In this document: piece by piece, positions 1 through 64,000 of the stretch | Layout of the letters: every line of letters starts with the position of its first letter | Position numbering within the stretch: position 1 is the first letter of the stretch | DNA from: an uncultured candidate division Zixibacteria bacterium | GTDB taxonomy: Bacteria; Zixibacteria; MSB-5A5; GN15; PGXB01 | Assembly: GCA_963702205.1 (NCBI GenBank) | Contig: OY969724.1 | Coordinates: 672,001 to 736,000, forward strand | Direction of reading: 5' to 3' | Length of the DNA stretch: 64,000 bases | Notes under the pieces: model-generated | What the model saw: only the letters and a program-made list of their open reading frames with translations | The model's database searches: none | Told to the model about the DNA's origin: nothing | Program-made: the position numbers and the translations under genes

Positions 1-1265
1 GTAGCAAAGCTGTCCCGATAATTAAACCGCATATCCACCGGCCGCAGCAGCATTTCCGGCCCCGGATATTTGGCTTGAAATTCCAGCACGATGCCTTCCT
101 CTGGTTGGATTGACAGGACGAGACGAGACGGGTGCCAATCGCGGCCAGACTCAGGTGGAAATGACCGGTGCGGGACGCCACGGAATTGAATAGCAATTTC
201 GGAGGTCTGCTGGGCTAGGCGCTTGCCGGTCCGAAGGTAGAACGGCACGTCCTGCCAGCGCCAATTGTCGACAAATAGCTTTAGAGCCACAAAGGTTTCA
301 GTCTGAGTATCAGCCGACACGCCGTCTTCCTGTCGATAGCCGGTCACCTTTTTGCCCCTGATCCAACCCGGTCCGTACTGTCCGCGCACTGCGCACTGGT
401 GAACTGAGTCCTGCTGAATTGGACGGACCGCGTGGAGCACATCAACTTTCTTATTGCGAATCTCATCGGCATCGAAAGAGACCATCGGCTCCATAGCTAC
501 GAGACAGAGCAGTTGCATGAGATGATTCTGCACCATGTCGCGGAGCGCACCTGCCTGATCGTAGTAACCGCCTCGGTGTTCCACTCCCGCCTCTTCGGCG
601 ACAGTTATGGTCACATAGTCGACGTAACGACGGTTCCAAATCGGCTCAAAAAGTGGATTGGCAAAGCGGAAGGCCAGGATGTTCTGTACCGTTTCCTTCC
701 CCAGGTAATGGTCAATGCGAAAGATCTGGCATTCTTCGAAATTCGCAGCGAGGATGGCATTCAGAGCGCGAGCGGATTCCAGGTCATAGCCGATTGGTTT
801 CTCAACCACAATCCGCGCCCATTCTCGGTCAAGTGCCAGTCCAGCCTTGCCGACGTATTTTGGAATTTCGCCGAACATGCTCGGCGGGGTGGCCATGTAG
901 AAGATGCGGTGGGCTTTGGTCCCCCACTCCTTTTCCAATCTTGCGAATAGCTCGCCCAGAATCTTATAAGTCTGCAATTTCTTAAAGTCCCCTTGTTGGT
1001 AGCTGATATGCCTGGCAAACTCGCTCCACTCGGAGGTCTTAACCGTTCGTAGCCGCGAGAACTTCTTGACGCCATCGTGGAGACGCTGCCGCAGTTTCTC
1101 GTCGCTCAAATCCACCCGATCCACTGCAACGATCGCAAAATCAGCCGGCAAATTTCGGTCCTGGGAAAGGTCAAACAAGGCCGGCACGAGTTTCCGCCAG
1201 GTCAAGTCACCGGCGCCGCCAAAAATGACGAACACGGTCGGTTCAAGTTGGTCATTCGTCTTCAT
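1..1265 (-). CDS. zwf: Glucose-6-phosphate 1-dehydrogenase (3' end runs off the window)
   Basis: Manual translation from ATG 1265: [21 protein letters not shown]..., with [26 protein letters not shown] and RDMVQNHL motifs. Absent from the ORF track because it is open at the edge. Confidence 0.96.
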
Positions 1266-1270
1266 GATTC

Positions 1271-2092
1271 TCACTCCTTTTCCCCTTCCGTACGAAGCGT
1301 TTCTTTCACGACGCTCGACTCAGGACTGCTGGAATCGGATAAATACTCCGACGGCAACTGAGCTGCGGCTTTCGCGTCAAGCATCCATGTGAGAGTCCCC
1401 GGATGCGGCCGCACCAGGGTTGCGGGGAGGTCCTCACGAGATTGGGTCCCCGCAATTACATTCCGGACAGTGGCGGCCTTTTTCTCACCGGTCACAAGAA
1501 ACAGCACGGCTCGCGCACTGTTGATGACCGGCAGCGTGAGTGTCACACGCCAACTCTCCAAGCGTGGCACGAAGACCTCCCGTGCAGTTTGTTGTAGTTC
1601 TCGGAGAACCAAAGATCCGGGAAACAGCGACGCGGTATGCCCGTCCTCTCCAAGTCCCAACAGAATCAGGTCACACCGGCCGGCAAAAAGTGGTAATAGT
1701 GTCTGCAATTCTCGCTCGTACTCACGAGCCGCGATGGCTGCATTTACTTCGCCTCTTATACGATGGACATTTGGAGTAGGGATGGGGATACGAGAAATGA
1801 ACTCGCGTTGGATCATTCCGTAATTGCTGTCGGGATCATCCGGGGGCACCATCCGCTCATCGCCAAAAATAAGATGAACCCGGCTCACATCCACCGGTTG
1901 GGTTACCAGTAAGTCGCCCAAGTGCCGGTACATGCCGCGTGGCGTATTGCCGCCAGACAATGCGATAAGACAGCGACCCCGTTCATGGATAGCGGCGGAG
2001 GTTACTGCGGCGACCTCACCAGCCGCGGCAATGTTGCAATCGTCCACTGTGGGCGATATGTTTACGCTCGGATTCGGCCCCGTCCCGTTCAT
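1271..2092 (-). CDS. pgl: 6-phosphogluconolactonase
   Basis: [15 protein letters not shown] and [14 protein letters not shown] motifs; ATG at 2092 overlaps the gnd stop (ATGA). Confidence 0.93.
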
Positions 2093-3513
2093 AGTTTGTC
2101 CCACTCGGTATGAAAAGTGCCTTTGGCATCGACGCGTTCATAGGTGTGTGCACCGAAGTAATCCCGCTGGGCCTGGATGAGATTTGCCGACAGCCGCAAG
2201 CTCCGATAGGCATCGAGATAGCCCAAAGAGACCATCAACCCCGGAGCCGGCACACCTAATTCGGCGGCCTGGCACACAACTTGACGTAAGTCCTCCTGAT
2301 GCTCAATGACCTTGCGCGACAAATTGGGATCCAGCAATAGATTCGGCAGATCGCGCTTCACGTGGAACGCCGCACAGATGTCTTCCAGCAGTGCGGCGCG
2401 GATGATGCAGCCACCTCGCCAGATGCGAGCCACGGCTTCAAGGTCAAGGTGATACTCATAATTGTTTGAGGCGACCACCAGGAGCGCCATACCTTGAGCA
2501 TAGACTGTAATCACCCCGGCAAAGAGCGCTCGGCCCAGTTGCACAAGAAAAGTGTTGCGATCACCTGTTAGGCGCTGCTCGGACCGCGGATAGATTGCGC
2601 TGGCTAGTCTTCGCTCTTCCGCAAACACCGACAAGTTCCGCATCGCCACCGCCAGGTCAATCGTGGGGATTGGAACCTGTAGTTCCATCGCGCTTTGTGA
2701 AGTCCACATGCCGGTGCCCTTCTGCCTGGCGACGTCGAGGATTTCGTCAATCAATTTTTTGCCGGTCCTTCCATCCTGTTTCGCAAAAATGTGACTCGTG
2801 ATTTCCATCAAATAGCCGTTCAGTTCGCCGTTGTTCCAGGTGCTGAACACGTCATGCAGCTCGTTATCGTTGAGGCCCAGGCCACGCTTCATCAGATCGT
2901 ATGTCTCGGCGATCAATTGCATGACGCCATACTCGATGCCGTTGTGGACCATTTTCACGAAGTGTCCGGCCGAACCGGGGCCCAGCCAGGTCACGCACGG
3001 ATCGCCGTTGACCTTTGCAGCTGCGGCTTCAAACACGGGACGGACTCGCTCGTAGGCCTCCTTCGACCCACCGGGCATGATGCTCGGTCCGTGACGGGCA
3101 CCTTCTTCGCCGCCCGATACTCCCACGCCGAGAAAATGGATGCCTTTCGCTCCTAGACTGCGAACACGCTCATCGGTGTCTTTAAAGTAGGAGTTGCCGC
3201 CGTCTATAATAAGATCACCCGGATGGAGGTGCGGGAGCAGATCCTCAATGACTGCATCAACCGGAGCACCGGCGGGAACGAGCATCATGATGGCGCGCGG
3301 TCGACGGAGCAGAGCTATGAACCCTACAATGTCGTCGGCGCCGCAGACATCACGTTCTCGTGATTCCTGGCGCAGGGCGTCGACTTTGCTCGAGTCTTTA
3401 TCATACCCCGCCACCGAGAAGCCGTGGTCGGCTATGTTTAGCACTAAATTGCGTCCCATAACGCCCAGACCAACCATTCCGATTTCATAACCTTGTTGTT
3501 GTTCATTAGTCAT
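2089..3513 (-). CDS. gnd: NADP-dependent 6-phosphogluconate dehydrogenase
   Basis: GLGVMG, GHFVKMVHNGIEY, QKGTG and LIQAQRDYFGAHTY motifs. Confidence 0.96.
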   Translation of the reverse strand: MTNEQQQGYEIGMVGLGVMGRNLVLNIADHGFSVAGYDKDSSKVDALRQESRERDVCGADDIVGFIALLRRPRAIMMLVPAGAPVDAVIEDLLPHLHPGDLIIDGGNSYFKDTDERVRSLGAKGIHFLGVGVSGGEEGARHGPSIMPGGSKEAYERVRPVFEAAAAKVNGDPCVTWLGPGSAGHFVKMVHNGIEYGVMQLIAETYDLMKRGLGLNDNELHDVFSTWNNGELNGYLMEITSHIFAKQDGRTGKKLIDEILDVARQKGTGMWTSQSAMELQVPIPTIDLAVAMRNLSVFAEERRLASAIYPRSEQRLTGDRNTFLVQLGRALFAGVITVYAQGMALLVVASNNYEYHLDLEAVARIWRGGCIIRAALLEDICAAFHVKRDLPNLLLDPNLSRKVIEHQEDLRQVVCQAAELGVPAPGLMVSLGYLDAYRSLRLSANLIQAQRDYFGAHTYERVDAKGTFHTEWDKL

Positions 3514-3605
3514 AGTTTTATCTCCAAAGCGGGCTACGGAACATTGTAGAATCGGGGTTCATTGCTTCTTCTTCAGACAATGCCAGACGCGTTGTCTCCT
3601 TCGAC

Positions 3606-6218
3606 TCATTTGTGCCGTTTATTTTCCCGAATCTCCCGCTCCGCCTGCCTCCAGTCCTGAGCTGCTCGGCCATCCTTGCGCCCTCTCTGTTCGTACAGTT
3701 CATAGGCACGCTCGGCGATCTCCGGTCCCAAGTCCGACGGCGTCCGGGCCTTGACGCGATCAAGAATCCGATACGCAAGCAGCTTCACGCGGTCATTGAA
3801 AAAGAACCAAGCCAGCGCATAGCCCCAGACAAACGCCGCCCAAGCCCAGCCAAGAGGCGTCATAAATAAGCCGTACACCGCAATCAAGGTTGCCACGATT
3901 TGTGTGCCAAGCACAGCTATCCATAAGATCCGAGCGGGGCGTATGGACCAAAACGGACCGCGCGTCCTGGTAAGGAAGATCGTGAGATGTCCCGCCACGG
4001 ACAACTTCAAATACATCAGGGTCTGAATGTGTGCACGGTCGAGATGAAAAACACGCTCTCCAAGATAGAACAGGCCGAAGGCCGAGATCACCCCTACGGC
4101 ACCGAGCACCGTAGAGATTCCCAGCACCTCCCGCATGTTCCATGCCTCGGGCTGATCCTTGTAATGAACGTTGTCATAGGCAATGGACAAAATGGCACCG
4201 TCGTTGAGAAGCGCCAGCACTACGATCATCACCGCTGTCAATGGATAAAAGTTGAATATCAGGATCGACGCTGTCATGAACAACAGTACGCGCAGGGTCT
4301 CGGCGATACGATAGATGGCGTAGCTGTTCATCCGCTGAAAGATTCTCCGGCTCTCTTTGATCGCATCAATAATCACTGACAAGCCTGGTGTCATCAGCAC
4401 GATCGCCGCCGCCGCGCGCGCCGCATCCGTCGCGTCCGAAACGGCGATGCCACAGTCGGCTTTCTTCAGCGCGGGGGCGTCATTCACGCCGTCACCCGTC
4501 ATACCGACGATGTGTCCGAGTTTTTGCAAGACGTCGACAATGTGGAACTTGTGCTCGGGAAAAACTTGAGCGAAGCCGTCGGCTATCTCGATAGACTCGG
4601 CCGCAGCCGTGCTCTCTTGTTTCTTTGAGTCGCCCAGACCACTTGCATCGAGGATGTTCTCACCCATGTCTAGCTTCTTGGCGGTTTCCTTGGCGATGGC
4701 CAGAGCATCGCCCGTAACCATCTTGATTTTTACGCCCATCGCCAGCGCAGTCGAGATGGTTGCCCTGGCATCTTCGCGTGGAGGATCGAACAAGGGCAAC
4801 ACGCCCACAAACTGCCATTGCCCGTCGCCGTCGGCCCGCGCCACCCCCAGCGACCGAAAGCCGCGCGCCGCAAATTCGTTGACGGCCTTTTCGACAGCGG
4901 ACTTCACGTTTCCGCTCTCGGTCGACAATGCCAGAATCACCTGCGGTGCACCCTTTGTCACCCGGAACGTCTTCCCGTCTTTAGCTTTGACGGTGGCCTC
5001 GGTGCGTTTATGCACCGGGTCAAACGGCTGGAAGTGAATCATCTCATAAGCCCCTAACAAATCCTCGTCTTTCATTCCACCCAGAACGGCCAGATCAATG
5101 GTATCGTTGTTGTCCGCGCGCGACGCCAGTGCGCCGTTTAGAATCACTTGATCGGCAGAGAAATCGTTAACGCCAAACGGATCGCCCAGTGTAAGTTTGT
5201 TCTGCGTCAGCGTACCGGTCTTATCCGCGCACAGTACGTCCACGCCCGCCAATTCCTCGATGGCCACCAACTTGCTGACAACCGCCTCCTTTTTGGCGAG
5301 TAGGCGCGCGCCGACAGCCATCGTAACCGACAGCACTGTCGGCATCGCAACGGGTATCGCGGCTACGGTCAGCACCAGGGCGAACTGAAGCGTTGTGAGC
5401 ATCGGATCGCCGTGAGAGATCGCTACGGCAATGATCACCGCCACCAGAGCCACCGCTAGGACGATGAGATAGTTGCCAATCTTCAGGACTGCGCGTTGAA
5501 AGTGGCTGACGGTATGCGCTTCCTGGACTAGCTGCGCGGTCTTGCCAAAGTAGGTGTTCACACCTGTGGCATATACCAGCGCGCCAATTTCACCCTGCCG
5601 AATGATCGATCCGGAAAACACAGCCTCGCCAGGTTTGCGCGTCGCGGGTAAGGACTCGCCTGTCAAAGCGGACTGATCCACTTCCACCGAATCCCCCGCC
5701 AACAAGCGGGCATCTGCCGGCACAATGTCTCCCAGGCGCAAGCGGATGACGTCACCCGGTACTAGCTCGCGCGCAGGCGGGGTGATCCACTCCCCATCAC
5801 GTTTCACTCTGGCCTTGATTGCCAGCTTGGCCTTCAGGGCCGCGATGGCGTTGCCCGCCTGGTGTTCTTCCAAGAATCCAACCACGGCGTTAGCAAGAAG
5901 CAAAAGGAGGATGATGGCAAAGTCCGGCCAGTGCCGGGCTACGGCAGAAAGGATCACGGCCACTTCGATCATCCACGGAATAGGCCCCCAGAAATAGGTA
6001 AGGAATTTCAGGAAGAGATTCGTGTTCTTTTCTTCAATCTCGTTGGGGCCAAACTTGGTCAGCCGTTTCTGCGCCTCGGCCTGACTTAGGCCATCCGGCG
6101 ACGACTCCAATTTTACCTGAAGCTCTGACATGGGAAGGGATTTAAGATCTTCCTTCGAATCGGGTTTGGCGTCTGGCTTCGATTCTGGCGTCTTGGGCTT
6201 GTCGGTCTCAGATTTCAT
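3606..6218 (-). CDS. Plasma-membrane-type H+-efflux P-type ATPase (P3A) with a C-terminal DUF2934-like tail
   Basis: TGES, PVAMP, DKTGTLT, FQPFDPV, KGAP, GDGVNDAPALK and LLNDG motifs; tail EIAERAYELYEQRGRKDGRAAQDWRQAE. Confidence 0.92.
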   Translation of the reverse strand: MKSETDKPKTPESKPDAKPDSKEDLKSLPMSELQVKLESSPDGLSQAEAQKRLTKFGPNEIEEKNTNLFLKFLTYFWGPIPWMIEVAVILSAVARHWPDFAIILLLLLANAVVGFLEEHQAGNAIAALKAKLAIKARVKRDGEWITPPARELVPGDVIRLRLGDIVPADARLLAGDSVEVDQSALTGESLPATRKPGEAVFSGSIIRQGEIGALVYATGVNTYFGKTAQLVQEAHTVSHFQRAVLKIGNYLIVLAVALVAVIIAVAISHGDPMLTTLQFALVLTVAAIPVAMPTVLSVTMAVGARLLAKKEAVVSKLVAIEELAGVDVLCADKTGTLTQNKLTLGDPFGVNDFSADQVILNGALASRADNNDTIDLAVLGGMKDEDLLGAYEMIHFQPFDPVHKRTEATVKAKDGKTFRVTKGAPQVILALSTESGNVKSAVEKAVNEFAARGFRSLGVARADGDGQWQFVGVLPLFDPPREDARATISTALAMGVKIKMVTGDALAIAKETAKKLDMGENILDASGLGDSKKQESTAAAESIEIADGFAQVFPEHKFHIVDVLQKLGHIVGMTGDGVNDAPALKKADCGIAVSDATDAARAAAAIVLMTPGLSVIIDAIKESRRIFQRMNSYAIYRIAETLRVLLFMTASILIFNFYPLTAVMIVVLALLNDGAILSIAYDNVHYKDQPEAWNMREVLGISTVLGAVGVISAFGLFYLGERVFHLDRAHIQTLMYLKLSVAGHLTIFLTRTRGPFWSIRPARILWIAVLGTQIVATLIAVYGLFMTPLGWAWAAFVWGYALAWFFFNDRVKLLAYRILDRVKARTPSDLGPEIAERAYELYEQRGRKDGRAAQDWRQAEREIRENKRHK

Positions 6219-6231
6219 TATGCGTATCCTT

Positions 6232-7371
6232 TTACGGTTTTGAATCCCCTATATCCAGGTTGTTAGCCTTCGCGTCGGGCAGGTCTGCGGCACCTTCCAG
6301 CGGTACAAAGTCTGGCAGATCAAGGCGAGCCACTCCGATGCGGTTATCGGCCATCCCATAGTAGATGTCAAAGCAATCCGGTAAGCCGAGATCGTCGCGG
6401 CGGTCGATGCCGGTGGGGAATACGACGTTAGGGACAGTCCCTCGGCGCTCTTGTGATAGCATCGGCGACAGCACCGGCTCCGACGAACGATAGCGAATCA
6501 CGCGCGGATGTTCTTTCGAGAGGAACATCACACCTGCCGAATAACACAGATGATGTCTATCATTATCCGAGGCTGTGATTTCGTTCACTCCATGGTATAT
6601 GATCAGCCAGCCATGACGGGTCAAGATGGGAGGAGTACCTCCGCCGATTTTGAGTCGCTCCCAGGGTGACACCGGAGTTGCCAGCCGATGATGCGAATTA
6701 AACAACCCCAGACTCTGCTGCTCACGGCCGTCCAGTGCGATCGGGCAGTAGGAGATCCAGATGCTCTCATGATCGAGATCAACCTCTCGCGACGCGGACT
6801 TACCAGCCGTCTCCTCAGGGCGAGTTCCGGGAAACAGAGGTCGATGCAGAATGGCCATCTGCATCTTCCCCGCGTGGTTGGGTATTGCCACGGGGAAAAT
6901 ACTGGCATCTTTGTCATCTACGTGGACGAAATCAATGCCATGAAACGGAGCAAAGGTCGCCAGCCCAAGTCGCTTCCATTGAAACAAATCCGCCGATATT
7001 GCCAGAGCTATCCGAGGGCCGATGGGCGAGAGCGCCGTATACGTCATCACGTAACTTTGGAGCCGTTCCACATACGTGATGCGCGGGTCTTCGCAGCCAC
7101 CGCCGCCATCGGGCAGCCGTTCATAATCCGTCTCTGGCTCGAGAGCAATACCAAGTCTCTCTACACCGGACGGATCACCAGCGCCATTAAACAGAACTCG
7201 AGCGATACCAATGCGAGAATAATTGCCTTTCGCGACGAGCCTCGGAAAGAGGTAGAGTTCGCCATCGCGGCCACGCGCCGCCGCCGGATTCAGGACACCT
7301 TCGGTCTCCAGCGGATTACCCGGCTCCGGTTCCATGATCTGTCCCAGGCGCACCAGTTGAAAGTCGCTCAT
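6232..7371 (-). CDS. GH130-like glycosidase/mannoside phosphorylase (beta-propeller)
   Basis: GVLNPA, GCEDPR, DKDA, LHRP, KIGGGTPP, IYHGV, NVVFPTG and YYGMAD motifs. Confidence 0.8.
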   Translation of the reverse strand: MSDFQLVRLGQIMEPEPGNPLETEGVLNPAAARGRDGELYLFPRLVAKGNYSRIGIARVLFNGAGDPSGVERLGIALEPETDYERLPDGGGGCEDPRITYVERLQSYVMTYTALSPIGPRIALAISADLFQWKRLGLATFAPFHGIDFVHVDDKDASIFPVAIPNHAGKMQMAILHRPLFPGTRPEETAGKSASREVDLDHESIWISYCPIALDGREQQSLGLFNSHHRLATPVSPWERLKIGGGTPPILTRHGWLIIYHGVNEITASDNDRHHLCYSAGVMFLSKEHPRVIRYRSSEPVLSPMLSQERRGTVPNVVFPTGIDRRDDLGLPDCFDIYYGMADNRIGVARLDLPDFVPLEGAADLPDAKANNLDIGDSKP

Positions 7372-7373
7372 CC

Positions 7374-8150
7374 CTATTCCTCCCCATGACATTCTGTAGA
7401 ATGAAGGTCATCCAGACAAGCGATGATCGCCTCAATCACGCGTTTCGACTCGTTTGGATCTCTGACTTTAATGGAAACAACACCTGCTTGTTCGACGGGA
7501 TAGTCGTTTCCACCCGGAAACAAAGCATCACCGACAAAAACCATCTCCTGAATCGCGATGCCAAGAGTGTCCCGTAGTTTTCTTATCCCGTAGGCTTTGT
7601 CAATGCCAGGTTTGGTGACGTCAACAGATGTCGTGCCACCCAGGCGCACAGAAAACTCGGGGATAAGCTTGTCCAAAAGAGACTTTATCTTCTTCCGCTT
7701 GGCGAAGTCAGGGTCCCATTTCTTCTTCTCTTCGATGGGTGCCTGCTGCCCTAGCGCGGAGTATGTAATCTGGCTTCCCCGATCTTCAATGACCTCACCC
7801 CAAACTCTTTCGACCTTGAAACCTGCTGATGCGAGTGCCTTCTTTAGCGAACTAATGATCTTCACCTTTTCATCCGCCGTGAAATCCTCTGAATAGATCC
7901 TTTCCCAACCCCCTTCATACTGGTAGAATTTGGTTCCGCAAGTCGGAAGGAGAGATAGATTCTTCAGGCGCTTGTCGAGGGGAAGATTGGATAGCACCTG
8001 TTTCTCAAACTGTGGCCAATCCCCTCCGGAAATCACCGCTACTTTGACGATTCTGAGAAGGTTGTGAAGCAGCGCCGACATTTCGGTATCAATAGATGAT
8101 TTGCTTTCGGCAAGCGTGCCGTCCAGATCAAAAACAATTAGCTTCTTCAT
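7374..8150 (-). CDS. HAD-IIB hydrolase, eukaryote-type phosphomannomutase-like
   Basis: FDLDGTL, EDRGSQI, GGTTSVDV, GIDK and FVGDALFPGGNDYP motifs. Confidence 0.8.
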   Translation of the reverse strand: MKKLIVFDLDGTLAESKSSIDTEMSALLHNLLRIVKVAVISGGDWPQFEKQVLSNLPLDKRLKNLSLLPTCGTKFYQYEGGWERIYSEDFTADEKVKIISSLKKALASAGFKVERVWGEVIEDRGSQITYSALGQQAPIEEKKKWDPDFAKRKKIKSLLDKLIPEFSVRLGGTTSVDVTKPGIDKAYGIRKLRDTLGIAIQEMVFVGDALFPGGNDYPVEQAGVVSIKVRDPNESKRVIEAIIACLDDLHSTECHGEE

Positions 8151-8153
8151 TGG

Positions 8154-9158
8154 TTATGATTCTTCCGGTAGTGAGATTTCCAACATTCTGACGAAACCAC
8201 GCACACGGCAGAAACACGCTCCCATTTCTGCTGGCAAAATCAGCGTGTCGCCTTTGCTGAATGCGTAATTGGCGCCGTTGTGTTCCAAGTGACCTTCTCC
8301 GGCGATGCACACAATCACTCGCGGCGTTCCAACAGCGCCGACCATGAACGACGAATAACCGCTAAATCGCCACAAGACAAAGTGTTCACAATGAAAGAGT
8401 CGCTCCCGAAGAACCGAATTCTCCTCCTCTACTACTGGCTCCACCGGACTGACTTCCCCTTGCGCAAAATCTATACACGCCATAGCTTGATCGATTTGGA
8501 GAGCCCGATGCTTCCCCGTCTTGGCATCGACGTGGTCCCAGTCGTAGAGGCGAAACGTCACATCGCTGTTTTCCTGCACTTCGAAAACCACCAAGTCGCT
8601 CAGCGAATGAACCGTCCCAGCCTGGATGAAGACACCGTCGCCAAGCTTTGGGGCGAAGCTTGACAAGCGATCTACAACCGTACCGTTTGCGATTGCCCGC
8701 CACATGTCCGCTGGGGTGGTGAAAGGTTTCAGCCCTGCGTAAATGCGGCTCTTTGGTCCCGCCTCCAGCACAACCCATGCTTCGGTCTTTCCGCCTTCGC
8801 CCAACGGCAGATATGTTTTTTGTCTATCCGATGGATGAACTTGGACGGAGAGCGTATAGCTAGCATCCAGGAACTTTAGTAAGAGAGGAAATCGTTGAAA
8901 TCGCCCGGCCATTGTCCCCAACAATTTCTCCGAAGACTGCTCCATCAGTTGGCGAATTGTTTTGCCTTTAAGCGGCCCATCAGCAATACGACTCTGATGC
9001 TCATCGCGGTCGCTAAGCAACCACGCTTCGCCGATTGGGCCCGTGCCCGGCAGCGGGGCCGTGAGCATATTGGCCAAACGACGACCACCCCAGAGCCGAT
9101 ACTGAAAGATCGGTTCGAATCGTAAGGGATACAGAGGGATTTGATTCATAGTACCCAT
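8154..9158 (-). CDS. manA: Mannose-6-phosphate isomerase type I (cupin)
   Basis: WGG, IGEAW, FPLLLKFLDA, LSVQVHP, KTEAW and EVQENSDVTFRLYDW motifs. Confidence 0.88.
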   Translation of the reverse strand: MGTMNQIPLYPLRFEPIFQYRLWGGRRLANMLTAPLPGTGPIGEAWLLSDRDEHQSRIADGPLKGKTIRQLMEQSSEKLLGTMAGRFQRFPLLLKFLDASYTLSVQVHPSDRQKTYLPLGEGGKTEAWVVLEAGPKSRIYAGLKPFTTPADMWRAIANGTVVDRLSSFAPKLGDGVFIQAGTVHSLSDLVVFEVQENSDVTFRLYDWDHVDAKTGKHRALQIDQAMACIDFAQGEVSPVEPVVEEENSVLRERLFHCEHFVLWRFSGYSSFMVGAVGTPRVIVCIAGEGHLEHNGANYAFSKGDTLILPAEMGACFCRVRGFVRMLEISLPEES

Positions 9159-9264
9159 CTAGTAATTGTCCTGCCACTTCCGTCGCGACCTTGTGTTTTA
9201 CATACGCGCAATATGGAGCAAACCACCGGAAGAATGCTCATTCTCCGCGATGCTGTTGACGGCG

Positions 9265-9626
9265 TTAGACTGAGGCCAGCCACTTGCTCGCCTCAGTGGC
9301 TCTTGTGTGATCGAAGTAGCGAACTGTCGCTTTCGTGAATGGCTTGCAGAACGTCGCCATGCCGTGCTGCCACCTCCTTTCTCGACCATCGCGAGTCTCT
9401 CTATGTCGTCGAAGTGTCTAACGGCAAACTTTGTGTCCTCCCACAGTGCGCCAGCATCCCAGCCATGGAATCCGGTCATATCGAATAGCATGCTCAACTT
9501 TCCAAGTTGCTGGACTAGTCGTTCGAACTCCGGGACAAAGCGTTCGTAATCCTCTTTGACCAGCTTCCCGCTGACGTGAACAGTGAGCACATTCCCACCG
9601 TCTTCTTCAGTAAATTGAATGGGCAT
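9265..9626 (-). pseudogene. SpoIIAA-like (STAS/SEC14) protein with a one-base frameshift
   Basis: MPIQF...HVSGKL...FHGWDAGALWED...IERLAMV; adding one G near 9384 continues it as GERRWQHGMATFCKPFTKATVRYFD...KWLASV*. Confidence 0.75.
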
Positions 9627-9784
9627 TTGGGACTCCTTCGATTTGATTGAGGCCAATATTGTCACAGTCCGGAGACTCGTTGCAGAATTCCGCAAGCAGT
9701 CTCTCGTAACTTATCATCACGATCCCTCCGCGCACTGAGCCTACTGCGCCGACATCTGATGGACTGGCTATATGGCCCATACAA

Positions 9785-11419
9785 TTACTCCTTGGTTCTT
9801 CTATAACGCCGAATTAGGCTATTGGTTGAGCTATCGTGTTGGAGTCGACACTCGCTGGTGGCTTCCAATTCGGGGATGATTTGTGCAGCAAGGGCTTTCC
9901 CAAGCTCGACTCCCCACTGGTCAAATGAGTCAATCCCCCAAATAGCGCCTTGGGTGAACACGCTGTGTTCATACAGAGCAACGAGCTTCCCCAGCGTTTC
10001 CGGAGTCAGCCTTTCCAAAAGAATAGTGCTGGAGGGGCGGTTTCCCTCGAAGGTTCGGTGTGACACCAGCCAAGCCGGAATATTCTCAGCTCGGACTTCC
10101 TCCGATGTCTTACCAAATGCCAGCGCCTCTGCCTGGGAGAACATATTTGCTAAGAGCAAGTCGTGATGACGACCGACAGGATGAAGTGGCTGGGCAAACC
10201 CGATAAGGTCGCAAGGAATGAGCTTAGTCCCCTGATGGATAAGTTGGTAGAAGGAATGCTGCCCATTGGTACCCGGCTCCCCCCAGTAAATTGGACCGGT
10301 TTGGCAAAGGACCTCAGTTCCATCAAGCGACACGTGCTTGCCGTTACTCTCCATCGTCAACTGTTGGAGATAGGCTGGGAAGCGTTTCAAGTACTGTTCA
10401 TATGGAAGAACCGCTATAGTCTGCGCACCGAAGAAATTATTGTACCAGATACCGAGGAGGCCCATAAGGACCGGAAGATTGCTTTCGAAGGGAGCAGTAC
10501 GGAAGTGCTCGTCCATCTGATGGAAACCGTCGAGCATGGTGCGGAAATGGTCGGGGCCAATGGCAATCATCGTCGAAAGGCCAATCGCCGAGTCCATTGA
10601 GTACCGTCCACCAACCCATTCCCAGAATTCGAACATATTTGCGGTGTCGATACCGAACTTTGCTACCTCCTGGGCGTTGGTCGAGACCGCCACAAAATGC
10701 CTGGCAACAGCAGTCCAATGTTTTAGACTCTTAAGAGCCCAATCGCGCGCAGTCATCGCGTTGGTCATTGTCTCTAACGTCGTGAAGGTCTTCGACGATA
10801 TGATAAACAGTGTCTCTTCGGCGTCGAGATTGCGGGTAGCCTCGGCGAAGTCGGTGCCGTCGATATTGGAGATGAATCCAAACGTCAAATCGCGCTGGCT
10901 GTAATGCCGCAACGCCTCATACGCCATCACCGGCCCAAGGTCGGACCCACCGATGCCGATATTGATGATGTTTCTGATTCGTTTGCCGGTGTGGCCCTTC
11001 CACTCCCCACTGCGAATCAGCGAGGAAAAGTCGGCCATCTTTTCAAGCACTTCGTGGACCTGGGGTATGACGTCATTGCCGTCTACAACGATGGATTGAT
11101 CCCTGGGCGCACGCAGGGCCACGTGAAGAACGGCGCGGTTCTCCGTGACATTGATCTTCTCGCCGCGGAACATGGCATCGATGCGAGCCCACAGGCCGGA
11201 CTCCTCCGCCAATTGCAGAAGGAGCCTGATTGTTTCGTCGGTGATACGGTGCTTTGAATAGTCAAAGTAGACGCCAACAGCCTCAGCCGTCATGCGCTCC
11301 CCGCGCTTGGGATCGTCTGCGAAGAGCCGGCGAAGGTGCAACTCTCTGATTTTCTCGTAATGGGCTTCGAGGGCCTGCCATGCCGTGAGTTTCGTGAGTT
11401 GCGGGATACTCATTGTCAT
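9785..11419 (-). CDS. pgi: Glucose-6-phosphate isomerase
   Basis: [31 protein letters not shown] and [10 protein letters not shown] motifs. Confidence 0.97.
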
Positions 11420-11623
11420 GTTGATGTCCTTTCCAGCGCGGCTGCTACCGCCTTCACACTGCCGAAGGTCAAATGCCGGTAGTTTGTCATCTTCTGCTGT
11501 CTCCTAACTCTCTTTCACTCTTTCCACGATCGCTGCACTGACACCGCAGCGCCTTAGCCAATTGATTCTTCAACGCTAGCCCCGTATGATTGGGTGCAAC
11601 CCCAACGCATAGCAGTTTGGCAT

Positions 11624-13993
11624 TCATTTGGCGTTACTCCACTTCCAGTTCCGGATTTCCGGCATGTCCTGGCCGTGCCTGTCGATATACAGCTTATGCT
11701 TGACGAGCTTGTCCTGTGTCCACCGCTTCAGTTTTGCCCCACTCGCACCCAAGTGTGGCAGGCGATTGATCACATCCTGCACAAGATGGAACCGGTCAAG
11801 ATCATTTAGAACCGTCATGTCGAAGGTCGTCGTTATAGTGCCCTCCTCCTTATAGCCCCTAACATGCATGTTATCGTGGTTGGTACGACGGTAGGTCAAC
11901 CTGTGAACCAGCCAGGGATAACCGTGAAACGCAAAGATGATCGGCTTGTCTTTTGTAAACAACGCATCGAAGTCTTTATCGCTCAGACCGTGCGGATGCT
12001 CCGTATTCGGCTCCAGCTTCATCAGATCGACGACATTGATCACCCGGATCTTCAGGTCGGGAAGATGTTTGCGCAGAATCGAGACAGCGGCGAGCGTTTC
12101 GAGCGTAGGTACGTCGCCACAGCAGGCCATCACCACGTCCGGTTTTGTGCCATGGTCGTTGCTTGCCCATGGCCATACTCCAATCCCCCGCGTGCAGTGC
12201 TCAATCGCAGCATCCATGGTCAACCATTGGGGCGCCTGATACTTGCCGGCAATCACGACATTAACGTAATGCCGGCTCCTGAGACAATGGTCCCAGACCG
12301 ACAGCAGGCAATTGGCGTCCGGCGGAAGGTACACCCGCACGATTGAGGCTTTCTTGTTTACAACGTGATCGATGAAACCGGGGTCCTGATGGGTAAAGCC
12401 GTTATGAGCTTGCTGCCAGACGTGGGAAGCGAGTAGATAGTTTAGCGAGGCGATCTTGCGTCGCCATGGAATTTGCGCTGTGACCTTTAGCCACTTGGCG
12501 TGCTGATTAAACATCGAATCGATAATGTGAATGAATGCCTCGTAACAATTAAACAGACCGTGCCGACCGGTCAGAAGGTACCCTTCGAGCCAACCTTCAC
12601 ACTGATGCTCGCTCAGCATCTCCATTACCTGACCGTCTGACGCAAGAAACTCATCGTTCTCCTGCGTTCGGGCTTCCCACTGACGGTTGGTCGCTTCGAA
12701 AACGGCGTTCAATCGGTTTGAAAGCGTCTCGTCGGGACCAAAGATTCGGAAGTTTCGTTGCTTCCGATTGAGTTTGGCTACGTCGCGCAGGAACTCTCCA
12801 AGCACGTATGTGTCGGCGGCCCGAGTTGAACCTGGTGACGGCACTTTCACCGCGTAAGTTCTAAAGTCAGGCATGATCAGGTCGCGCAGCAGAAGCCCGC
12901 CATTGGCGTGCGGATTAGCGCCCATCCGCCGATTGCCCTTAGGAGCTAGCTCAGACAGTTCCGGCATAAGTCGGCCATTCTCATCAAACAGTTCTTCTGT
13001 CTTGTAGCTATTCATCCAGCTCTCAAGCTGCTGGAGATGCTCGGGATGCTCGGAATCAACGAGAATCGGAACCTGGTGCGCTCGGAATGTGCCCTCAACT
13101 TGCAGGCCATCGACGACTTTGGGTCCTGTCCAGCCTTTGGGTGAATTCAAGACGATCATCGGCCAGCGCGGCCGAGTGGTGTCATTCTTGTTCCGCGCGT
13201 TTCTTTGGATGTGCAGAATGCTCTCGATGGCCTTTTCCATAGTACTAGCCATTAGTTGATGCATCGTCTCGGGCTCATCGCCTTCCACAAAGAGGGGCGT
13301 CCAGCCACAACCACGCAGGAATTGCTCCAATTCCTCACGCTCAATACGGGCCGGCACGGTTGGGTTAGCTATTTTATAACCGTTGAGATGCAGGATAGGC
13401 AGCACGGCTCCATCGGTAATCGGATTAAGAAATTTATTGGAGTGCCATGCTGTAGCCAACGGACCAGTTTCCGCCTCGCCGTCACCGATAACGCACGCAA
13501 CAACCAGTTCCGGGTTGTCGAACACCGCTCCGAAGGCATGGCTGAGCGAGTACCCCAGTTCGCCCCCCTCGTGAATAGACCCCGGACATTCCGGTGATAC
13601 ATGGCTGGGAATCCCACCGGGAAAGGAGAATTGAGTGAACAGTTTCTTTAGTCCAGCCTCATCCTGAGTGATGTTCGGATATACTTCCGTATAAGTGCCC
13701 TCGAGATATGTGTTGCCCACAAGCGCAGGGCCGCCGTGACCGGGGCCCGATATGTAGATCATATCCAGGTCATACTTCTTGATGACCCGGTTCAGGTGTA
13801 CATATATGAAGTTCTGCCCCGGCGTCGTCCCCCAGTGCCCGAGCAGGTTTGGCTTTATGTGCGACAGTCTTAAGGGTTTCCTAAGCAGAGGGTTATTGTA
13901 CAAGTAAATTTGGCCGACCGACAGATAGTTGGCAGCGCGCCAGTAGGCATCCATCTTGTGGAGCAGCTCCGGAGAAAGAGTCTCTGTCTTCAT
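11624..13993 (-). CDS. xfp: Xylulose-5-P/fructose-6-P phosphoketolase
   Basis: [42 protein letters not shown] and GYKEEG motifs. Confidence 0.96.
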
Positions 13994-14008
13994 AATTCGG
14001 TTTTCCTC

Positions 14009-15223
14009 TTATTGGCCAAGGCCGAGAACACGGCGAACCGTGTTCGCGATCACCCATTCCTCGTCCGTATGAATAACGCGAACAGTCACCCGGCTGGCCG
14101 CAGCTGAAATCACACCTTCATTCGCCGCATTTCGCCTTTCCTCAAGTTCAATTCCGAGAAATCCCAGTCTATCGCAAATCCGGGCGCGAACGATTGGTGC
14201 ATTCTCTCCGATGCCGCCGGCGAACACCAGCGTGTCCAGGCCGCCCAACGCCGCCGCGAAGGCGCCGATCCATTTCATGACCTGGTAACAAAACAGCGCG
14301 ACCGCATCGGCTGCCCGCACATCTTTCGCTTCACGATCTAGCAAGTCACGCATGTCGGAACTGGTCTCCGACACACCGAGCAGCCCGGACTGGAAATTGA
14401 CCATCTCATTGAATCGCTTCGCATCGAGACCTTCGGTGCGTGCCAGATACCAAACCAGTCCGGGATCGAGATCGCCTGAGCGGGTGCCCATTGGCACCCC
14501 GGCGGACGGAGTGAAACTCATGCTAGTATCCACCGGTCTGCCATTGCGCACCGCCGCGAGACTCGCGCCACTTCCGAGATGAGCAAGGATGACCCGGCCC
14601 TGGGCAGCCTCCGTACCGGCCAGGCGGGCCAGTTCGCCCATGATAAACTCATACGATAACCCGTGGAATCCGTACCGCCGCACTCCCTGCACTTCATAGC
14701 GGCGCGGGATTGGCAGTATCTGGGCCACGCGAGGCAGATCGTGATGAAACGCGGTATCGAAACATGCAATCTGCGGCAGATCGGGGAATCGGCGATGAAA
14801 CGCCTCCGTCAAGAGTATCTCCTCCGGCATGTGCTCAGGGTCGTATGGACTGAGCCGGCGCAACTCATCGACCATCTCTGCAGTGATCCGCTGCGGCCTA
14901 CTATACTTCGGCCCGCCATGCACTACGCGATGCCCTACTGCGGTCAACGTGTCACGTTCGCGGCGTTCCTCGATCCAGTCCATCAGTGCACCCACAGCCT
15001 CCGTGTGATTCGGGGCTGTCACTGACAGCGAAAGGTTGTCCGCCTGGTCCAAACCTTTAACCCGCAAGGTAGCCTCCGGTTGTCCGATCCGTTCGACCAC
15101 ACCCTCCAGAAACCTTCGGAGTGAGCCCTCAACCCCGAACACTGCGAACTTGATGCTCGATGAGCCGCCGTTGATCGTCAGGATGCGTTGGTTAGCCGGT
15201 TTCATGGACGACTCCTTAGTCAT
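14009..15223 (-). CDS. ackA: Acetate kinase
   Basis: NGGSSSIK, GHRVVHGG, FDTAFH, YGFHGLS, HLGSGAS and GGIGEN motifs. Confidence 0.95.
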   Translation of the reverse strand: MTKESSMKPANQRILTINGGSSSIKFAVFGVEGSLRRFLEGVVERIGQPEATLRVKGLDQADNLSLSVTAPNHTEAVGALMDWIEERRERDTLTAVGHRVVHGGPKYSRPQRITAEMVDELRRLSPYDPEHMPEEILLTEAFHRRFPDLPQIACFDTAFHHDLPRVAQILPIPRRYEVQGVRRYGFHGLSYEFIMGELARLAGTEAAQGRVILAHLGSGASLAAVRNGRPVDTSMSFTPSAGVPMGTRSGDLDPGLVWYLARTEGLDAKRFNEMVNFQSGLLGVSETSSDMRDLLDREAKDVRAADAVALFCYQVMKWIGAFAAALGGLDTLVFAGGIGENAPIVRARICDRLGFLGIELEERRNAANEGVISAAASRVTVRVIHTDEEWVIANTVRRVLGLGQ

Positions 15224-15842
15224 TCTGCAATCCGAGCGAGGCTAACTCCGCGCGGGTAGACCTGCAATCCTTGTGAAGAATGCTTCGAATCCCCAGACTC
15301 TCCGCGATCTGAACAAACATGGGTGTATTCTCGATATAGACTACCTGCCGGGCCGGCGTCTGGGCTATATCCAGCGCCAGCCGAAATATATCAGCGTCAG
15401 GCTTTCGCAGGTGGACGAAGCAGGAGGAGACAACGAAATCCACAATCCGGTTCAGCTTGAACTTGCGAATCCGATACGCATTCAGTTCGCGCGCCTCGTT
15501 GCTCACCGCAGCAATCTTCAGTCCGTGCCGGACCTTCAAATTAGTGACCAGCTCGATCATCTCCGGGTGAGGTTTCGATTGCGCGAACATGAAGCTCCGA
15601 AATTGAGCCCGTGTGAACAGTCGCTTTTGATAAAAGACAACCCGGCTTAAGTACTCCTCCAGCGTGAGCTTTCCTTCCTCGTAGATATCGAATATCAGGT
15701 GATGCCGCTCTTCTGTTTCGGCCAGCTTCAGCTTGAAATTGGCTGCCGCCCGTTTACGGGCGTGATGGCTCCACCCGTCGGTGAGCAGCACGCCACCGAT
15801 ATCCAGAAACAGGCAATTCGTTGTGGTCTTTCTCTTCATCAT
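15216..15842 (-). CDS. HAD family phosphatase
   Basis: FLDIGGVL, VSN and RKPD motifs; the ATG at 15842 avoids overlap with glgP. Confidence 0.82.
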   Translation of the reverse strand: MMKRKTTTNCLFLDIGGVLLTDGWSHHARKRAAANFKLKLAETEERHHLIFDIYEEGKLTLEEYLSRVVFYQKRLFTRAQFRSFMFAQSKPHPEMIELVTNLKVRHGLKIAAVSNEARELNAYRIRKFKLNRIVDFVVSSCFVHLRKPDADIFRLALDIAQTPARQVVYIENTPMFVQIAESLGIRSILHKDCRSTRAELASLGLQND

Positions 15843-15861
15843 CAATCCTTTCCTGTTCGGA

Positions 15862-18408
15862 TCATCGCTGCCACAAAATCCGTGCGTCTTCCAATGGGAT
15901 CGCAACCCCCTCACGATGCGGTATCACTCGCACTGTATAGTCCGCGGGTGGGCGGGTCGCAGACACAGCCGCGCCGAAAACATGGCCGCCCAAAGAACTC
16001 GGTATTGGGCGAATAGGTTTCATCTCCTGCCGTACAGGTGCATTTCCGGCGATGCCGTTGGCGTAGAGCTCCACGCGAACTGGCTCGGGATCAAGGTCAT
16101 TGAGAAACACCTGTACCTCAAAGGCGTGCCGCTTACCACGAGTTTCAACCGTAACTTCGCCAAACCGCAGCGCGGCCCACTGCTCTTCCAGACTGTGCCG
16201 CCAATCGACTATCTTTTTGCCAACGGCGCCATCGTCGGCCACCCGCTCAAGGAAAGCCGACGCAGCGGGAAGGTAGTGTTGCTCGATATATTCGCGCACC
16301 GTGCGGTCGGCGGAGAAGAGCGGCGTCAACCGCGCCATGCTCTCCCGCATCCGCTTTACCCATGCTACGGGAATGTCGTTCTTGTCTCGGTTATAAAATT
16401 CCGGAACAACTTCTCGCTCGAGCAGGTCGTAAAGCGCCTCAGCTTCGAACGCGTCCCAGGCGGGATCGTCGCCATGCTCCTTGCCATCCCCCAACGCCCA
16501 CCCCACTTCGGGCGCGTATGCTTCCGCCCACCAACCATCCAGTTCCGAGAGATTGATGCCTCCATTAACAAGCACCTTCATACCGCTCGTTCCACTCGCC
16601 TCCCAGGGACGCCTCGGCGTATTAATCCAGACATCCACACCCTGTACCAGTCTCTCCGATAGCAACATGTCGTAATCGCTCAGGAATAGAATGTGGGGGC
16701 GAACATCCGACCTGCGGATGAAATGTATCCACTCTTGGATCAGAGCTTGTCCTGCTTGATCCTGCGGATGGGCCTTCCCGGCGATGACGAGTTGCACCGG
16801 GCGCTTTGAGTCAGACAGCAGTCGGAGCAGGCGCGCCGGATCGTGTAGCAGCAGATTAGGTCTCTTGTAGGTCGCGAAGCGCCGCGCAAAGCCAAGTGTC
16901 AATGTGTTAGGGTCAAACAGATGGTTTGCTCCGCCAACCTCTTCGAGCGACGCGCCCGACGACGTCAGTTGCAGGGACAATCGCTCACGGACATAGTCGA
17001 CCAGGGCCTTGCCTGCGGCGACACGAAATTGCCACAGTCTGGAATCAGAAACGCGGCGAATATCCTGCCCCATACTTTTGGTCGTCCCCAGCCAGCGATC
17101 CTTGCCACAGGCACTGGTCCAGAGATCGTCGGCCGCCGCGGAATCCCAAGTCGGCATGTGGACTCCGTTGGTAACGTATCCGACCGGGATCTCCACCTCG
17201 GGCCAGTGCGGAAAGAGAGACTCAAAGAGATGCCGGCTGACTTCCCCATGCAAGCGACTCACACCATTCACGGCCCCACTCCCCCTAATGGCCAAGTAGG
17301 CCATGTTGAAACTTTCTGATGAATCGTTCGGATCCCGGCGGCCCAGGGCAAGCAAATCGTGGCTTGTTATGCCAAGCTTCTCTTGGGCGTACCGACTGAG
17401 GTATTGCTCGACAAGAGCCGGAGCGAATCGGTCAAACCCAGCAGCCACCGCGGTGTGCGTGGTGAAAAGATTTCCCGCTCGCGTGACGGCCAGTGCTACT
17501 TCAAAGGGCTGCGTTGTTTCTTGCATGAAACTGTAGGCGCGCTCCAACACGGCAAAGGCCGCATGCCCCTCATTAAGATGACAGACTTCCGGTTTGACGC
17601 CAAGCGCACGAAGCAGTCGCCATCCGCCGATACCAAGGAGAAGCTCCTGCTTGAGACGCAGCTCTGACCCGCCGCCGTACAATTCGCTGGTAATCCCACG
17701 ATGAGCAGGGAAATTCGCAGCGTCATTGCTGTCCAGCAAGTACAGCTTTACTCTGCCGACCTGAACCTGCCAGACGCGCAGCCAAACCGAATAACCGGGC
17801 AAGGCAATCTCCAACCGCAACCACTCCCCGTTCTCCTGGCGCAACGGGCTGATCGGCAGCTGGCCCGGGTCATTGTACGGGTAGAGAGCCTCTTGTGCAC
17901 CTTCCCTGTCGATGACCTGGCGAAAGTACCCCTGCTGGTACAGCAAACCCACACCGATCACGGGCACACCCAGATCGCTGGCGGCTTTGAGCTGGTCGCC
18001 GGCGACATTGCCGAGCCCACCCGAGTAAATAGGCAAGGCTTCGCTTAACATAAACTCCATACTGAAGTACGCGACACAGGTCAATGGAGACTTCGCATGA
18101 TGCGTCTGAAACCAAGCGGGCGTCTCCGCCGCCTGCCGCTTGGTTTGCAGGTGATCATCAACGTTCTTGCGAAAGGCAGGGTCAGCCAATACGTGCTCGA
18201 TCCGGTCACGCGAGACCGTCTGCAGAACAACCCAGGGGTTGTGCGTGAACTCCCACAGGTCGGGGTCAAGTTGATACCACACTTCGTCGGTGGCATGATT
18301 CCACGACCACCGCATGTCCAGGGCCAGCTCCGCCAGAGAACTGAAACCATCGATATCCGTGGGTAATGGTTTCCCGACCAGGCTGCCGCTGCGAAAATGT
18401 TTGTTCAT
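15862..18408 (-). CDS. glgP: Alpha-glucan (glycogen/starch) phosphorylase
   Basis: YSGGLG, HLNEGH, FARRFATYKR, GKAHP and EASGTSGMK (PLP lysine) motifs. Confidence 0.95.
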   Translation of the reverse strand: MNKHFRSGSLVGKPLPTDIDGFSSLAELALDMRWSWNHATDEVWYQLDPDLWEFTHNPWVVLQTVSRDRIEHVLADPAFRKNVDDHLQTKRQAAETPAWFQTHHAKSPLTCVAYFSMEFMLSEALPIYSGGLGNVAGDQLKAASDLGVPVIGVGLLYQQGYFRQVIDREGAQEALYPYNDPGQLPISPLRQENGEWLRLEIALPGYSVWLRVWQVQVGRVKLYLLDSNDAANFPAHRGITSELYGGGSELRLKQELLLGIGGWRLLRALGVKPEVCHLNEGHAAFAVLERAYSFMQETTQPFEVALAVTRAGNLFTTHTAVAAGFDRFAPALVEQYLSRYAQEKLGITSHDLLALGRRDPNDSSESFNMAYLAIRGSGAVNGVSRLHGEVSRHLFESLFPHWPEVEIPVGYVTNGVHMPTWDSAAADDLWTSACGKDRWLGTTKSMGQDIRRVSDSRLWQFRVAAGKALVDYVRERLSLQLTSSGASLEEVGGANHLFDPNTLTLGFARRFATYKRPNLLLHDPARLLRLLSDSKRPVQLVIAGKAHPQDQAGQALIQEWIHFIRRSDVRPHILFLSDYDMLLSERLVQGVDVWINTPRRPWEASGTSGMKVLVNGGINLSELDGWWAEAYAPEVGWALGDGKEHGDDPAWDAFEAEALYDLLEREVVPEFYNRDKNDIPVAWVKRMRESMARLTPLFSADRTVREYIEQHYLPAASAFLERVADDGAVGKKIVDWRHSLEEQWAALRFGEVTVETRGKRHAFEVQVFLNDLDPEPVRVELYANGIAGNAPVRQEMKPIRPIPSSLGGHVFGAAVSATRPPADYTVRVIPHREGVAIPLEDARILWQR

Positions 18409-18920
18409 GACTTTGCCTTCATTCGCTCAAGGATTTCATGCGCAGCCACCATCGCCGATTCCGACAACTCGCCGTGTTCCAGGGCCTCCATTAGAGCTGC
18501 AAGCAAATCGTTGAATCCTTCCTCCTTCTGATCCAGCAAAACATGATGCGCTCCCCGGTACAATAGGCCGAGGTTCGGTTCATCTTTCATCAGTGCGTAC
18601 AGTAATGGCGGCCAGGCGGTTTTCTTGAACTTGCTCAAGGCTTCGGCAGCCAACCAGGTCACGTCGGAGTTGCTGTCTGAGAGTGCTTCAATTAACGTTG
18701 GTATTGATCTGGCATCGTTAATTGCGCCGAGTGCTTTGGCGGCTTCCCAGCGAACCTGATCGGACGTAGAATGCTGCAGTGTTTTGTTAAGAGAGGAGAC
18801 TGCGGGTTTGCCCAGAGCCACCAACGATTCCCTGGCTTTCTGACGAACCATACCGTCTTTACTTGCCAGCTTGTCCATTAAGGATTCTATGTTTGTGCCT
18901 GTCAGTGTTTTCGTGGTCAT
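18405..18920 (-). CDS. HEAT-repeat protein
   Basis: VRQKARESL, VRWEAAKALG and VTWLAAEAL repeats. Confidence 0.8.
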   Translation of the reverse strand: MTTKTLTGTNIESLMDKLASKDGMVRQKARESLVALGKPAVSSLNKTLQHSTSDQVRWEAAKALGAINDARSIPTLIEALSDSNSDVTWLAAEALSKFKKTAWPPLLYALMKDEPNLGLLYRGAHHVLLDQKEEGFNDLLAALMEALEHGELSESAMVAAHEILERMKAKS

Positions 18921-18993
18921 GATATCTTCTCCAATTATGTGTTAACCGAGTCCAGGTCAGGCAATTGGTCGCCTGAGTGAAGAAGAAGTGTGA

Positions 18994-19647
18994 CTAGTGG
19001 ATTAACCGATCTTTCCTTAACTGGCTCGCAACGCGATCAGCGACGGAGCTCCTGAATTCATCGCGGGAAGTTGGATCTAACGCTGCACTTGTTACGGACC
19101 ACACCAGTTTGCCATTTCTTCCGGTCACTAAGAGATCAGTTCGGACGCTGAGAACAGTTTCGGTCTCGGTGTAACCTGGATGATAGACATCCTCGTAATT
19201 CGTTACATAAGCGTTCCACTTGCGACTATATGTAGTCACCTGTTCGCTCGTTGTGTATCCCGGCACGTCGTTTGTGATCGCGTCACGCCGGGCCCTGGCA
19301 ACAAGCAAGACACCATCGAAACCTTCTTCTGTCGCCTTCAACCTGACGGCCAGAGTGTCAGGAACGTCCTTTGGAAAGAGCTGGTAGGAGGCTGTGGCGA
19401 CCGTACCTGTATGATCGTTGTTGTTCAGTGCTGCTGTGATCGCGTCCTCCCACATGCGTCGCCTGAGCTGATCTTTTCGCATCGCGATCACCATGATTGT
19501 GTTCATCGGTGCAGCAGCATACGATGGGTCCATCCAGAGATTCGCCTGCTGAGTCGCCCCACAGCCAATCAAGATAACAACACCGACGGTAAAAGATATG
19601 AATAGTGCGATTAGACAAGCATCCCGGTAAGTCCTCTGACTGGTCAT
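18994..19647 (-). CDS. Putative lipoprotein
   Basis: Hydrophobic signal ending ILIGC; RBS AGAGGA before ATG 19647. Confidence 0.65.
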   Translation of the reverse strand: MTSQRTYRDACLIALFISFTVGVVILIGCGATQQANLWMDPSYAAAPMNTIMVIAMRKDQLRRRMWEDAITAALNNNDHTGTVATASYQLFPKDVPDTLAVRLKATEEGFDGVLLVARARRDAITNDVPGYTTSEQVTTYSRKWNAYVTNYEDVYHPGYTETETVLSVRTDLLVTGRNGKLVWSVTSAALDPTSRDEFRSSVADRVASQLRKDRLIH

Positions 19648-19807
19648 TTGAATCCTCTTGTTAGATTTTGTGGACCTACTTCTATACATATGATAACACG
19701 TGTCCTGCGTGTTCTTAGGATGTAGCATATGCCACAATAGGTCGCAGCATCGGCGGCTCTTCCGATCGACGTGTTGGTCACAACGGCAAATCGTCGCGAG
19801 TCAGCTT

Positions 19808-20095
19808 TCAGTCAAACCGCTTTGTGCCCGACTTCATAGCTTTTCCAAGTGAATCCCATGCACTATTGACACCGGCCCTAAGGTCTTCCCATGCGTCTTC
19901 GTGGGCTTCTCTAAGCTCACTGATTCGTTCTTTTGCTACGTTCTGCAGATCCCGTAGGTCTTCGATTTGTTTGTAGTACTTGAGTTGCGCATCCGCCTCC
20001 GCCATATCTGCTTTGGCTTTGAGCCTGTCGATATCAGCGCTCCAAACATCAAACTGTGATTGCATCTTCTTCTCGTAGGCCTCTTTTTTACTCAT
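19808..20095 (-). CDS. Small coiled-coil stress protein (Sll1863-like)
   Basis: KKEAYEKK...W.ADI..LKAKA...EDAWEDLRAGVNSAWDSL pattern; paralog at 26834. Confidence 0.8.
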   Translation of the reverse strand: MSKKEAYEKKMQSQFDVWSADIDRLKAKADMAEADAQLKYYKQIEDLRDLQNVAKERISELREAHEDAWEDLRAGVNSAWDSLGKAMKSGTKRFD

Positions 20096-20292
20096 ATTCG
20101 CTCCTTCTATTTCGCCAATTGGATTAAGTTTACTGGTACAGTTGGGGCGTGTCCAACCCCTTTATCGCGCGGCGGTGGCGTCACTTTTAAAAAGGCACAG
20201 CCACCGAACACTTCCACGCATCGTGCGCTTATGCGATTTTGCCGGAATTAGTTATAATCCTAATTATTAATCTTTGTTTGTCAAACGCCGCA

Positions 20293-20442
20293 TCACACAG
20301 CCCGTCGGCCCGAAATTAGCCTGAAAAGTACTACAATAATAGCAATGACTATCAGAATGTGTACGAGACCGCCTAACGTATAACCAGTTAACAAGCCAAG
20401 AGCCCATAGAATCACCAGTATTACGGCTAATGTCCACAACAC
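20293..20442 (-). CDS. lmo0937-family small membrane protein (49 aa)
   Basis: Manual translation: AAAGGAG RBS, GTG start, MLWTLAVILVILWALGLLTGYTLGGLVHILIVIAIIVVLFRLISGRRAV*. Confidence 0.88.
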   Translation of the reverse strand: MLWTLAVILVILWALGLLTGYTLGGLVHILIVIAIIVVLFRLISGRRAV

Positions 20443-20519
20443 GGGATTCTCCTTTCTTTGTGTTTTGGGGTTGCCACTGATCTACGCATCCATGCGTCAA
20501 CCAGCAGCAATCCTGAATA

Positions 20520-21347
20520 TTATTCGGTCGAGGATTGTGTTGCCTCGATACTCATTTTATTGCTTACACTTTTCACGCCGTGGATATCATTGACAAGCTT
20601 AGTCGCAAGGTCGATCTCGGCCTGATTCTTTGCCGTTCCAGCCAAAGTGACGACGCCTGTGTTTGTCGACACCTTGGTATCATAAACATCTGTTCCGTGA
20701 TGATATAGCAAAGACATCCTGACCTGAGTAGTGATTGAAGCATCGTCAATGTATGTAGCCACTTCATCCACTGTCTTATTCAATGTGGTAGGCTCTTTTA
20801 TCACAGTCGTTTGGTTATCGACGCTTTTGACTCCAGATACGTCTTTGGCGTACTCCGTCGTGAGTTGCTTCTGCGCCTCGCTCGAGGCTTTGCCCTTTAA
20901 TGTCACATTGCCGTTCTTAACTGTAACGTCGGTATCGACGAAACTCACGCTTCGGTGAAACATCAGCGTACTTTTTACTCTCTCAGCCACCCAAGCATCC
21001 GAAAACGCAGCGGAGGGCACAGAGGTAACCTGAAGCATGTTCTTTACGCTCTTGACCCCTGGCAGGCTCGAAACGGTTTCTTCAGCCATTAATTTATGGG
21101 AATCATTGGTGACCGTGCCAGTTATAGTGACATCGCCATCCTTCGATTGAACTCTAATGGAATCACCTTTAAGATAGGTTTTGAAGACATAGGATGAGTT
21201 GGCTGAGTTTTCGATGCGAGTATCGGTTTCCCCTGCTTGTGATTGACAGCCTGGAACGCCGATTATCAGCAGCAAAATGGCCGCCGCCAAAAAGGTGATT
21301 ACATACACTGTTTTGTTTGTCATTTCATGATCTCCTTCGTTTTTCAT
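20520..21347 (-). CDS. BON-domain (OsmY-like) exported protein with three BON repeats
   Basis: Signal peptide, then three G.VT(L/I).G...GVKSV.N repeats. Confidence 0.9.
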   Translation of the reverse strand: MKNEGDHEMTNKTVYVITFLAAAILLLIIGVPGCQSQAGETDTRIENSANSSYVFKTYLKGDSIRVQSKDGDVTITGTVTNDSHKLMAEETVSSLPGVKSVKNMLQVTSVPSAAFSDAWVAERVKSTLMFHRSVSFVDTDVTVKNGNVTLKGKASSEAQKQLTTEYAKDVSGVKSVDNQTTVIKEPTTLNKTVDEVATYIDDASITTQVRMSLLYHHGTDVYDTKVSTNTGVVTLAGTAKNQAEIDLATKLVNDIHGVKSVSNKMSIEATQSSTE

Positions 21348-21464
21348 TTCATAATCTCCTGAACGGTTAATATCTCTTCATGGAGAATGTGCAGGCTGAT
21401 CCGATATGGCCACACGGCATTAAGGAAGATTCCAGTATCAGCCTAAGATCCTCTTTCTTCGTCT

Positions 21465-21593
21465 GCTAACGGCGCCAGAACGGCGGCAACTCCAAAGGAA
21501 AGAGGTGTCTCTTCGCTATTGTGCTCCAGTTGAGCGCGATGAAAGCGACAATAGCGACGAGGCAATTATCAGCGTAAGGGTGCGAATTGTCAT
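21465..21593 (-). pseudogene. Degenerate 5' fragment of a LapA-like membrane gene (paralog of 26360)
   Basis: Across two frameshifts it reads MTIRTLTLII/LVAIVAFIALNWSTIA/ETPLSFGVAAVLAPL, versus MKIRTFLIVIGLIAITAFVALNWSAIMTTTTLSLGVASVQAPL. Confidence 0.7.
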
Positions 21594-21654
21594 ACTCATT
21601 CTCCAAGAAACACTGTGGGTTTTACCCATAATAAGTATAGCTGAATAAATTGGC

Positions 21655-21692
21655 CTGACAATCGGCCAAAGGATTGAAAAGAGATCTAGTCC
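21655..21692 (-). promoter_or_regulatory. Conserved upstream motif, copy 1
   Basis: Minus strand GGACTAGATCTCTTTTCAATCCTTTGGCCGATTGTCAG; similar copies at 24743 and 26261. Confidence 0.7.
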
Positions 21693-22007
21693 ATCAGAGT
21701 GAGGTGTCTGTCGCGGTTTTCATGATTGCGCGCTGGAGTATTGGGGTTTAAAGCAGTTGTGTTGGTGAGATAAACCAGTTGCAGATGATTTCGACGAAGT
21801 AATGCCTGCAATTCATCCAATTTTGAGATTACAGAAGCTGTCAGAGCAGGCCGTTATGCCTACTGATGAACTTGAATGTAACGAGCGTAACGTAGTCGAC
21901 GAATCCAAGTTCACGTTGGATGAGAAAGCCGGTCGGTACTTGGTGAACGACAGATTATGAGACGCCCGGCATCGGAATCCTTCGACGCATAATCGCGACG
22001 GTGCCAC

Positions 22008-22379
22008 TCATGACTCATCCTGGAGTTCTTGCCCAGGTGGGGGTGGGTCAGTTCTATCTCTTCTTTGATCCAGTTGCCGCTCGAGGGTGCTCTCAATCAA
22101 TCTGGTTAACTTATCTGCAGCGCCATCGACGGCTTGATCTACGGTTGAGGCCTGGTGAGTAACAGCGATGGGTTGGCGCCCTTCAAGACGGGCTTCCAGC
22201 ATACAACGCATAGTATCATGGCCGACCTTTTTGTCGCTATTTTCATCACTCAAATGGACTTCCACTCGTGTGATCTGATCGCTGTATCGGCCCAAGGCAC
22301 CTTCCACGAGACCACTGATCTCGGTGGCCAAGGCCCCATGAATTTCGATGTTGTGCCCGCTACTTATTTGGATCTGCAT
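22008..22379 (-). CDS. HPF/RaiA-family ribosome-associated protein
   Basis: MQIQI...ITRVEVHLSDENSDK...RCMLEARL...QAVDGAADKL; GAGGAG RBS. Confidence 0.85.
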   Translation of the reverse strand: MQIQISSGHNIEIHGALATEISGLVEGALGRYSDQITRVEVHLSDENSDKKVGHDTMRCMLEARLEGRQPIAVTHQASTVDQAVDGAADKLTRLIESTLERQLDQRRDRTDPPPPGQELQDES

Positions 22380-22408
22380 GATGTTCTCCTCAGTTAATTT
22401 CCAATTGG

Positions 22409-22843
22409 TCAATAACGGTAAATTCCGGCCAGTCCCGTCTGCCCCGGCATCTTTTCCTTCGGAACGACGACTACCTGCCCGCCCATCTTGACGACCAGTT
22501 CGCCGAGATCATCGAGTAGGTCATTGACCTGCGGATCGTTAAGATCAGCCGTTTCGATTTGACCCGTCGAGCTGTCGAGTCGCCCGGCAATCTGGCGGTC
22601 GGACTCAATTAGAAGCGTCGCGACCCTCCCAGTTGCGGCAGCCATTCCAACTTGAATCAGGTCGTCACTGCCACGAGAATTGGATTTCGCGAGTACGAAA
22701 TCATTATTCAATGCCGCCAGCCGCGCCTGATACTTCGGCTCGACGATTTGCCACGCGCGTTGCCGAAGTTCATCAATAGGCAATTCGGCGGGATTCAAAG
22801 TGAGCCCCGTCTCCATCAGAAGCGCGCCCAAGTCTCCTGACAC
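22409..22843 (-). pseudogene. C-terminal fragment of a baeRF (bacterial archaeo-eukaryotic release factor-like) protein
   Basis: GRVATLLIE...DLLDDLGELV.KMGGQVVVVP..KMP..TGLAGIYRY C-terminus; the N-terminal part is missing. Confidence 0.65.
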
Positions 22844-22876
22844 TCAAGAGATGAGCCCGGAGACGACGGCTTCAGT

Positions 22877-23077
22877 TCACTTCGACGACGATACGTAAGT
22901 CGTGCTCCCCTCAGCGTGATACTCCACTTTGCCTTCGCGCGCCAGCCAGCCTAGCGCCTGATAGGCCAAAGCTTCATTTTCTTTCAACATCTTTGGTACC
23001 TGGGAGAGCGCTACCTTATCGTTCTTCTGCAGTAGTCTCCAGACTTTCCCTGCTGACGTTCCGATTGCTTCCTTCAT
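22877..23077 (-). CDS. Small winged-helix protein (DUF2582-like)
   Basis: IGTSAGKVWRLL...ALGWLAREGKV signature. Confidence 0.85.
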   Translation of the reverse strand: MKEAIGTSAGKVWRLLQKNDKVALSQVPKMLKENEALAYQALGWLAREGKVEYHAEGSTTYVSSSK

Positions 23078-23144
23078 GTGATTCTCCTAAAAGCGTTAGT
23101 TTCAGCTACGAGAAGCATACGACCGCGATGATATTCTGCCTTGG

Positions 23145-24096
23145 TTACTGAGCAGGCATCCTGTTCGCGCCTGGCCGTCCTTCGTCGATAACATTTAGCT
23201 GGACACCACTCATCTTGACCCGCTCTGGTCTTCCCCAGTCGCTCCAGTGCACATTGTTGAGTTGATACATCGCCAGGTGATGCGGTACGTTACTGTAGAA
23301 CGTCCTTTGAAAAGTCACTTGGCGAAATATATTGAGACAGACATTCCCCAGATGTTTTCTCTTGATAGCTATCAATGGTTTGCTGGTAACGATAGAACAC
23401 ATCTATGGTTTTGGAGATGCAGGTTGCTGCAATGTCGAAGAAGGCCTGCACTGTACCTATAATTATGAACGTGCTCCAAAGACCGCCGGCCTTTTGGATA
23501 CTACTGATTTCCCTTGCAGGTGGCTTTTCCCTGAAGCCTATCACAGAGCTCAACAGATTCCCTCCATAATTGGCAATAGTGGCTCCAGGTAAGACGTACC
23601 CGTAATCCGATTCCATTCTGTCGGGTGTCGCTCCAATCAGTACCAGTTTGTCAGGGATAAGAGCACTCAACTCGATAGCACCCTGGATTGATTCGATGAA
23701 AGTAGCTTCCGGCTCAACAAAGTGATCGGAGGGGAATATCACCACGCGGGCACCGGGATCACACCGCATGATATGGCTGAGAGCGAAGTAAATGGCTCCG
23801 GCAGTTCCCCGATCGGCAGGTTGCACCAACAAGTCAACATGCCGCCTTCCGATCTGTATTTTCGATATCTGTTCAAAATCACGGACTGTTACCGCGACTA
23901 TTTTGCCATCTGGCGCGATTCGTCGAGCCCTATCCAGAGTCGACTGGAACATTGATTTCTCGCCGTGCAGAACGCAGAATTGCTTGGGCTCTGAGACGCC
24001 AAATGAAGCATTGATCCAGGCACGCATCCGGGTACCATCTCCGCCTGCCAAAACTACTGACCAGAGGCCTCCCTGATTTTCAGTGTTTTTAGTCAT
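23145..24096 (-). pseudogene. Sugar-phosphate nucleotidyltransferase (mannose-1-P guanylyltransferase-like), frameshifted near the 3' end
   Basis: LAGGDGTR, PKQF, DRGTA, FPSDH and DYGY motifs; an extra base near 23292 separates DFSKDVLQ from NVPHHLA...WSDWGRPERV. Confidence 0.75.
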
Positions 24097-24301
24097 GGAT
24101 ATATGTCACTCCGTTTTAATCCTTCGTCTTGATTGCCATTGATCTCTTCCATACTGTTGAGAGTTAGGCTAACAAATTACGGAGGAGGAGAACTTAGTCC
24201 TATCCTTATTATCTGCTAGCGTATAACCGACACACGGTCGGAATCGAATCAGCCTGAAGGGCTTTCCGTTTCCCTTCAAGCCAATCGACATAGACTGTAC
24301 C

Positions 24302-24547
24302 TTACTTCTTGGCAGGAGCCGGCTTCCTATAATCTTCATAGGCCTTGCCGAATTTCGCGTCATGGTGCGTGAGCTTCTCGATAACGTGTTTCCGCACTTC
24401 CGAGGTTTTCATGCCTTCTCTGTGCTTGACGCCTTCGGAGATGCTGCGTGCTGTCTTCTCGTCGGCACCCGCACTCCTCATTGATTTTTCAATCTTCTTG
24501 TTCGAGAACTCTTCCTGCTTCTCTGAACGCTTCTTGATATTCATCAT
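24302..24547 (-). CDS. Stand-alone ATP-cone-like protein
   Basis: IKKRSEKQEEFSNKKIEKSMRSAG...TSEVRKHV...KAYEDYR; AGGAG RBS. Confidence 0.7.
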   Translation of the reverse strand: MMNIKKRSEKQEEFSNKKIEKSMRSAGADEKTARSISEGVKHREGMKTSEVRKHVIEKLTHHDAKFGKAYEDYRKPAPAKK

Positions 24548-24742
24548 AGTACATACTCCTTGTATAAGGTTATTAAGTGGTTCCTGTTTTCTTCTGATTT
24601 GCACCGGTGGCTGACCTGTTTTCGCGTCGTTTGCGGCGCGTTGTGTTAGTGAGCCATCCATGGGTCATGCGATACGACCTCTACTTGTTGCAGTACAGAT
24701 CGGTTTACTACATCTACAAGTACGTTCTTTTAGTTACAAACG

Positions 24743-24774
24743 TCAATCGGCCAAAGGAGTGGTTTTGGATCTAG
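24743..24774 (-). promoter_or_regulatory. Conserved upstream motif, copy 2
   Basis: Minus strand CTAGATCCAAAACCACTCCTTTGGCCGATTGA. Confidence 0.6.
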
Positions 24775-25557
24775 CTCGTATGATGGATAGATCGAGATCT
24801 CAAATGACCCAGAGCACTCGGATTTATGATTTGAGGGAGATGCAGGTTCAGGCACTCATTCCGTTTTCCTTGACGATCAGAGTGTAGCCGCCTTGTAACT
24901 TACCGCGTGGCTGCTTGATTGACCGCGACGCCTGCTTATTAAGGGGCATTACCATAAAACAGAAATTATATGCATCATCGTCGCGTGGTCTATTGTCCAA
25001 ACTCACGCTGTCAACCTTGCCATACGCTTCGAATGTCTTGCGGGGCTGCGATGCCGAGGTGTTGGACGATAAATTGCCTGCCTGGATAATAATACCATTC
25101 TCTCTTTGTTAGGGCAGTAGCCATCAGTGCAATATAACTTACCTGCAAAAGTCAAGCTCGGCGGCAAGCAAACTGGGGTGACACTTCATCGCATAACAAA
25201 TTCGATCGGTGAAGAAGTGGTATTGTGCTTTTCCTATTGCGACCATTCTTCGAGAAGCGCAAACTCAGTATTACCGTAGCGATTTTCGATAATCTCGCAG
25301 GGCAAGCACCCGTTTTCGAAGTGAATTAAACTGACCAATTCAAGCAGACGCAGTCGAATTTCGCCCGCTTTCTCGGGAAGACCTCGTATCCTTATAAGCA
25401 AAAAAGGTTGTGCTGCAGGCCTTTCAATATTGCAGAAGGGCATGTGGCGCATCCAATTCTGTGTCGGCGAGACGATAGATTTTGCTTGACATGGTTTAGC
25501 CTAATTTTTTAATTTTGTGGTGAGCCTATTGCCGACTGGATCTCAAAGGAACTAGAC

Positions 25558-26238
25558 ATGTCGAAAATCAGAGTCCTATTAATAGAGGATAATCGCCTTT
25601 TGCGCGAAGGTATCACGGCGATGCTGAACGAACAGCCGGATATCCGGGCTGTGTCGACAACGGGCAATGGTGATGCCTTTGAAAAAGCTAAAAAAATACA
25701 GCCGCAGGTGGTCCTCCTTGATCTAGGCCTGAGAAGTCAGAACAGCCTACGAATCGCAGAGATCATAAAGAAGGAATTCCCCAAGACCGAAATTGTGGTG
25801 ATGGATCTTATTCCTACGCAGACCGAAGTCGCCGAGTTTGTCCAGGTGGGTGTTGCCGGTTTTATCTTAAAGGATGCGACGATCGACGATTTCCTTCATA
25901 CAATCCGATCGGTCGCCGAAGGCAAGAAAGTCCTCCCACCTTCCCTGACCGATACGCTTTTTTCACATATAGTGGAGTACGCAGTCAAGAGCGGAAAGGC
26001 TGACCGATTAATGAAAGCGGTCAGGTTAACCAGGCGAGAACATGAAGTGGTCGATCTAATCGCGAGAGGGATGAGCAACAAAGAAATCGCCAACGAACTT
26101 CATATTGCCGTTCATACAGTCAAGAGTCATGTTCACAACACTCTTGAAAAGCTGGCTCTCCATACCAGGCTGGAAATAGCCTCCTTCGCCCTCACCGAAG
26201 GAATGGTGAGAAAATCTTCAGACCCCGACTCCGTGTAA
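25558..26238 (+). CDS. NarL/LuxR-family response regulator (no cognate kinase in the window)
   Basis: REC domain (IEDN, VLLDL, GFILKD) plus LuxR HTH (LTRREHEV...GMSNKEIA..L.I...TVKSHV..L.KL). Confidence 0.92.
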   Translation: MSKIRVLLIEDNRLLREGITAMLNEQPDIRAVSTTGNGDAFEKAKKIQPQVVLLDLGLRSQNSLRIAEIIKKEFPKTEIVVMDLIPTQTEVAEFVQVGVAGFILKDATIDDFLHTIRSVAEGKKVLPPSLTDTLFSHIVEYAVKSGKADRLMKAVRLTRREHEVVDLIARGMSNKEIANELHIAVHTVKSHVHNTLEKLALHTRLEIASFALTEGMVRKSSDPDSV

Positions 26239-26260
26239 TCAATTATCCTCTAAGTCATTG

Positions 26261-26298
26261 GGACTAGCTCCCTTTTCAATCGTTTGGCCGATTGTCAG
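26261..26298 (+). promoter_or_regulatory. Conserved upstream motif, copy 3
   Basis: GGACTAGCTCCCTTTTCAATCGTTTGGCCGATTGTCAG. Confidence 0.7.
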
Positions 26299-26359
26299 AA
26301 TAAATATATCAGTTATCTTTAACATGAGTCAGTCTCACAATTTTACCTGGAGTACAGAT

Positions 26360-26773
26360 ATGAAGATTCGCACGTTTTTGATAGTGATTGGATTGATTGC
26401 AATTACTGCATTCGTTGCTCTTAACTGGAGTGCGATCATGACAACGACGACCCTGTCCCTGGGAGTTGCCTCCGTTCAGGCGCCGCTCGGATTCCTGATG
26501 CTAGCGCTGTTGTCCCTGTTCTCATTGTTGTTCCTTGTCTTTTTTATCTACTCAAAGACTTCGGGATTTTTCAAAGAACGGCAACATTCGAAAGAAATGC
26601 AGGCCACGCAGGAACTGGCTGACAATTCCGAAACCTCGCGGTTTACCGAATTACGCGAGTTACTGGGTGCAGGACTGAAGAAGCAGTCGGAGCTATACGC
26701 GGAATCGACGGCGACAGTGCTGGCAAAACTGGAGCAACTTGATATTAATCTCCGCTCTGCAATTAGGGCATAG
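26360..26773 (+). CDS. LapA-like two-TM membrane protein
   Basis: Two hydrophobic helices around ALNW...LSLG...APLG, then a coiled tail with SETSRFTELR. Confidence 0.7.
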   Translation: MKIRTFLIVIGLIAITAFVALNWSAIMTTTTLSLGVASVQAPLGFLMLALLSLFSLLFLVFFIYSKTSGFFKERQHSKEMQATQELADNSETSRFTELRELLGAGLKKQSELYAESTATVLAKLEQLDINLRSAIRA

Positions 26774-26833
26774 CGGTACTCGCTCAAACCAAATGCGAAT
26801 ATGAGTTATTCAAAAAGAAAGGAATATACTACT

Positions 26834-27121
26834 ATGAGTAAGAAAGCAGAGTACGAAAAGAAACTGCAGACACAGCTTGACGATTTCAGTGCCGAGATAG
26901 AGAAGCTTAAGTCAAGAGCCGACAAGACCGAAGGCGACGCAGAACCGTGGCATCACAAACAGATCGAAGTGTTGCAGGAGAAGCACAAACAAGCCAAAGA
27001 AAAACTTGGTGAACTCAGAGACGCCGGAGACGATGCGTGGGAAGATATGAAGGAAGGCATTTCTTCAGCGTGGGATTCAGTCAGCGTGGCCCTTAAATCG
27101 GCCGCGAAAAGGTTTGAATAG
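26834..27121 (+). CDS. Small coiled-coil stress protein (Sll1863-like), paralog of 19808
   Basis: MSKKAEYEKK...DDAWEDMKEGISSAWDS...AKRFE; same length (95 aa) as the paralog. Confidence 0.8.
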   Translation: MSKKAEYEKKLQTQLDDFSAEIEKLKSRADKTEGDAEPWHHKQIEVLQEKHKQAKEKLGELRDAGDDAWEDMKEGISSAWDSVSVALKSAAKRFE

Positions 27122-27608
27122 CCTTCCTGTTCGCGGAGATGATGATGAGTCAAGTCACAGGAACAACACGACCTCGTTTGATAATGATACTGCTATCTCA
27201 TGAAGAGTCCACGTATGTCGATATCGCCACATTAACGACCTCCGAAAGGACCATATCAAGATGATCATTGGCAAGCTTCGCAGGTTGATTCCGCACTATC
27301 TCATACAGCATGCTGACCGTTTCGTGACAGCCACGGACAGTTCATTGCATTGCATCTGCACACGGCCTCACCAAGTGAAGAGAAGATACTCAGCTCATTG
27401 AAGCGTTTCTACCCGGTCACTAATGAGGTTGTCACCGATGCTGCTGTTGATTATTGGGAAAACGAGGGCGGCGCGTTGGCTTGCCAAGGTCGAGAGTGCC
27501 TACCTATTGCAGACTGTCTATCGGCGTAATCGATTCAGTTGCCAAAGCCCCGATACGCACTATGTGGATGTATGTGAATGGTACAAACTAAGACAGAAAG
27601 TCAGCAAT

Positions 27609-28289
27609 ATGATCTCGTTCAAGAAGAACCTTACTGCGGGCCTCCTAGCAGCAGTACCACTCTGGGTAACCTGGCTCGTAATAGCGTTTCTTCTGGGTCT
27701 CGCTATCGATCTTGCTGGACCTTTGACTCGATGGCTTGTCTCCATCATTCGTACCAGTTTCCCAAGCGCAGCTGACGCTTTGGGTTCAGATCTATCTCTG
27801 CATACCATATCTGTGTTGCTGCTTCTCGTCATTCTATACTGCCTTGGATGGTTAGCTACGCACGTGGTTGGTCGCCAGTTCATGAGGGCCATAGATTACA
27901 TTTTGAAGAAGATTCCGCTTGCGGGGAAGATATATGCGGGAACAAAGCAGGTTGTCGCAGCTCTTCAAGCCACACCTAACCAATCCAAACAAGTCGTCTT
28001 GATTGAGTACCCTCATCCCGGAATGAAGACAGTCGGGCTGGTAACAAAGAGGTTGACTGATAGCTCATCAGGCAAGCCCTTGCTGGCAGTGTACGTACCA
28101 ACGACACCGAACCCAACGTCCGGGTTTCTTGAGATAGTACCAGAAGCACACGTGACACCAACGGATTGGTCAGTTAATGATGCAATTGCATTTATTATGT
28201 CAGGTGGATCGGTGGGTCCACAGGAAGTGGACTTCTCATCACATGCGACGATAGGCGAGATGGAAAGGCGCGAATTCGAAGATGAATAG
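27609..28289 (+). CDS. DUF502 family membrane protein
   Basis: KIPL.G.IY...KQ, VLIEYP and VYVPTTPNPTSGF motifs. Confidence 0.88.
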   Translation: MISFKKNLTAGLLAAVPLWVTWLVIAFLLGLAIDLAGPLTRWLVSIIRTSFPSAADALGSDLSLHTISVLLLLVILYCLGWLATHVVGRQFMRAIDYILKKIPLAGKIYAGTKQVVAALQATPNQSKQVVLIEYPHPGMKTVGLVTKRLTDSSSGKPLLAVYVPTTPNPTSGFLEIVPEAHVTPTDWSVNDAIAFIMSGGSVGPQEVDFSSHATIGEMERREFEDE

Positions 28290-28462
28290 CATTAGTAACT
28301 TACTGGCTACGGTACATACAGGTATGTGGAGGCGTCAATCCTCCAGGGTGTTTTGGTTTACGTGTATGCTGGTACTTGACACGGGGGGCGTCAGATCGTC
28401 TCGCAAGATGCTATCGCAGCCTTCGCTCGGCTATTCAGGGTCCCGAGGGAGGTCAGTCGACT

Positions 28463-29356
28463 ATGATTAGCCAGCCTGCATTGGGTCTTTTTGATTTGCT
28501 GGATGTCGCATTGGTTAGCGTCCTTCTATACGGCGTGTATTCAATGGTGAGCAGGACAAGGGCCACCAGAATACTGGCTGGCTTGGGGGCGGTAGGAGTC
28601 ATGTATCTTGTTGCCCGTTATCTTGATCTCCGCCTGACGGTTGCTATCCTGCAGGCGTTCTTCGCTGTGATCATTATTGCCTTGCTTGTAATCTTTCAGG
28701 ACGAGACGAGACGCTTGTTTGAGCGGATTGGTGACCAGCGATGGCTCAGTAAGCGGGGATATTGGGGTACAGCCGGCATTACTTCTATCGAGAAACGTAT
28801 CCATACTCTAGTAGATACCTCTTTTGATCTGGCTAAACAGCGAATCGGTGCATTGATTGTAATCGAGGGAGACGACAATATAGGGTTGTTACTGTCCGGA
28901 GGTATTAAACTGAACGGTATCCTTAGCGAATCTATCGTCAGGAGCATTTTCGATTCTCATTCTCCGGGTCACGACGGTGCGGTAATAGTCTCGGGGGATA
29001 TGATCTCTCGGTTCGCTTGCCACTTACCCATTTCAGCTGAATCATCGAAGCTAGCAGGCTTCGGAACACGACATGCCGCAGGACTCGGCATCACGGAACG
29101 CAGCGATGCTCTTAGTCTTATTGTATCCGAAGAGCTGGGTTCAGTGACTGTTGCAAGAGGCGGCCAGTTACAGGTGTCTGCAAATCCGGCCGCTTTAGCG
29201 GGCTCATTGCGAGAGTTCTTTGAATCGACAAGTCGTGAAACAGGCGTTGGACAGACTAAGAATCTAATCACGCGTAACTTGCTGCCGAAATTGATATCTG
29301 TCGCGGTTGCGATAGTCCTTTGGATTCTTGTTGTTCTAATTCCGTCAGCTGATTGA
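28463..29356 (+). CDS. CdaA-like diadenylate cyclase (DisA_N/DAC domain)
   Basis: Three N-terminal TMs, IFQDE.R, GALIV, HDGA, GTRHAA and VSEE.G motifs; extra C-terminal TM. Confidence 0.85.
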   Translation: MISQPALGLFDLLDVALVSVLLYGVYSMVSRTRATRILAGLGAVGVMYLVARYLDLRLTVAILQAFFAVIIIALLVIFQDETRRLFERIGDQRWLSKRGYWGTAGITSIEKRIHTLVDTSFDLAKQRIGALIVIEGDDNIGLLLSGGIKLNGILSESIVRSIFDSHSPGHDGAVIVSGDMISRFACHLPISAESSKLAGFGTRHAAGLGITERSDALSLIVSEELGSVTVARGGQLQVSANPAALAGSLREFFESTSRETGVGQTKNLITRNLLPKLISVAVAIVLWILVVLIPSAD

Positions 29357-29376
29357 GTTGGAGGGACCAAGGCCTA

Positions 29377-30711
29377 ATGAGGGATTTGCCATCAGATGTG
29401 CGACCGATCAACAGGCTTAGCGGTCCTTTACTGCGCTTTCTGCACGTTGAGGCTGCGAGCGGATTGGTCCTTATTCTCGCGACCGTTTTGGCTTTAGTCG
29501 CTGCGAACACGTCCTTCAGGGACTCCTATACGCAATTCTGGAACCTGGATCTCACTCTGGGCATTGGGGAATGGGCGCTTTCTTATCCGTTATGGTACTG
29601 GGTCAATGACGGTCTCATGACGGTATTTTTCTTCCTGGTCGGTCTGGAAATCAAGAGGGAAATCGTATCTGGCGAGCTGAGGGAAGTCCGTAGATTAGTC
29701 TCGCCCGTGGTGGCTGCGCTAGGAGGCGCAGCTGTTCCAGCTGCAATCTATCTCTTCTTACTCGGTGATCAGCCGGGGGAGCACGGGTGGGCAATCCCTA
29801 TGGCTACAGACATAGCATTCGTTGTTGGCGCCCTTGTACTGCTGGGAAATCGAATCCCTCACGGGCTCAAAGTGTTCCTGCTGACTCTTGCGATAGTTGA
29901 TGACATCATAGCGGTTATAGTGATTGCGATCTTCTATTCAAACCAATTCAGCGTGATATGGTTAGCAGGCGCTATACTTGGACTGGCGGTCGTTGTGATC
30001 TTAAATAGAATCGGGGTGAGGACAGTCGTTGGGTATCTGGTCGTCGGCGCCGGCGTTTGGTTGTGCACTCTTAAGTCCGGAATTCACCCGACTATCTCGG
30101 GCGTTGCCTTGGGACTCCTTACCCCGGCGATTCCATTGATATCAAGAGCAGAACTTGGAAGAGGTTTGAAGCGAGCGACAGAGGCAATCGGTCTGGAGTC
30201 GACACCCAATGAAAGCGCGAAGTTGCGAGAGGTTATGGACAAAATGGCTTTCGTTACACGTGAATCGATATCTCCTTTGGAGAGATTCGAAGCCGATGTG
30301 CATCCCTGGGCAGCCTTTCTGATAATGCCGATTTTCGCTTTGGCAAACGCTGGTATCCCTTTTTCAGTTAGCGCAATATCATCTCCGATAGCCACCACCG
30401 TTGCTCTCGCTCTATTTCTCGGAAAGCCGGTAGGAATCGTATTGAGTCTCCTTTTGGTCGTGAAGACAAGATTGAGCATCATTCCCGGAGGCAGCAACTG
30501 GAGAGCTATCTTCGGTGCGGGATGTTTAGCCGGAATAGGATTCACGATGTCACTGTTCGTGGCGTCCCTTAGTCTTGATGGACAGCTTCTTGTTCAGGCA
30601 AAGGCCGGCGTTTTGATTGGTTCTGCTTTCTCCGCAGTAATTGGAACGGTGATTCTGGTAACGTCCCTCAAAACAAATGCTGGTCATAAGAAGGGGAAAC
30701 GATCAGTATGA
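29377..30711 (+). CDS. nhaA: Na+/H+ antiporter NhaA
   Basis: WVNDGLM, GLEIKRE, GWAIPMATDIAF, LAIVDD and AGIGFTMSLF motifs. Confidence 0.95.
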   Translation: MRDLPSDVRPINRLSGPLLRFLHVEAASGLVLILATVLALVAANTSFRDSYTQFWNLDLTLGIGEWALSYPLWYWVNDGLMTVFFFLVGLEIKREIVSGELREVRRLVSPVVAALGGAAVPAAIYLFLLGDQPGEHGWAIPMATDIAFVVGALVLLGNRIPHGLKVFLLTLAIVDDIIAVIVIAIFYSNQFSVIWLAGAILGLAVVVILNRIGVRTVVGYLVVGAGVWLCTLKSGIHPTISGVALGLLTPAIPLISRAELGRGLKRATEAIGLESTPNESAKLREVMDKMAFVTRESISPLERFEADVHPWAAFLIMPIFALANAGIPFSVSAISSPIATTVALALFLGKPVGIVLSLLLVVKTRLSIIPGGSNWRAIFGAGCLAGIGFTMSLFVASLSLDGQLLVQAKAGVLIGSAFSAVIGTVILVTSLKTNAGHKKGKRSV

Positions 30712-30809
30712 AGATCTGCAACCGGTTCGCAAACGTGACCCGCCCCCGTATTTCAATTCAGTTCTTATCCTGAATACGTATTGGTGGATCATCATTGCCC
30801 CTATCTCAG

Positions 30810-31025
30810 TGTGACCAAAACGTGACCAAAATGGTTACACGTTATTCGGTGTTATTGGGGGATATTGACTTGCAAACGCGGAGGTGGGGGGTACAATACC
30901 CCCGTCCGACTCGTAATCTATTGGATTATAATGAGTTATCTAAATGGAGGTGGGGGGAATCGAACCCCATACTCGCGTTGTGGCACAAGGACTTACACCC
31001 TATTGTGACCAAATTGTGACCGTTT
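30810..31025 (-). mobile_element. attP-like junction A: tmRNA 3'-end core (30945-30968) with TGTGACC arm repeats on both sides
   Basis: Minus-strand core GGGGTTCGATTCCCCCCACCTCCA; colinear 216-bp copy at 48709, offset 17,899 bp. Confidence 0.85.
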
Positions 31026-31111
31026 TTTCGCGAACTTGCGACTATCCGTATTGCCAGTGACAATGTCCCCACCCCAAGAGAACTGGATAGCAGCCCCCGC
31101 CGCATCTGGTA

Positions 31112-31780
31112 TCAGTTCTTAAGCATTCTGAGGAGAAAGAGATGTTGATTTCCCTGAATTACCGAAAGACGAAGGCCGACTCGAACACACAAATCCGAGA
31201 GTAGAGTCCTGCCTATATGAATCCAGCGGAATCCTGGTCCTTCTTTCTGCTTCCAAACCGGACACAGCCTAGTCGCCACAAACTTCTTTTGGGTCACTCT
31301 TCGCGCTATCACCAACACCTGGCCGTCGTCTTTCAGCAGCTTCGAGAGTTGTCTGAGCAGTCGCCTCGTCCCCTCCACCGAGCCGCCGATTCCGAGGCCG
31401 TTCCCCAGAAGTGTAATTGTGTCGTATTTCTCAGCTGTTAAAAAGGTGAAGATGTCGGCAGCCACGCAAGACTGGCAGCCAGCAATTCGAGCGACTTCTA
31501 TGACTTTTGGAGAAACGTCAATGCCAAGTACTTGTCCGCGATCGGCCAGTAATGGCAAGTAGTTGCCCGTGCCACAACCAACGTCCAGAATGTTGCCATG
31601 AGCCAGAGATATCAGTTTCCGTTCCATACCAGAGAGTTGCCCAGCTGTCCGAAAATATCTGCCTAAATCGACCTTAAACATCCTTCCGGAATTCTCCCTC
31701 AGGTAGAATGGCGACCTGTCTCCCCGTGAATAGGCCAGTAGAGCCTCCCCAAACACTTCCATCGATTGCTTTGCTGTCAT
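31112..31780 (-). CDS. Class I SAM-dependent methyltransferase
   Basis: ILDVGCGTG, GIDVS and YDTITLLGNG motifs. Confidence 0.88.
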   Translation of the reverse strand: MTAKQSMEVFGEALLAYSRGDRSPFYLRENSGRMFKVDLGRYFRTAGQLSGMERKLISLAHGNILDVGCGTGNYLPLLADRGQVLGIDVSPKVIEVARIAGCQSCVAADIFTFLTAEKYDTITLLGNGLGIGGSVEGTRRLLRQLSKLLKDDGQVLVIARRVTQKKFVATRLCPVWKQKEGPGFRWIHIGRTLLSDLCVRVGLRLSVIQGNQHLFLLRMLKN

Positions 31781-31871
31781 TAATCCCTCATAACTTCTAT
31801 GTTTTCACTGCGCCGGTGTGCTCGCAGCAGAGCAAATAGGAACAGTAAGAAAGCTGTCCCTTTCACTTCTG

Positions 31872-33437
31872 TCATTCCGCCAAAACCAGCTGCAGTTCGT
31901 TCACATAGACCACCCTTTTGTCTCGATTGGCAATAAACGCCCGCAACATGTAAGTAATATCGGGGAGCACCTTGGCGGCGATAATTGGCTGGCCGTCCAC
32001 GAACACCTGCACAGGTTTGGTCAAGTCAACCATGTCAGGTGATATCCTGATGGTCAAAGAACCAACTCGCGACGTCTGGAGTTCGAAGCGATTATTTTCA
32101 TATGAGGCCTTGATCACCGCCGACGGCTTCTCGCGCCGAAAGATATAGAAGGTCTTCGGCCGGGGCACTCTGCCATGGAGCGTAAGCAGACTATCTCCGC
32201 GCTTAACATCGATCCTAACCTCTGCCGCATATCTAAACGTCGCCTTCAATTTGCCTAGGTCAGCGCCACTATTGACCGTCACTCCGTTGCCACCTATAAT
32301 GATATCCGACGGCCGCACCCTAGCGTACCTCGCCACGAAATCCCCGTCTAGTACGGTGGCCACTCGCACGCCCGGAACGGTGCAGGTGTCGAACGTCATA
32401 ATCCCCAGTGACACAGTGCTGTCGATCAGTGCCACGTTGTAGTCGACATACCAGTCCGCGGGATCATCGATTGTCACATCATCAATCTTCAACCAGTGGC
32501 ACTCACCGTACTCGGGTGTTGCTGTCTCCCAATAGATAGCTTCTGGATAAGGACTGCGCGGATGTTGTTCAAGTGAATCCAATATCATCGCATAATCATA
32601 GGTTAATATGCTGGCAATGTGCTCGCCATCAAGTTGGTGGTGGTAAATATTGGCGCCTGCCTGCCGTGCCATACTGATCGCGCGCTGCATTTGTGATGTA
32701 GGGTAATACCTGTCTCGACTGGCCGTTGTGGCATAAACGTATGTGTTGCTCAGGTTAGGTGCATAAGTTGAGAAACCTCCATCTTCGCTACCGACACCCA
32801 TCGATCCGTTAAGAGCAGCATATGCGGCAAAATCATCGGGGCGAACCATGGCGTACAGGAACGCGGCAGAGGCACCGTCGGAGATTCCGCTCAAGAAGAC
32901 ACGATTGTCGTCGATATTGAAGTTCGACTTGAGCGCGCGAATTTGGGCCATCACGTTATCCATACCGACCCGGTCCCACCAGGTTGCTCCATCCTGACCA
33001 AAGGGAAAGAGAACCAGCCAACCGCGCTGCTCGGCAACCGACATGATAGCCGAGTCTCCAACGTACGTCTTCAAATCAGTTTCTATGTTTGGGCGACTAA
33101 CAATGCCGTGTAAATGGACCAGCAGTGGCGTCGCAATCCTGGGATTGTAGCCCGACGGCACGTAAAGGGCGTAAGGGCGAACGACACCGTCATCACACAA
33201 TGACTCTCCCCTAACGTCCTGCCCTTTCGTAGTATCAGGAAACGACAGCGACGTTAATTCAGCCATGACCGAGCGCCAGTTTAGCTGTGCCGTTTCAATC
33301 TGAACAATGAATGAATCCTGATTCACGCCGTCCGCAGAATTGATGAGTTCACTTAGCATGGTGTGCCAGTCTGCCGCCGAAGTAATCGGCGCTATTAACG
33401 ACAATAACCCAGCCACAATAGCTGCATATTTCTTCAT
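31872..33437 (-). CDS. Exported alpha/beta hydrolase (esterase/peptidase) with a PDZ-like insert
   Basis: Signal peptide; PLLVHLHG; GISDG nucleophile elbow; PGVRV..V...D.I...NG..V PDZ-like stretch. Confidence 0.72.
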   Translation of the reverse strand: MKKYAAIVAGLLSLIAPITSAADWHTMLSELINSADGVNQDSFIVQIETAQLNWRSVMAELTSLSFPDTTKGQDVRGESLCDDGVVRPYALYVPSGYNPRIATPLLVHLHGIVSRPNIETDLKTYVGDSAIMSVAEQRGWLVLFPFGQDGATWWDRVGMDNVMAQIRALKSNFNIDDNRVFLSGISDGASAAFLYAMVRPDDFAAYAALNGSMGVGSEDGGFSTYAPNLSNTYVYATTASRDRYYPTSQMQRAISMARQAGANIYHHQLDGEHIASILTYDYAMILDSLEQHPRSPYPEAIYWETATPEYGECHWLKIDDVTIDDPADWYVDYNVALIDSTVSLGIMTFDTCTVPGVRVATVLDGDFVARYARVRPSDIIIGGNGVTVNSGADLGKLKATFRYAAEVRIDVKRGDSLLTLHGRVPRPKTFYIFRREKPSAVIKASYENNRFELQTSRVGSLTIRISPDMVDLTKPVQVFVDGQPIIAAKVLPDITYMLRAFIANRDKRVVYVNELQLVLAE

Positions 33438-33580
33438 ATAATCTACCCTCGAGTCCGACGAGTCCTGTCTGTGGTAGATAGAATGTCAATCAATTCTCTG
33501 ATGCCTTCCTATACTCGAACCACTATGGACATGGTCGTTCCTGTCTTCCCCACATCAAGTTGGTCAGCACACTTGCACCA

Positions 33581-34096
33581 CTAGTCATATAGCCGCGAGC
33601 CCTTCTTTACAATTGGACAACTCACCCCATGAATAGTTCTGCGTGGCTCATTCCTATCGATCAGGTCTACTGTCCAGCCTTCTACCGAATACTCGACAAG
33701 CCTGAAATCGTAAACGTGTCCGGCTTCAGCATTGAAAGCGAACTTAAGACAGGCCTGATAAGCGCTACTCGGTAGAAATAGCTGACTAGTGGTACTCATA
33801 TCCCGTTTCGTCACCTGGCGCAATGTGAGTTGGTGGGAACCGGGGAGAAGCTCGAGCGTGTCTACGTAATCTATGTTCTCGGGTGTATCGCAATTGACCA
33901 CGAGCTTTTTCTCAAGACTCTCCAAATCATGCATTATGATGCGTGCAACCGCATCCGCCGGCTTTCTGGCGCCGTTCTCCGTTTCATACAGCACCCGCGT
34001 TCCGTGATACTCCCCCCCACATCCTACTGTCATTAAGGCAGTCAAAGACACGACCATGGAGAACGACGATTTGAGCCACTTCTTCCGTCTCTTCAT
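33581..34096 (-). CDS. Putative lipoprotein, paralog of 34452
   Basis: MKRRKK signal with TVGC lipobox; shares ARIIMHDL, DTLE.LPG.H and VEYS...W.VDLIDR.EP...IHG..CP with the paralog. Confidence 0.75.
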   Translation of the reverse strand: MKRRKKWLKSSFSMVVSLTALMTVGCGGEYHGTRVLYETENGARKPADAVARIIMHDLESLEKKLVVNCDTPENIDYVDTLELLPGSHQLTLRQVTKRDMSTTSQLFLPSSAYQACLKFAFNAEAGHVYDFRLVEYSVEGWTVDLIDRNEPRRTIHGVSCPIVKKGSRLYD

Positions 34097-34145
34097 CTCA
34101 CCCTCCCGAATTAACTCACACTTCACGGATTTGTAATCAATCGAT

Positions 34146-34346
34146 TCATCGACCTTCTTCCAGCTCGGCTGGCCAGTTGAGTACAACCTCGTATTCGGCC
34201 GGGGAGGCTTCGTGTGCCGCGGCCTTAATGATCACGAACTCCTGGCCGTCACTGGTCGCGTCGTAGCCGAAGTAGGTGTAACTTGCCGATTCGTCCTTCC
34301 AGCGCGGACGCACCTCCAGTGGAAATAGCTTCTGGGGCTTGCCCAA
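34146..34346 (-). pseudogene. C-terminal remnant of a sixth kinase-propeller gene
   Basis: PQKLF...GYDATSDGQEF...EVVLNWPAEL matches the C-termini of the genes ending at 35008 and 37699. Confidence 0.8.
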
Positions 34347-34451
34347 CCAGCAGAGTCGCGGCTCGGACTGTTAGAACGACCTTTGCGTTAGGCATATTAC
34401 CCTCTCCCCTCAAAACATTGTGTATCTGCCGCGTCCTGATTGTTTCCGGTG

Positions 34452-34955
34452 CTAGTCATATCTCCAGCCTACAAGGGGGCAGGTGGCGCCGTGGATGACT
34501 TTTTCCGGCTCCTGGCGGTCAATCAGATCGACTGCCCAGTTGCTGAATGAGTACTCGACCATCTTAAACTCGTACAAATGCCCCGACTTTACCTCGAACT
34601 TGAATAACCGGGCGGCCCGCGGGCTGCTCAACCAATAGGATACTTGTGACGAGCCGTGCAAGCTTTCTCGAAATAGAAGTCCCAGCACTATCCGGTGTGC
34701 TCCTGGGAGTACCTCAAGGGTATCTCTATAGTACACTGTCCGAGGGCCATCTACGATGATCACCAGATCTCTTTTGAGATTGCTCAGATCGTGCATGACA
34801 ATGCGTGCGACTTGATTTGCCGGCAGCCTTTCATCGCCGGGTTTTCCGTACATGACCTGTGTTTTGTGATAGTTCGTACCGCACCCCGCTACCAATTGGG
34901 TGACAAAGGCCACCAACATCAGCAGCACTACACTTCCGTACTTCTTCCGATTCAT
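34452..34955 (-). CDS. Putative lipoprotein, paralog of 33581
   Basis: MNRKK signal with LVAGC lipobox. Confidence 0.75.
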   Translation of the reverse strand: MNRKKYGSVVLLMLVAFVTQLVAGCGTNYHKTQVMYGKPGDERLPANQVARIVMHDLSNLKRDLVIIVDGPRTVYYRDTLEVLPGAHRIVLGLLFRESLHGSSQVSYWLSSPRAARLFKFEVKSGHLYEFKMVEYSFSNWAVDLIDRQEPEKVIHGATCPLVGWRYD

Positions 34956-35007
34956 TACCCTGCCCTCCTATATCGATTCGAACCTCACGGTTCACTGGTA
35001 CCTGAAG

Positions 35008-37699
35008 TTATCGAGCATATTCCAACTCCGCCGACCAGTTAAGGATGACTTCGATATCGCCGGCACTGCTCCCCTTCTCGTCATATGGTGTCACAAACAG
35101 AAACCGCTGACCGTCGTTCGAGACATCATACCCCCAGACAGTCGCAAGCGGGTCACGAATATACTCCCGCGTGAAAAGTAATTTAGGCGCGCTATATCGA
35201 AAGCCCTCCCTAAGGTCGAGCTGAACCGCCACAAAGTCGTTTCCCTCGAAAAAGAACAGCTCTTCTGTCGCCGGGCAAAAACGGGCCTGGGCGCCGGTGT
35301 GGGACAGGCACCATCGTCGCGCAGGTTGCTGCATATCGCAGACGAATATACGCCCCTCATTACTGTCTAACTGGTAAAGGAGATATCGGCCATCACCGAT
35401 TACCCCCCGCGCCCTGACAGGAGTGTGTAAAGAGCACTTCTCCTCTACCCTATCTGGGTCTTCCATTTGACGGACCAAGACGCGGCGACGAACGTCTGAC
35501 GATTCGTCGTGAAGATACTCGCACCACCAGAGCTTGTTAGAGGCGGACCAGCTTAATGGAATGAAATCAGACAAGCCGGATTCAATCGCCGTTTTCGGAA
35601 CCGGATCATCCAAGCGGCAGTACCGAATTGCGGCCACGTCCGACACGCCGTAGCCACAATACGCTACCGACTTTCCATCCGATGACCAGATCGGGAAATA
35701 CTCGGCTCCACTGTTTGAAGTCAGTCGGGATGCCACACCCGTCTCGGTGTAGAACACGCCTATTTTGAACTCTGATGCGGGCGACTCCCTGAAGCTGTAA
35801 GCTACTTTTTCATTGTCCGGGGAAAGTGAAATCTCACTATAGTAAACAGTTGGTCCCAGCGTATCCAATTCTCGTCCGCTCCGATCAACCCAGACCAGCT
35901 GGCTTGGTGCCAGCCTACTCTTCTGCAGCACGAGTATGTCGTTTTTCGACATGCCGGCACAGAAGTTCAAAGCGTCGTTCGAAATGAGCACGGCGTCTTT
36001 CGACTCCCGGACGGCAATCGGTTCCCCTTCGAACGCAAGAGACTTGAGATTGACCTGGCGCATGAACAAAGCGCCCTGCTGCAAGTAGAGAACCTGATCG
36101 TTGGGCGTGCATATCCCTTGGGAATTGGCCACGCCGAGTACGCGGTTGTCAACACCTTCTATATCCCCGATCTTCAGAGTGATCTCGTCGTCGTAGCCGC
36201 CCCACACCCGGGGCAGCGCTATGTAGACGAAATGACGCCCGTCGGACAGAAAGCTAGGCGTACCGGCGATTATCTCCCCCAGGCTGGTATCGGGACTTGT
36301 TGCCAGGGTAGGTTCGCCGCCAGAAGCAGAGACCTGGTAAATGGCGTGCGCGTCGTTGGGGTGATCATCGAATACGATCACATCCCGGCTACCCCAACTG
36401 CCGTCACCGCCGTTGGCTCGGCATATCAGTTGGGGCGAACCTCCGTCGGCCGCAACCTTCTTTAACTGTTTCCCTGCTTTGTCAAAATAGCCCAGGGTAC
36501 TTGCTATCGGGCGACCAGAAGGGGCGAAGAGCATCTGAAGTCCCGGGAAGAGGGAAAGCTACCGGTGAGTCGAGTGGTCGTACCCAGATCTGCGACCCGC
36601 CGGCGCTGTCGTAACCGGTAAACGCTAGAGATTTTCCATCGGGAGAGATCAATGGCATATTCATCCTGAGTATCCCCGGTGGCTTGGGAATTGTGAAACG
36701 AACGGTCCCCGCAGTGCGATCATCTTCCTTCAAAGCCCGTCCGCCAAGTATCAGCGCAATCAGGACACAGAGCGACGCCACACTCCACGCGACGGTCACA
36801 CCCCGCCGCCGTTTCGATGCCACCGGCGCCGGGATGCCCGCCTGTGACCCGGCCGAGGCGATCCACTCCAATTCATCTTTCAGATCGGCCGCTGATTGCC
36901 AGCGATCATCCGGGTCTTTTGCCAGACACTTCCGGATCAAACGATCAAGAGCCGGCGGAGAGGTCGGTTGAAGATCCGTTATAGAACGCGGCTCGTCCTT
37001 CATGATCGATCCGATCAAGCTCGCCCGGCTTGTCCCGGTGAAAGCTCGGCTTCCGGTTGCCATCTCGTACAGCACAGCGCCAAAAGAGAAGATATCGCTG
37101 CGTGGGTCTGCTTCCTTTGCCTCCAATTGTTCCGGCGACATATACTGCAGGGTTCCGACAATCGCCCCCGCTCCCGTTACGGGAGTGGTCTGTGTCTCCT
37201 CATTCATACCGACCACGGCTCCCGAGTGAAGTTTGGCCAGACCGAAATCGAGCAGCTTGGCGCCGTCCTTGGTTAGGAAGATGTTCCCCGGCTTGAGATC
37301 GCGGTGGACGACACCCTTGCGATGCGCCGCTTCCAGCGCGCCCGCCACCTGACTGCCGATTTCGAGGACTTTCGTGATGTCTAGTTTCCCTTTCACCAGG
37401 CGATCGGCGAGCGATTCCCCTTCCAGCAGTTCCATGACCAGGAAATAGACGCCGTTTTCATGCCCGATATCGTGCAGGGTGCAGATGTTCGGATGGTTCA
37501 GACTTGAGATAGTTTTCGCTTCACGTTCGAAACGAGCCCGGGCATCTTCATTCATCGCCGACTGTGGCGGCAGCACTTTGAGAGCCACCGTGCGACCCAG
37601 CCGCGTATCTGTTGCTTTGTACACTTCGCCCATGCCACCGGTCCCGGCGGGAGCGTCGATCTCATAAGACCCAAGCTTGTAGCCTTGTTCCAGACTCAT
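35008..37699 (-). pseudogene. Ser/Thr kinase-TM-beta-propeller (K5), split by a one-base frameshift at about 36495-36497
   Basis: Hanks motifs [15 protein letters not shown] and DFG; removing one C joins ...WSPDSKY to LGYFDKA...; WSPD/SPDG propeller repeats. Confidence 0.85.
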
Positions 37700-40395
37700 T
37701 ACTTCACTCCGAATTCTGTTTGCCAGTTGACGACTACCTCTATATCCCCAGTCGAATCGTCGGGCGAACTGACCGGGGCAACGAACAGAAATTTCTGGCC
37801 GTCGGAAGATATGTCATAACCCCAACGCGTAATCCACAAGTCTATCCACAGCTGACGGGTGAACAGCATCCTTGGAGTATCATGGTTAAACCCATCTTCT
37901 AGATTTTCGCTGACGACCATAAATTTGTCATCGTTGAAATAAAATATTTCATTTCCCATGGGGCTCCATTTTATTTTGTCTCCATTCTCGGTAATCCGCC
38001 ATCGAAGACCCGGGGTTGTCATGTCATATACGTAGAAGATTGGTCGCCGCAAGCCAATGATTTTCTGACAAAGCAGATATCGACCATCGGAAGATATATC
38101 ACGAGGGTTTAATTGTTCCGGAATCTCGAAGTAAAATTCAGGGGGGCTCGCTTGAGCCAGGTCAAATTTAAGTATCCGCCTGTTTCTTTGATATGGGGCG
38201 GGGTATTCACCAACCCACAATATATTTGAAGAAGACCATAATAACGGCACACATTCCGAAGAATCGGAAACCGCAAGTCTTCGGCTGCTGGCGTTACCAA
38301 GCCGGCAATATTCAATAGTGGTGGTATCACTCGCATGTCCGGCGAAGGCGATAGCAGATTCATCGGGCGACCAAACGGGGAAGAGTTCCTGATATTCATT
38401 GGCCGTGACGCGGACGTCTCGACCGCTTTTCAAATCAATGACCCCGATACGGAAGTCCTGCGTTTCAGAATGGCGCCCATGATATGCCACATATCGATTA
38501 TCCGGGGACAGCTTGATATCGCCGTAGATCGCGGGCTCTCCGATCGTATCCAATTCCCGGCCGTTTCTGTCCACCCAAACCAATTGCCCGAGTCTGGGAG
38601 GTCCCTTCTTCCACGCAATGATACCGTTTTGAGAGGCACTGGCATTCATTTGCATACCAGCCGATCGCGAAGAAGATATGGCCATTTCGGTTATCGGGAC
38701 GGGATCACCCTTCAACTCGAGCGAGCCGGTGTCAAACTTGTGCATGACCAAAAATCCATTCTTCAAATACATCAAGTAACCCGGTTCACAATAGATTGCC
38801 CTGACGCCTATTTTGCCAATTACTTTGGTTTCGTTATTATCTATACTGCCGGCTTTCAGGATCAAATCATCAGTTGACGAAGTCCATGACAGGGGTTGAT
38901 CGTTGTAAACGAAGTGCCGGCCGTCCGGCAGGAAACACGGCCAGGACACATATTTTTCACCAGACATGGAATCAGGTATTACCGCAATTGCCGGTTCACC
39001 GCCTGATATAGATGCCTTCCCAATTCCCACTCCATTAAAATCGTCGAACAAAATAATCCCATTTGTACCCCACGTACCATCGGCTCCGTCGGCTTTAAAC
39101 AAAATAATCGGCGGTCCACCCTCGATGGATACTTTCTTGAAGCAGCCATCAACGGCGTCGTAAAAAGCCAAACTCTTGCTGTCGGGTGACCAAAATGGCC
39201 GTCCTTGAGGATTAGGGGTCGATACAGTTGTACTTGGCAATCGATATGCTTCTGGATCCGCAAGCGGGCGTATCCATATCTGCGAAGTGCCCAGACTATC
39301 ATAACCCAGGAACGCCAGGTAGCGGCCGTCGGGAGAAATCTGTGGCCAGTCGACATCAACCACACCCTCTGGTTTGTGGATAGTGAAGCGGAAGCTCTGG
39401 GATGCCGGGCTCTTATGGGTCAACTGCTGCCAGCCGAGGGTCGCCGCGACAACAGCGAGCAGAGCGGCGGCGATCCACGCCGTTCGCAAACCTGCTTGTC
39501 GTTTCACCCTCAGCTTGAAAGCAGAAGAACTTCCGGACTCCAGCGAACGTCTGAAGCGCATCAAATCGGCCAGCATGCCGTCCGCGTGCTGATAACGAGT
39601 CTTTACATCTTTCTCGAGGGCTTTCTCGATGACAAACTGTAAACGATCCGGCAGACCCGCCTTGAAACGTGCCAACGGTTCCGGGAGATCATCGACCACC
39701 GCTTTCAGTGTAGCCGCCTCTGAATCGCGTTTGAACGGGTTCTGCTTGGTCAGAAGTTCGTACAGAACAACGCCGAGCGAGAAGAGGTCGCTGCGGTGGT
39801 CGACCTCCTGTCCCCGCACCTGCTCCGGCGACATGTAACCGACCGTACCCAAAGTCGAACCGGTCTTGGTTAGCTGCTCGGAACCCTGGATCGAGGCCAG
39901 ACCGAAATCGACAATGCGTACCCGTCCGTGGCTGTCTAACAGAATATTCGACGGCTTTATATCCCGATGGATAATACCCTTGTCATGCGCCGCCTGAAGA
40001 CCTTCGCACGCTTGTATTGCTATTTCTATGATCTTTTCAAGCGGCAGGTCTTTCCCGGCGATCACATCGCGCAGAGACCGCCCCTCGATCACCTGCATCG
40101 CAAAGAACGGCCGGCCATTGAATTCTCCGACTTCATAGATTGCAGCGATATTAGGATGATCTAGCCCGGCCGCGGCGTGGGCCTCGCGCGTGAAGCGTTT
40201 GCGGCAGTCGTCGTCCGGGCACAGATGAGGTGGCAGGAATTTTAGGGCGACTTTGCGATTGAGTTTGCTGTCCAGTGCCAGATAGACTTCCCCCATGCCA
40301 CCGGCACCGATTTTGTCGATGATGCGGTAGTGCCCCACCTCGGTGCCCGAGGTCAAGGAAACGTACGTGCGGGTCTTGTCGTCGTCAGATTGCAT
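37699..40395 (-). CDS. Ser/Thr kinase-TM-beta-propeller (K4)
   Basis: [11 protein letters not shown] and YMSPEQ motifs; one TM; ISPDG/WSPD (PD40/TolB-like) repeats. Confidence 0.92.
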
Positions 40396-40396
40396 G

Positions 40397-43048
40397 CTAC
40401 TTTTTCTCTTCTTCTGGATCGAATCGCCCTATCAACCAGACGTCGGAAGTGGTCGTCCCGGATACATAGACTATTGATTTGAAGTCAGGAGCTAGATCAA
40501 GAGTAACCTCGGCAAAAGGGCCAATACCAAACGGGAGAGTCATCAGGGTATCGACCAGTCTGGTTTTGATGTTTACACTACAGAGGTTGCTCGTCTCCCG
40601 GCTATAACGGTAATAGTAGATTAGCCGACCGTCGTCAGACCATAGCAGTGGGACCGCTCTGAAGATGCTATCCACAACAACTTGCCGCGGTTGGTCCCCG
40701 TTCAGCGACATAATCCAGATTCCATCCTCACTGTCCGGATATCGATTCCACATGACAGCTACCATCGATTTGTCCGGGCTCACATGGGGATTGAAGATCC
40801 AGCCGTTGGACTCCTCGTGAAGTAACTCGCGCTCGGTCCCGGTCTCGACGTCAACGCACATGATGTTCCGATTGCCGGGCTTCTGGTAGAGGATTTCTCC
40901 ATTCACACTCCAGTAGAGACCGAGTGAATAGAACGACGTCTCAGAAGAGGAGTAGCTTCGGGTCGTCCCTGTAGACAAGCTCAGTGTCCTCAGGTAATAA
41001 GCATTGCCGTCCTCTGAATGCAGGTACGCTAGAAACTCACCGTCCGGCGACCAGACCGGGCTGTTGTTGCAGGCGCCGTCGAAAGTCAGGCGCTCGGATT
41101 TTCCTCCTTCCATGGACACGCGGTAGACGTCCATCCGGCCATCTTTGAGCATCGTGTAAGCGACCGACTTGCCGCTAGGCGAGATAGCCGGTTGGTCAAC
41201 CAACGCTGTTCCGGAAGTGAGCTGAAGTGTCGGTGCTATGCCGTTACGATCGACGGCAGCTCGAAGAAGATTGGAGGTGGCCAATCTGCGGTTGTAAAGC
41301 AGACTCTTGTTGTCGCTGGCGACTGAAAAGCTGATCGCGGTCAAATCAGGCATAACGGTTTGCGGTTGGCCCGCACGATTCCCGTTCCTGGGGTCTATCC
41401 TCACCTTCATCAAGGATTTTCCGCCAACCATGTTATCCTGGAGATAGTATATTGCGTCGCCTGATGCCGACCAGCGTGCCGTCGAAAAATCTCCCTCGCA
41501 AATCTTGACCCCTTTACCTCCGGTGACCGGCACAGTCCACAGGGCGTTCATCACTGAGCCATTGCTTGTCAACAGGAACAGGTTACCTTTTGGAGACCAA
41601 TCAAGGTTATCTACCCATTCTCGCTCGACGTCGATCGGTATGGGTGAGGAGGTTTGAGACAGGAGATCATAGACCAGAATGGTGTCGCCCTTTCGGCAGC
41701 TGTTATGCTTCGCTACTCGATTGCCATCGGGAGACCAGGCCAGGGCCAAACTGCCGCAGACACCGCCGGGCAGGCGCCGGGATGCGCCACCGAGCCTTGG
41801 CAGAATAAAGCAGGCATTGAGGGAGTCCCCCCAGCAACATGTGGCGATAGTCGCGCCGTCGGGCGACCATCGGAATCCCATCATGTAATCGCTTTCTAAC
41901 AGCTGTACCGCGTTACCTCCATGAAAATCGGCGACGTACAGACATTCTTTCCCGTTGATCTGCCGTGACGCTGCGTAGAAGGAGCCATCGGGGGAGATTT
42001 CGCACTTCTCCACGTCTCCGAAGTAAGTGATCTGACGTTGGGTGTACTGCGGTGTGGATCCGTTTCTATCGGAGTCCAGGAGTTGAAACGCGAAAAACGC
42101 GAGGACCGCGACTGCCAATATGATCAAGGCTGAAAGGGCGAACCGGTGCGATCGCGCCCTGATTGGCAACTTGGCCGTATGCTCTCCCGAATCGGAAATC
42201 CGTTTGATCCGCACTAGATCTGCCTTGATGTCATCCGCGTGCTGGTAGCGGGTCTTGACATCTTTGTCCAGGGCCTTGTCAAGGATCGGCTGGAGTGAGT
42301 CCGGCAAGTTCACGCGGTATCTGGCGGCCGGATGGGGGAGATCGTCACTCACCGCTTTCAACGTCGCCGCTTCAGAATCGCGCTTAAACGGGTTCTGCTT
42401 TGTCAGCAACTCGTACAGAACAACCCCAAGGGAAAACAGGTCGCTGCGGTGGTCGACCTCCTGCCCCCGCACCTGCTCCGGCGACATATACCCGACCGTC
42501 CCTAGTGTCGAACCGGTTTTCGTGAGTTGCTCGGAACCCCGAACCGATGCCAGCCCAAAGTCGACGATGCGCACGCGACCGTGACTGTCGAGGAGCACAT
42601 TGGATGGCTTGATATCCCGATGAATGATCCCCTTGTCATGAGCCGACTGCAGCCCCTCACAAATCTGAATGGCTATCTCCAGGATGCGGTCTATTGGCAG
42701 GTCTTTGCCCGCAATCACTTCCCGCAGCGACTGCCCCTCGACAATCTGCATTGCGAAGAACGGTCGGCCGCTGTGCTCGCCCACTTCATGAATAGCCGCA
42801 ATGTTCGGATGATCGAGCCCCGCTGCGGCCTGAGCTTCACGGGTAAATCGCTTGCGGCAATCCTCATCCTGACACAGATGCGGTGGCAGGAATTTTAGGG
42901 CGACTTTGCGATTGAGTTTGCTGTCCAGTGCCAGATAGACTTCCCCCATGCCACCGGCACCGATTTTGTCGATGATGCGGTAGTGCCCCACCTCGGTACC
43001 GGATACCAGGTGAACGTGAGTACGGGTCCTGTCGTCGTCAGATTGCAT
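40397..43048 (-). CDS. Ser/Thr kinase-TM-beta-propeller (K3)
   Basis: Same kinase motifs; TM; many WSPDG repeats. The ATG at 43048 aligns with the paralog starts. Confidence 0.92.
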   Translation of the reverse strand: MQSDDDRTRTHVHLVSGTEVGHYRIIDKIGAGGMGEVYLALDSKLNRKVALKFLPPHLCQDEDCRKRFTREAQAAAGLDHPNIAAIHEVGEHSGRPFFAMQIVEGQSLREVIAGKDLPIDRILEIAIQICEGLQSAHDKGIIHRDIKPSNVLLDSHGRVRIVDFGLASVRGSEQLTKTGSTLGTVGYMSPEQVRGQEVDHRSDLFSLGVVLYELLTKQNPFKRDSEAATLKAVSDDLPHPAARYRVNLPDSLQPILDKALDKDVKTRYQHADDIKADLVRIKRISDSGEHTAKLPIRARSHRFALSALIILAVAVLAFFAFQLLDSDRNGSTPQYTQRQITYFGDVEKCEISPDGSFYAASRQINGKECLYVADFHGGNAVQLLESDYMMGFRWSPDGATIATCCWGDSLNACFILPRLGGASRRLPGGVCGSLALAWSPDGNRVAKHNSCRKGDTILVYDLLSQTSSPIPIDVEREWVDNLDWSPKGNLFLLTSNGSVMNALWTVPVTGGKGVKICEGDFSTARWSASGDAIYYLQDNMVGGKSLMKVRIDPRNGNRAGQPQTVMPDLTAISFSVASDNKSLLYNRRLATSNLLRAAVDRNGIAPTLQLTSGTALVDQPAISPSGKSVAYTMLKDGRMDVYRVSMEGGKSERLTFDGACNNSPVWSPDGEFLAYLHSEDGNAYYLRTLSLSTGTTRSYSSSETSFYSLGLYWSVNGEILYQKPGNRNIMCVDVETGTERELLHEESNGWIFNPHVSPDKSMVAVMWNRYPDSEDGIWIMSLNGDQPRQVVVDSIFRAVPLLWSDDGRLIYYYRYSRETSNLCSVNIKTRLVDTLMTLPFGIGPFAEVTLDLAPDFKSIVYVSGTTTSDVWLIGRFDPEEEKK

Positions 43049-45689
43049 CGGGCCTCCCGTACTTTGCAACTAGGGCCCTGTACCTGGGATCATCGCGCAC
43101 CGGGTCAAGTCGCGGATCGAGTTCCAAACACCCGATACGTACTGCACTAGGGATCGTGAACAGGTACTCGAATTCGCTCAACGCCGCGTCATAGTCTCCG
43201 ACCGCCAGATACACGTAAGCGAGATTCTCCCGATACTGAGGCCCAAAGAACGCGTCCAACTCGACCGGATACATCTCCACAGCTTTTATGATTGAGGCTA
43301 TGGCCTCCGATCTCCGTCCCAAACCCGCGAGTGCATATCCCATTGTGGCATAGAACCGTCCGTCCTGCGGGTGTTCTTTGATACGAACGTCAAGCAGCAT
43401 CCTGGCTGAATCGTACATAGCGTGAGCCTCCTGCGCGCGGCCCTGAAGTCTGAATATCTCCGCCACCATAAGTTGACGAGGGAAATAGACGAAGCCGCCG
43501 TCGTACTCGGTGAATTCCGGCTTCACTAGCGACTCGAGAGCACAGTCGTAGTCACGTTCGTAAAGGAACTGCAGGAACCACATGTCGAGGTTGTCTTCAT
43601 CTATCCCCATCTTCTCGAGGTAGTGGCGGGCCAACGCGAGTCCGCCCGGTCTATTCCAGGCGGGTACAATCAGGTAATTGTATGCCCACGTCATTCCGGG
43701 GTCGACGGCGAGCGACAACTCCGCATAATAGGAAGCGGCAGAATCATCACGAAGCAGAAAGCAGCTCGCCGCAAGTTCCGCCATCAGGAGCGCGTCGCGA
43801 GGATCCATTTTGAGAATTTCTTCGAGTCGTTCCCGCGACCGTACGTGCTCCCCCTGCCGGCGCCATACAAAAGCAACTGCCTGCAGGATCCGCGGATTCC
43901 AGGGCGCCAAGCGCTCGGCGCGGTGGAATTCTTCAATTGCCTTATCATACTCTCTGAGACACCAGTAGTAGTAGAAGCCCATCGCCTCGTGTGCCTCAGC
44001 CAGTGATGAATCGAGCGCCAGCGATCTCGATGCAGCGTCCTCCGCCTTTGCCCTAGTAGACTGTGTCTTCTCCCAGTTAAGGTACAGCCAGGAATACTCC
44101 ATGGACAGCTCGGCCCAGGCGCGCGCAAACTGAGAGTCCTGCGCCACGCACTCCTCAAGAGCCTCAATACACTGCTCGGCGACCTGCCTGATCGGGTTGC
44201 CGCGCGACAGCGTCAAGCCGCGGAGAAAGGCGAGGTAAGCCTCCGTGTTTTCCGTCCCACCCGATTCAAAGCGCGCCCTGTCTGATTCAAGCAATATCGC
44301 GCCCAACGCCAACGCCACGTTCTCCGCGATCTCACTTTGCACTGCGAAGATCCCTGATAGCGTCCGCTCATAGCCCGCAGACCAGAGATGCAAATCATCG
44401 GAGACCTTGATCAGCTGCGGCGTGATTCGCACCAGGCGTTCCCCTTTTGTCTTGTCCCAGCGAATCGTCCCTTCCAGGATGTAGCTCACCCCCAGTTCGT
44501 GGGCAATCTGCGGCAGTGCCTTGGTCGTCCCTTTGTAGGTCATGCAACTTGTCCGCGAGACAACACCCAGACCGCGGATTGTGCTCAGCTTGGAGATCAA
44601 CTCATCAGTCATGCCATCGGCGAAATACTCTTCCTCCGGATCGCTCAGATTCTCGAACGGTAGTACGGCAAGCTTGATCTTGCCCGGCTGCTTATCGGCA
44701 TCACCCGACGACCACGGTTTTGTCCTCACCAGGACGACCGCCAAGGCAACAACGACCGACGTGAACAACAACAACCACACCCATGGCGCTCGACGAGCCG
44801 CTGCAGTATCCTTCTTGATCGAGTTCGTGTGTTCCAAGTCCCGCCCGACCTTCATTAGGTCGGCCTTAAGATCATCCGCATGCTGGTAACGGGTTTTGAC
44901 ATCTTTCTCCAGCGCCTTGTCGAGAATAGTCTGGAGTGAGTCCGGCAAGTTCACACGGTATCTGGCGGCTGGATGAGGGAGATCGTCACTCACGGCTTTC
45001 AGCGTAGCCGCCTCGGAGTCGCGCTTGAAGGGGTTTTGTCTGGTGAGCAGTTCGTAGAGGACGACCCCGAGAGAGAAGAGATCACTCCGGTGGTCAACTT
45101 CCTGACCCCGCACTTGCTCCGGCGACATGTAACCGATCGTCCCCAAAGTCGAGCCGGTCTTGGTGAGTTGTTCAGAGCCATGGACAGAGGCCAGTCCAAA
45201 GTCGACGATCCGTACCCTCCCGTGAGAATCAAGCAGGACATTGGAAGGTTTTATATCCCGATGAATGATCCCCTTATCATGAGCGGCCTGGAGGCCCTCG
45301 CATACCTGTATAGCGATTTCCAGTATCCGCTCAATCGGCAAATCTTTCTCGGCGATCACCTCCCGGAGGGACTGCCCCTCCACCACCTGCATGGCGAAGA
45401 AAGGCTGGCCCTGATATTCGCCGACTTCGTAGATAGCGGCGATGTTAGGGTGATCCAGCCCGGCCGCGGCGTGGGCCTCGCGCGTGAATCGCTTGCGGCA
45501 ATCCTCATCCTGACACAGATGCGGTGGCAGGAATTTTAGGGCGACTTTGCGATTGAGTTTGCTGTCCAGTGCCAGATAGACTTCCCCCATGCCACCGGCA
45601 CCGATTTTGTCGATGATGCGGTAGTGCCCCACCTCGGTGCCCGAGGTCAAGGAAACGTACGTGCGGGTCTTGTCGTCGTCAGATGGCAT
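43038..45689 (-). CDS. Ser/Thr kinase-TM-TolB_N-like-TPR (K2)
   Basis: Kinase domain; TM; LAVLPFENL...EYFADG.T; TPR repeats. Confidence 0.92.
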   Translation of the reverse strand: MPSDDDKTRTYVSLTSGTEVGHYRIIDKIGAGGMGEVYLALDSKLNRKVALKFLPPHLCQDEDCRKRFTREAHAAAGLDHPNIAAIYEVGEYQGQPFFAMQVVEGQSLREVIAEKDLPIERILEIAIQVCEGLQAAHDKGIIHRDIKPSNVLLDSHGRVRIVDFGLASVHGSEQLTKTGSTLGTIGYMSPEQVRGQEVDHRSDLFSLGVVLYELLTRQNPFKRDSEAATLKAVSDDLPHPAARYRVNLPDSLQTILDKALEKDVKTRYQHADDLKADLMKVGRDLEHTNSIKKDTAAARRAPWVWLLLFTSVVVALAVVLVRTKPWSSGDADKQPGKIKLAVLPFENLSDPEEEYFADGMTDELISKLSTIRGLGVVSRTSCMTYKGTTKALPQIAHELGVSYILEGTIRWDKTKGERLVRITPQLIKVSDDLHLWSAGYERTLSGIFAVQSEIAENVALALGAILLESDRARFESGGTENTEAYLAFLRGLTLSRGNPIRQVAEQCIEALEECVAQDSQFARAWAELSMEYSWLYLNWEKTQSTRAKAEDAASRSLALDSSLAEAHEAMGFYYYWCLREYDKAIEEFHRAERLAPWNPRILQAVAFVWRRQGEHVRSRERLEEILKMDPRDALLMAELAASCFLLRDDSAASYYAELSLAVDPGMTWAYNYLIVPAWNRPGGLALARHYLEKMGIDEDNLDMWFLQFLYERDYDCALESLVKPEFTEYDGGFVYFPRQLMVAEIFRLQGRAQEAHAMYDSARMLLDVRIKEHPQDGRFYATMGYALAGLGRRSEAIASIIKAVEMYPVELDAFFGPQYRENLAYVYLAVGDYDAALSEFEYLFTIPSAVRIGCLELDPRLDPVRDDPRYRALVAKYGRPDAI

Positions 45690-48360
45690 CGGGATCCTCG
45701 TATTTCTTGATTATAGCTTCGAACCCGGGCTCTCCCCGCAAGGGACCCCAGGTCATGTCGTACTTTAGCTCGTACACAGACATCCAGCCATTGCTGGCCA
45801 TCGCCGAGTCCAGACATGCTATTGCCTTCTCCTTTTCTCCGATCGCGGTGTAGACAAAACAGCGTCCGGGGAGATTGTGATATGCGAGGAAGAGATCTCC
45901 CTGCTGTTTGGCGAAGTTGTCCACCGAGTCAAGCAGAGCTACTGCCTTTTCTTTATCACCAAGTCGAGAAGCAGCCCATGGAAGGAACAATTTGGCGCTG
46001 CCTCTGCCTTGCTCTGATCCGCCAGACTCCAAAGTCTCCAGGGCGATACGAGCGGAGTCAAAGTAAACTCGAGCCTTGTCAGTCTTCTGCTGGTGGAAAC
46101 TCAGTTCCCCCGCCATCAGGTAATATGTGTCCATCATGTCCGGCCGCTCGAAGCGTGGGAAGTAAGCCAGAGCCTGACGCACTACCGCAGTGTCGCGCAT
46201 AAGGATGCCTGCTTGGCCTAGCACCTGAATCAACAACTTCTGTTGCTCGGGTCCCAGTGACCGCGCAGAGAGTGCCTGAATACACTCACGCAGTTGTCGT
46301 CGTACTGTCGGCGTAGGGCCTTCACAGTGAAAATGCAGCATCATAGCCGCCGTCTTGAGATCGAGGTCATCGGGGAATCGGCTCGCGAGGTCATCGACCA
46401 ACATCATGGCGTCCTTGGCTTCCCGGGCCATCTTCGCCGTTTCGATATAAGACCCCAGTATCGGCAAGTTTAGTGGATCGATGATTAGAGCCTGCTGGAG
46501 AAGATGGCACGACTCCGCCCAGCGCCCCTGACGACGGCGTACTTTACCCAACTGAAACAGCGCTTCGGCAAGATTGGGTGCCTCGTTGAGAGCTATTTCA
46601 TACTCGGAGGCTGCCCGGTCGTAGTTTGCTCTCAAATAGTAGTACTGCCCCAAGGCCAGGTGCCCGGCGGCAAGATGGGGATTCAAAGACAATGCCGTCT
46701 CGGCAGCATCCAGCGTAGCTCGCGCGATTGACGAGTCCTTTCCCATGTAACTCAGCATCTCTCGGTACTGAACAATCGACAGATATGCCCAGGCCTCGGC
46801 GAAACGCGGGTCGAGTTGCGTAGCTTTTTCGAGCCACTCGGTAGCGTCATCCCACTCCAGCCGCCGATAGCTTTCCTTCCCCTTTATGAAAGCCTCGTAC
46901 GCCGCCATGTTCTCGGTCATCGGTGGCTCAATGCGGGAGCTGTCCTCTCCCATCAGGGTGAGGTCGAGTGCGGCTACTACCTGCACGGCGATATCCCGCT
47001 GTACCGCAAAGATGTCGGTGAGGCGACGCTCGTACCGGTCGGCCCACAGGTGAGCATCCTGCCTGACATCGATCAACTGCGGCGTTACCAGCACACGGCT
47101 CGAATCGCCGCGCCGGTCCCAGCGAAGCGTCCCTTCGAGGATAAAGTCAACTCCCAGCTCCTTGCCTATCTGGGGCAGCGTTTTCACGCTCTTTTTGTAA
47201 GCGTAGGCGCTGGTGCGGGAAATGACCCCCAGGCTCTTGAGTCCCGCCAGCCGCGAAGTTATCTCTTCGGTGATGCCGTCGGCAAAATACTCGTCCTCGG
47301 CCTCGCCCAGATTCTCGAACGGCAGAACCGCCAGCATGATCTTGTCCTGTTTGTCGGCGGATAAGTTTGATGACCACGGCTTGATCACAACTGCTGTCAC
47401 GACTAGCGCGACAATGATGACGGCGGCGGCAACCCACCATACGCGCGCCGCCCGACGGGCAGAAGGTGCCACTCCAATCGTTGAACTGCCGGTGTCGAGC
47501 GTACGTTTGATCCGCACTAGATCTGTCTTGATATCATCCGCGTGTTGGTAACGGGTCTTGACATCTTTGTCCAGCGCCTTGTCGAGAATTGTCTGGAGTG
47601 AGTCTGGGAGGTCGGCACGGTAGCGGGCGGCTGGGTGGGGATTATCATCAGCAACAGCCTTCAGTGTGGCCGCCTCGGAGTCGCGCTTGAAGGGGTTCTG
47701 CTTGGTCAGAAGTTCATACAGAACAACGCCGAGCGAGAAGAGGTCGCTGCGGTGGTCGACCTCTTGTCCCCGCACCTGCTCCGGCGACATATACCCGACC
47801 GTCCCTAGTGTCGAACCGGTTTTCGTGAGTTGCTCGGAACCCCGAACCGATGCCAGCCCAAAGTCGACGATGCGCACGCGACCGTGACTGTCGAGGAGCA
47901 CATTGGATGGCTTGATATCCCGATGAATGATCCCCTTGTCATGAGCCGACTGCAGGCCCTCACAAATCTGAATGGCTATCTCCAGGATGCGGTCTATTGG
48001 CAGGTCTTTGCCCGCAATCACTTCCCGCAGCGACTGCCCCTCCACGATCTGCATCGCGAAGAACGGGCGGCCTTGGTATTTCCCAACCTCATGGATTGCT
48101 GCGATATTGGGATGATCGAGCGCCGCGGCAGCCTGGGCTTCTCGGGTGAACCGTTTGCGGCAGTCTTCGTCCTGGCACAGATGCTGCGGAAGAAATTTTA
48201 GCGCGACCTTGCGATTCAGTTTGCTGTCAACCGCCAGGTAGACCTCGCCCATGCCACCGGCGCCGATCTTGTCAAGAATCTTGTAATGTAAGACAGATGT
48301 TCCTGGAGTCAGGGCAATGTATGATCGTGTCTTATCATCATCCGATTCGCCTGCCGTCAT
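45679..48360 (-). CDS. Ser/Thr kinase-TM-TolB_N-like-TPR (K1)
   Basis: Kinase domain; TM; LAVLPFENL...EYFADGITEE; TPR repeats. Confidence 0.92.
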   Translation of the reverse strand: MTAGESDDDKTRSYIALTPGTSVLHYKILDKIGAGGMGEVYLAVDSKLNRKVALKFLPQHLCQDEDCRKRFTREAQAAAALDHPNIAAIHEVGKYQGRPFFAMQIVEGQSLREVIAGKDLPIDRILEIAIQICEGLQSAHDKGIIHRDIKPSNVLLDSHGRVRIVDFGLASVRGSEQLTKTGSTLGTVGYMSPEQVRGQEVDHRSDLFSLGVVLYELLTKQNPFKRDSEAATLKAVADDNPHPAARYRADLPDSLQTILDKALDKDVKTRYQHADDIKTDLVRIKRTLDTGSSTIGVAPSARRAARVWWVAAAVIIVALVVTAVVIKPWSSNLSADKQDKIMLAVLPFENLGEAEDEYFADGITEEITSRLAGLKSLGVISRTSAYAYKKSVKTLPQIGKELGVDFILEGTLRWDRRGDSSRVLVTPQLIDVRQDAHLWADRYERRLTDIFAVQRDIAVQVVAALDLTLMGEDSSRIEPPMTENMAAYEAFIKGKESYRRLEWDDATEWLEKATQLDPRFAEAWAYLSIVQYREMLSYMGKDSSIARATLDAAETALSLNPHLAAGHLALGQYYYLRANYDRAASEYEIALNEAPNLAEALFQLGKVRRRQGRWAESCHLLQQALIIDPLNLPILGSYIETAKMAREAKDAMMLVDDLASRFPDDLDLKTAAMMLHFHCEGPTPTVRRQLRECIQALSARSLGPEQQKLLIQVLGQAGILMRDTAVVRQALAYFPRFERPDMMDTYYLMAGELSFHQQKTDKARVYFDSARIALETLESGGSEQGRGSAKLFLPWAASRLGDKEKAVALLDSVDNFAKQQGDLFLAYHNLPGRCFVYTAIGEKEKAIACLDSAMASNGWMSVYELKYDMTWGPLRGEPGFEAIIKKYEDPDAI

Positions 48361-48421
48361 GGGTAGTATCCCCTTATCAGACGAGCAGCATTATGATGTC
48401 GATCTAGGAAGCAGTCTCCTG

Positions 48422-48607
48422 CTACTCCTGTTTCGATCGCTTCGTTTCACCTGATCTTTCGACCTCACGTCGGATAAGATCGTTGACAAATCGCTGAATC
48501 GTTGTATCCCGGTGAGCGACTAGTATCCGTAGTTGTTTATGAGTTTCTTCGTCAAGTCGAACGTGAACCATCGGGCCACGATAGCCCGAATCGGATGATC
48601 TTGCCAT
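48422..48607 (-). CDS. Small ribbon-helix-helix (CopG/Arc-like) protein, copy 1
   Basis: RGPMVHVRLDEETHKQLRILVAHRDTTIQRFVNDLIR: beta-strand plus two helices. Confidence 0.8.
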   Translation of the reverse strand: MARSSDSGYRGPMVHVRLDEETHKQLRILVAHRDTTIQRFVNDLIRREVERSGETKRSKQE

Positions 48608-48631
48608 GACAACTCTCCACAACTAATTGTC

Positions 48632-48669
48632 TGGATACAAATATAGCCAACTCTCAATATCCCAGTCAA
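48632..48669 (-). promoter_or_regulatory. Sigma70 promoter with a palindromic operator over the -10 box
   Basis: Minus strand TTGACT-18-TATATT; plus strand TGGATACA-AA-TATAGCCA (two mismatches). Confidence 0.7.
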
Positions 48670-48708
48670 GAATAATCGACTTGTCAGTCGCTATTGCTGT
48701 TGTTCTGT

Positions 48709-48924
48709 TGTGACCAAAATGTGACCAAGACGGTGTTACGTTATTCGGTGTTATTGGAGGATATAGGCTTACAAAGTCAGGGGTGGGGGGTTATATACCC
48801 CCGTCCGGCTCGTAATCCATTGGATTGTAATGAGTTATACAAATGGAGGTGGGGGGAATCGAACCCCATACTCGCGTTGCTGCACAAGGACTTACACAGT
48901 ATTGTGACCAAATTGTGACCGTTT
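48709..48924 (-). mobile_element. attP-like junction B: tmRNA 3'-end core (48844-48867) with arm repeats
   Basis: Colinear copy of 30810-31025. Confidence 0.85.
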
Positions 48925-48976
48925 ATTCTATGTCTTCGATGTTCTCATATGAACATATTTGTTAGATAGTAAATCT

Positions 48977-51900
48977 CTATTCATACTTTTTAATAATATC
49001 GTAGAGCGGCTTTATTTGTTCAGAAAGTTGAGTCATATTGTGCTGGATTGCAAGATTGAATGCTTCGTTAATATCTGGGACAGCTCTTTTTGGTTCATTC
49101 ATGTTTACTGCTAATAGGTACGCCTTATTCGAGAGAATCATCACCAAATCCTCTACATTCTCTATTTCACGACTGACAGACTCAGACTCCTCAAACAATT
49201 CTAATGATTTATCAAAGTTACCCCGTGCTATAAATATTCGTCCTTGATTGCTAAGACTGCTCAGAAGGCCTTTTTTATTTCCCAATACAAGGCAAATACT
49301 CTCTTGCTGCTTTAACAATGTCATGGCTTCACCAAATTCACCACGCGAATAGAGTATATTTGCTTGATTACCAAAACAGAATTGTAAGCCATCCTTGTTC
49401 CCTAACTCTATACAAAGACGCTCCTGTTTCTTATTCAATATCATTGCTTGTTCAAGTTCTCCTTTATCAAAAAGAATCAATGCTTGTTGACTGAAGCAAA
49501 ATTGTAAGCTATCCTTGTCCTCTAATTCTTCACAAAGATGTTCCAGTTCTTCATACAATTTCATTGCTTCATCACATTTACCAATGCAAGAAAGAATTGA
49601 TGCGCGTCTCATAAGAGACCTTACAAGGCCATTTGTATTGCCTAATTCCTTACAAATACGCTCCTCTTCTTTATGAAGCTTCATTGCCTCATCAAGATCA
49701 CCTCGATCATTCAGAATCAATGCTTGATTACCAAGAGATGCTGCTAATCCATTGTTAAGGCCTAAATCTCTGCAAATTTGTTCCTGGTCCCTATATAGTT
49801 TCATTGCCTCGTCAAGTTCACCTAGTTCTTTAAGAATTATTGCTTGATTACCGAAGGTTCGTTGCAAGCCATCCTTATTGCCTAACTGCTTACAAATACG
49901 CTCCTCTTCTTTATGAAGCTTCATTGCCTCGTCAAGTTCACCTCGTTCCTGAAGAATTATTGCTTGATTACCGAAGGTTCGTTGTAAGCCATCCTTATTG
50001 CCTAACTCCTTAAAAATACGCTCCTCTTCTTTATGAAGTTTCATCGCCTTATCAAGATCACCACGATCTTTCAGAATCAATGCTTGATTACCAAGAGATA
50101 TTGCTAATCCATTTCTAAGGCCTAAATCTCTGCAAATTTGTTCCTGGTCCCTATATAGTTTCATTGCCTCGTCAAGTTCACCTCGTTCCATAAAAATTAT
50201 TGCTTGATTACCGAAGGTTCGTTGTAAGCCATCCTTATTGCCTAACTCCCTACAAACACGCTCCTCTTCTTTGTGTAATTTCATAGATTCATCTAATTCA
50301 CCCCGGGAAAATAGCACATTAGCCTGGTTTCCAAGACATATTTGTATGCCATCTTTGTCCCCTAACTCTCTACAAAGACTTTCTTGCTCTTTATACAATG
50401 TCATTGCTTCATTGAATTCACAAAGTAAATAATGTAGGGATGCCTGGTTACCTAGACAGGAAGAAAGCAAAGGTCTGTTTCCTAACTCTATACAAAGATG
50501 CTTCTGAGACATATGTAATATCATAGCCTCATCATATTCACCCCAATCTTTTAATATTATTGCCTGATTACCAAGAGATCTTGATAATCCGTTTTTATCG
50601 CCTACTTCTTTACAAAGATCCTCCTGCTCTTTATTTAATTTCATTGCTTCATTTAGTTCACCACGTGAATAATAACTCCAACCTTGATTACCGAGGCATT
50701 CAGATAGTTTCTGTTTATTCCCAATATTTCTAAAATGATTCACTAAATAACTCCTTAACTCTAAAGCTTCATCTGGATGTCCGGTATCTCCAAGGAGTTT
50801 GCCAACTTCCCAGATATAATCTTGATATAGTGTAGGAGCATCTAATACCGGTTTATATGCATCAATGAGTCTAAGTGGTGACTTATTTTCAATAGATGCC
50901 CAGTAGGTTTTAACCTCATATTCGTCTTTAACCCATGCTATTGCGAAAAATTCTAAATCAATTAACAGATTATAAAGCTTTTGCCATGCTTCGGTCTGCC
51001 GATATTGCCACGGAAGTTCATCAACTTTATGAAGGGTAAGTTCTTTTTGCTCAAAGTAACCAGCCAGTTCAAGATGAGATTGTTTCTGCTCTTCTTCTAA
51101 TGACAGATATTTATTCTGCACCGCCTGTCTCATGTAATCATGTGCAAAACTTATCAAGCCCGAATGGCTCATTAACGATTGTTCCGCCGCCAAATGTAAT
51201 GGCGACCAGATTGCCTGAGGAAGCGGTTCTTCTTTAGGGTTAAGTATCTCCAAAAGTTCTGCCTCTGATAGGCCGCGCCTGGATGCCCAAATAGCCGTCA
51301 TCGCATCACGAACAAGGCCGGGACGTTCACGTTCATAATCTTTCTCATAGCGCTCAAGAACTTGTTCGTATAGTTCTTCTATATTTGCCGCCTCAAGATA
51401 ATAATCAATCTGCTTATCAAGGGTAAAATGTTCACCCCATTGGCGAAGTTCATCAAGAAGTGCTTTCAAATAAAGCGGATTGGATGTCTGCTTTGCGTTT
51501 GCGATACGATTCGCTGGATCGGCTTCCAGTGCTTTGGTGTACAACCCTAAAAACCTGACAATGAAAGTCGCTCGCTCAGGCTCTGTCAACGGCTCCACTT
51601 GCATACTCGGCCAGTTACGTTTATTCAAATCATCAAGTGGACGGCCAGGCAGAGTCGACAGAATCAATCTAACGTTCTCCGGTATCTCCGGTGGCAGCCA
51701 GACAAGATCCAAGGCTTGATCTCTATCTTCAAGCTGGTTTAAGGCGTCAAGAACAATAACTATTTTACCGCGTGCCGCCGCCATATGAAGCCAATTGGCA
51801 AAAGCCATACGGAGCTCATCGGGTTTGTCAGGGATATCACCCTGAATATCAAACCGACGCTTAAATTCACCCATGATCCTCATGAGCATAGCCGCCCAAT

Positions 51901-52819
51901 CGGCACTGTGAGAGGACGACCCTATGAAATGATTTATAATATTATTATCAGGATGCTTCTCCCGATACCGCGCTACCCAGTTGGCCAGGAGCGCCGACTT
52001 GCCCGAGCCGGACTCGCCGAGCACTACGAGCGACTTGTCATCGGACGCCTCAGCATGGGCGTCGAGCCGGGCGAAATACTCCTCTCGGCCGATATAGACG
52101 GTGCGACGGCTCTGCGCGTACGCCTCATGTTCGGCCGCTTCCTTGTGCAGGGGGTCTGGCTCGGATCCCTTCGGAAAGAGTCTGTCGATCAATGCCATCA
52201 GGTCGTTCAACACCCGTTCGCCCAGCGCCTTTGGATCCGAGTAGTTTTCATGGAACCGGGCCCCACTCTCGCGAATCTTCTTTTTTAGACTGGCCAGTCT
52301 GGCCTTGCTCTCCGGGTTTTTACTTACAAAATCCGCCAGATTGCTCCCGGCCGGCAAATGGTTCAGGTAGTTCGGATCCCGGAAATAGAAGAAGGCGTGA
52401 TTGGCGACGGTGGGGTCGCGTAGCACCCCATGCAGTATCTCAAGCTCAGTCAATGAAGTATGCCCGTCGGCATACTCCCTCAACCATGGCTCCCGATTGA
52501 TGATCTCTTCAGGAATTAACTCATATGGAAGACCATACCGCTCCCCCAAGAGCCCAATGAAGTAAGGCCGGCAACGCCGAATCTCTTCCATGACAATAGG
52601 CAAGACCTTGCCTTCTGCCTTCTGTTCGTCAGTCACACCCCAGCGTAGATCAACTTCACCCCATACAACCTGACGGGATTCACAAAGCTTCCGCAACTGA
52701 GGAAAAATGAACTTTACCAAATAGTCCCGCTCCGCCTTCATGTCGCGAAACGTTGAAGAAATGAAGACGCGAATCTGGCGGTTGGAACTCGATGACGATG
52801 TGGAGTTCTCCCATTCCAT
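48977..52819 (-). CDS. NLR-like protein: DUF4062 + STAND/NACHT-like NTPase + 40-aa TPR repeats
   Basis: RVFISSTFRDMKAERD, VDLRWG and FIGLLGERYG (DUF4062); GESGSGKS and VLDALNQL (Walker A/B); LGNQA.I....G..DEAMKL repeats. Confidence 0.88.
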   Translation of the reverse strand: MEWENSTSSSSSNRQIRVFISSTFRDMKAERDYLVKFIFPQLRKLCESRQVVWGEVDLRWGVTDEQKAEGKVLPIVMEEIRRCRPYFIGLLGERYGLPYELIPEEIINREPWLREYADGHTSLTELEILHGVLRDPTVANHAFFYFRDPNYLNHLPAGSNLADFVSKNPESKARLASLKKKIRESGARFHENYSDPKALGERVLNDLMALIDRLFPKGSEPDPLHKEAAEHEAYAQSRRTVYIGREEYFARLDAHAEASDDKSLVVLGESGSGKSALLANWVARYREKHPDNNIINHFIGSSSHSADWAAMLMRIMGEFKRRFDIQGDIPDKPDELRMAFANWLHMAAARGKIVIVLDALNQLEDRDQALDLVWLPPEIPENVRLILSTLPGRPLDDLNKRNWPSMQVEPLTEPERATFIVRFLGLYTKALEADPANRIANAKQTSNPLYLKALLDELRQWGEHFTLDKQIDYYLEAANIEELYEQVLERYEKDYERERPGLVRDAMTAIWASRRGLSEAELLEILNPKEEPLPQAIWSPLHLAAEQSLMSHSGLISFAHDYMRQAVQNKYLSLEEEQKQSHLELAGYFEQKELTLHKVDELPWQYRQTEAWQKLYNLLIDLEFFAIAWVKDEYEVKTYWASIENKSPLRLIDAYKPVLDAPTLYQDYIWEVGKLLGDTGHPDEALELRSYLVNHFRNIGNKQKLSECLGNQGWSYYSRGELNEAMKLNKEQEDLCKEVGDKNGLSRSLGNQAIILKDWGEYDEAMILHMSQKHLCIELGNRPLLSSCLGNQASLHYLLCEFNEAMTLYKEQESLCRELGDKDGIQICLGNQANVLFSRGELDESMKLHKEEERVCRELGNKDGLQRTFGNQAIIFMERGELDEAMKLYRDQEQICRDLGLRNGLAISLGNQALILKDRGDLDKAMKLHKEEERIFKELGNKDGLQRTFGNQAIILQERGELDEAMKLHKEEERICKQLGNKDGLQRTFGNQAIILKELGELDEAMKLYRDQEQICRDLGLNNGLAASLGNQALILNDRGDLDEAMKLHKEEERICKELGNTNGLVRSLMRRASILSCIGKCDEAMKLYEELEHLCEELEDKDSLQFCFSQQALILFDKGELEQAMILNKKQERLCIELGNKDGLQFCFGNQANILYSRGEFGEAMTLLKQQESICLVLGNKKGLLSSLSNQGRIFIARGNFDKSLELFEESESVSREIENVEDLVMILSNKAYLLAVNMNEPKRAVPDINEAFNLAIQHNMTQLSEQIKPLYDIIKKYE
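49681..50280. repeat. Near-identical 120-bp tandem units encoding TPRs (pattern A-B-B-A-B)
   Basis: Units at 49681 and 50041 match each other; units at 49801, 49921 and 50161 match each other. Confidence 0.88.
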
Positions 52820-52896
52820 CTCAGAATTCCATCGGGTTTTTGCGATTGCAGATTAGAGTTCTCATCGAAGGCACGGATATCACCTTGAATCTCTGC

Positions 52897-54042
52897 TTAC
52901 ATCACAAAGGACGCATTATTGTTCTGTCTTAAGAACCGCTTCATTTCCTCGAAGCTGACGATCTCCATTTCCCGCATCAAGGCAAGTTTCTCCCTATCTG
53001 TGTGGGCGGTATCGAAACGATGAGCCAATTCCGCAACCTCGACGCGGTAGTCACTATACCGTTCGATCTCACCGCTCAGCGCCATGCCGCTCTCTATTGT
53101 ACGAACACCAATAGCGCTGATAGCCAACCAAACGATAATAAGGTGTGGCCAGTGGGAAACCGCGAATGGGAGGGAGGCCAGAGCACCGGCAACGATGATC
53201 ACGTCAAGCATGACCAGACCAACGAAGAGGAACCACCACGTCAATCGCAGATTGCGTTGTTGCTCCCGTAGAGGCATCTTGAAGATGCTCAAGCCGCCGG
53301 CTTCGGGACGTAGTTTGTAGTTCGCGAAATCGAGTTGCGCCTTGAAGCGCAATGTTCGATAGGCCGCAAACACATCCGTCAGCACTTGTGATGAAGGCTT
53401 TGGAGTGAGCGCGCAGTTCTCATGCAGCCACACGCCGCTACGAATGTTGGCATCCAGTACTTCAGTCATTTTGGAGACAGCCCATCTTTGTTCGTCGTAT
53501 TCGCTCAGAAACTCATTGAGCCATTGATTTCTCTGATCCCGAAACGAATCAGCCCCAGACGGTCCGCTGGACATCGATTGCTCAATCTCAGGTAGACGGC
53601 ATAAAAGCGTTTGAAAGAAGAACTGCCGCATGCGTTCTGTGCGCAATCGCTTAATAAGCCACGTGTTCTTGCGCTTTCCGTACAGCAGGCCAAAGTGAGC
53701 GACCATAACGGCGGCGATGCCGAGCCCTCCGGCGAGGAGTGTTAATGCCAGGTGTGTCCAAGCCAAATGAGGCTCTTTTGGCCACACTGGCGCAGTCGAT
53801 GCAATGCAAAGCGACAAAACAGCCAGCAAGACCGCCTGAATACCAGACCGTTGCGACTGCTTCTTGGCACGGTTAGCAACGTCGTCGTCTTTGGTGAAGC
53901 TATCGCGTAGTTCCGGGTGGTCAAGCACATGCTCCAAACACGGCCATTTCTGCTTGGCCAGTGCGAGATCCTCTGGTTGCAAGAGGAGATCAGTGTTGAA
54001 GATCTTCTCTTTCTGTGATCCGCTCGACGAATTCATCATCAT
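52897..54042 (-). CDS. Four-TM protein with tandem SLATT/DUF4231-like domains
   Basis: Two TM hairpins; the first is followed by W...R.RTERMR, the second by E.ERY..Y...L..RF. Confidence 0.65.
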   Translation of the reverse strand: MMMNSSSGSQKEKIFNTDLLLQPEDLALAKQKWPCLEHVLDHPELRDSFTKDDDVANRAKKQSQRSGIQAVLLAVLSLCIASTAPVWPKEPHLAWTHLALTLLAGGLGIAAVMVAHFGLLYGKRKNTWLIKRLRTERMRQFFFQTLLCRLPEIEQSMSSGPSGADSFRDQRNQWLNEFLSEYDEQRWAVSKMTEVLDANIRSGVWLHENCALTPKPSSQVLTDVFAAYRTLRFKAQLDFANYKLRPEAGGLSIFKMPLREQQRNLRLTWWFLFVGLVMLDVIIVAGALASLPFAVSHWPHLIIVWLAISAIGVRTIESGMALSGEIERYSDYRVEVAELAHRFDTAHTDREKLALMREMEIVSFEEMKRFLRQNNNASFVM

Positions 54043-54130
54043 AGGCGTTTCTCCGTCTGCACACTAGTGCCATCCAATAGACGTGACTTTCCTAGGTCCG
54101 ATGACTAATTGACTCCTCGTCCATGTCCTG

Positions 54131-54325
54131 TCATCTTCTCTTAGCCGATTTGTTGTGTTTCTGGACGGCTTTCCTAATTAGGTCGGATACTAGTTCCTGA
54201 ATGCTCGTCCGTTTCTCCACAGTCATCATTTTCAACTCGTAATGCACACTATCTTCCAATCGAACATGAATCATCGGTCCCCTAGTAGGTTTGTCCTTTG
54301 GATGTTTCATTAACTTGGGCCTCAT
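54131..54325 (-). CDS. Small ribbon-helix-helix protein, copy 2
   Basis: RGPMIHVRLEDSVHYELKMMTVEKRTSIQELVSDLIR. Confidence 0.8.
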   Translation of the reverse strand: MRPKLMKHPKDKPTRGPMIHVRLEDSVHYELKMMTVEKRTSIQELVSDLIRKAVQKHNKSAKRR

Positions 54326-54331
54326 CTAGTG

Positions 54332-54370
54332 TGTGGCTATAAATATAGCCACATTTAGTTCTTGCGTCAA
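54332..54370 (-). promoter_or_regulatory. Sigma70 promoter with a palindromic operator over the -10 box
   Basis: Minus strand TTGACG-17-TATATT; palindrome TGTGGCTATA-AA-TATAGCCACA. Confidence 0.78.
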
Positions 54371-54541
54371 TGAGAATAAACGGAGGGTCTTCGAAAACTG
54401 AATTCAATAGTATCTATCGTCCCCCGAGATTCATTCGTGTCCCCCCAAGGAATTGCCTTCTTCTTCACATTTGCGCTTTGTTAGTTGATTTTGTAATCTG
54501 TTGTGTTACAGAGGATTACGAAATGAGTTGGCGGACTGAAA

Positions 54542-54605
54542 AATCGAACCCCATACTCGCGTTGTGGCACAAGGACTTACACCCTATTGTGACCATATTG
54601 TGACC
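54542..54605 (-). mobile_element. Hybrid att junction C: right arm plus the 7-bp overlap only
   Basis: Matches junction A from AATCGAACCCC through the TGTGACC pair (one mismatch); unrelated to A to the left of this. Confidence 0.8.
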
Positions 54606-54610
54606 ACTTT

Positions 54611-55312
54611 TTATGACTCAGATTGAAGCTCCTCCTCAAGTCTTGACCAGCAATCTTCTGGATTCAAGCGTAACGGCACACCTTTAGATGATGACGAGCA
54701 GTAATCAATAAAAAGGTCCTTCAATCTGTTCATATCAAAGGATAAGTTTTTCATAAGGACTTTTATTTTGAAAACAACTACTCCAGTTACAAACTCATTC
54801 AGTGGATCAAACGGTGGAAATGCATAAGTAAGCGTCGAACCATCATCCGAAAGGAATCCCGAATTTGAAGGGCCATTAAGGTCCAAGTAAAACACTTCCA
54901 AATATGCACAGAGAGCCTCTGTTTTACGTCGCTCCTGATAACAGAGATCTGCCAGATCAAGCCAATCGTTTCTATATACTCCCCAACTTCCTTCTCGTGC
55001 ATTACTCTTGAGTCGATTGCTTATATCTAACCACTTACGTTCATCTCTGGGAAGTGGAATACCATTACCTTCGTCCAGCTTTCGCAACTCCTCACCAAAC
55101 GCATCGTAATGGTAGCTCTCTATTGCTTCCTGAAACTGTCTTTCGTACTCCTCAACAGCTTCTTTTGTTACAACTTTGCGTACGTTCTCAGGTTGGAATG
55201 TACGAACGTACATATATTTGCCACAATGTGGACACTTGGTTTTAGCGCTTGGAACCTTTTTGAGTGTGCCCTGACAATACGGGCACTCCGCTGATCGCAT
55301 ATCAGTTACCAT
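54611..55312 (-). CDS. Hypothetical protein with an N-terminal zinc ribbon
   Basis: CPYC...CPHC; the stop codon lies 5 bp from the att arm. Confidence 0.7.
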   Translation of the reverse strand: MVTDMRSAECPYCQGTLKKVPSAKTKCPHCGKYMYVRTFQPENVRKVVTKEAVEEYERQFQEAIESYHYDAFGEELRKLDEGNGIPLPRDERKWLDISNRLKSNAREGSWGVYRNDWLDLADLCYQERRKTEALCAYLEVFYLDLNGPSNSGFLSDDGSTLTYAFPPFDPLNEFVTGVVVFKIKVLMKNLSFDMNRLKDLFIDYCSSSSKGVPLRLNPEDCWSRLEEELQSES

Positions 55313-55314
55313 TC

Positions 55315-57009
55315 TTATAAGCTTTCAGTTTTTAGGTTCAAACTTGTGCTCAGGCGTGATACTGTTTCCTCTTGCCCTAGTACGTACAGCGCTCCTGTCG
55401 ATCGCGTAAGTCCAATATAGAGTAACTCCTTCCAGTTGAACCGCATCTGTTCGTCAAATTCACATAAAATTACTACAGGACTTTCTAATCCCTTGTAGCG
55501 ATGCACTGTCATTGTGACAATGTCATTGGAAGATTCTTTTGCCTCTACAAGCCTAAAGGGTCCAATCTTAGTATCGTACTTAAGAGCTGTCCGTTGCTGA
55601 GATTTAGTTCCTAAGATGACAATATCTGCAGGCTTCATACCCTCTGAAACAAGCCGCTGAAGCAACTTACTTATTACACGGAGCATATCATCGTCTGTCG
55701 AATAGGACAGCAATTGTACTTCTGGACCACTAACTCCACTTGACATAACTTCGTCCGGAAGTTCACATGCATGCTGCACGACTGCGAACACCTCATTTGT
55801 GTTTCTGATATTTCGATCAAGAACAACCGGAGGTGTCGTCATTGGATAGGTTGCGGTACCGTGATATATATTCTGGCTGGCATCCGCAAAGATGTAGAAA
55901 ACTGACTCGTCTGGGTTGGTGAATAGCATTTCTAACAGCACCCAATAGGCATCCTTAAAATCTTGACCTTCGTCCACAACAATGGCATCAAAACGATGCT
56001 TAATAGAGTCGATCTGATCTGCTACCAGGTTAGGGAATGTGTCCGACCACCACTCATCTGTATTTTCCACACTAACTTCGGTACCGACTTCCTCCAGCCA
56101 TCCGAAGCATAGATCGTGAAACGATCCCACTACTATGCTAGGTTGTGCTTCACATTCGTGTTTCAAATACTGACTAAGAGGTTTGTTGAAGCAGACCAGA
56201 AGAACACGGTTGCCTTTTTCTGCCAGAATCTTTGCCTTATGAACCGCAAGTGTTGTCTTACCTGATCCAGCACACCCGCGAATCAACATACGCCTCTGCT
56301 CCCGCAACAATTGGAGAACTTCTGCCTGGCGATCTGTGAGTTCTATAAGCTTATCGGCAATTTGTCTTATACGGAGAGAGGAAGAAGTTTGTCCTTTCAA
56401 TGGACGAGCTCCATAAAGTTGTCGAATGCCAGCAAGAATTTGTTTGCCATATGAACCCTGGATGTCCCCCTTGGGAAATGCTCTCTCAAACAGAGTATCG
56501 ATACTTTTCTTTAGATTATACAAACACTCCTGATCAAGGAGCTGCCACGCGTGCATATCCGCCCGAATGTCTCGTGTCTTGAAGACACAGTCTGGAAATA
56601 GAACTGCGTGATGATGAGGTATATATTTATCTGAGAGTGCGGGCTGTTTTAGAAGTAGTTTACAGATGTTTCGGCTGGCGATGCGGGATTGTTCGAACGG
56701 GTCGCTGATCTGGTGTTCTCCCCCTTCTCTGTCAAGGCTTCTCCATGAGCGAAAGGACGGATTGTAACTACATCGACCGCCTTTGATCTCTAGGGTCACA
56801 TATCCTATAGCTGGTTGGACTATCACAAAATCGATTTGCCCGACAGTTTTGCTGTCCTCCAAGCTTGGATCATCCCACATAAGATCATGAAACACGTGAT
56901 ATCGATTATCGAGTTCTCTCGATAGCTTCTCGTAAATGGCACGTTCCGAATCTACGTGGTAACCGCTGAAAGCTTCAGTTAAGCTGTTAGGGTACATTAC
57001 CGCCATCAA
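55315..57009 (-). CDS. NERD nuclease-SF1 (UvrD-like) helicase fusion
   Basis: QIDFVIV...EIKGG; GCAGSGKT; VDEGQD; RYKGLE; YIGLTRS. Confidence 0.85.
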   Translation of the reverse strand: MMAVMYPNSLTEAFSGYHVDSERAIYEKLSRELDNRYHVFHDLMWDDPSLEDSKTVGQIDFVIVQPAIGYVTLEIKGGRCSYNPSFRSWRSLDREGGEHQISDPFEQSRIASRNICKLLLKQPALSDKYIPHHHAVLFPDCVFKTRDIRADMHAWQLLDQECLYNLKKSIDTLFERAFPKGDIQGSYGKQILAGIRQLYGARPLKGQTSSSLRIRQIADKLIELTDRQAEVLQLLREQRRMLIRGCAGSGKTTLAVHKAKILAEKGNRVLLVCFNKPLSQYLKHECEAQPSIVVGSFHDLCFGWLEEVGTEVSVENTDEWWSDTFPNLVADQIDSIKHRFDAIVVDEGQDFKDAYWVLLEMLFTNPDESVFYIFADASQNIYHGTATYPMTTPPVVLDRNIRNTNEVFAVVQHACELPDEVMSSGVSGPEVQLLSYSTDDDMLRVISKLLQRLVSEGMKPADIVILGTKSQQRTALKYDTKIGPFRLVEAKESSNDIVTMTVHRYKGLESPVVILCEFDEQMRFNWKELLYIGLTRSTGALYVLGQEETVSRLSTSLNLKTESL

Positions 57010-57029
57010 TCGTCCTTGCTCATATCTGT

Positions 57030-59012
57030 CTAATTAAGTTCCTCTCTCCAAGCCTCATAGATCATCACCATGGCAAGTGTATCGAGTTCACAATACTTTA
57101 GAAGCGCCGACACGATCTTCTCACGTTCATACTCACTCATTTCAGAGAACTGCATCCGACAATAAGCGATCATGGCAGCCCCACCTTCCCGAATATCCTC
57201 GTCCTCAGATATCAGGTCTTCGGATATCTCAATCCCATCTTCAAATATAGGAGGTAGTATATTATATGGCTCGATTACGGTACCATCGTGATTGAATTGC
57301 ACCCAGGACCAATCAGTGTAGTTGAGACTACAGATTCCTCCTGATGAGCCATATATAGGCTTTGAGTACTTTTCCTGTAGATACTCTGAGGAATTCAGGA
57401 TCGCTGGAAGAACGCTCTTTATGGAATTGGAGCCATGTGTTGCTGGGTCATAGTAATACTTCTTTACTAAGTCACACATGTCTACCATGCAACGTGACCC
57501 CTCATTTCCTGCTATCTTCGCGATTGACTCGATGAACCTACACAAATCATCTCGGTCTGGTGGAGGCGCTGGAGCACTCTGAAGTTGTTTATATACTTCA
57601 ACAAGGTAAGTGTTTTCATGGGCAGCGTACCGGAAGATCGTACCATTATCTTGCTCCAGCTGCCTTTTTAGCTCGCGCACACTCTCATAATTGGGGAACG
57701 CACCCGGAGCTGCGTTTATGTATTGCCCGGCATGTTCCACAGTGCCGTCTTCAAGAATAGTGTGATGAGAAAACTGAAAGAAAATTGCCTCATAGGGTCT
57801 TCTGCCTTTATTGAACGGAATAGCGACCCTAGCTGTTTCAAAGTCAATATGATGCAGGGGGAACACCCATTTTTCCATCTCAGCTTTCATCCCTACCTTG
57901 TCGAAGTAGGCTGTGCTATCTTCATTTTTGACTTTTTCAGCCTGGAGCCACTGTCTTTCCGAACTTGACAATCCTGAGCCTGGATTAGCTTTAATGCTTA
58001 TATCGTCTTGTTCCAGGTCTCTTAGCTTGAGTTTCCCTGAGGCGATATATGAGTCTTTTCTTCTTGAATTCCACAGCTCCAATACACATGGCTCTTGAAA
58101 GTCGCCTGCTTGCCAATTGAGTGTGCCGATCCAGCATTCCTTGAAACCGTTCTTTAGCCCGGTTGCTTCCTCTTCAGGTGTAGCTCTAAACTGACACTTC
58201 GAACACTTTGATCCAATCTGCGGAGTGATCTTACTATCCTTCTCGTAGTTTACAGAAAGGATGTCTATAAGATCTGAATAGCATAGTTCTTCATCTCCCA
58301 CCTGGTACTTATCCTTATGAATCAACTGGATAAAGTCGTCTACTGGTACCTCGACTAAGATCTTTGTCTTTAAGTCGTCTTCATTGAGTGAGGAAGAAAT
58401 CTTAATGCCCTTCCTGTGTGCTTCATCCCTTACAATGCGAAACTTCTGATTAAGTCCATCTGTTGGACAAGAAACGCTTTTATCCGCCATCATGAGATAC
58501 GAACTAATTCGGTAATTGGGACAAGCGTTCTCTAACACATATTTCTGAAACGCTACATCATGACAGTATGGCTGCCAATCTGATTTGATTTTTCCGGCTT
58601 TGGTTAGAAAGGGCTGGGCTTCTGGACTGTCGAAGGACTTCGATTTAACCTCTATAAGTCTCAGATTAGTGCCATGCTTGACCAGAATGTCGATGCGAAT
58701 CAGCAGGTTCTCATGACGAAAAGCAGGTTCATACATAATGACCCGGTCTTTTTTCATCAAATCTGCAGTCATGGCTTCGGCTTCTTGATAATCTAGGGTG
58801 TCGATATTGATGCCACCTGCGTAATATTGTCTGGCTAGTTCTCCAACCTGATAGCCACCCTCCGCCAACGCTGCGAGGAATGGATCCTCCTGGCTTTTAT
58901 CGGGGTAGTCTTTCTTTCGGACATAGAATAGCTTGGTTGGACAATCAAGGCCAACCATGAACCTACTTTTCGTTAAAAACCGAGGTTTCATTTCACTCCT
59001 TATTTGAATCAA
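57030..59012 (-). CDS. DUF2779 protein: Cas4-like PD-(D/E)XK nuclease plus RNase H-like domain
   Basis: LTKSRF...CP, RIDIL...IEVKS, CSKC...C; IDFET, FQFSHH, GSNSIK and YCELDT motifs. Confidence 0.78.
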   Translation of the reverse strand: MIQIRSEMKPRFLTKSRFMVGLDCPTKLFYVRKKDYPDKSQEDPFLAALAEGGYQVGELARQYYAGGINIDTLDYQEAEAMTADLMKKDRVIMYEPAFRHENLLIRIDILVKHGTNLRLIEVKSKSFDSPEAQPFLTKAGKIKSDWQPYCHDVAFQKYVLENACPNYRISSYLMMADKSVSCPTDGLNQKFRIVRDEAHRKGIKISSSLNEDDLKTKILVEVPVDDFIQLIHKDKYQVGDEELCYSDLIDILSVNYEKDSKITPQIGSKCSKCQFRATPEEEATGLKNGFKECWIGTLNWQAGDFQEPCVLELWNSRRKDSYIASGKLKLRDLEQDDISIKANPGSGLSSSERQWLQAEKVKNEDSTAYFDKVGMKAEMEKWVFPLHHIDFETARVAIPFNKGRRPYEAIFFQFSHHTILEDGTVEHAGQYINAAPGAFPNYESVRELKRQLEQDNGTIFRYAAHENTYLVEVYKQLQSAPAPPPDRDDLCRFIESIAKIAGNEGSRCMVDMCDLVKKYYYDPATHGSNSIKSVLPAILNSSEYLQEKYSKPIYGSSGGICSLNYTDWSWVQFNHDGTVIEPYNILPPIFEDGIEISEDLISEDEDIREGGAAMIAYCRMQFSEMSEYEREKIVSALLKYCELDTLAMVMIYEAWREELN

Positions 59013-59097
59013 GAATCGACTTCATTTCTAAGAAGTGGCCCTAACGAATCCATCACTGGTAGCAAGATGTCCTTCAACTTGATTCGATACACGCGGT

Positions 59098-62000
59098 TCA
59101 TTCGAGCAGCGCTTTGATAGCCAGCGCAGTCTTCTTAAGTGTGCCTGAGTCTAGGCCCCCGCGGTCATCATCCTCCGACGTATACAACGTTTTTCCCTCA
59201 ATAAAGCCGTTCTTAGAATACCAATCCAGCTTCCACTTCCATCCGCGGCGATAATCCTCACGGCTCATCATGCCAAGGTGTTCCCAAATGATGAGATCAC
59301 CGTCAGCAGTGACAAAAGAGAAATCAGGACGTAGACGACCTGGCTCAACCGCTCCATCGCAAACACGCTCGTATTCATATTTGATGTCGAGCTGATAAAG
59401 CATGTTCGCTATAACTAATTCAGACTTACTTCGAACCAAATGTCCCTTCTCTGTTCGATGTATAAGATACTCCGCATATGGCACATCGTCACTATTGAGT
59501 CTTGTCGCACCGTGAAATAAGTTCGTGTTGCGACGGGCCACTTCAGATCGCTCAGGTCGAGTTAGATCAAACAGCACTGTTGCATTCTGTCCTTCTATCA
59601 ACAGGACGAGTTGATCCCGAGATCTTGTGAGGGCCGTATAGATTAGTTCGCGTGACAGAAGTCTGCAATTCTTCGGTAGTATGACAAATACTTTCTTGAA
59701 TTCACTGCCTTGAGCCTTGTGCACTGTTAGTGCGTAAGCCAAATCAAGAGGTCCAGCCCCACTCGGGAAGTCACTTCCACGATAGCCGAATCTCAAATTG
59801 GCTCGTCCAGCAAAAAGAACATTTAGAAAGCCACCCTTTCCAGGTGCTACAAGCCCTACTTCACCATTTGCGATATAATATTTATCGCTGGAGGATCCGT
59901 CGTAAGCCCTTCTCCACTGGTTTACCTTCTGAATAACTTTGTCCTTCTGTACAATACTCTCATCACCCAAACAAGTGCCCCACGGCTGAGTCGCCGCTTC
60001 GAGTTGTTTACTACGGTATTGGCGCTGAATCCATCTGTTGATCTCGTAGATGCCATGAGAATGCATTCGAACAGGTGATAAAATTTGCCAATTCTCACTT
60101 CCTTCAGGCGCACCAAACGGTACCCATCCTCGATCATCAAGTCCAAGCGAAGTATCGAATCCAGCAATATCCGACTTATCGTCTAAACCAAGATGTCTGA
60201 CAAAAGCCCCTGACAAGCGCGAACGAAGCTCATCAGAGTTTTCCCAGAAAATGATTTCTAAATCGTTAAAAGTCCCCGTGGTCTCCAATTCACTTAAAAC
60301 CCTGTCAGCGTCCACGGGTTGTGGTTCACGCGTAAACCAGGACGCTAGGCGAAGTGTATCTGACGTATCTCCGCTAGATGTTGCGGTTCTCACCTCGACT
60401 GACAGACGTGCAAGAGAGTGACGAAGGGGTGTGCCATCACTGGCTTCTTCTTCGGTAGTTGCCAGGAATGCTTCGAGGTCGGCAAACGGACGACCAACGC
60501 CGATCGGAGGTAGCTGATTTGGATCACCAATAAGAATGATTCTCTGAACATGTGCAAGGTCCAATGCTTCAAAAACTGCCACCATATCGTCCATTGTAAG
60601 CATTGAGCACTCATCTATAACGACTGTTTTCTCTTTTCTATACTTTTCTTTTCCATCAAACAGGGGACGTTGTCGATTGCCGTCGTAGCGTCCAAGACGG
60701 TGCAGAAACTGTGCTACAGTCATAGCTTCTGCTTTAGCAGCCTTCGCAAGCCGAACGCGAGCCTTTCCCGTGGGAGCGAGCAATAGGATGCCATCTTTCG
60801 CAATTGGTTCACAAAGCATGAGCGCGCCCATAACGGAGGTCTTGCCGGTACCCGCTCGACCTACGAGGACTGTCAGACGCCTTGAACAGAGTTGCTGAAG
60901 TGCAATCGCCTGTTCTTCAATTGCGAGCTCGTGTCTTGTATTCGAGGAATCGAACTCTCCGCCTACTGCGGTGATAGCTTCGACCAATAGTTTCTTCCAT
61001 TCTGTCTTGACTTCTGGCACCACCTTCGTAGCTCGCTTAGTTAGAATCGACCGTAAGCGATTTTCCCTCTTTTTTAGATCGTAGAGCTGTAGTGCTGAAG
61101 TCTTCTTTCCAGATGTTTCATCAACAACCACATCTACCAGCTCCACCACACCGTCCAGAAAACTCATATTCGCTGTGGGCCAGTCAGTCAGTATGTTGCA
61201 AGGATGTGCCAGATCTAGGTTTGAAACCGTTTCAAGTGATTCAACCGTACTAAGCAGTGCATCTCCTTCAAGGGAAGCGTTTCGGAGCGTTGACACAATC
61301 GCTGCACGAATTCGGCGTGGGTCGTTAGGTGAAGAGATCGTCGACGGTTCTGGCACTGGGTGTTTTGCAGCAATACTTGCTTCAGGGAGAAGACCGCGAT
61401 CGACCATGCCGACTGATACTGGTGAGTCGTTCATATCTCCAAGATCTACTTCGCTCATCCTGTAGGGATTCTCAAGAATCTCAGAATCAGCAACTAAATT
61501 GGTTACACCTTTAGCTCTAATCGTAGGATCAAACCATCTAACAGCCTGAGCAGGTGTGAAAGCTATTCGAGACAAAAGCATTAGTAAAGCCCGACGTTCA
61601 GGATCTAGATTAGCCCAACTACTATGTACAGCATCAAGGTCAGGCTGATAAGCACTCTGAGGTGGCTTTATTTTCCCCTGTAATAAGGCATCAACCACTG
61701 GCCATGGATTAGCATCAGGTGCAACCATCTTGGAAGATATCATCTCCAATGAGAGAGCCGTACCCAAGCGCATTCCCAACGCTTCTAATACCGATCCCAA
61801 GCCGGGAAATGCACCCCTTTCTTTCCAGGCTATGGCTATTTGACTATTGAGCCACTCTTCTCGACGTTCCCATGGTCCCTTAGCTATTCCGTGCTTACGA
61901 ATCGTCCGAACCGCTTTCAAACAGCGAACCAAGGTTGACAGCGCAATGTCTGAAGAAGCAAGCTCTGCGGCATAGGAGAAAACGCGCATATGTGCAGGGT

Positions 62001-62790
62001 CAGCTGGAACGGCAATTTCTCGTAATAGATCTACTCTACGAGCATCTTCCTCCGGATCACCTGTTGGATCCAAGTAATCATGGTATGGAAAGAGAAAACC
62101 ATCTTCGCCATCGGGTCGGATTGAATGTCGGAAAAGACCGTCCCACATAAGATGTGACGGTTTATTTCCATTTACATCATACTCCTTGGGTGGTGCGATC
62201 GATACAATCCTTCCTACTCCTACAACAAGTCTTGGAAAAGTGTCTCCGAGTGGTTGACCTTCCTTACAATAGAAAAATACCAATGACTGTTCGGGAACGA
62301 GTCGGCCAAAAAACAGTTTGAGCAAAGCTCTTTGTCGGGCACTACCGAAAACCCATGAACTTTCAAAAGGGGACTGTTCATCTGGCGGAAGTGGCTCAGG
62401 TAACCTTTCATCAATTCCATTTTGCTCACTACGTAACATCCATGCAAAGGGCACCGCAAAAGTAGCATATTCAGGGATCTTCACTTTAGTCGGCTTCAAA
62501 TGGCCATGCGTGTTCGCAGTTTTTTTGATGTTTGAATAAGGATGCTCAAACTCTCGAATCCATTTTTGTGGATTCATAAATACACCCGACTCCGCCTTGC
62601 AAGGAGGTAAATCCGATTGCGAGATTTTATCCCAGGGTAAGCCCGCTAAGGTGTCTTCTTCATCCTTCCGGTTTTCACGGATTCGGTCAAGCGCTACACA
62701 AAAGCAATTGCGTGAAGGCTCCCTACAAACAGAGCCATTCCAACGGGAGTCATGCCAAGCAACCCTTACAGTTAAATGAAACAATCGCAA
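59098..62790 (-). CDS. Large RecD-like SF1B helicase with a C-terminal restriction-endonuclease-like domain
   Basis: GRAGTGKT, IDECSM, GDPNQLPP, TVHKAQGSE and YTALTR motifs; C-terminal RSKSE...PDF...WEHLG. Confidence 0.85.
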   Translation of the reverse strand: MRLFHLTVRVAWHDSRWNGSVCREPSRNCFCVALDRIRENRKDEEDTLAGLPWDKISQSDLPPCKAESGVFMNPQKWIREFEHPYSNIKKTANTHGHLKPTKVKIPEYATFAVPFAWMLRSEQNGIDERLPEPLPPDEQSPFESSWVFGSARQRALLKLFFGRLVPEQSLVFFYCKEGQPLGDTFPRLVVGVGRIVSIAPPKEYDVNGNKPSHLMWDGLFRHSIRPDGEDGFLFPYHDYLDPTGDPEEDARRVDLLREIAVPADPAHMRVFSYAAELASSDIALSTLVRCLKAVRTIRKHGIAKGPWERREEWLNSQIAIAWKERGAFPGLGSVLEALGMRLGTALSLEMISSKMVAPDANPWPVVDALLQGKIKPPQSAYQPDLDAVHSSWANLDPERRALLMLLSRIAFTPAQAVRWFDPTIRAKGVTNLVADSEILENPYRMSEVDLGDMNDSPVSVGMVDRGLLPEASIAAKHPVPEPSTISSPNDPRRIRAAIVSTLRNASLEGDALLSTVESLETVSNLDLAHPCNILTDWPTANMSFLDGVVELVDVVVDETSGKKTSALQLYDLKKRENRLRSILTKRATKVVPEVKTEWKKLLVEAITAVGGEFDSSNTRHELAIEEQAIALQQLCSRRLTVLVGRAGTGKTSVMGALMLCEPIAKDGILLLAPTGKARVRLAKAAKAEAMTVAQFLHRLGRYDGNRQRPLFDGKEKYRKEKTVVIDECSMLTMDDMVAVFEALDLAHVQRIILIGDPNQLPPIGVGRPFADLEAFLATTEEEASDGTPLRHSLARLSVEVRTATSSGDTSDTLRLASWFTREPQPVDADRVLSELETTGTFNDLEIIFWENSDELRSRLSGAFVRHLGLDDKSDIAGFDTSLGLDDRGWVPFGAPEGSENWQILSPVRMHSHGIYEINRWIQRQYRSKQLEAATQPWGTCLGDESIVQKDKVIQKVNQWRRAYDGSSSDKYYIANGEVGLVAPGKGGFLNVLFAGRANLRFGYRGSDFPSGAGPLDLAYALTVHKAQGSEFKKVFVILPKNCRLLSRELIYTALTRSRDQLVLLIEGQNATVLFDLTRPERSEVARRNTNLFHGATRLNSDDVPYAEYLIHRTEKGHLVRSKSELVIANMLYQLDIKYEYERVCDGAVEPGRLRPDFSFVTADGDLIIWEHLGMMSREDYRRGWKWKLDWYSKNGFIEGKTLYTSEDDDRGGLDSGTLKKTALAIKALLE

Positions 62791-62899
62791 CTCCTAATAT
62801 TCATAATTCTGACTTCAAGCAACCCATCTCGGACTTTCTGGTGAATAACTTCTTCAAAGTCTGTGCGGATGGCACATTGATGCCACTAATAACTCACAC

Positions 62900-63070
62900 T
62901 CATCTGTTCCTTTTACCAATCGCTACAAACTGTCTTATCAGTTTTTCCACTATACTTTGAATCGTCTCTCCACTTCGAACCGCCTTAACCTTCAAACTCT
63001 TATGAGTCTTGTGATCAAGTCGAATATGAACCATGGGACCTCTACTGGATGAACCATTTGATTCTCGCAT
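62900..63070 (-). CDS. Small ribbon-helix-helix protein, copy 3 (56 aa, not in the ORF track)
   Basis: Manual translation: MRESNGSSSRGPMVHIRLDHKTHKSLKVKAVRSGETIQSIVEKLIRQFVAIGKRNR*; AAGGAG RBS. Confidence 0.82.
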   Translation of the reverse strand: MRESNGSSSRGPMVHIRLDHKTHKSLKVKAVRSGETIQSIVEKLIRQFVAIGKRNR

Positions 63071-63094
63071 TCGCTCGCTCCTTATAGAAATCAG

Positions 63095-63132
63095 TGGCTA
63101 TAAATATAGCCAAATCATGTTGCCACGGTCAA
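63095..63132 (-). promoter_or_regulatory. Sigma70 promoter with a palindromic operator over the -10 box
   Basis: Minus strand TTGACC-18-TATATT; palindrome TGGCTATA-AA-TATAGCCA. Confidence 0.78.
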
Positions 63133-63207
63133 GGAAAATCGACCCTTGAGTCTCTCAAGAAATCGGCTATAAGTTGTTGAATGGCATTGTATATCAATTC
63201 ACCTAGG

Positions 63208-63573
63208 TCAATTCCCAATGATTTTATTGCTGTGCAGGGTTTTTAGCCTGTCCGTAAATGTCAGTTTTACAGACTCCAGTTGAAGCTTCTTTTTTTGCTT
63301 TTCAGCATCTTCTATAGCCGCTCTTGTTTCATCATCAATTACGAGTCGCAAAAGCTTCTTTGGATATCTGAATATCTTACCATCCATATCAACGAGAACG
63401 GTTCTCTCATTCTTCCCAGGTTTCTTAACAACTGCTACCTCAATGAACTCAAGGTCTGAAACATCCGTCTCGGGGATGGTGATTGCATAACGGCTTCCTT
63501 TGGCGAACTGGGGATCTATGTCATCCCATTTATAGTCAATCGGAAGCGCTAGTTTGTTTGTTTTCTTCTTCAT
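63208..63573 (-). CDS. Hypothetical protein
   Basis: 121-aa ORF with AGGAG RBS; no family recognised. Confidence 0.6.
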   Translation of the reverse strand: MKKKTNKLALPIDYKWDDIDPQFAKGSRYAITIPETDVSDLEFIEVAVVKKPGKNERTVLVDMDGKIFRYPKKLLRLVIDDETRAAIEDAEKQKKKLQLESVKLTFTDRLKTLHSNKIIGN

Positions 63574-63591
63574 AACACCAACTCCTAATCA

Positions 63592-63828
63592 TTACTGATT
63601 TTTCAAATAATCTTCTATTTCTTTTTCAGATTTACAGATCCAATTCAAGATTGTGGATTTGAACTCGTCTTTTACGATAAACCAGTCACCCATATCCTGC
63701 TGAACCTGTTCTATGATTTCGTTTGAAATAACTGGTCGATTACGATCTGTTCCTGTTGTTTCCTTATAACCGCTATTACTAATTGCCTTGTATGCATCAG
63801 GCCGATGAATGCTTACCTTCAAAATCAA
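63592..63828 (-). CDS. Hypothetical protein
   Basis: Short co-oriented ORF; start uncertain. Confidence 0.4.
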   Translation of the reverse strand: MILKVSIHRPDAYKAISNSGYKETTGTDRNRPVISNEIIEQVQQDMGDWFIVKDEFKSTILNWICKSEKEIEDYLKNQ

Positions 63829-64000
63829 AGTCCTTACCCGGTTGATACTTGAAAAAGCTCAGCACCTTATTCTTCTCAGCATAGAATTCGCCGTTAACCA
63901 AGAGTCCCGGCAGACGCTTCTTCGGATCCGGGTGATTAATAAACCGGTCAATAGTCTTGGGGGCTTTCCTAAATAGACGACAGATATCAGCACGACTCCA
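63797..64000 (-). CDS. Partial small HTH protein, possibly excisionase/AlpA-like
   Basis: Manual translation: WSRADICRLFRKAPKTIDRFINHPDPKKRLPGLLVNGEFYAEK...*; 5' end lies outside the window. Confidence 0.45.
   Translation of the reverse strand, partial: WSRADICRLFRKAPKTIDRFINHPDPKKRLPGLLVNGEFYAEKNKVLSFFKYQPGKDFDFEGKHSSA

Follow-up and report, generated by a model that had tools for sequence, protein, structure and literature searches.

Flexible genomic islands are common beside tRNA and tmRNA genes, and, to our knowledge, there is little understanding of how such islands, with no resident recombinase, go on gaining and swapping small sets of genes. Integrons hold an ordered stack of small one-site cassettes at a fixed chromosomal site, the newest nearest to it, and the locus described here has a functionally similar outcome. 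It differs from integrons in that it has no IntI/attI platform or single-stranded attC hairpins, its units have their own promoters, and its recombinase is itinerant.

CIMEs and the site-specific accretion of ICEs and IMEs are known from work on Streptococcus ICESt1/ICESt3, reviewed in PMC5704250. As far as the available part of that review describes them, CIMEs, like the units here, keep attL/attR-type sites, are missing integration and transfer genes, and form tandem stacks at a target gene's 3' end together with an integrase-bearing element, the internal att sites being chimeric. In comparison, the units here are far smaller (1-6 kb), more numerous and recurrent across a class; their cargo directly follows the P' arm without integrase remnants, their junctions outconserve their cargo, and a subset shares an RHH/operator head. 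The ssrA-specific islands of Dehalococcoides, in the accessible portion of PMC3146451, likewise lie in tandem within 100 kb downstream of ssrA, insert at the T-loop and have direct repeats of the ssrA 3' end at their boundaries; several have no integration module and were suggested to be CIMEs, and several units here likewise lack one. Those islands use a large serine recombinase in a six-gene module, a 20-bp repeat plus a 15-bp motif, and reductive dehalogenase cargo, whereas our locus has a lambda-type tyrosine integrase with arm-type sites, a 90-220-bp attP-like junction, and mixed sensing, defence and metabolism genes. Prochlorococcus tycheposons are also tyrosine-recombinase elements that target tRNA/tmRNA genes, and in their islands successive integrations displace older elements inward, with adaptive cargo modules, scattered partial tRNA copies and degenerate elements; the text seen of this preprint describes the arrays as integrase-bearing elements and degenerate remnants, not as intact attP-like junctions framing integrase-less cassettes (bioRxiv 10.1101/2020.12.28.424599). 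The tandem tRNA/tmRNA islands of Islander/TIGER, in the excerpts at hand, share the integrase-mediated tDNA island, the regenerated target and the displaced fragment at the far end; because these tools key on integrase-bearing islands, integrase-less mini-units may be missed (PMC4383910, PMC12424338).

The 64,000-nt stretch of DNA analysed here (the window) lies within a ~99-kb stack of foreign units inserted successively at the end of the tmRNA gene, ssrA (Table 1). The array fits best among CIMEs and site-specific accretion, as an extreme form of these that spans a class, and not as an integron. Counted from ssrA, it consists of a 44-kb element, unit B (5.7 kb), unit A (17.9 kb) and unit Z (31.4 kb); the last was delimited by junction J0, which lies 493 bp left of the window and thus makes window positions 1-30800 a further ~31-kb unit. 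As in tDNA islands, ssrA is intact and its 3' fragment is repeated at the far ends. An integrase beside the regenerated target gene is found for the newest unit, the 44-kb element, only, and not for units B, A and Z. Like CIMEs, units A and Z are flanked by integration-derived att sites (J2 (P') and J1 (P) for A, J1 (P') and J0 (P) for Z) and have no integration or transfer genes of their own. The cargo is wholly on the minus strand and ends 0-90 bp short of the next P arm. Pfam scans found no recombinase domain in 20 ORFs at 31112-63828; the 14 ORFs of units A and B and the 26 of unit Z likewise lacked recombinases, relaxases and coupling proteins, which bears out the first-pass annotation that the 17,899-bp and 5,685-bp units carry no recombinase. 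The only PF00589 match between genome positions 671 and 771 kb was the gene adjoining ssrA.

Table 1. Features of the ssrA array (window positions unless stated otherwise; parts of a feature follow it).
Feature	Position	Strand	Details
J0	genome 671467-671587, 493 bp left of window		P arm + core
Unit Z, J0 to J1, ~31.4 kb	1..30800	-	Pfam scan, 26 ORFs; G6PD, 6PGL, 6PGD, P-type ATPase, GH130, PMM, PMI, PGI, phosphoketolase, acetate kinase, glycogen phosphorylase, HPF, BON, LuxR response regulator, CdaA, NhaA
J1, full attP-like site	30801..31029	-	junction HMM 262.8 bits
J1 P'-arm repeats	30811-30831	-	TTTTGGTCAC x2
J1 box	30841-30856	-	AATAACACCGAATAAC
J1 pseudo-core	30880-30909	-	T-arm-like
J1 spacer	between core and pseudo-core	-	35 nt
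J1 ssrA core	30945-30968	-	24 nt
J1 element-side segment	between P arm and core	-	32 nt
J1 P-arm direct repeats	31002-31021	-	GGTCACAAT x2
Unit A cargo	31112..48360	-	Pfam; four tandem paralogous Ser/Thr kinases (~890 aa, with TPR or PD40 sensor repeats), 405-aa kinase, PD40 protein, two unassigned proteins, esterase/PDZ protein, SAM methyltransferase
RHH module 1	48422..48669	-	gene 48425-48607, stop at 48422
Module 1 promoter	48640-48669	-	TTGACT-18-TATATT
Module 1 putative operator	48633-48648	-	GGCTATATTTGTATCC
J2, full attP-like site	48703..48928	-	junction HMM 260.5 bits; AATAAC box 48740-48755, core 48844-48867, P arm 48901-48920
Unit B cargo	48977..54042	-	1280-aa STAND NTPase + 381-aa membrane protein
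RHH module 2	54131..54370	-	gene 54134-54310
Module 2 promoter	54342-54370	-	TTGACG-17-TATATT
Module 2 perfect palindrome	54334-54351	-	TGGCTATATTTATAGCCA
J3, attR-type only	54491..54611	-	junction HMM positions 4-120, 69.9 bits; first 11 nt of core 54542-54552, 32-nt segment, P arm 54586-54605
44-kb ssrA-proximal mobilizable element, distal part	54611..64000, continuing to window-equivalent 98790	-	in window: 233-aa Zn-ribbon-like protein, NERD-UvrD helicase, DUF2779 protein, 1230-aa PDC-S68 helicase, small ORFs
RHH module 3	62900..63132	-	56-aa RHH gene 62903-63070
Module 3 promoter	63103-63132	-	TTGACC-18-TATATT
Module 3 palindrome	63095-63112	-	TGGCTATATTTATAGCCA
44-kb element, remainder	beyond window		two Replic_Relax genes, two T4CP-like genes, Phage_rep_O, HTH, RuvC, kinase/PP2C/VWA, UvrD, DruE-like 2119-aa helicase, type IIG R-M enzyme, DrmD-like SNF2 helicase, PD-(D/E)XK nuclease, integrase
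Tyrosine integrase	starts ~170 nt after ssrA		PF00589 111 bits + SAM-like N-domain (Phage_int_SAM_5)
ssrA, intact	genome C1:770790-771148 = window-equivalent 98790-99148	-	188 bits

The junctions and cassettes reported in the first-pass annotation are confirmed as real, and the interpretation placed on them is partly supported. Its junction coordinates (30810, 48709 and 54542) correspond to a 220-nt direct repeat (30810-31029 and 48709-48928; 88% identical, spacing 17,899) and to a 71-nt sub-repeat present three times (third copy at 54542-54612; 93-96% identical, spacing 5,685). On the minus strand the junction core, GGGGTTCGATTCCCCCCACCTCCA, and the 3' end of this genome's tmRNA gene agree in every letter, as expected from the proposed derivation from the host ssrA. 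Its 24 nt, the last of ssrA, occur exactly four times in 3.98 Mb: in ssrA and at three junctions (window positions 48844 and 30945, and 493 bp left of the window), with 11 nt at the fourth junction, J3. The P-arm pattern has five copies in the genome, every one at ssrA or an array junction. The P arm consists of two GGTCACAAT repeats, and the P' arm of J1 and J2 of two TTGGTCAC repeats. Since J1 and J2 hold a P arm, the 24-nt core and a P' arm, they are reconstituted attP sites; the attP-like character claimed for 30810 and 48709 thus holds, both sides carrying arm-type repeats. At 54542, the junction comprises the P arm but only the first 11 nt of the core, the right half having diverged, and lacks P' repeats. 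The 44-kb integrase-bearing element has its far end here, at J3. The pseudo-core, the sole hairpin of the junction, folded no better than shuffled sequence (z -0.6 to -1.9).

Extending the contig rightwards located both genes predicted beyond position 64000, an intact ssrA 35 kb right of the window and a tyrosine integrase directly after it. This lambda-type integrase of the 44-kb element adjoins a P' arm, and its orthologs in two relatives (G012 and G038, 88% and 72% identity) also lie directly after ssrA. Assignment as an integron integrase was rejected (80.4 bits against a 265-bit cut-off for TIGR02249; 46 against 435 for NF011946).

Three mutually homologous RHH-type genes (Table 1) stand behind the same promoter and palindrome, in line with the layout initially described as shared by two units and a third block. 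However, no att junction lies upstream of RHH module 3, and the block at 63070 is not a junction-bounded cassette but lies within the 44-kb element that carries the integrase. Between 48300 and 63400, the best three sigma-70-like sites are those before the RHH genes. Each of these promoters overlaps the palindrome (T)GGCTATATTT(A/G)TA(G/T)CC(A), and in 3/3 of them the 18-bp palindrome overlaps the -10 box. Promoterless cassettes with a common Pc were rejected as a model, each RHH-headed unit having its own strong sigma-70-like promoter. The RHH proteins fell below threshold against Pfam/NCBIfam (best Antitox_RHH, E 0.007, 17 bits where the cut-off is 27.2). In PDB, a profile search returned ParG (E 0.0096), and the nearest Atlas clusters were ParG, HicB/FitA, CopG and Arc (score 0.94). 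The AF2 model (pLDDT 79) has an extended segment followed by helices 20-33 and 37-60, and its top Foldseek matches were Arc, AmrZ, AtaR and CopG (TM 0.55-0.66, all E >0.7). Judged by position and repeat structure, the RHH proteins may bind the palindrome. They would then be autorepressors, each gene sitting on a portable promoter-operator that drives its own cargo operon, and the near-identity of the operators makes it probable that the RHH-headed units belong to a single regulon. Among relatives, 8 of 10 RHH matches lie 64-102 nt past a P'-bearing junction. RHH-headed cassettes are only one cassette class: a hand tally found an RHH head at ~8 of the ~38 P'-bearing junctions examined in relatives.

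Junction DNA was present in 115 of 160 genomes of the order, and close integrase orthologs in 8 of 160, a lower bound because integrases often lie at contig ends and many relatives are fragmented metagenome-derived assemblies. With the integrase absent from ~95% of junction-carrying genomes, most arrays are without a resident recombinase. Class-wide, 149 of 285 genomes have the P arm, and two P arms, from another family (G045) and another order (G199), are 100% identical to that of J1 over 85-89 nt. An nhmmer search gave 92 junction matches at 32 loci (568 kb), comprising 25 full, 44 P-only, 10 core+P' and 13 other matches, with P' arms less conserved than P arms. Of the 8 loci that include ssrA, 7 have an array directly downstream of it, and junctions can be dense, with up to six matches in 10 kb (L065) and four junctions within 11.4 kb (G030). 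G002, of the same genus, has the order ssrA-P'-RHH-kinase-P arm, a 3.2-kb unit without integrase, and integrase-less 1-6 kb tandem units with the same junction occur downstream of ssrA across the class. Cargo is varied and neighbourhoods differ, so cassette content and order are not fixed, a point on which the first-pass annotation could have failed. Of the 136 array cargo ORFs in relatives, 93 are co-oriented and 43 are not.

Two cassettes are common to different genera or families at 88-95% nucleotide identity, and their homology ends at or near junctions (within ~190 nt). One pair, in G030 and G083, shows 88-90% identity (90.5% and 87% for the proteins), compared with 72% for RecA; homology begins at the core and stops at the next core. 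The G030 copy is third or later in its array (the contig starts before it), and the G083 copy is directly at ssrA. The G128 and G049 cassettes are 94.7% identical, compared with 88% for RecA and 82% for EF-G, and have different neighbours. The attR of G014 reads P arm-GGGGTTCGATT, followed by a different right half ending in CCA and a hairpin-T-run resembling a terminator; the switch after GGGGTTCGATT also occurs in G002 and J3, which points to a crossover in the T-loop. The junction census and the shared cassettes support reading the units as discrete cassettes, and we infer that integrase-less units may be mobilised in trans.

We consider it likely that the ~99-kb array arose from repeated site-specific integration into the ssrA T-loop, with the RHH regulation outlined above and an integrase mechanism as follows. 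The integrase, carried only by rare autonomous elements, would bind the arm repeats, and the location and repetition of the GGTCAC repeats make them candidate sites. Strand exchange would take place within the TTCGATT loop, which the inverted GGGGG/CCCCC core sites flank. A unit with a P'-bearing junction upstream and a P arm downstream would be excised as an attP-bearing circle, and this would apply to the 44-kb element and to units A and Z, as well as to composites. The only public runs located consist of contigs and contain 5% of the sampled words; no excised product, circle junction or empty site was seen. The circle would be re-inserted at ssrA or another junction by integrase acting in trans or in cis. 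Unit B has a downstream P arm only; lacking a P' arm, it is probably not excisable alone, contrary to the first proposal that the units are individually excisable, and should move only within a composite.

Decay is the textbook origin of CIMEs in the part of PMC5704250 consulted, and the units could be full integrase-bearing islands that lost their integrase and transfer genes and are now fixed, their junctions functionless scars. The clearly eroded 1.75-kb islet of G014, the missing P' arm of J3 and of 44/92 junction matches (P-only outnumbering the 25 full), and the occurrence of the integrase in only 8/160 genomes fit this account. Against it, the 568 kb of arrays hold no integrase fragments: the 111 ORFs scanned (of 136 array ORFs) contained 0 integrases and one IS110 transposase, and an integrase tblastn gave one unrelated match (32% identity, E<=1) just outside an array. 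In the 25 full junctions, the P' arm is intact to the last arm repeat with cargo directly after. Non-coding junctions are more conserved than coding cargo (88-93% for those flanking the RHH-plus-beta-helix cassettes of G030 and G044, compared with 65.7% nucleotide identity for the cassettes), P arms are 100% identical across orders, and shared cassettes, more alike than RecA, sit at different positions in the array and among different neighbours. The lack of integrase remnants and the intact P' arms argue against a recent origin by decay, although eroded islets exist; the classical CIME route is doubtful for these units, and inert decay is quite unlikely overall.

If homologous recombination following DNA uptake or co-transfer were the main route of exchange, with junctions as portable homology arms that the integrase only occasionally seeds, a rare integrase would also fit. 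Every unit is flanked by 90-220 bp at 85-100% identity that RecA-mediated exchange could equally use, and homology boundaries inside the junction repeats fit homologous as well as site-specific recombination. We nevertheless regard this as unlikely, since the conserved arm-type repeats and inverted core point to protein-binding constraint, and the right core half, which would preserve ssrA function, is kept in full junctions and not in P-only ones. That the repeats are assembly joins or collapsed repeats, a possibility raised in the first-pass annotation, had nothing in its favour and is barely conceivable, given a genome in a single 3.98-Mb contig, copies that differ (88% identity over 220 nt) with different flanks, and the same architecture in >100 independent assemblies. 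A true integron or a direct relative would likewise have tandem cassettes with one recombination site each and a tyrosine recombinase. This reading has next to no probability, because the integrase rides on a mobile element and not beside attI as a platform-resident IntI, double-stranded attP-like sites that bear arm-type direct repeats make up the junctions in place of attC hairpins, and each cassette brings its own promoter. Judged from the sequence, the three features that define integrons (attC, promoterless cassettes, platform-resident IntI) are all absent, and the earlier description as integron-like survives as analogy only.

Beyond repeated integration at this one locus, we tentatively propose, as a serious possibility that falls short of probable, a class-wide cassette system analogous to integrons and built independently from lambda-type parts. 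In it, ssrA would be the fixed acceptor for cassettes of 1-6 kb (occasionally 18-31 kb), made up solely of cargo and a ~220-bp attP and kept recombination-competent by selection. One itinerant ssrA-specific integrase on rare mobilizable elements, absent at any time from ~95% of host genomes, would shuffle them between families and orders. The RHH/operator head would provide one cross-acting repressor over a subset (sensor kinases, STAND NTPases, defence helicases and secreted proteins). Because the same junction frames integrase-less cassettes in many relatives, the system resembles integrons but uses ordinary island-integration parts. The lineage offers a clean case, with a sharp junction conserved across orders, dozens of minimal exact-boundary cassettes, an identifiable cognate integrase and a candidate common regulator, which together make the question of cassette movement testable. 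The junction HMM gives a practical means of mining metagenomes of this uncultured class for accessory, defence and sensing genes, and the system suggests a compact attP/integrase pair for cargo insertion at tmRNA genes.

The cargo of the integrase-less units is diverse. Unit Z is an island of carbon and stress metabolism genes by Pfam, and its segment at 9788-18408 had no DNA match in five relatives, three of them of the same genus. The 381-aa protein of unit B has four hydrophobic helices, read by eye from the translation; it had no match in Pfam, PADLOC or NCBIfam, leaving its earlier SLATT call without family support. The kinase domains of unit A match PADLOC kinase models (PD-T4-6 family), and the unit has a repeat period of ~2.65 kb. 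The STAND NTPase of unit B combines DUF4062, NACHT/AAA_16 and TPR_12 repeats, the last visible in the DNA as a 120-nt tandem repeat.

Repeats within the window were traced to the tmRNA gene of the same genome. The window corresponds to C1:672001-736000 in a genome assembled as one 3.98-Mb contig. A repeat search of the window gave two direct copies of a 220-nt sequence, 30810-31029 and 48709-48928, with 88% identity and a spacing of 17,899; a 71-nt part of it is present once more at 54542-54612, with a spacing of 5,685. On the minus strand, the repeats hold GGGGTTCGATTCCCCCCACCTCCA, a T-arm with an alanine-type acceptor 3' strand. ARAGORN and Rfam found no tRNA or tmRNA gene within the window. 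The sole tmRNA gene of the genome, ssrA (188 bits), lies to the right, where the first-pass annotation had predicted an intact copy beyond 64000, and the repeat core matches its final 24 nt exactly. Exact copies of this 24-mer number four in the genome, namely ssrA, 48844 and 30945 in the window, and genome position 671507, which precedes the window by 493 bp; a further site, at 54542, has the first 11 nt. The core thus recurs at the junction sites (J0 to J3), fully or in part, and the three junctions first annotated are real and tmRNA-derived, as had been proposed. Only the five known sites were recovered when the array was searched for further degenerate junctions (nhmmer --max, E<=50). A marginal match at 20117-20175 (E 0.052) had no junction appearance by eye and was rejected.

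Junctions, units and RHH modules of the ssrA array (window numbering, carried past 64000 for ssrA and the 44-kb element)
Feature	Position	Strand	Size	Content or structure
ssrA	98790-99148 (C1:770790-771148)	minus		tmRNA gene
44-kb element	54612 to 98790		44 kb	integrase, two Replic_Relax, two T4CP-like, Phage_rep_O, HTH regulator, RuvC, kinase/PP2C/VWA set
J3	54491-54611			P arm only; core match up to GGGGTTCGATT, then divergence
Unit B			5.7 kb	RHH, 381-aa protein with four hydrophobic helices, DUF4062-NACHT-TPR protein
J2	48703-48928	minus		continues past core with P' side
Unit A			17.9 kb	RHH, four tandem ~890-aa kinases and a 405-aa kinase, PD40, esterase, methyltransferase genes
J1	30801-31029	minus		continues past core with P' side
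Unit Z	1-30800 in window		31.4 kb	carbon and stress metabolism island, junction-flanked
J0	left of window			P arm only
RHH module 1	48425-48607
RHH module 2	54134-54310
RHH module 3	62903-63070

Junction anatomy was read from an alignment of the five sites in minus-strand orientation. All share a common plan, in which a P arm of two direct GGTCACAAT repeats, 11 bp apart, is followed by a conserved 32-nt segment with no ssrA match and then by the 24-nt core. At J1 and J2, the core leads into a 35-nt spacer, a T-arm-like pseudo-core (TCGGACGGGGGT-loop-CCCCCCACC), a AATAACACCGAATAAC box and, beyond the box, a P' arm of two TTGGTCAC repeats. The stem of the pseudo-core is conserved and its loop is not; a role as RNA hairpin or terminator was rejected, as its stem folds no better than shuffled sequence (z -0.6 to -1.9) and lacks a T-run behind it. 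Past the end of ssrA comes a P' arm that has diverged but keeps the AATAAC box and GGTCACAATTTGGTCACAAT. A tyrosine integrase of 336 aa (Phage_integrase, 111 bits, plus a SAM-like N-domain) begins about 50 nt beyond this arm; it is the integrase that had also been expected beyond 64000. This layout matches the lambda type, with attL as B-core-P'-int and internal junctions as P(new)-core-P'(old). Since the attR sites of two relatives, G014 and G002, switch sequence directly after GGGGTTCGATT, as J3 does, strand exchange would take place in or beside the TTCGATT T-loop, between the inverted GGGGG/CCCCC arms. The displaced right half in G014 terminates in CCA, with a terminator-like hairpin behind it, and fits the original ssrA end.

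The array spans about 99 kb from ssrA to J0, and the extent first annotated was wrong. It contains one of the six PF00589 genes of the genome, the one adjoining ssrA, and no recombinase domain was found among 46 scanned ORFs of the window. The 44-kb element looks like an integrative mobilizable element. It carries much cargo of defence type, among it a type IIG R-M enzyme (875 bits), two helicases that are DrmD-like (SNF2) and DruE-like (2119 aa), UvrD and AAA_21 proteins, a NERD-UvrD helicase and PDC-S68 at full length (1432 bits). Unit B had been described as an individually excisable cassette. As its P' arm is absent, under the canonical mechanism it should move only together with a neighbour. 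Its 381-aa protein, previously called SLATT, has no match in Pfam, PADLOC or NCBIfam, and the call was rejected. The gene for the NACHT protein of this unit contains 11 tandem 120-nt repeats at 49268-50767 (60-91% identical), which code for its 40-aa TPR_12 units.

In unit A, four tandem paralogous kinase genes occupy 37699-48360 with a period of ~2.65 kb and kinase domains of 75-85% nt identity. Their C-terminal sensor domains differ (PD40/WD40 in two, TPR in two), and the set looks like local amplification and sensor swapping within one cassette. Unit Z encodes oxidative pentose-phosphate enzymes, PGI, phosphoketolase, acetate kinase, glycogen phosphorylase and mannose enzymes, as well as HPF, BON, a P-type ATPase, CdaA and NhaA. 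No DNA match to its central 8.6 kb was found in three same-genus and two other same-family genomes, and the unit looks like a mobile "dormancy/stress metabolism" island. GC content was set aside as an island marker, as the units depart only modestly from the genome value of 0.504 (0.546 in unit A and 0.528 in unit Z, 0.451 in unit B and 0.452 in the 44-kb element; SD of 5-kb windows 0.035). Just left of J0, between it and a flank conserved in G002, are genes for an ECF sigma factor, a 150-aa ORF and a beta-lactamase-family protein (L009 8487-11236, genome 668487-671236), gene kinds that are common cassette cargo elsewhere. Given this resemblance to the cargo of relatives, the array may formerly have been longer beyond J0, with its outermost junctions now eroded.

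The three small genes heading the RHH modules share GPM(V/I)H(V/I)RL and the remaining strand-helix-helix pattern. Several lines of evidence, each weak on its own, agree and are consistent with an RHH fold. A profile compared with the PDB matched ParG (E 0.0096), and the nearest Atlas clusters were ParG, HicB/FitA, CopG and Arc (score 0.94). The AF2 model (pLDDT 79) has helices at 20-33 and 37-60; its top Foldseek matches were Arc, AmrZ, AtaR and CopG, with TM 0.55-0.66 and every E above 0.7. Homologs in a large protein collection were 21 unnamed small proteins without Pfam domains. The best three sigma-70-like sites in window 48300-63400 (10/12 matches each) are those upstream of the RHH genes. 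Each -10 box is inside (T)GGCTATATTT(A/G)TA(G/T)CC(A), a perfect 18-bp palindrome in modules 2 and 3, with TGGCTATATTTATAGCCA as the putative operator. We infer that the RHH protein is an autorepressor on a portable promoter, and the operator shared by the modules suggests possible cross-regulation among RHH-headed units.

The block at 63070 had been annotated as a third one with the layout of units A and B. The nhmmer scan of the array found no junction before this module, which is therefore not a separate cassette. Among relatives, 8 of 10 RHH matches sit 64-102 nt past a P'-bearing junction, and about a fifth of P'-bearing junctions are RHH-headed. In G002, of the same genus, a minimal 3.2-kb unit reads ssrA-P'-RHH-kinase-P. 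Outside the window, at C1:3411443-3412340 (3.41 Mb) and ~3.5 kb from a tRNA-Glu, a fourth homolog with 48% identity to RHH 1 adjoins a kinase-homologous stretch. This pair has no junction, which shows that RHH-kinase modules are not confined to the ssrA array.

Junctions of this kind are widespread in the lineage. The strict P-arm pattern was present in 9 of 40 relatives. BLAST with a 230-nt J1 query (E<=1e-6) detected junction DNA in 115 of the order's 160 genomes; roughly one match in ten was weak (E>1e-8) and possibly reflected the ssrA end only. A 91-nt P arm plus core query matched 149 genomes among the 285 of the class, spread over 12 of 20 families; outside the order, 30 of 125 genomes matched at E<=1e-10 by hand count. 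Genomes from another family (G045) and another order (G199) were 100% identical to J1 across 85-89 nt. Close integrase orthologs (E<=1e-60, >=42% identity) were found in 8 of 160 genomes, directly after ssrA in G012 (88%) and G038 (72%). Most array-bearing genomes thus have no integrase, which occurs in ~5% of genomes.

A junction HMM gave 92 matches in 32 fetched loci (568 kb), comprising 25 full, 44 P-only, 10 core+P' and 13 other sites, so that P-only junctions outnumber full ones. An array lies directly downstream of ssrA in 7 of 8 ssrA-containing loci; in G003, the 8 kb covered contained none. Typical unit sizes are 1-6 kb, and spacing can be dense, with 4 junctions in 11.4 kb (G030), two full junctions 1.1 kb apart (G059) and six P-only junctions in 10 kb (G081). 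Cargo varies, including sensor kinases, beta-lactamase-family proteins, ECF sigma pairs, T9SS-sorted proteins, efflux pumps and NorB. Among the 136 array ORFs of at least 100 aa, 93 are co-oriented with ssrA. No integrase and one IS110 transposase were found in the 111 scanned for domains, partly at E<=1e-9. No clean attB was found in the same-genus genomes: ssrA is at a contig end in G001, the downstream flank in G003 is not syntenic with this genome, and G002 has its own, different array.

Comparison of relatives showed cassettes shared as units. G030 (L023:7615-11656) and G083 (L068:10768-8191), genomes of different families, share a cassette whose homology runs from core to next core in two blocks of 88-90% nt identity, separated in G030 by an extra 1.45-kb gene. 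The cassette is directly at ssrA in G083 and third or later in G030, where the contig starts before it. Its proteins are 90.5% and 87% identical, against 72% for RecA. Similarly, a 1.9-kb ECF-sigma cassette in G128 and G049 is 94.7% nt identical with differing neighbours, against 88% for RecA and 82% for EF-G. Homologous recombination between the conserved junctions would give an identical comparative pattern. In G030 and G044, an RHH-plus-beta-helix cassette has 65.7% nt identity, against 88-93% for the flanking junctions. Junctions that outlast their coding cargo, with P arms identical across orders, argue for a present-day function over scars. Two public read runs were found, each with 5% of sampled words and kept as contigs. 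One contig joining 48791 to 54545 was considered as an excision product of unit B and rejected; its likeness was 85% and its shorter side spanned 45 letters, and it more plausibly represents a junction of a different organism.

Among known systems, the architecture fits cis-mobilizable elements (CIMEs) with site-specific accretion, as defined in PMC5704250. A near precedent is Dehalococcoides (PMC3146451), which has tandem ssrA islands bounded by ssrA repeats with T-loop insertion, several without integration modules and suggested to be CIMEs; a serine recombinase acts there, in contrast to the tyrosine integrase here. Tycheposons likewise form arrays at tRNA and tmRNA genes, according to bioRxiv 10.1101/2020.12.28.424599. 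Unlike integrons, the array has no attC sites, its cassettes have their own promoters, and its integrase is lambda-type, itinerant and far under integron-integrase cut-offs. The array is not an integron. The outline of the first-pass annotation, an integron-like series of integrase-less RHH-headed cassettes, was largely right; its errors concerned how far the array extends, the block at 63070, unit B and the SLATT assignment. We file the array as CIME/accretion at ssrA in variant form, and there is a realistic prospect that it functions as an independent system of integron-like cassettes. Judged by a limited, not lineage-specific literature check, several features seem new: the degree and regularity, with attP-only mini-cassettes in long series; the class-wide spread, junctions under apparent constraint and an integrase confined to so few genomes; and the RHH/operator head shared by a subset of cassettes.

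Further traces of integration were observed outside these units. An orphan degenerate P arm with a diverged core lies outside the window at C1:3276848-3276923, far from ssrA and with no tRNA in the ~9 kb flanking it on each side; a rearrangement or a secondary insertion may have left it behind. In G014, a 1.75-kb islet between ssrA and attR holds the 3' fragment of another tRNA-like gene (GGGGCGAGTTCGAGTCTCGCCCACCCCGCCA; L025 11560-11600) and the tail of a P-type ATPase gene, which are traces of other, eroded insertions. When the integrase was searched by tblastn against all 568 kb (E<=1), the single match was a 32%-identical integrase in G090 (L061 1105-2184), starting right after a P-only junction, and a second integrase family may target the displaced core there. 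A 52%-identical relative of the ssrA integrase in G014 (L044 1284-1361) is located ~130 nt from tRNA-Glu and not at ssrA, which suggests a target switch within the integrase clade.

Follow-up and report, generated by a model that had tools for sequence, protein, structure and literature searches.

T-arm mimic hairpins in the P' arms of tandem genomic islands at ssrA in a Zixibacteria genome

Introduction

Tyrosine-integrase elements with attP or attL sites at the T-loop of a tRNA or tmRNA gene (for instance the attP core of phage Ms6; PMC1762012, cited here from parts of the account) share with the locus described in this study a T-arm core in which the stem halves form inverted half-sites, a 7-nt loop as the likely overlap, direct-repeat arm sites on both sides, and an element that supplies the 3' end of the target gene. 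According to the same parts of that account, the 7-base T-loop of the Ms6 attP core acts as the site of strand exchange, and slight alterations of this loop shift the target. The tandem ssrA islands of Dehalococcoides (PMC3146451, likewise cited in part) resemble the present locus in that several islands stand downstream of a single ssrA and are bounded by repeats of its 3' end, and also in that some of these islands, or accretion cis-mobilizable elements, are without recombination genes and may move with a neighbour.

Islands inserted at tRNA or tmRNA genes must rebuild the gene end, block strong transcription into the island genes and offer binding sites for the recombinase. Here we describe a hairpin, hereafter referred to as the mimic, that copies the T-arm of ssrA (the tmRNA gene) shortly past the att core in an array of tandem islands of an uncultured Zixibacteria bacterium, together with its conservation in related genomes and the readings of its role.

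Organization of the island array

The ssrA gene (genome 770790-771148, minus strand; 188 bits) is located 35 kb beyond the end of the window, by which we mean the whole 64,000-nucleotide stretch of DNA analysed (genome 672001-736000), and the window sits within three tandem islands downstream of this gene. The array, defined by core copies together with arm repeats, runs from ssrA as attL plus int1, island 1, junction B, island 2, junction A, island 3 and a terminal half junction, the junctions being at genome 770.8, 720.8, 702.9 and 671.5 kb. The int1 gene encodes a 336-aa tyrosine integrase (Phage_integrase domain, E 6e-32) and gave the only int1-like match between genome 671.5 and 770.8 kb; none of the 52 ORFs of the window carries a recombinase Pfam domain. 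The islands with mimics have att junctions on both flanks, no recombinase of their own and an integrase-bearing element in the same array, and are classified as candidate cis-mobilizable elements. If the islands entered ssrA one after another, as is usual, each mimic would be part of the P' arm of its downstream island, which would place the two copies in the integrase-less islands 2 and 3.

Island 1 (about 50 kb) carries a STAND NTPase and helicases. A further P arm was found inside this island (window 54540-54605, minus strand; GGTCACAATATGGTCACAA ... GAGTATGGGGTTCGATT), which matches junction B at 92%, stops exactly after the 7-nt T-loop and continues into unrelated DNA; given this broken internal P arm, island 1 looks composite, and the place of the break is consistent with strand exchange in the T-loop or right beside it. 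Island 2 (about 18 kb) begins with a small ribbon-helix-helix-like gene followed by five Ser/Thr kinases, and in this region (36482-48607, minus strand) the five kinases are paralogous, with PD40 or TPR repeats. The 61-aa product of the small gene matched no family, and its homologue in a related genome (G003) matches RHH_10 and Antitox_RHH below the Pfam cut-offs. The same combination of an RHH gene and large kinases was observed 3' of the mimic arm in G003 and G026 (loci L076 and L079). Island 3 (about 31 kb, window 1-30700) is the outermost and ends in the half junction 489 bp before the start of the window. Its cargo includes 6PGD, 6-phosphogluconolactonase, PGI, phosphoketolase, acetate kinase and glycogen phosphorylase together with a P-type ATPase, a hibernation factor, baeRF, CdaA and NhaA, and no recombinase; these genes for central carbon metabolism and dormancy are unusual cargo for an ssrA island. 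Elsewhere in the same genome, a second element (308958-310231) shows a tRNA-like match, inverted GGTCACAATATGGTCACAG arm repeats and an integrase 29% identical to Int1.

The features of the two junctions in the window, both of which are full junctions with a P arm (GGTCACAATTTGGTCACAA), a core and a P' arm, are as follows, in the order in which the minus strand is read.

Junction A
31003..31021, minus strand: P-arm direct repeats, putative arm-type integrase sites, GGTCACAATTTGGTCACAA
30946..30968, minus strand: true att core copy, GGGGTTCGATTCCCCCCACCTCC, no CCA encoded
30908..30945, minus strand: conserved 38-nt trailer from core to mimic, ATAACTCATTAYAAT.CAATRGATTAC
30880..30907, minus strand: T-arm mimic A, GGAC-GGGGG / TATTGTA / CCCCC-CACCTCC, assigned to the P' arm of island 3; fold -15.8 kcal/mol, z -0.89
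30809..30856, minus strand: P' arm with AATAACACCGAATAAC (30841-30856) and GGTCACGTTTTGGTCACAC (30809-30827)

Junction B
48902..48920, minus strand: P-arm direct repeats, GGTCACAATTTGGTCACAA
48845..48867, minus strand: true att core copy, a copy of the core sequence
48807..48844, minus strand: conserved 38-nt trailer from core to mimic, the same trailer as at junction A
48779..48806, minus strand: T-arm mimic B, GGAC-GGGGG / TATATAA / CCCCC-CACCCC, assigned to the P' arm of island 2; fold -14.2 kcal/mol, z -1.28
48708..48755, minus strand: P' arm with AATAACACCGAATAAC (48740-48755) and GGTCACATTTTGGTCACAA (48708-48726)
48422..48607, minus strand: 61-aa ribbon-helix-helix-like gene, first of island 2, with promoter-like TTGACT-18-TATATT at 48669-48640

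The order of elements in the P' arm is trailer, mimic, TTTGYAAG, two copies of AATAAC and two of GGTCAC. This conserved trailer contains AWWCAAYRGMTTAC, which may resemble the IHF consensus; in trailer copy B a small palindrome, TAATCCAATGGATTA, was observed. The CCA of the ssrA end supplied by the island is encoded in some arms (CCTCCA-TTT) and not in others (CCTCCACCA), and most of the mimic-type arms that adjoin a real ssrA are without an encoded CCA, as read by eye from the alignment. Antisense 74-aa ORFs span both junctions on the plus strand (30795-31019 and 48694-48918); these were rejected as genes after the frame was found free of stops in only 9 of 43 homologous arms.

T-arm mimics in the window

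On the minus strand, mimic A (30907-30880) reads GGACGGGGG-TATTGTA-CCCCCCACCTCC and mimic B (48806-48779) reads GGACGGGGG-TATATAA-CCCCCCACCCC. The initial annotation of this DNA had pointed to a second copy of the T-arm past each core, and both hairpins were indeed located there, the mimic starting at each junction 38 nt past the CCA end of the true core copy. A search of the window with GGACGGGGG-N7-CCCCCCACC (<=2 mismatches) gave two matches, namely mimics A and B, against an expectation of 0 from 100 shuffles, while GGGGG-N7-CCCCCCACCYC occurs at only three sites in the whole 3.98-Mb genome, the two mimics and the T-arm of the real ssrA. The 3' end of the latter reads TTTTCGGACGGGGGTTCGATTCCCCCCACCTCCACCA, also given as CGGACGGGGGTTCGATTCCCCCCACCTCCACCA. 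The flanks of the mimic agree with the attB expected from ssrA, including the GGAC which the junction cores lack (these read GAGTATGGGG-TTCGATT), in agreement with the earlier description. The mimic is built of an inner G5/C5 helix, a 2x2 internal loop and an outer GG/CC helix, and has the form of a core site, with inverted half-sites GGACGGGGG and CCCCCCACC (reverse complement of the latter, GGTGGGGGG) separated by 7 nt.

The overlaps TATTGTA and TATATAA both differ from TTCGATT of ssrA and of all junction cores, so that identity with a recombination partner is lost. As a functional T-arm the mimic fits in stem and in loop length but has a loop without TTC; no 5' acceptor partner was detected upstream of either copy, and in the window ARAGORN found no tRNA or tmRNA gene and Rfam gave no matches. 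The loops of mimics A and B are unlike at 3 of 7 positions, and the description of the loop as replaced and differing between copies holds to this extent; across homologues, however, the loop is not free but follows the consensus TATTATA.

The sequence of the loop raises the possibility of a promoter on the opposite strand, from which transcripts would run to the core and on to ssrA. Read on that strand, the consensus loop becomes TATAATA and the conserved TTTGTAAG gives TTACAA 16 nt upstream; TTGCAA-16-TACAAT at 30870-30897 (plus strand) shows 9 of 12 matches, and loop positions 2, 3 and 6, which are kept best, fall on A2, A5 and T6 of a -10 hexamer. An A/T-rich loop yields such matches easily, however, and promoter-like sites are common (19 found against 13.7 expected); the -35 element is poorly matched, copy B has TTATAT or TATATA instead, and the transcript would be antisense to ssrA and to the genes of the neighbouring island. 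We therefore regard a promoter at this site as very improbable.

Conservation among related genomes

A blastn search with junction B gave matches in 147 of 160 genomes of the order, many of which span only the conserved core or the P arm. When the P' arm without the core served as query, 55 of 285 genomes of the phylum gave a match, 10 of them outside the order. The ssrA 3' end itself was matched (<=2 mismatches) in 121 of the 160 genomes of the order, and is identical in the other orders seen. Homologous arms were aligned as one set of 43 (A1) and then as a set of 38 main-group arms (A2). In the main group 36 of 38 arms have the first stem G 44 nt from CCA, and 37 have a 7-nt loop; there are 21 loop variants, with TATTATA as the consensus (9/38) and none equal to TTCGATT. 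The arm with the mimic is spread over 20 families of the phylum at about 68% mean column identity, and in at least 10 genomes, G003, G041 and G115 among them, the mimic lies directly 3' of a functional ssrA. In a metagenome scan with an anchor that leaves out the hairpin, 19 of 20 loci carried the mimic. Outside the phylum, the all-species scan (one genome per species; 37 matches, 24 of them unrelated) found the pattern only in unrelated sequences such as T-arms of tRNA-Gly read backwards, coding DNA and G+C-rich hairpins.

The earlier expectation that the flanks should vary less than the loop was borne out by half: the top residue is held in 30-38 of 38 arms at the stem columns and in 21-35 at the loop columns, with an arm-wide mean of 31.9 of 38, so that the stem is only slightly above the average of the arm, loop positions 4, 5 and 7 are below it and the rest of the loop is close to it. 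The strongest conservation in the arm lies outside the mimic, in the motifs TATAT, CAATA and GAATAA.

Two loci, L198 on a metagenome contig and L134 in a related genome (G104:C35), have the TTCGATT core fused straight to the downstream flank of the mimic, and are without the 66-bp unit and the tmRNA acceptor strand; these fusions are likely deletions between core and mimic. The 3' sides of both units, core and mimic, have TTTGTA in common, and this sharing together with the two fusions suggests that the mimic arose long ago by duplication of the ssrA end. Such a duplicate might be a neutral relic without function, persisting through recent horizontal spread of the arms, in which the loop drifted since a live second core would be harmful. 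The closeness of the stem columns to the arm mean is consistent with this possible but somewhat doubtful reading, and so are the lack of a covariation signal, the 17 unpaired cells of the inner helix (see below) and the fusions of L198 and L134, as expected from deletion between direct repeats, which are costly to keep. Against it stand the spread of the arm over 20 families at the identity given above, a hairpin potential in 51 of 57 arms, and hairpins of different sequence at the homologous place in sister arms.

The initial annotation had also proposed an orthogonal landing site, at which other elements would integrate through the 7-bp overlap of the mimic itself, and inverted half-sites with a 7-bp spacer are indeed the architecture of a core site. 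Yet no insertion at the mimic was detected in the 43 aligned arms or in the 12 junction-context matches of the all-species scan: a core or core remnant stands upstream, at a fixed distance in 43 of 43 arms, and likewise in all 12 of these matches, in which the upstream sequence is visible, and no solo or split mimic was found at any island boundary. The loops differ within one array (TATTGTA and TATATAA here, three loops in the array of genome G154), share a consensus and form no matched pairs at island ends, and outside the phylum the pattern occurs only in unrelated DNA. Integration of other elements at the mimic is thus already close to refuted.

Another reading is that the mimic is an accessory attB-like site, a pseudo-core or decoy, in which GGACGGGGG and CCCCCCACC, set 7 bp apart, represent the B and B' half-sites of ssrA: a helper integrase would bind the half-sites, and the dead overlap would block strand exchange. 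Binding might recruit or hold the integrase on islands that have none, or regulate assembly at the true core 66 bp away. The flanks agree with attB even outside the stem pairs (left, CGGAC; right, CACC), the spacer is 7 in 37 of 38 arms at a fixed distance from the core, and the two unpaired bases of CCCCC-CA-CC are retained, the C in 36 and the A in 35 of 38 copies. The right half-site is also kept in arms that lost the hairpin, and in one subgroup the right half is an exact inverted copy of the B half-site. Perfect G5-N7-C5 was found in 18 of 28 internal junctions, in 6 of 10 copies beside a real ssrA and in 6 of 19 junctions with a degenerate left side, indicating that retention of the mimic tracks intact att junctions rather than adjacency to ssrA, as an integrase site would. 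None of the six int1-like genes found across the collected loci adjoins a mimic arm, the window ORFs are without a recombinase Pfam domain, and in the Ms6 attP core (PMC1762012, in the parts cited) the T-loop behaves as the site of strand exchange. On the other hand, the arm beside the only integrase of the array has neither the mimic nor CCCCCCACC, which indicates that the integrase family does not need the mimic in cis; in addition, unrelated hairpins replace the mimic in sister arms, and the conservation of the stem is barely above the arm average. Judged from this pattern of sequence conservation, a role of the mimic in integrase binding appears possible, though we hold it with some doubt.

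Hairpin folding and terminator-like properties

The suggestion that the mimic is a terminator hairpin for the restored ssrA was supported in one respect and not in others. A stable G+C-rich hairpin does lie 38 nt after the ssrA-type 3' end, but its z score is only -0.89 for mimic A and -1.28 for mimic B, neither of them folding better than dinucleotide shuffles. No U-tract follows within 0-2 nt of the stem, the tails being ACCTCCGCGTTTGC and ACCCCTGACTTTGT, of the form ACC(Y)(Y)TGCC-TTTG, and the mimics are absent from the 26 terminator-like sites called in 30001-50000. The inner helix is paired in 90.7% of cells among the main-group arms, with 17 unpaired cells and many copies with stem mismatches; covariation was not significant in this group, since 56 of 500 shuffles reach the observed number of paired cells and 103 of 500 the covariation score. 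Wobble pairs gave small counts, 6 G-U cells against about 4 A-C cells, the latter read by eye from the alignment. When the arms were collected with an anchor free of the hairpin, 51 of 57 folded at -8 kcal/mol or better in the hairpin window, as compared with 37 and 21 of 57 in control windows, which are however lower in G+C.

Different hairpins were found at the homologous place in sister arms. The int1-type arm of the same genome carries a canonical terminator, AAGTGCC..GGCACTT-TTTG (fold z -2.25), immediately ahead of the shared segment TTTG...AATAAC, while in a subgroup of seven arms the right arm CCCCCGTCCC pairs perfectly with GGGACGGGGG, with folds down to -28.5 kcal/mol. The arm of G098 has GGAGA/TCTCC with one compensated pair, that of G033 the unrelated hairpin ACTGGATG/CATCCCAGT, and that of G055 a GGCGC...GCGCC pairing read by eye, of which the computed fold pairs only a part. 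Some ssrA loci with other downstream sequences likewise show, by eye and uncounted, a hairpin within about 70 nt of the gene end. Four ssrA-proximal arms (L098, L099, L108 and L181) keep TATACCCCCCACC after loss of the G5 arm, pointing to a constraint on sequence as well as on structure.

The mimic was also considered as a generic type of terminator of this taxon, and this was rejected: G5-N3-9-C5 occurs at only 11 sites in the genome (three tRNA-type T-arms with the loop TTCAAAT, ssrA, the two mimics and five others), and G6-N7-C6 only once in five related genomes. Canonical terminators are in use in this genome, for instance after the flagellin gene. At the end of the flagellin gene in the relatives G019 (L014) and G031 (L016), we observed a mimic-like hairpin, CCGGTGGGGGG-(6-7 nt A/T loop)-CCCCCC(A/G)CCGG, without a T-run.

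Discussion

The mimic has a defined anatomy, is conserved in related genomes, keeps a fixed position past the core, and is matched in sister arms by different hairpins at the homologous place. With high confidence, we regard it as a T-arm paralogue that is dead for recombination and forms a conserved part of the P' arm in a family of ssrA islands which is restricted to one phylum and many of whose members lack an integrase. Its role is graded lower. Our preferred reading, put forward tentatively from comparison of sequences, is that the mimic may be an old duplicate of the ssrA 3' end, retained where the restored ssrA gives way to the genes of the island as an insulator or RNA-end hairpin; we infer both the origin by duplication and the function at the RNA level. 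A diverged duplicate comprising the T-arm and the start of the acceptor strand would have been built into the P' arm of the island, and with the T-loop, the presumed 7-bp region of strand exchange, replaced, this copy could not recombine with ssrA. The two-part hairpin would then have been retained between the ssrA end supplied by the island and the first, co-directional island gene, where it could act in weak termination, as a barrier to exonuclease, or in insulation from read-through of ssrA.

A bolder form of the integrase-site reading takes the mimic as bait, an attB look-alike with a dead overlap by which integrase-less satellites would capture the integrase of a helper in trans. An IHF-like bend in the trailer might lay the mimic beside the true core, so that four integrase protomers could assemble on one DNA arm, before or instead of synapsis. 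We consider this unlikely, but if it is true, satellites would have a new means of competing for a helper recombinase or of regulating it.

With the mimic, the arm forms one compact module, in which a reused copy of the target may serve to stop transcription or to bind the recombinase. A hairpin that binds integrase would be a natural decoy core that does not recombine, with a bearing on how integrase-less islands borrow the enzyme of a neighbour and on how orthogonal att sites are designed; if the mimic is no more than a hairpin at a transcript end or a relic, it would be an ordinary detail of att-site evolution in a little-studied phylum.

We know of no described attP with such a pseudo-core, and a narrow literature search found no report of a second T-arm copy in an attP; the parts of the Ms6 (PMC1762012) and Dehalococcoides (PMC3146451) accounts used here make no mention of one. 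Unlike the attP of the Ms6 type, as far as those parts describe it, the present P' arm contains a second T-arm, complete and attB-like but with a loop that does not match, whose centre lies 66 bp from that of the true core. The Dehalococcoides islands, according to the parts cited, employ serine recombinases and a 20-bp repeat, whereas a tyrosine integrase, an extra T-arm copy and long arms with GGTCAC and AATAAC repeats are found here. With an intrinsic terminator supplied by an island, the mimic shares a G+C-rich hairpin 38 nt past the gene end and ahead of co-directional island genes, and a sister type of arm has a canonical terminator at the homologous place; the mimic differs in the lack of a U-tract within 0-2 nt and in a stem sequence that copies the T-arm. 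As compared with these known systems, the mimic represents a modest new variant of att-site architecture.
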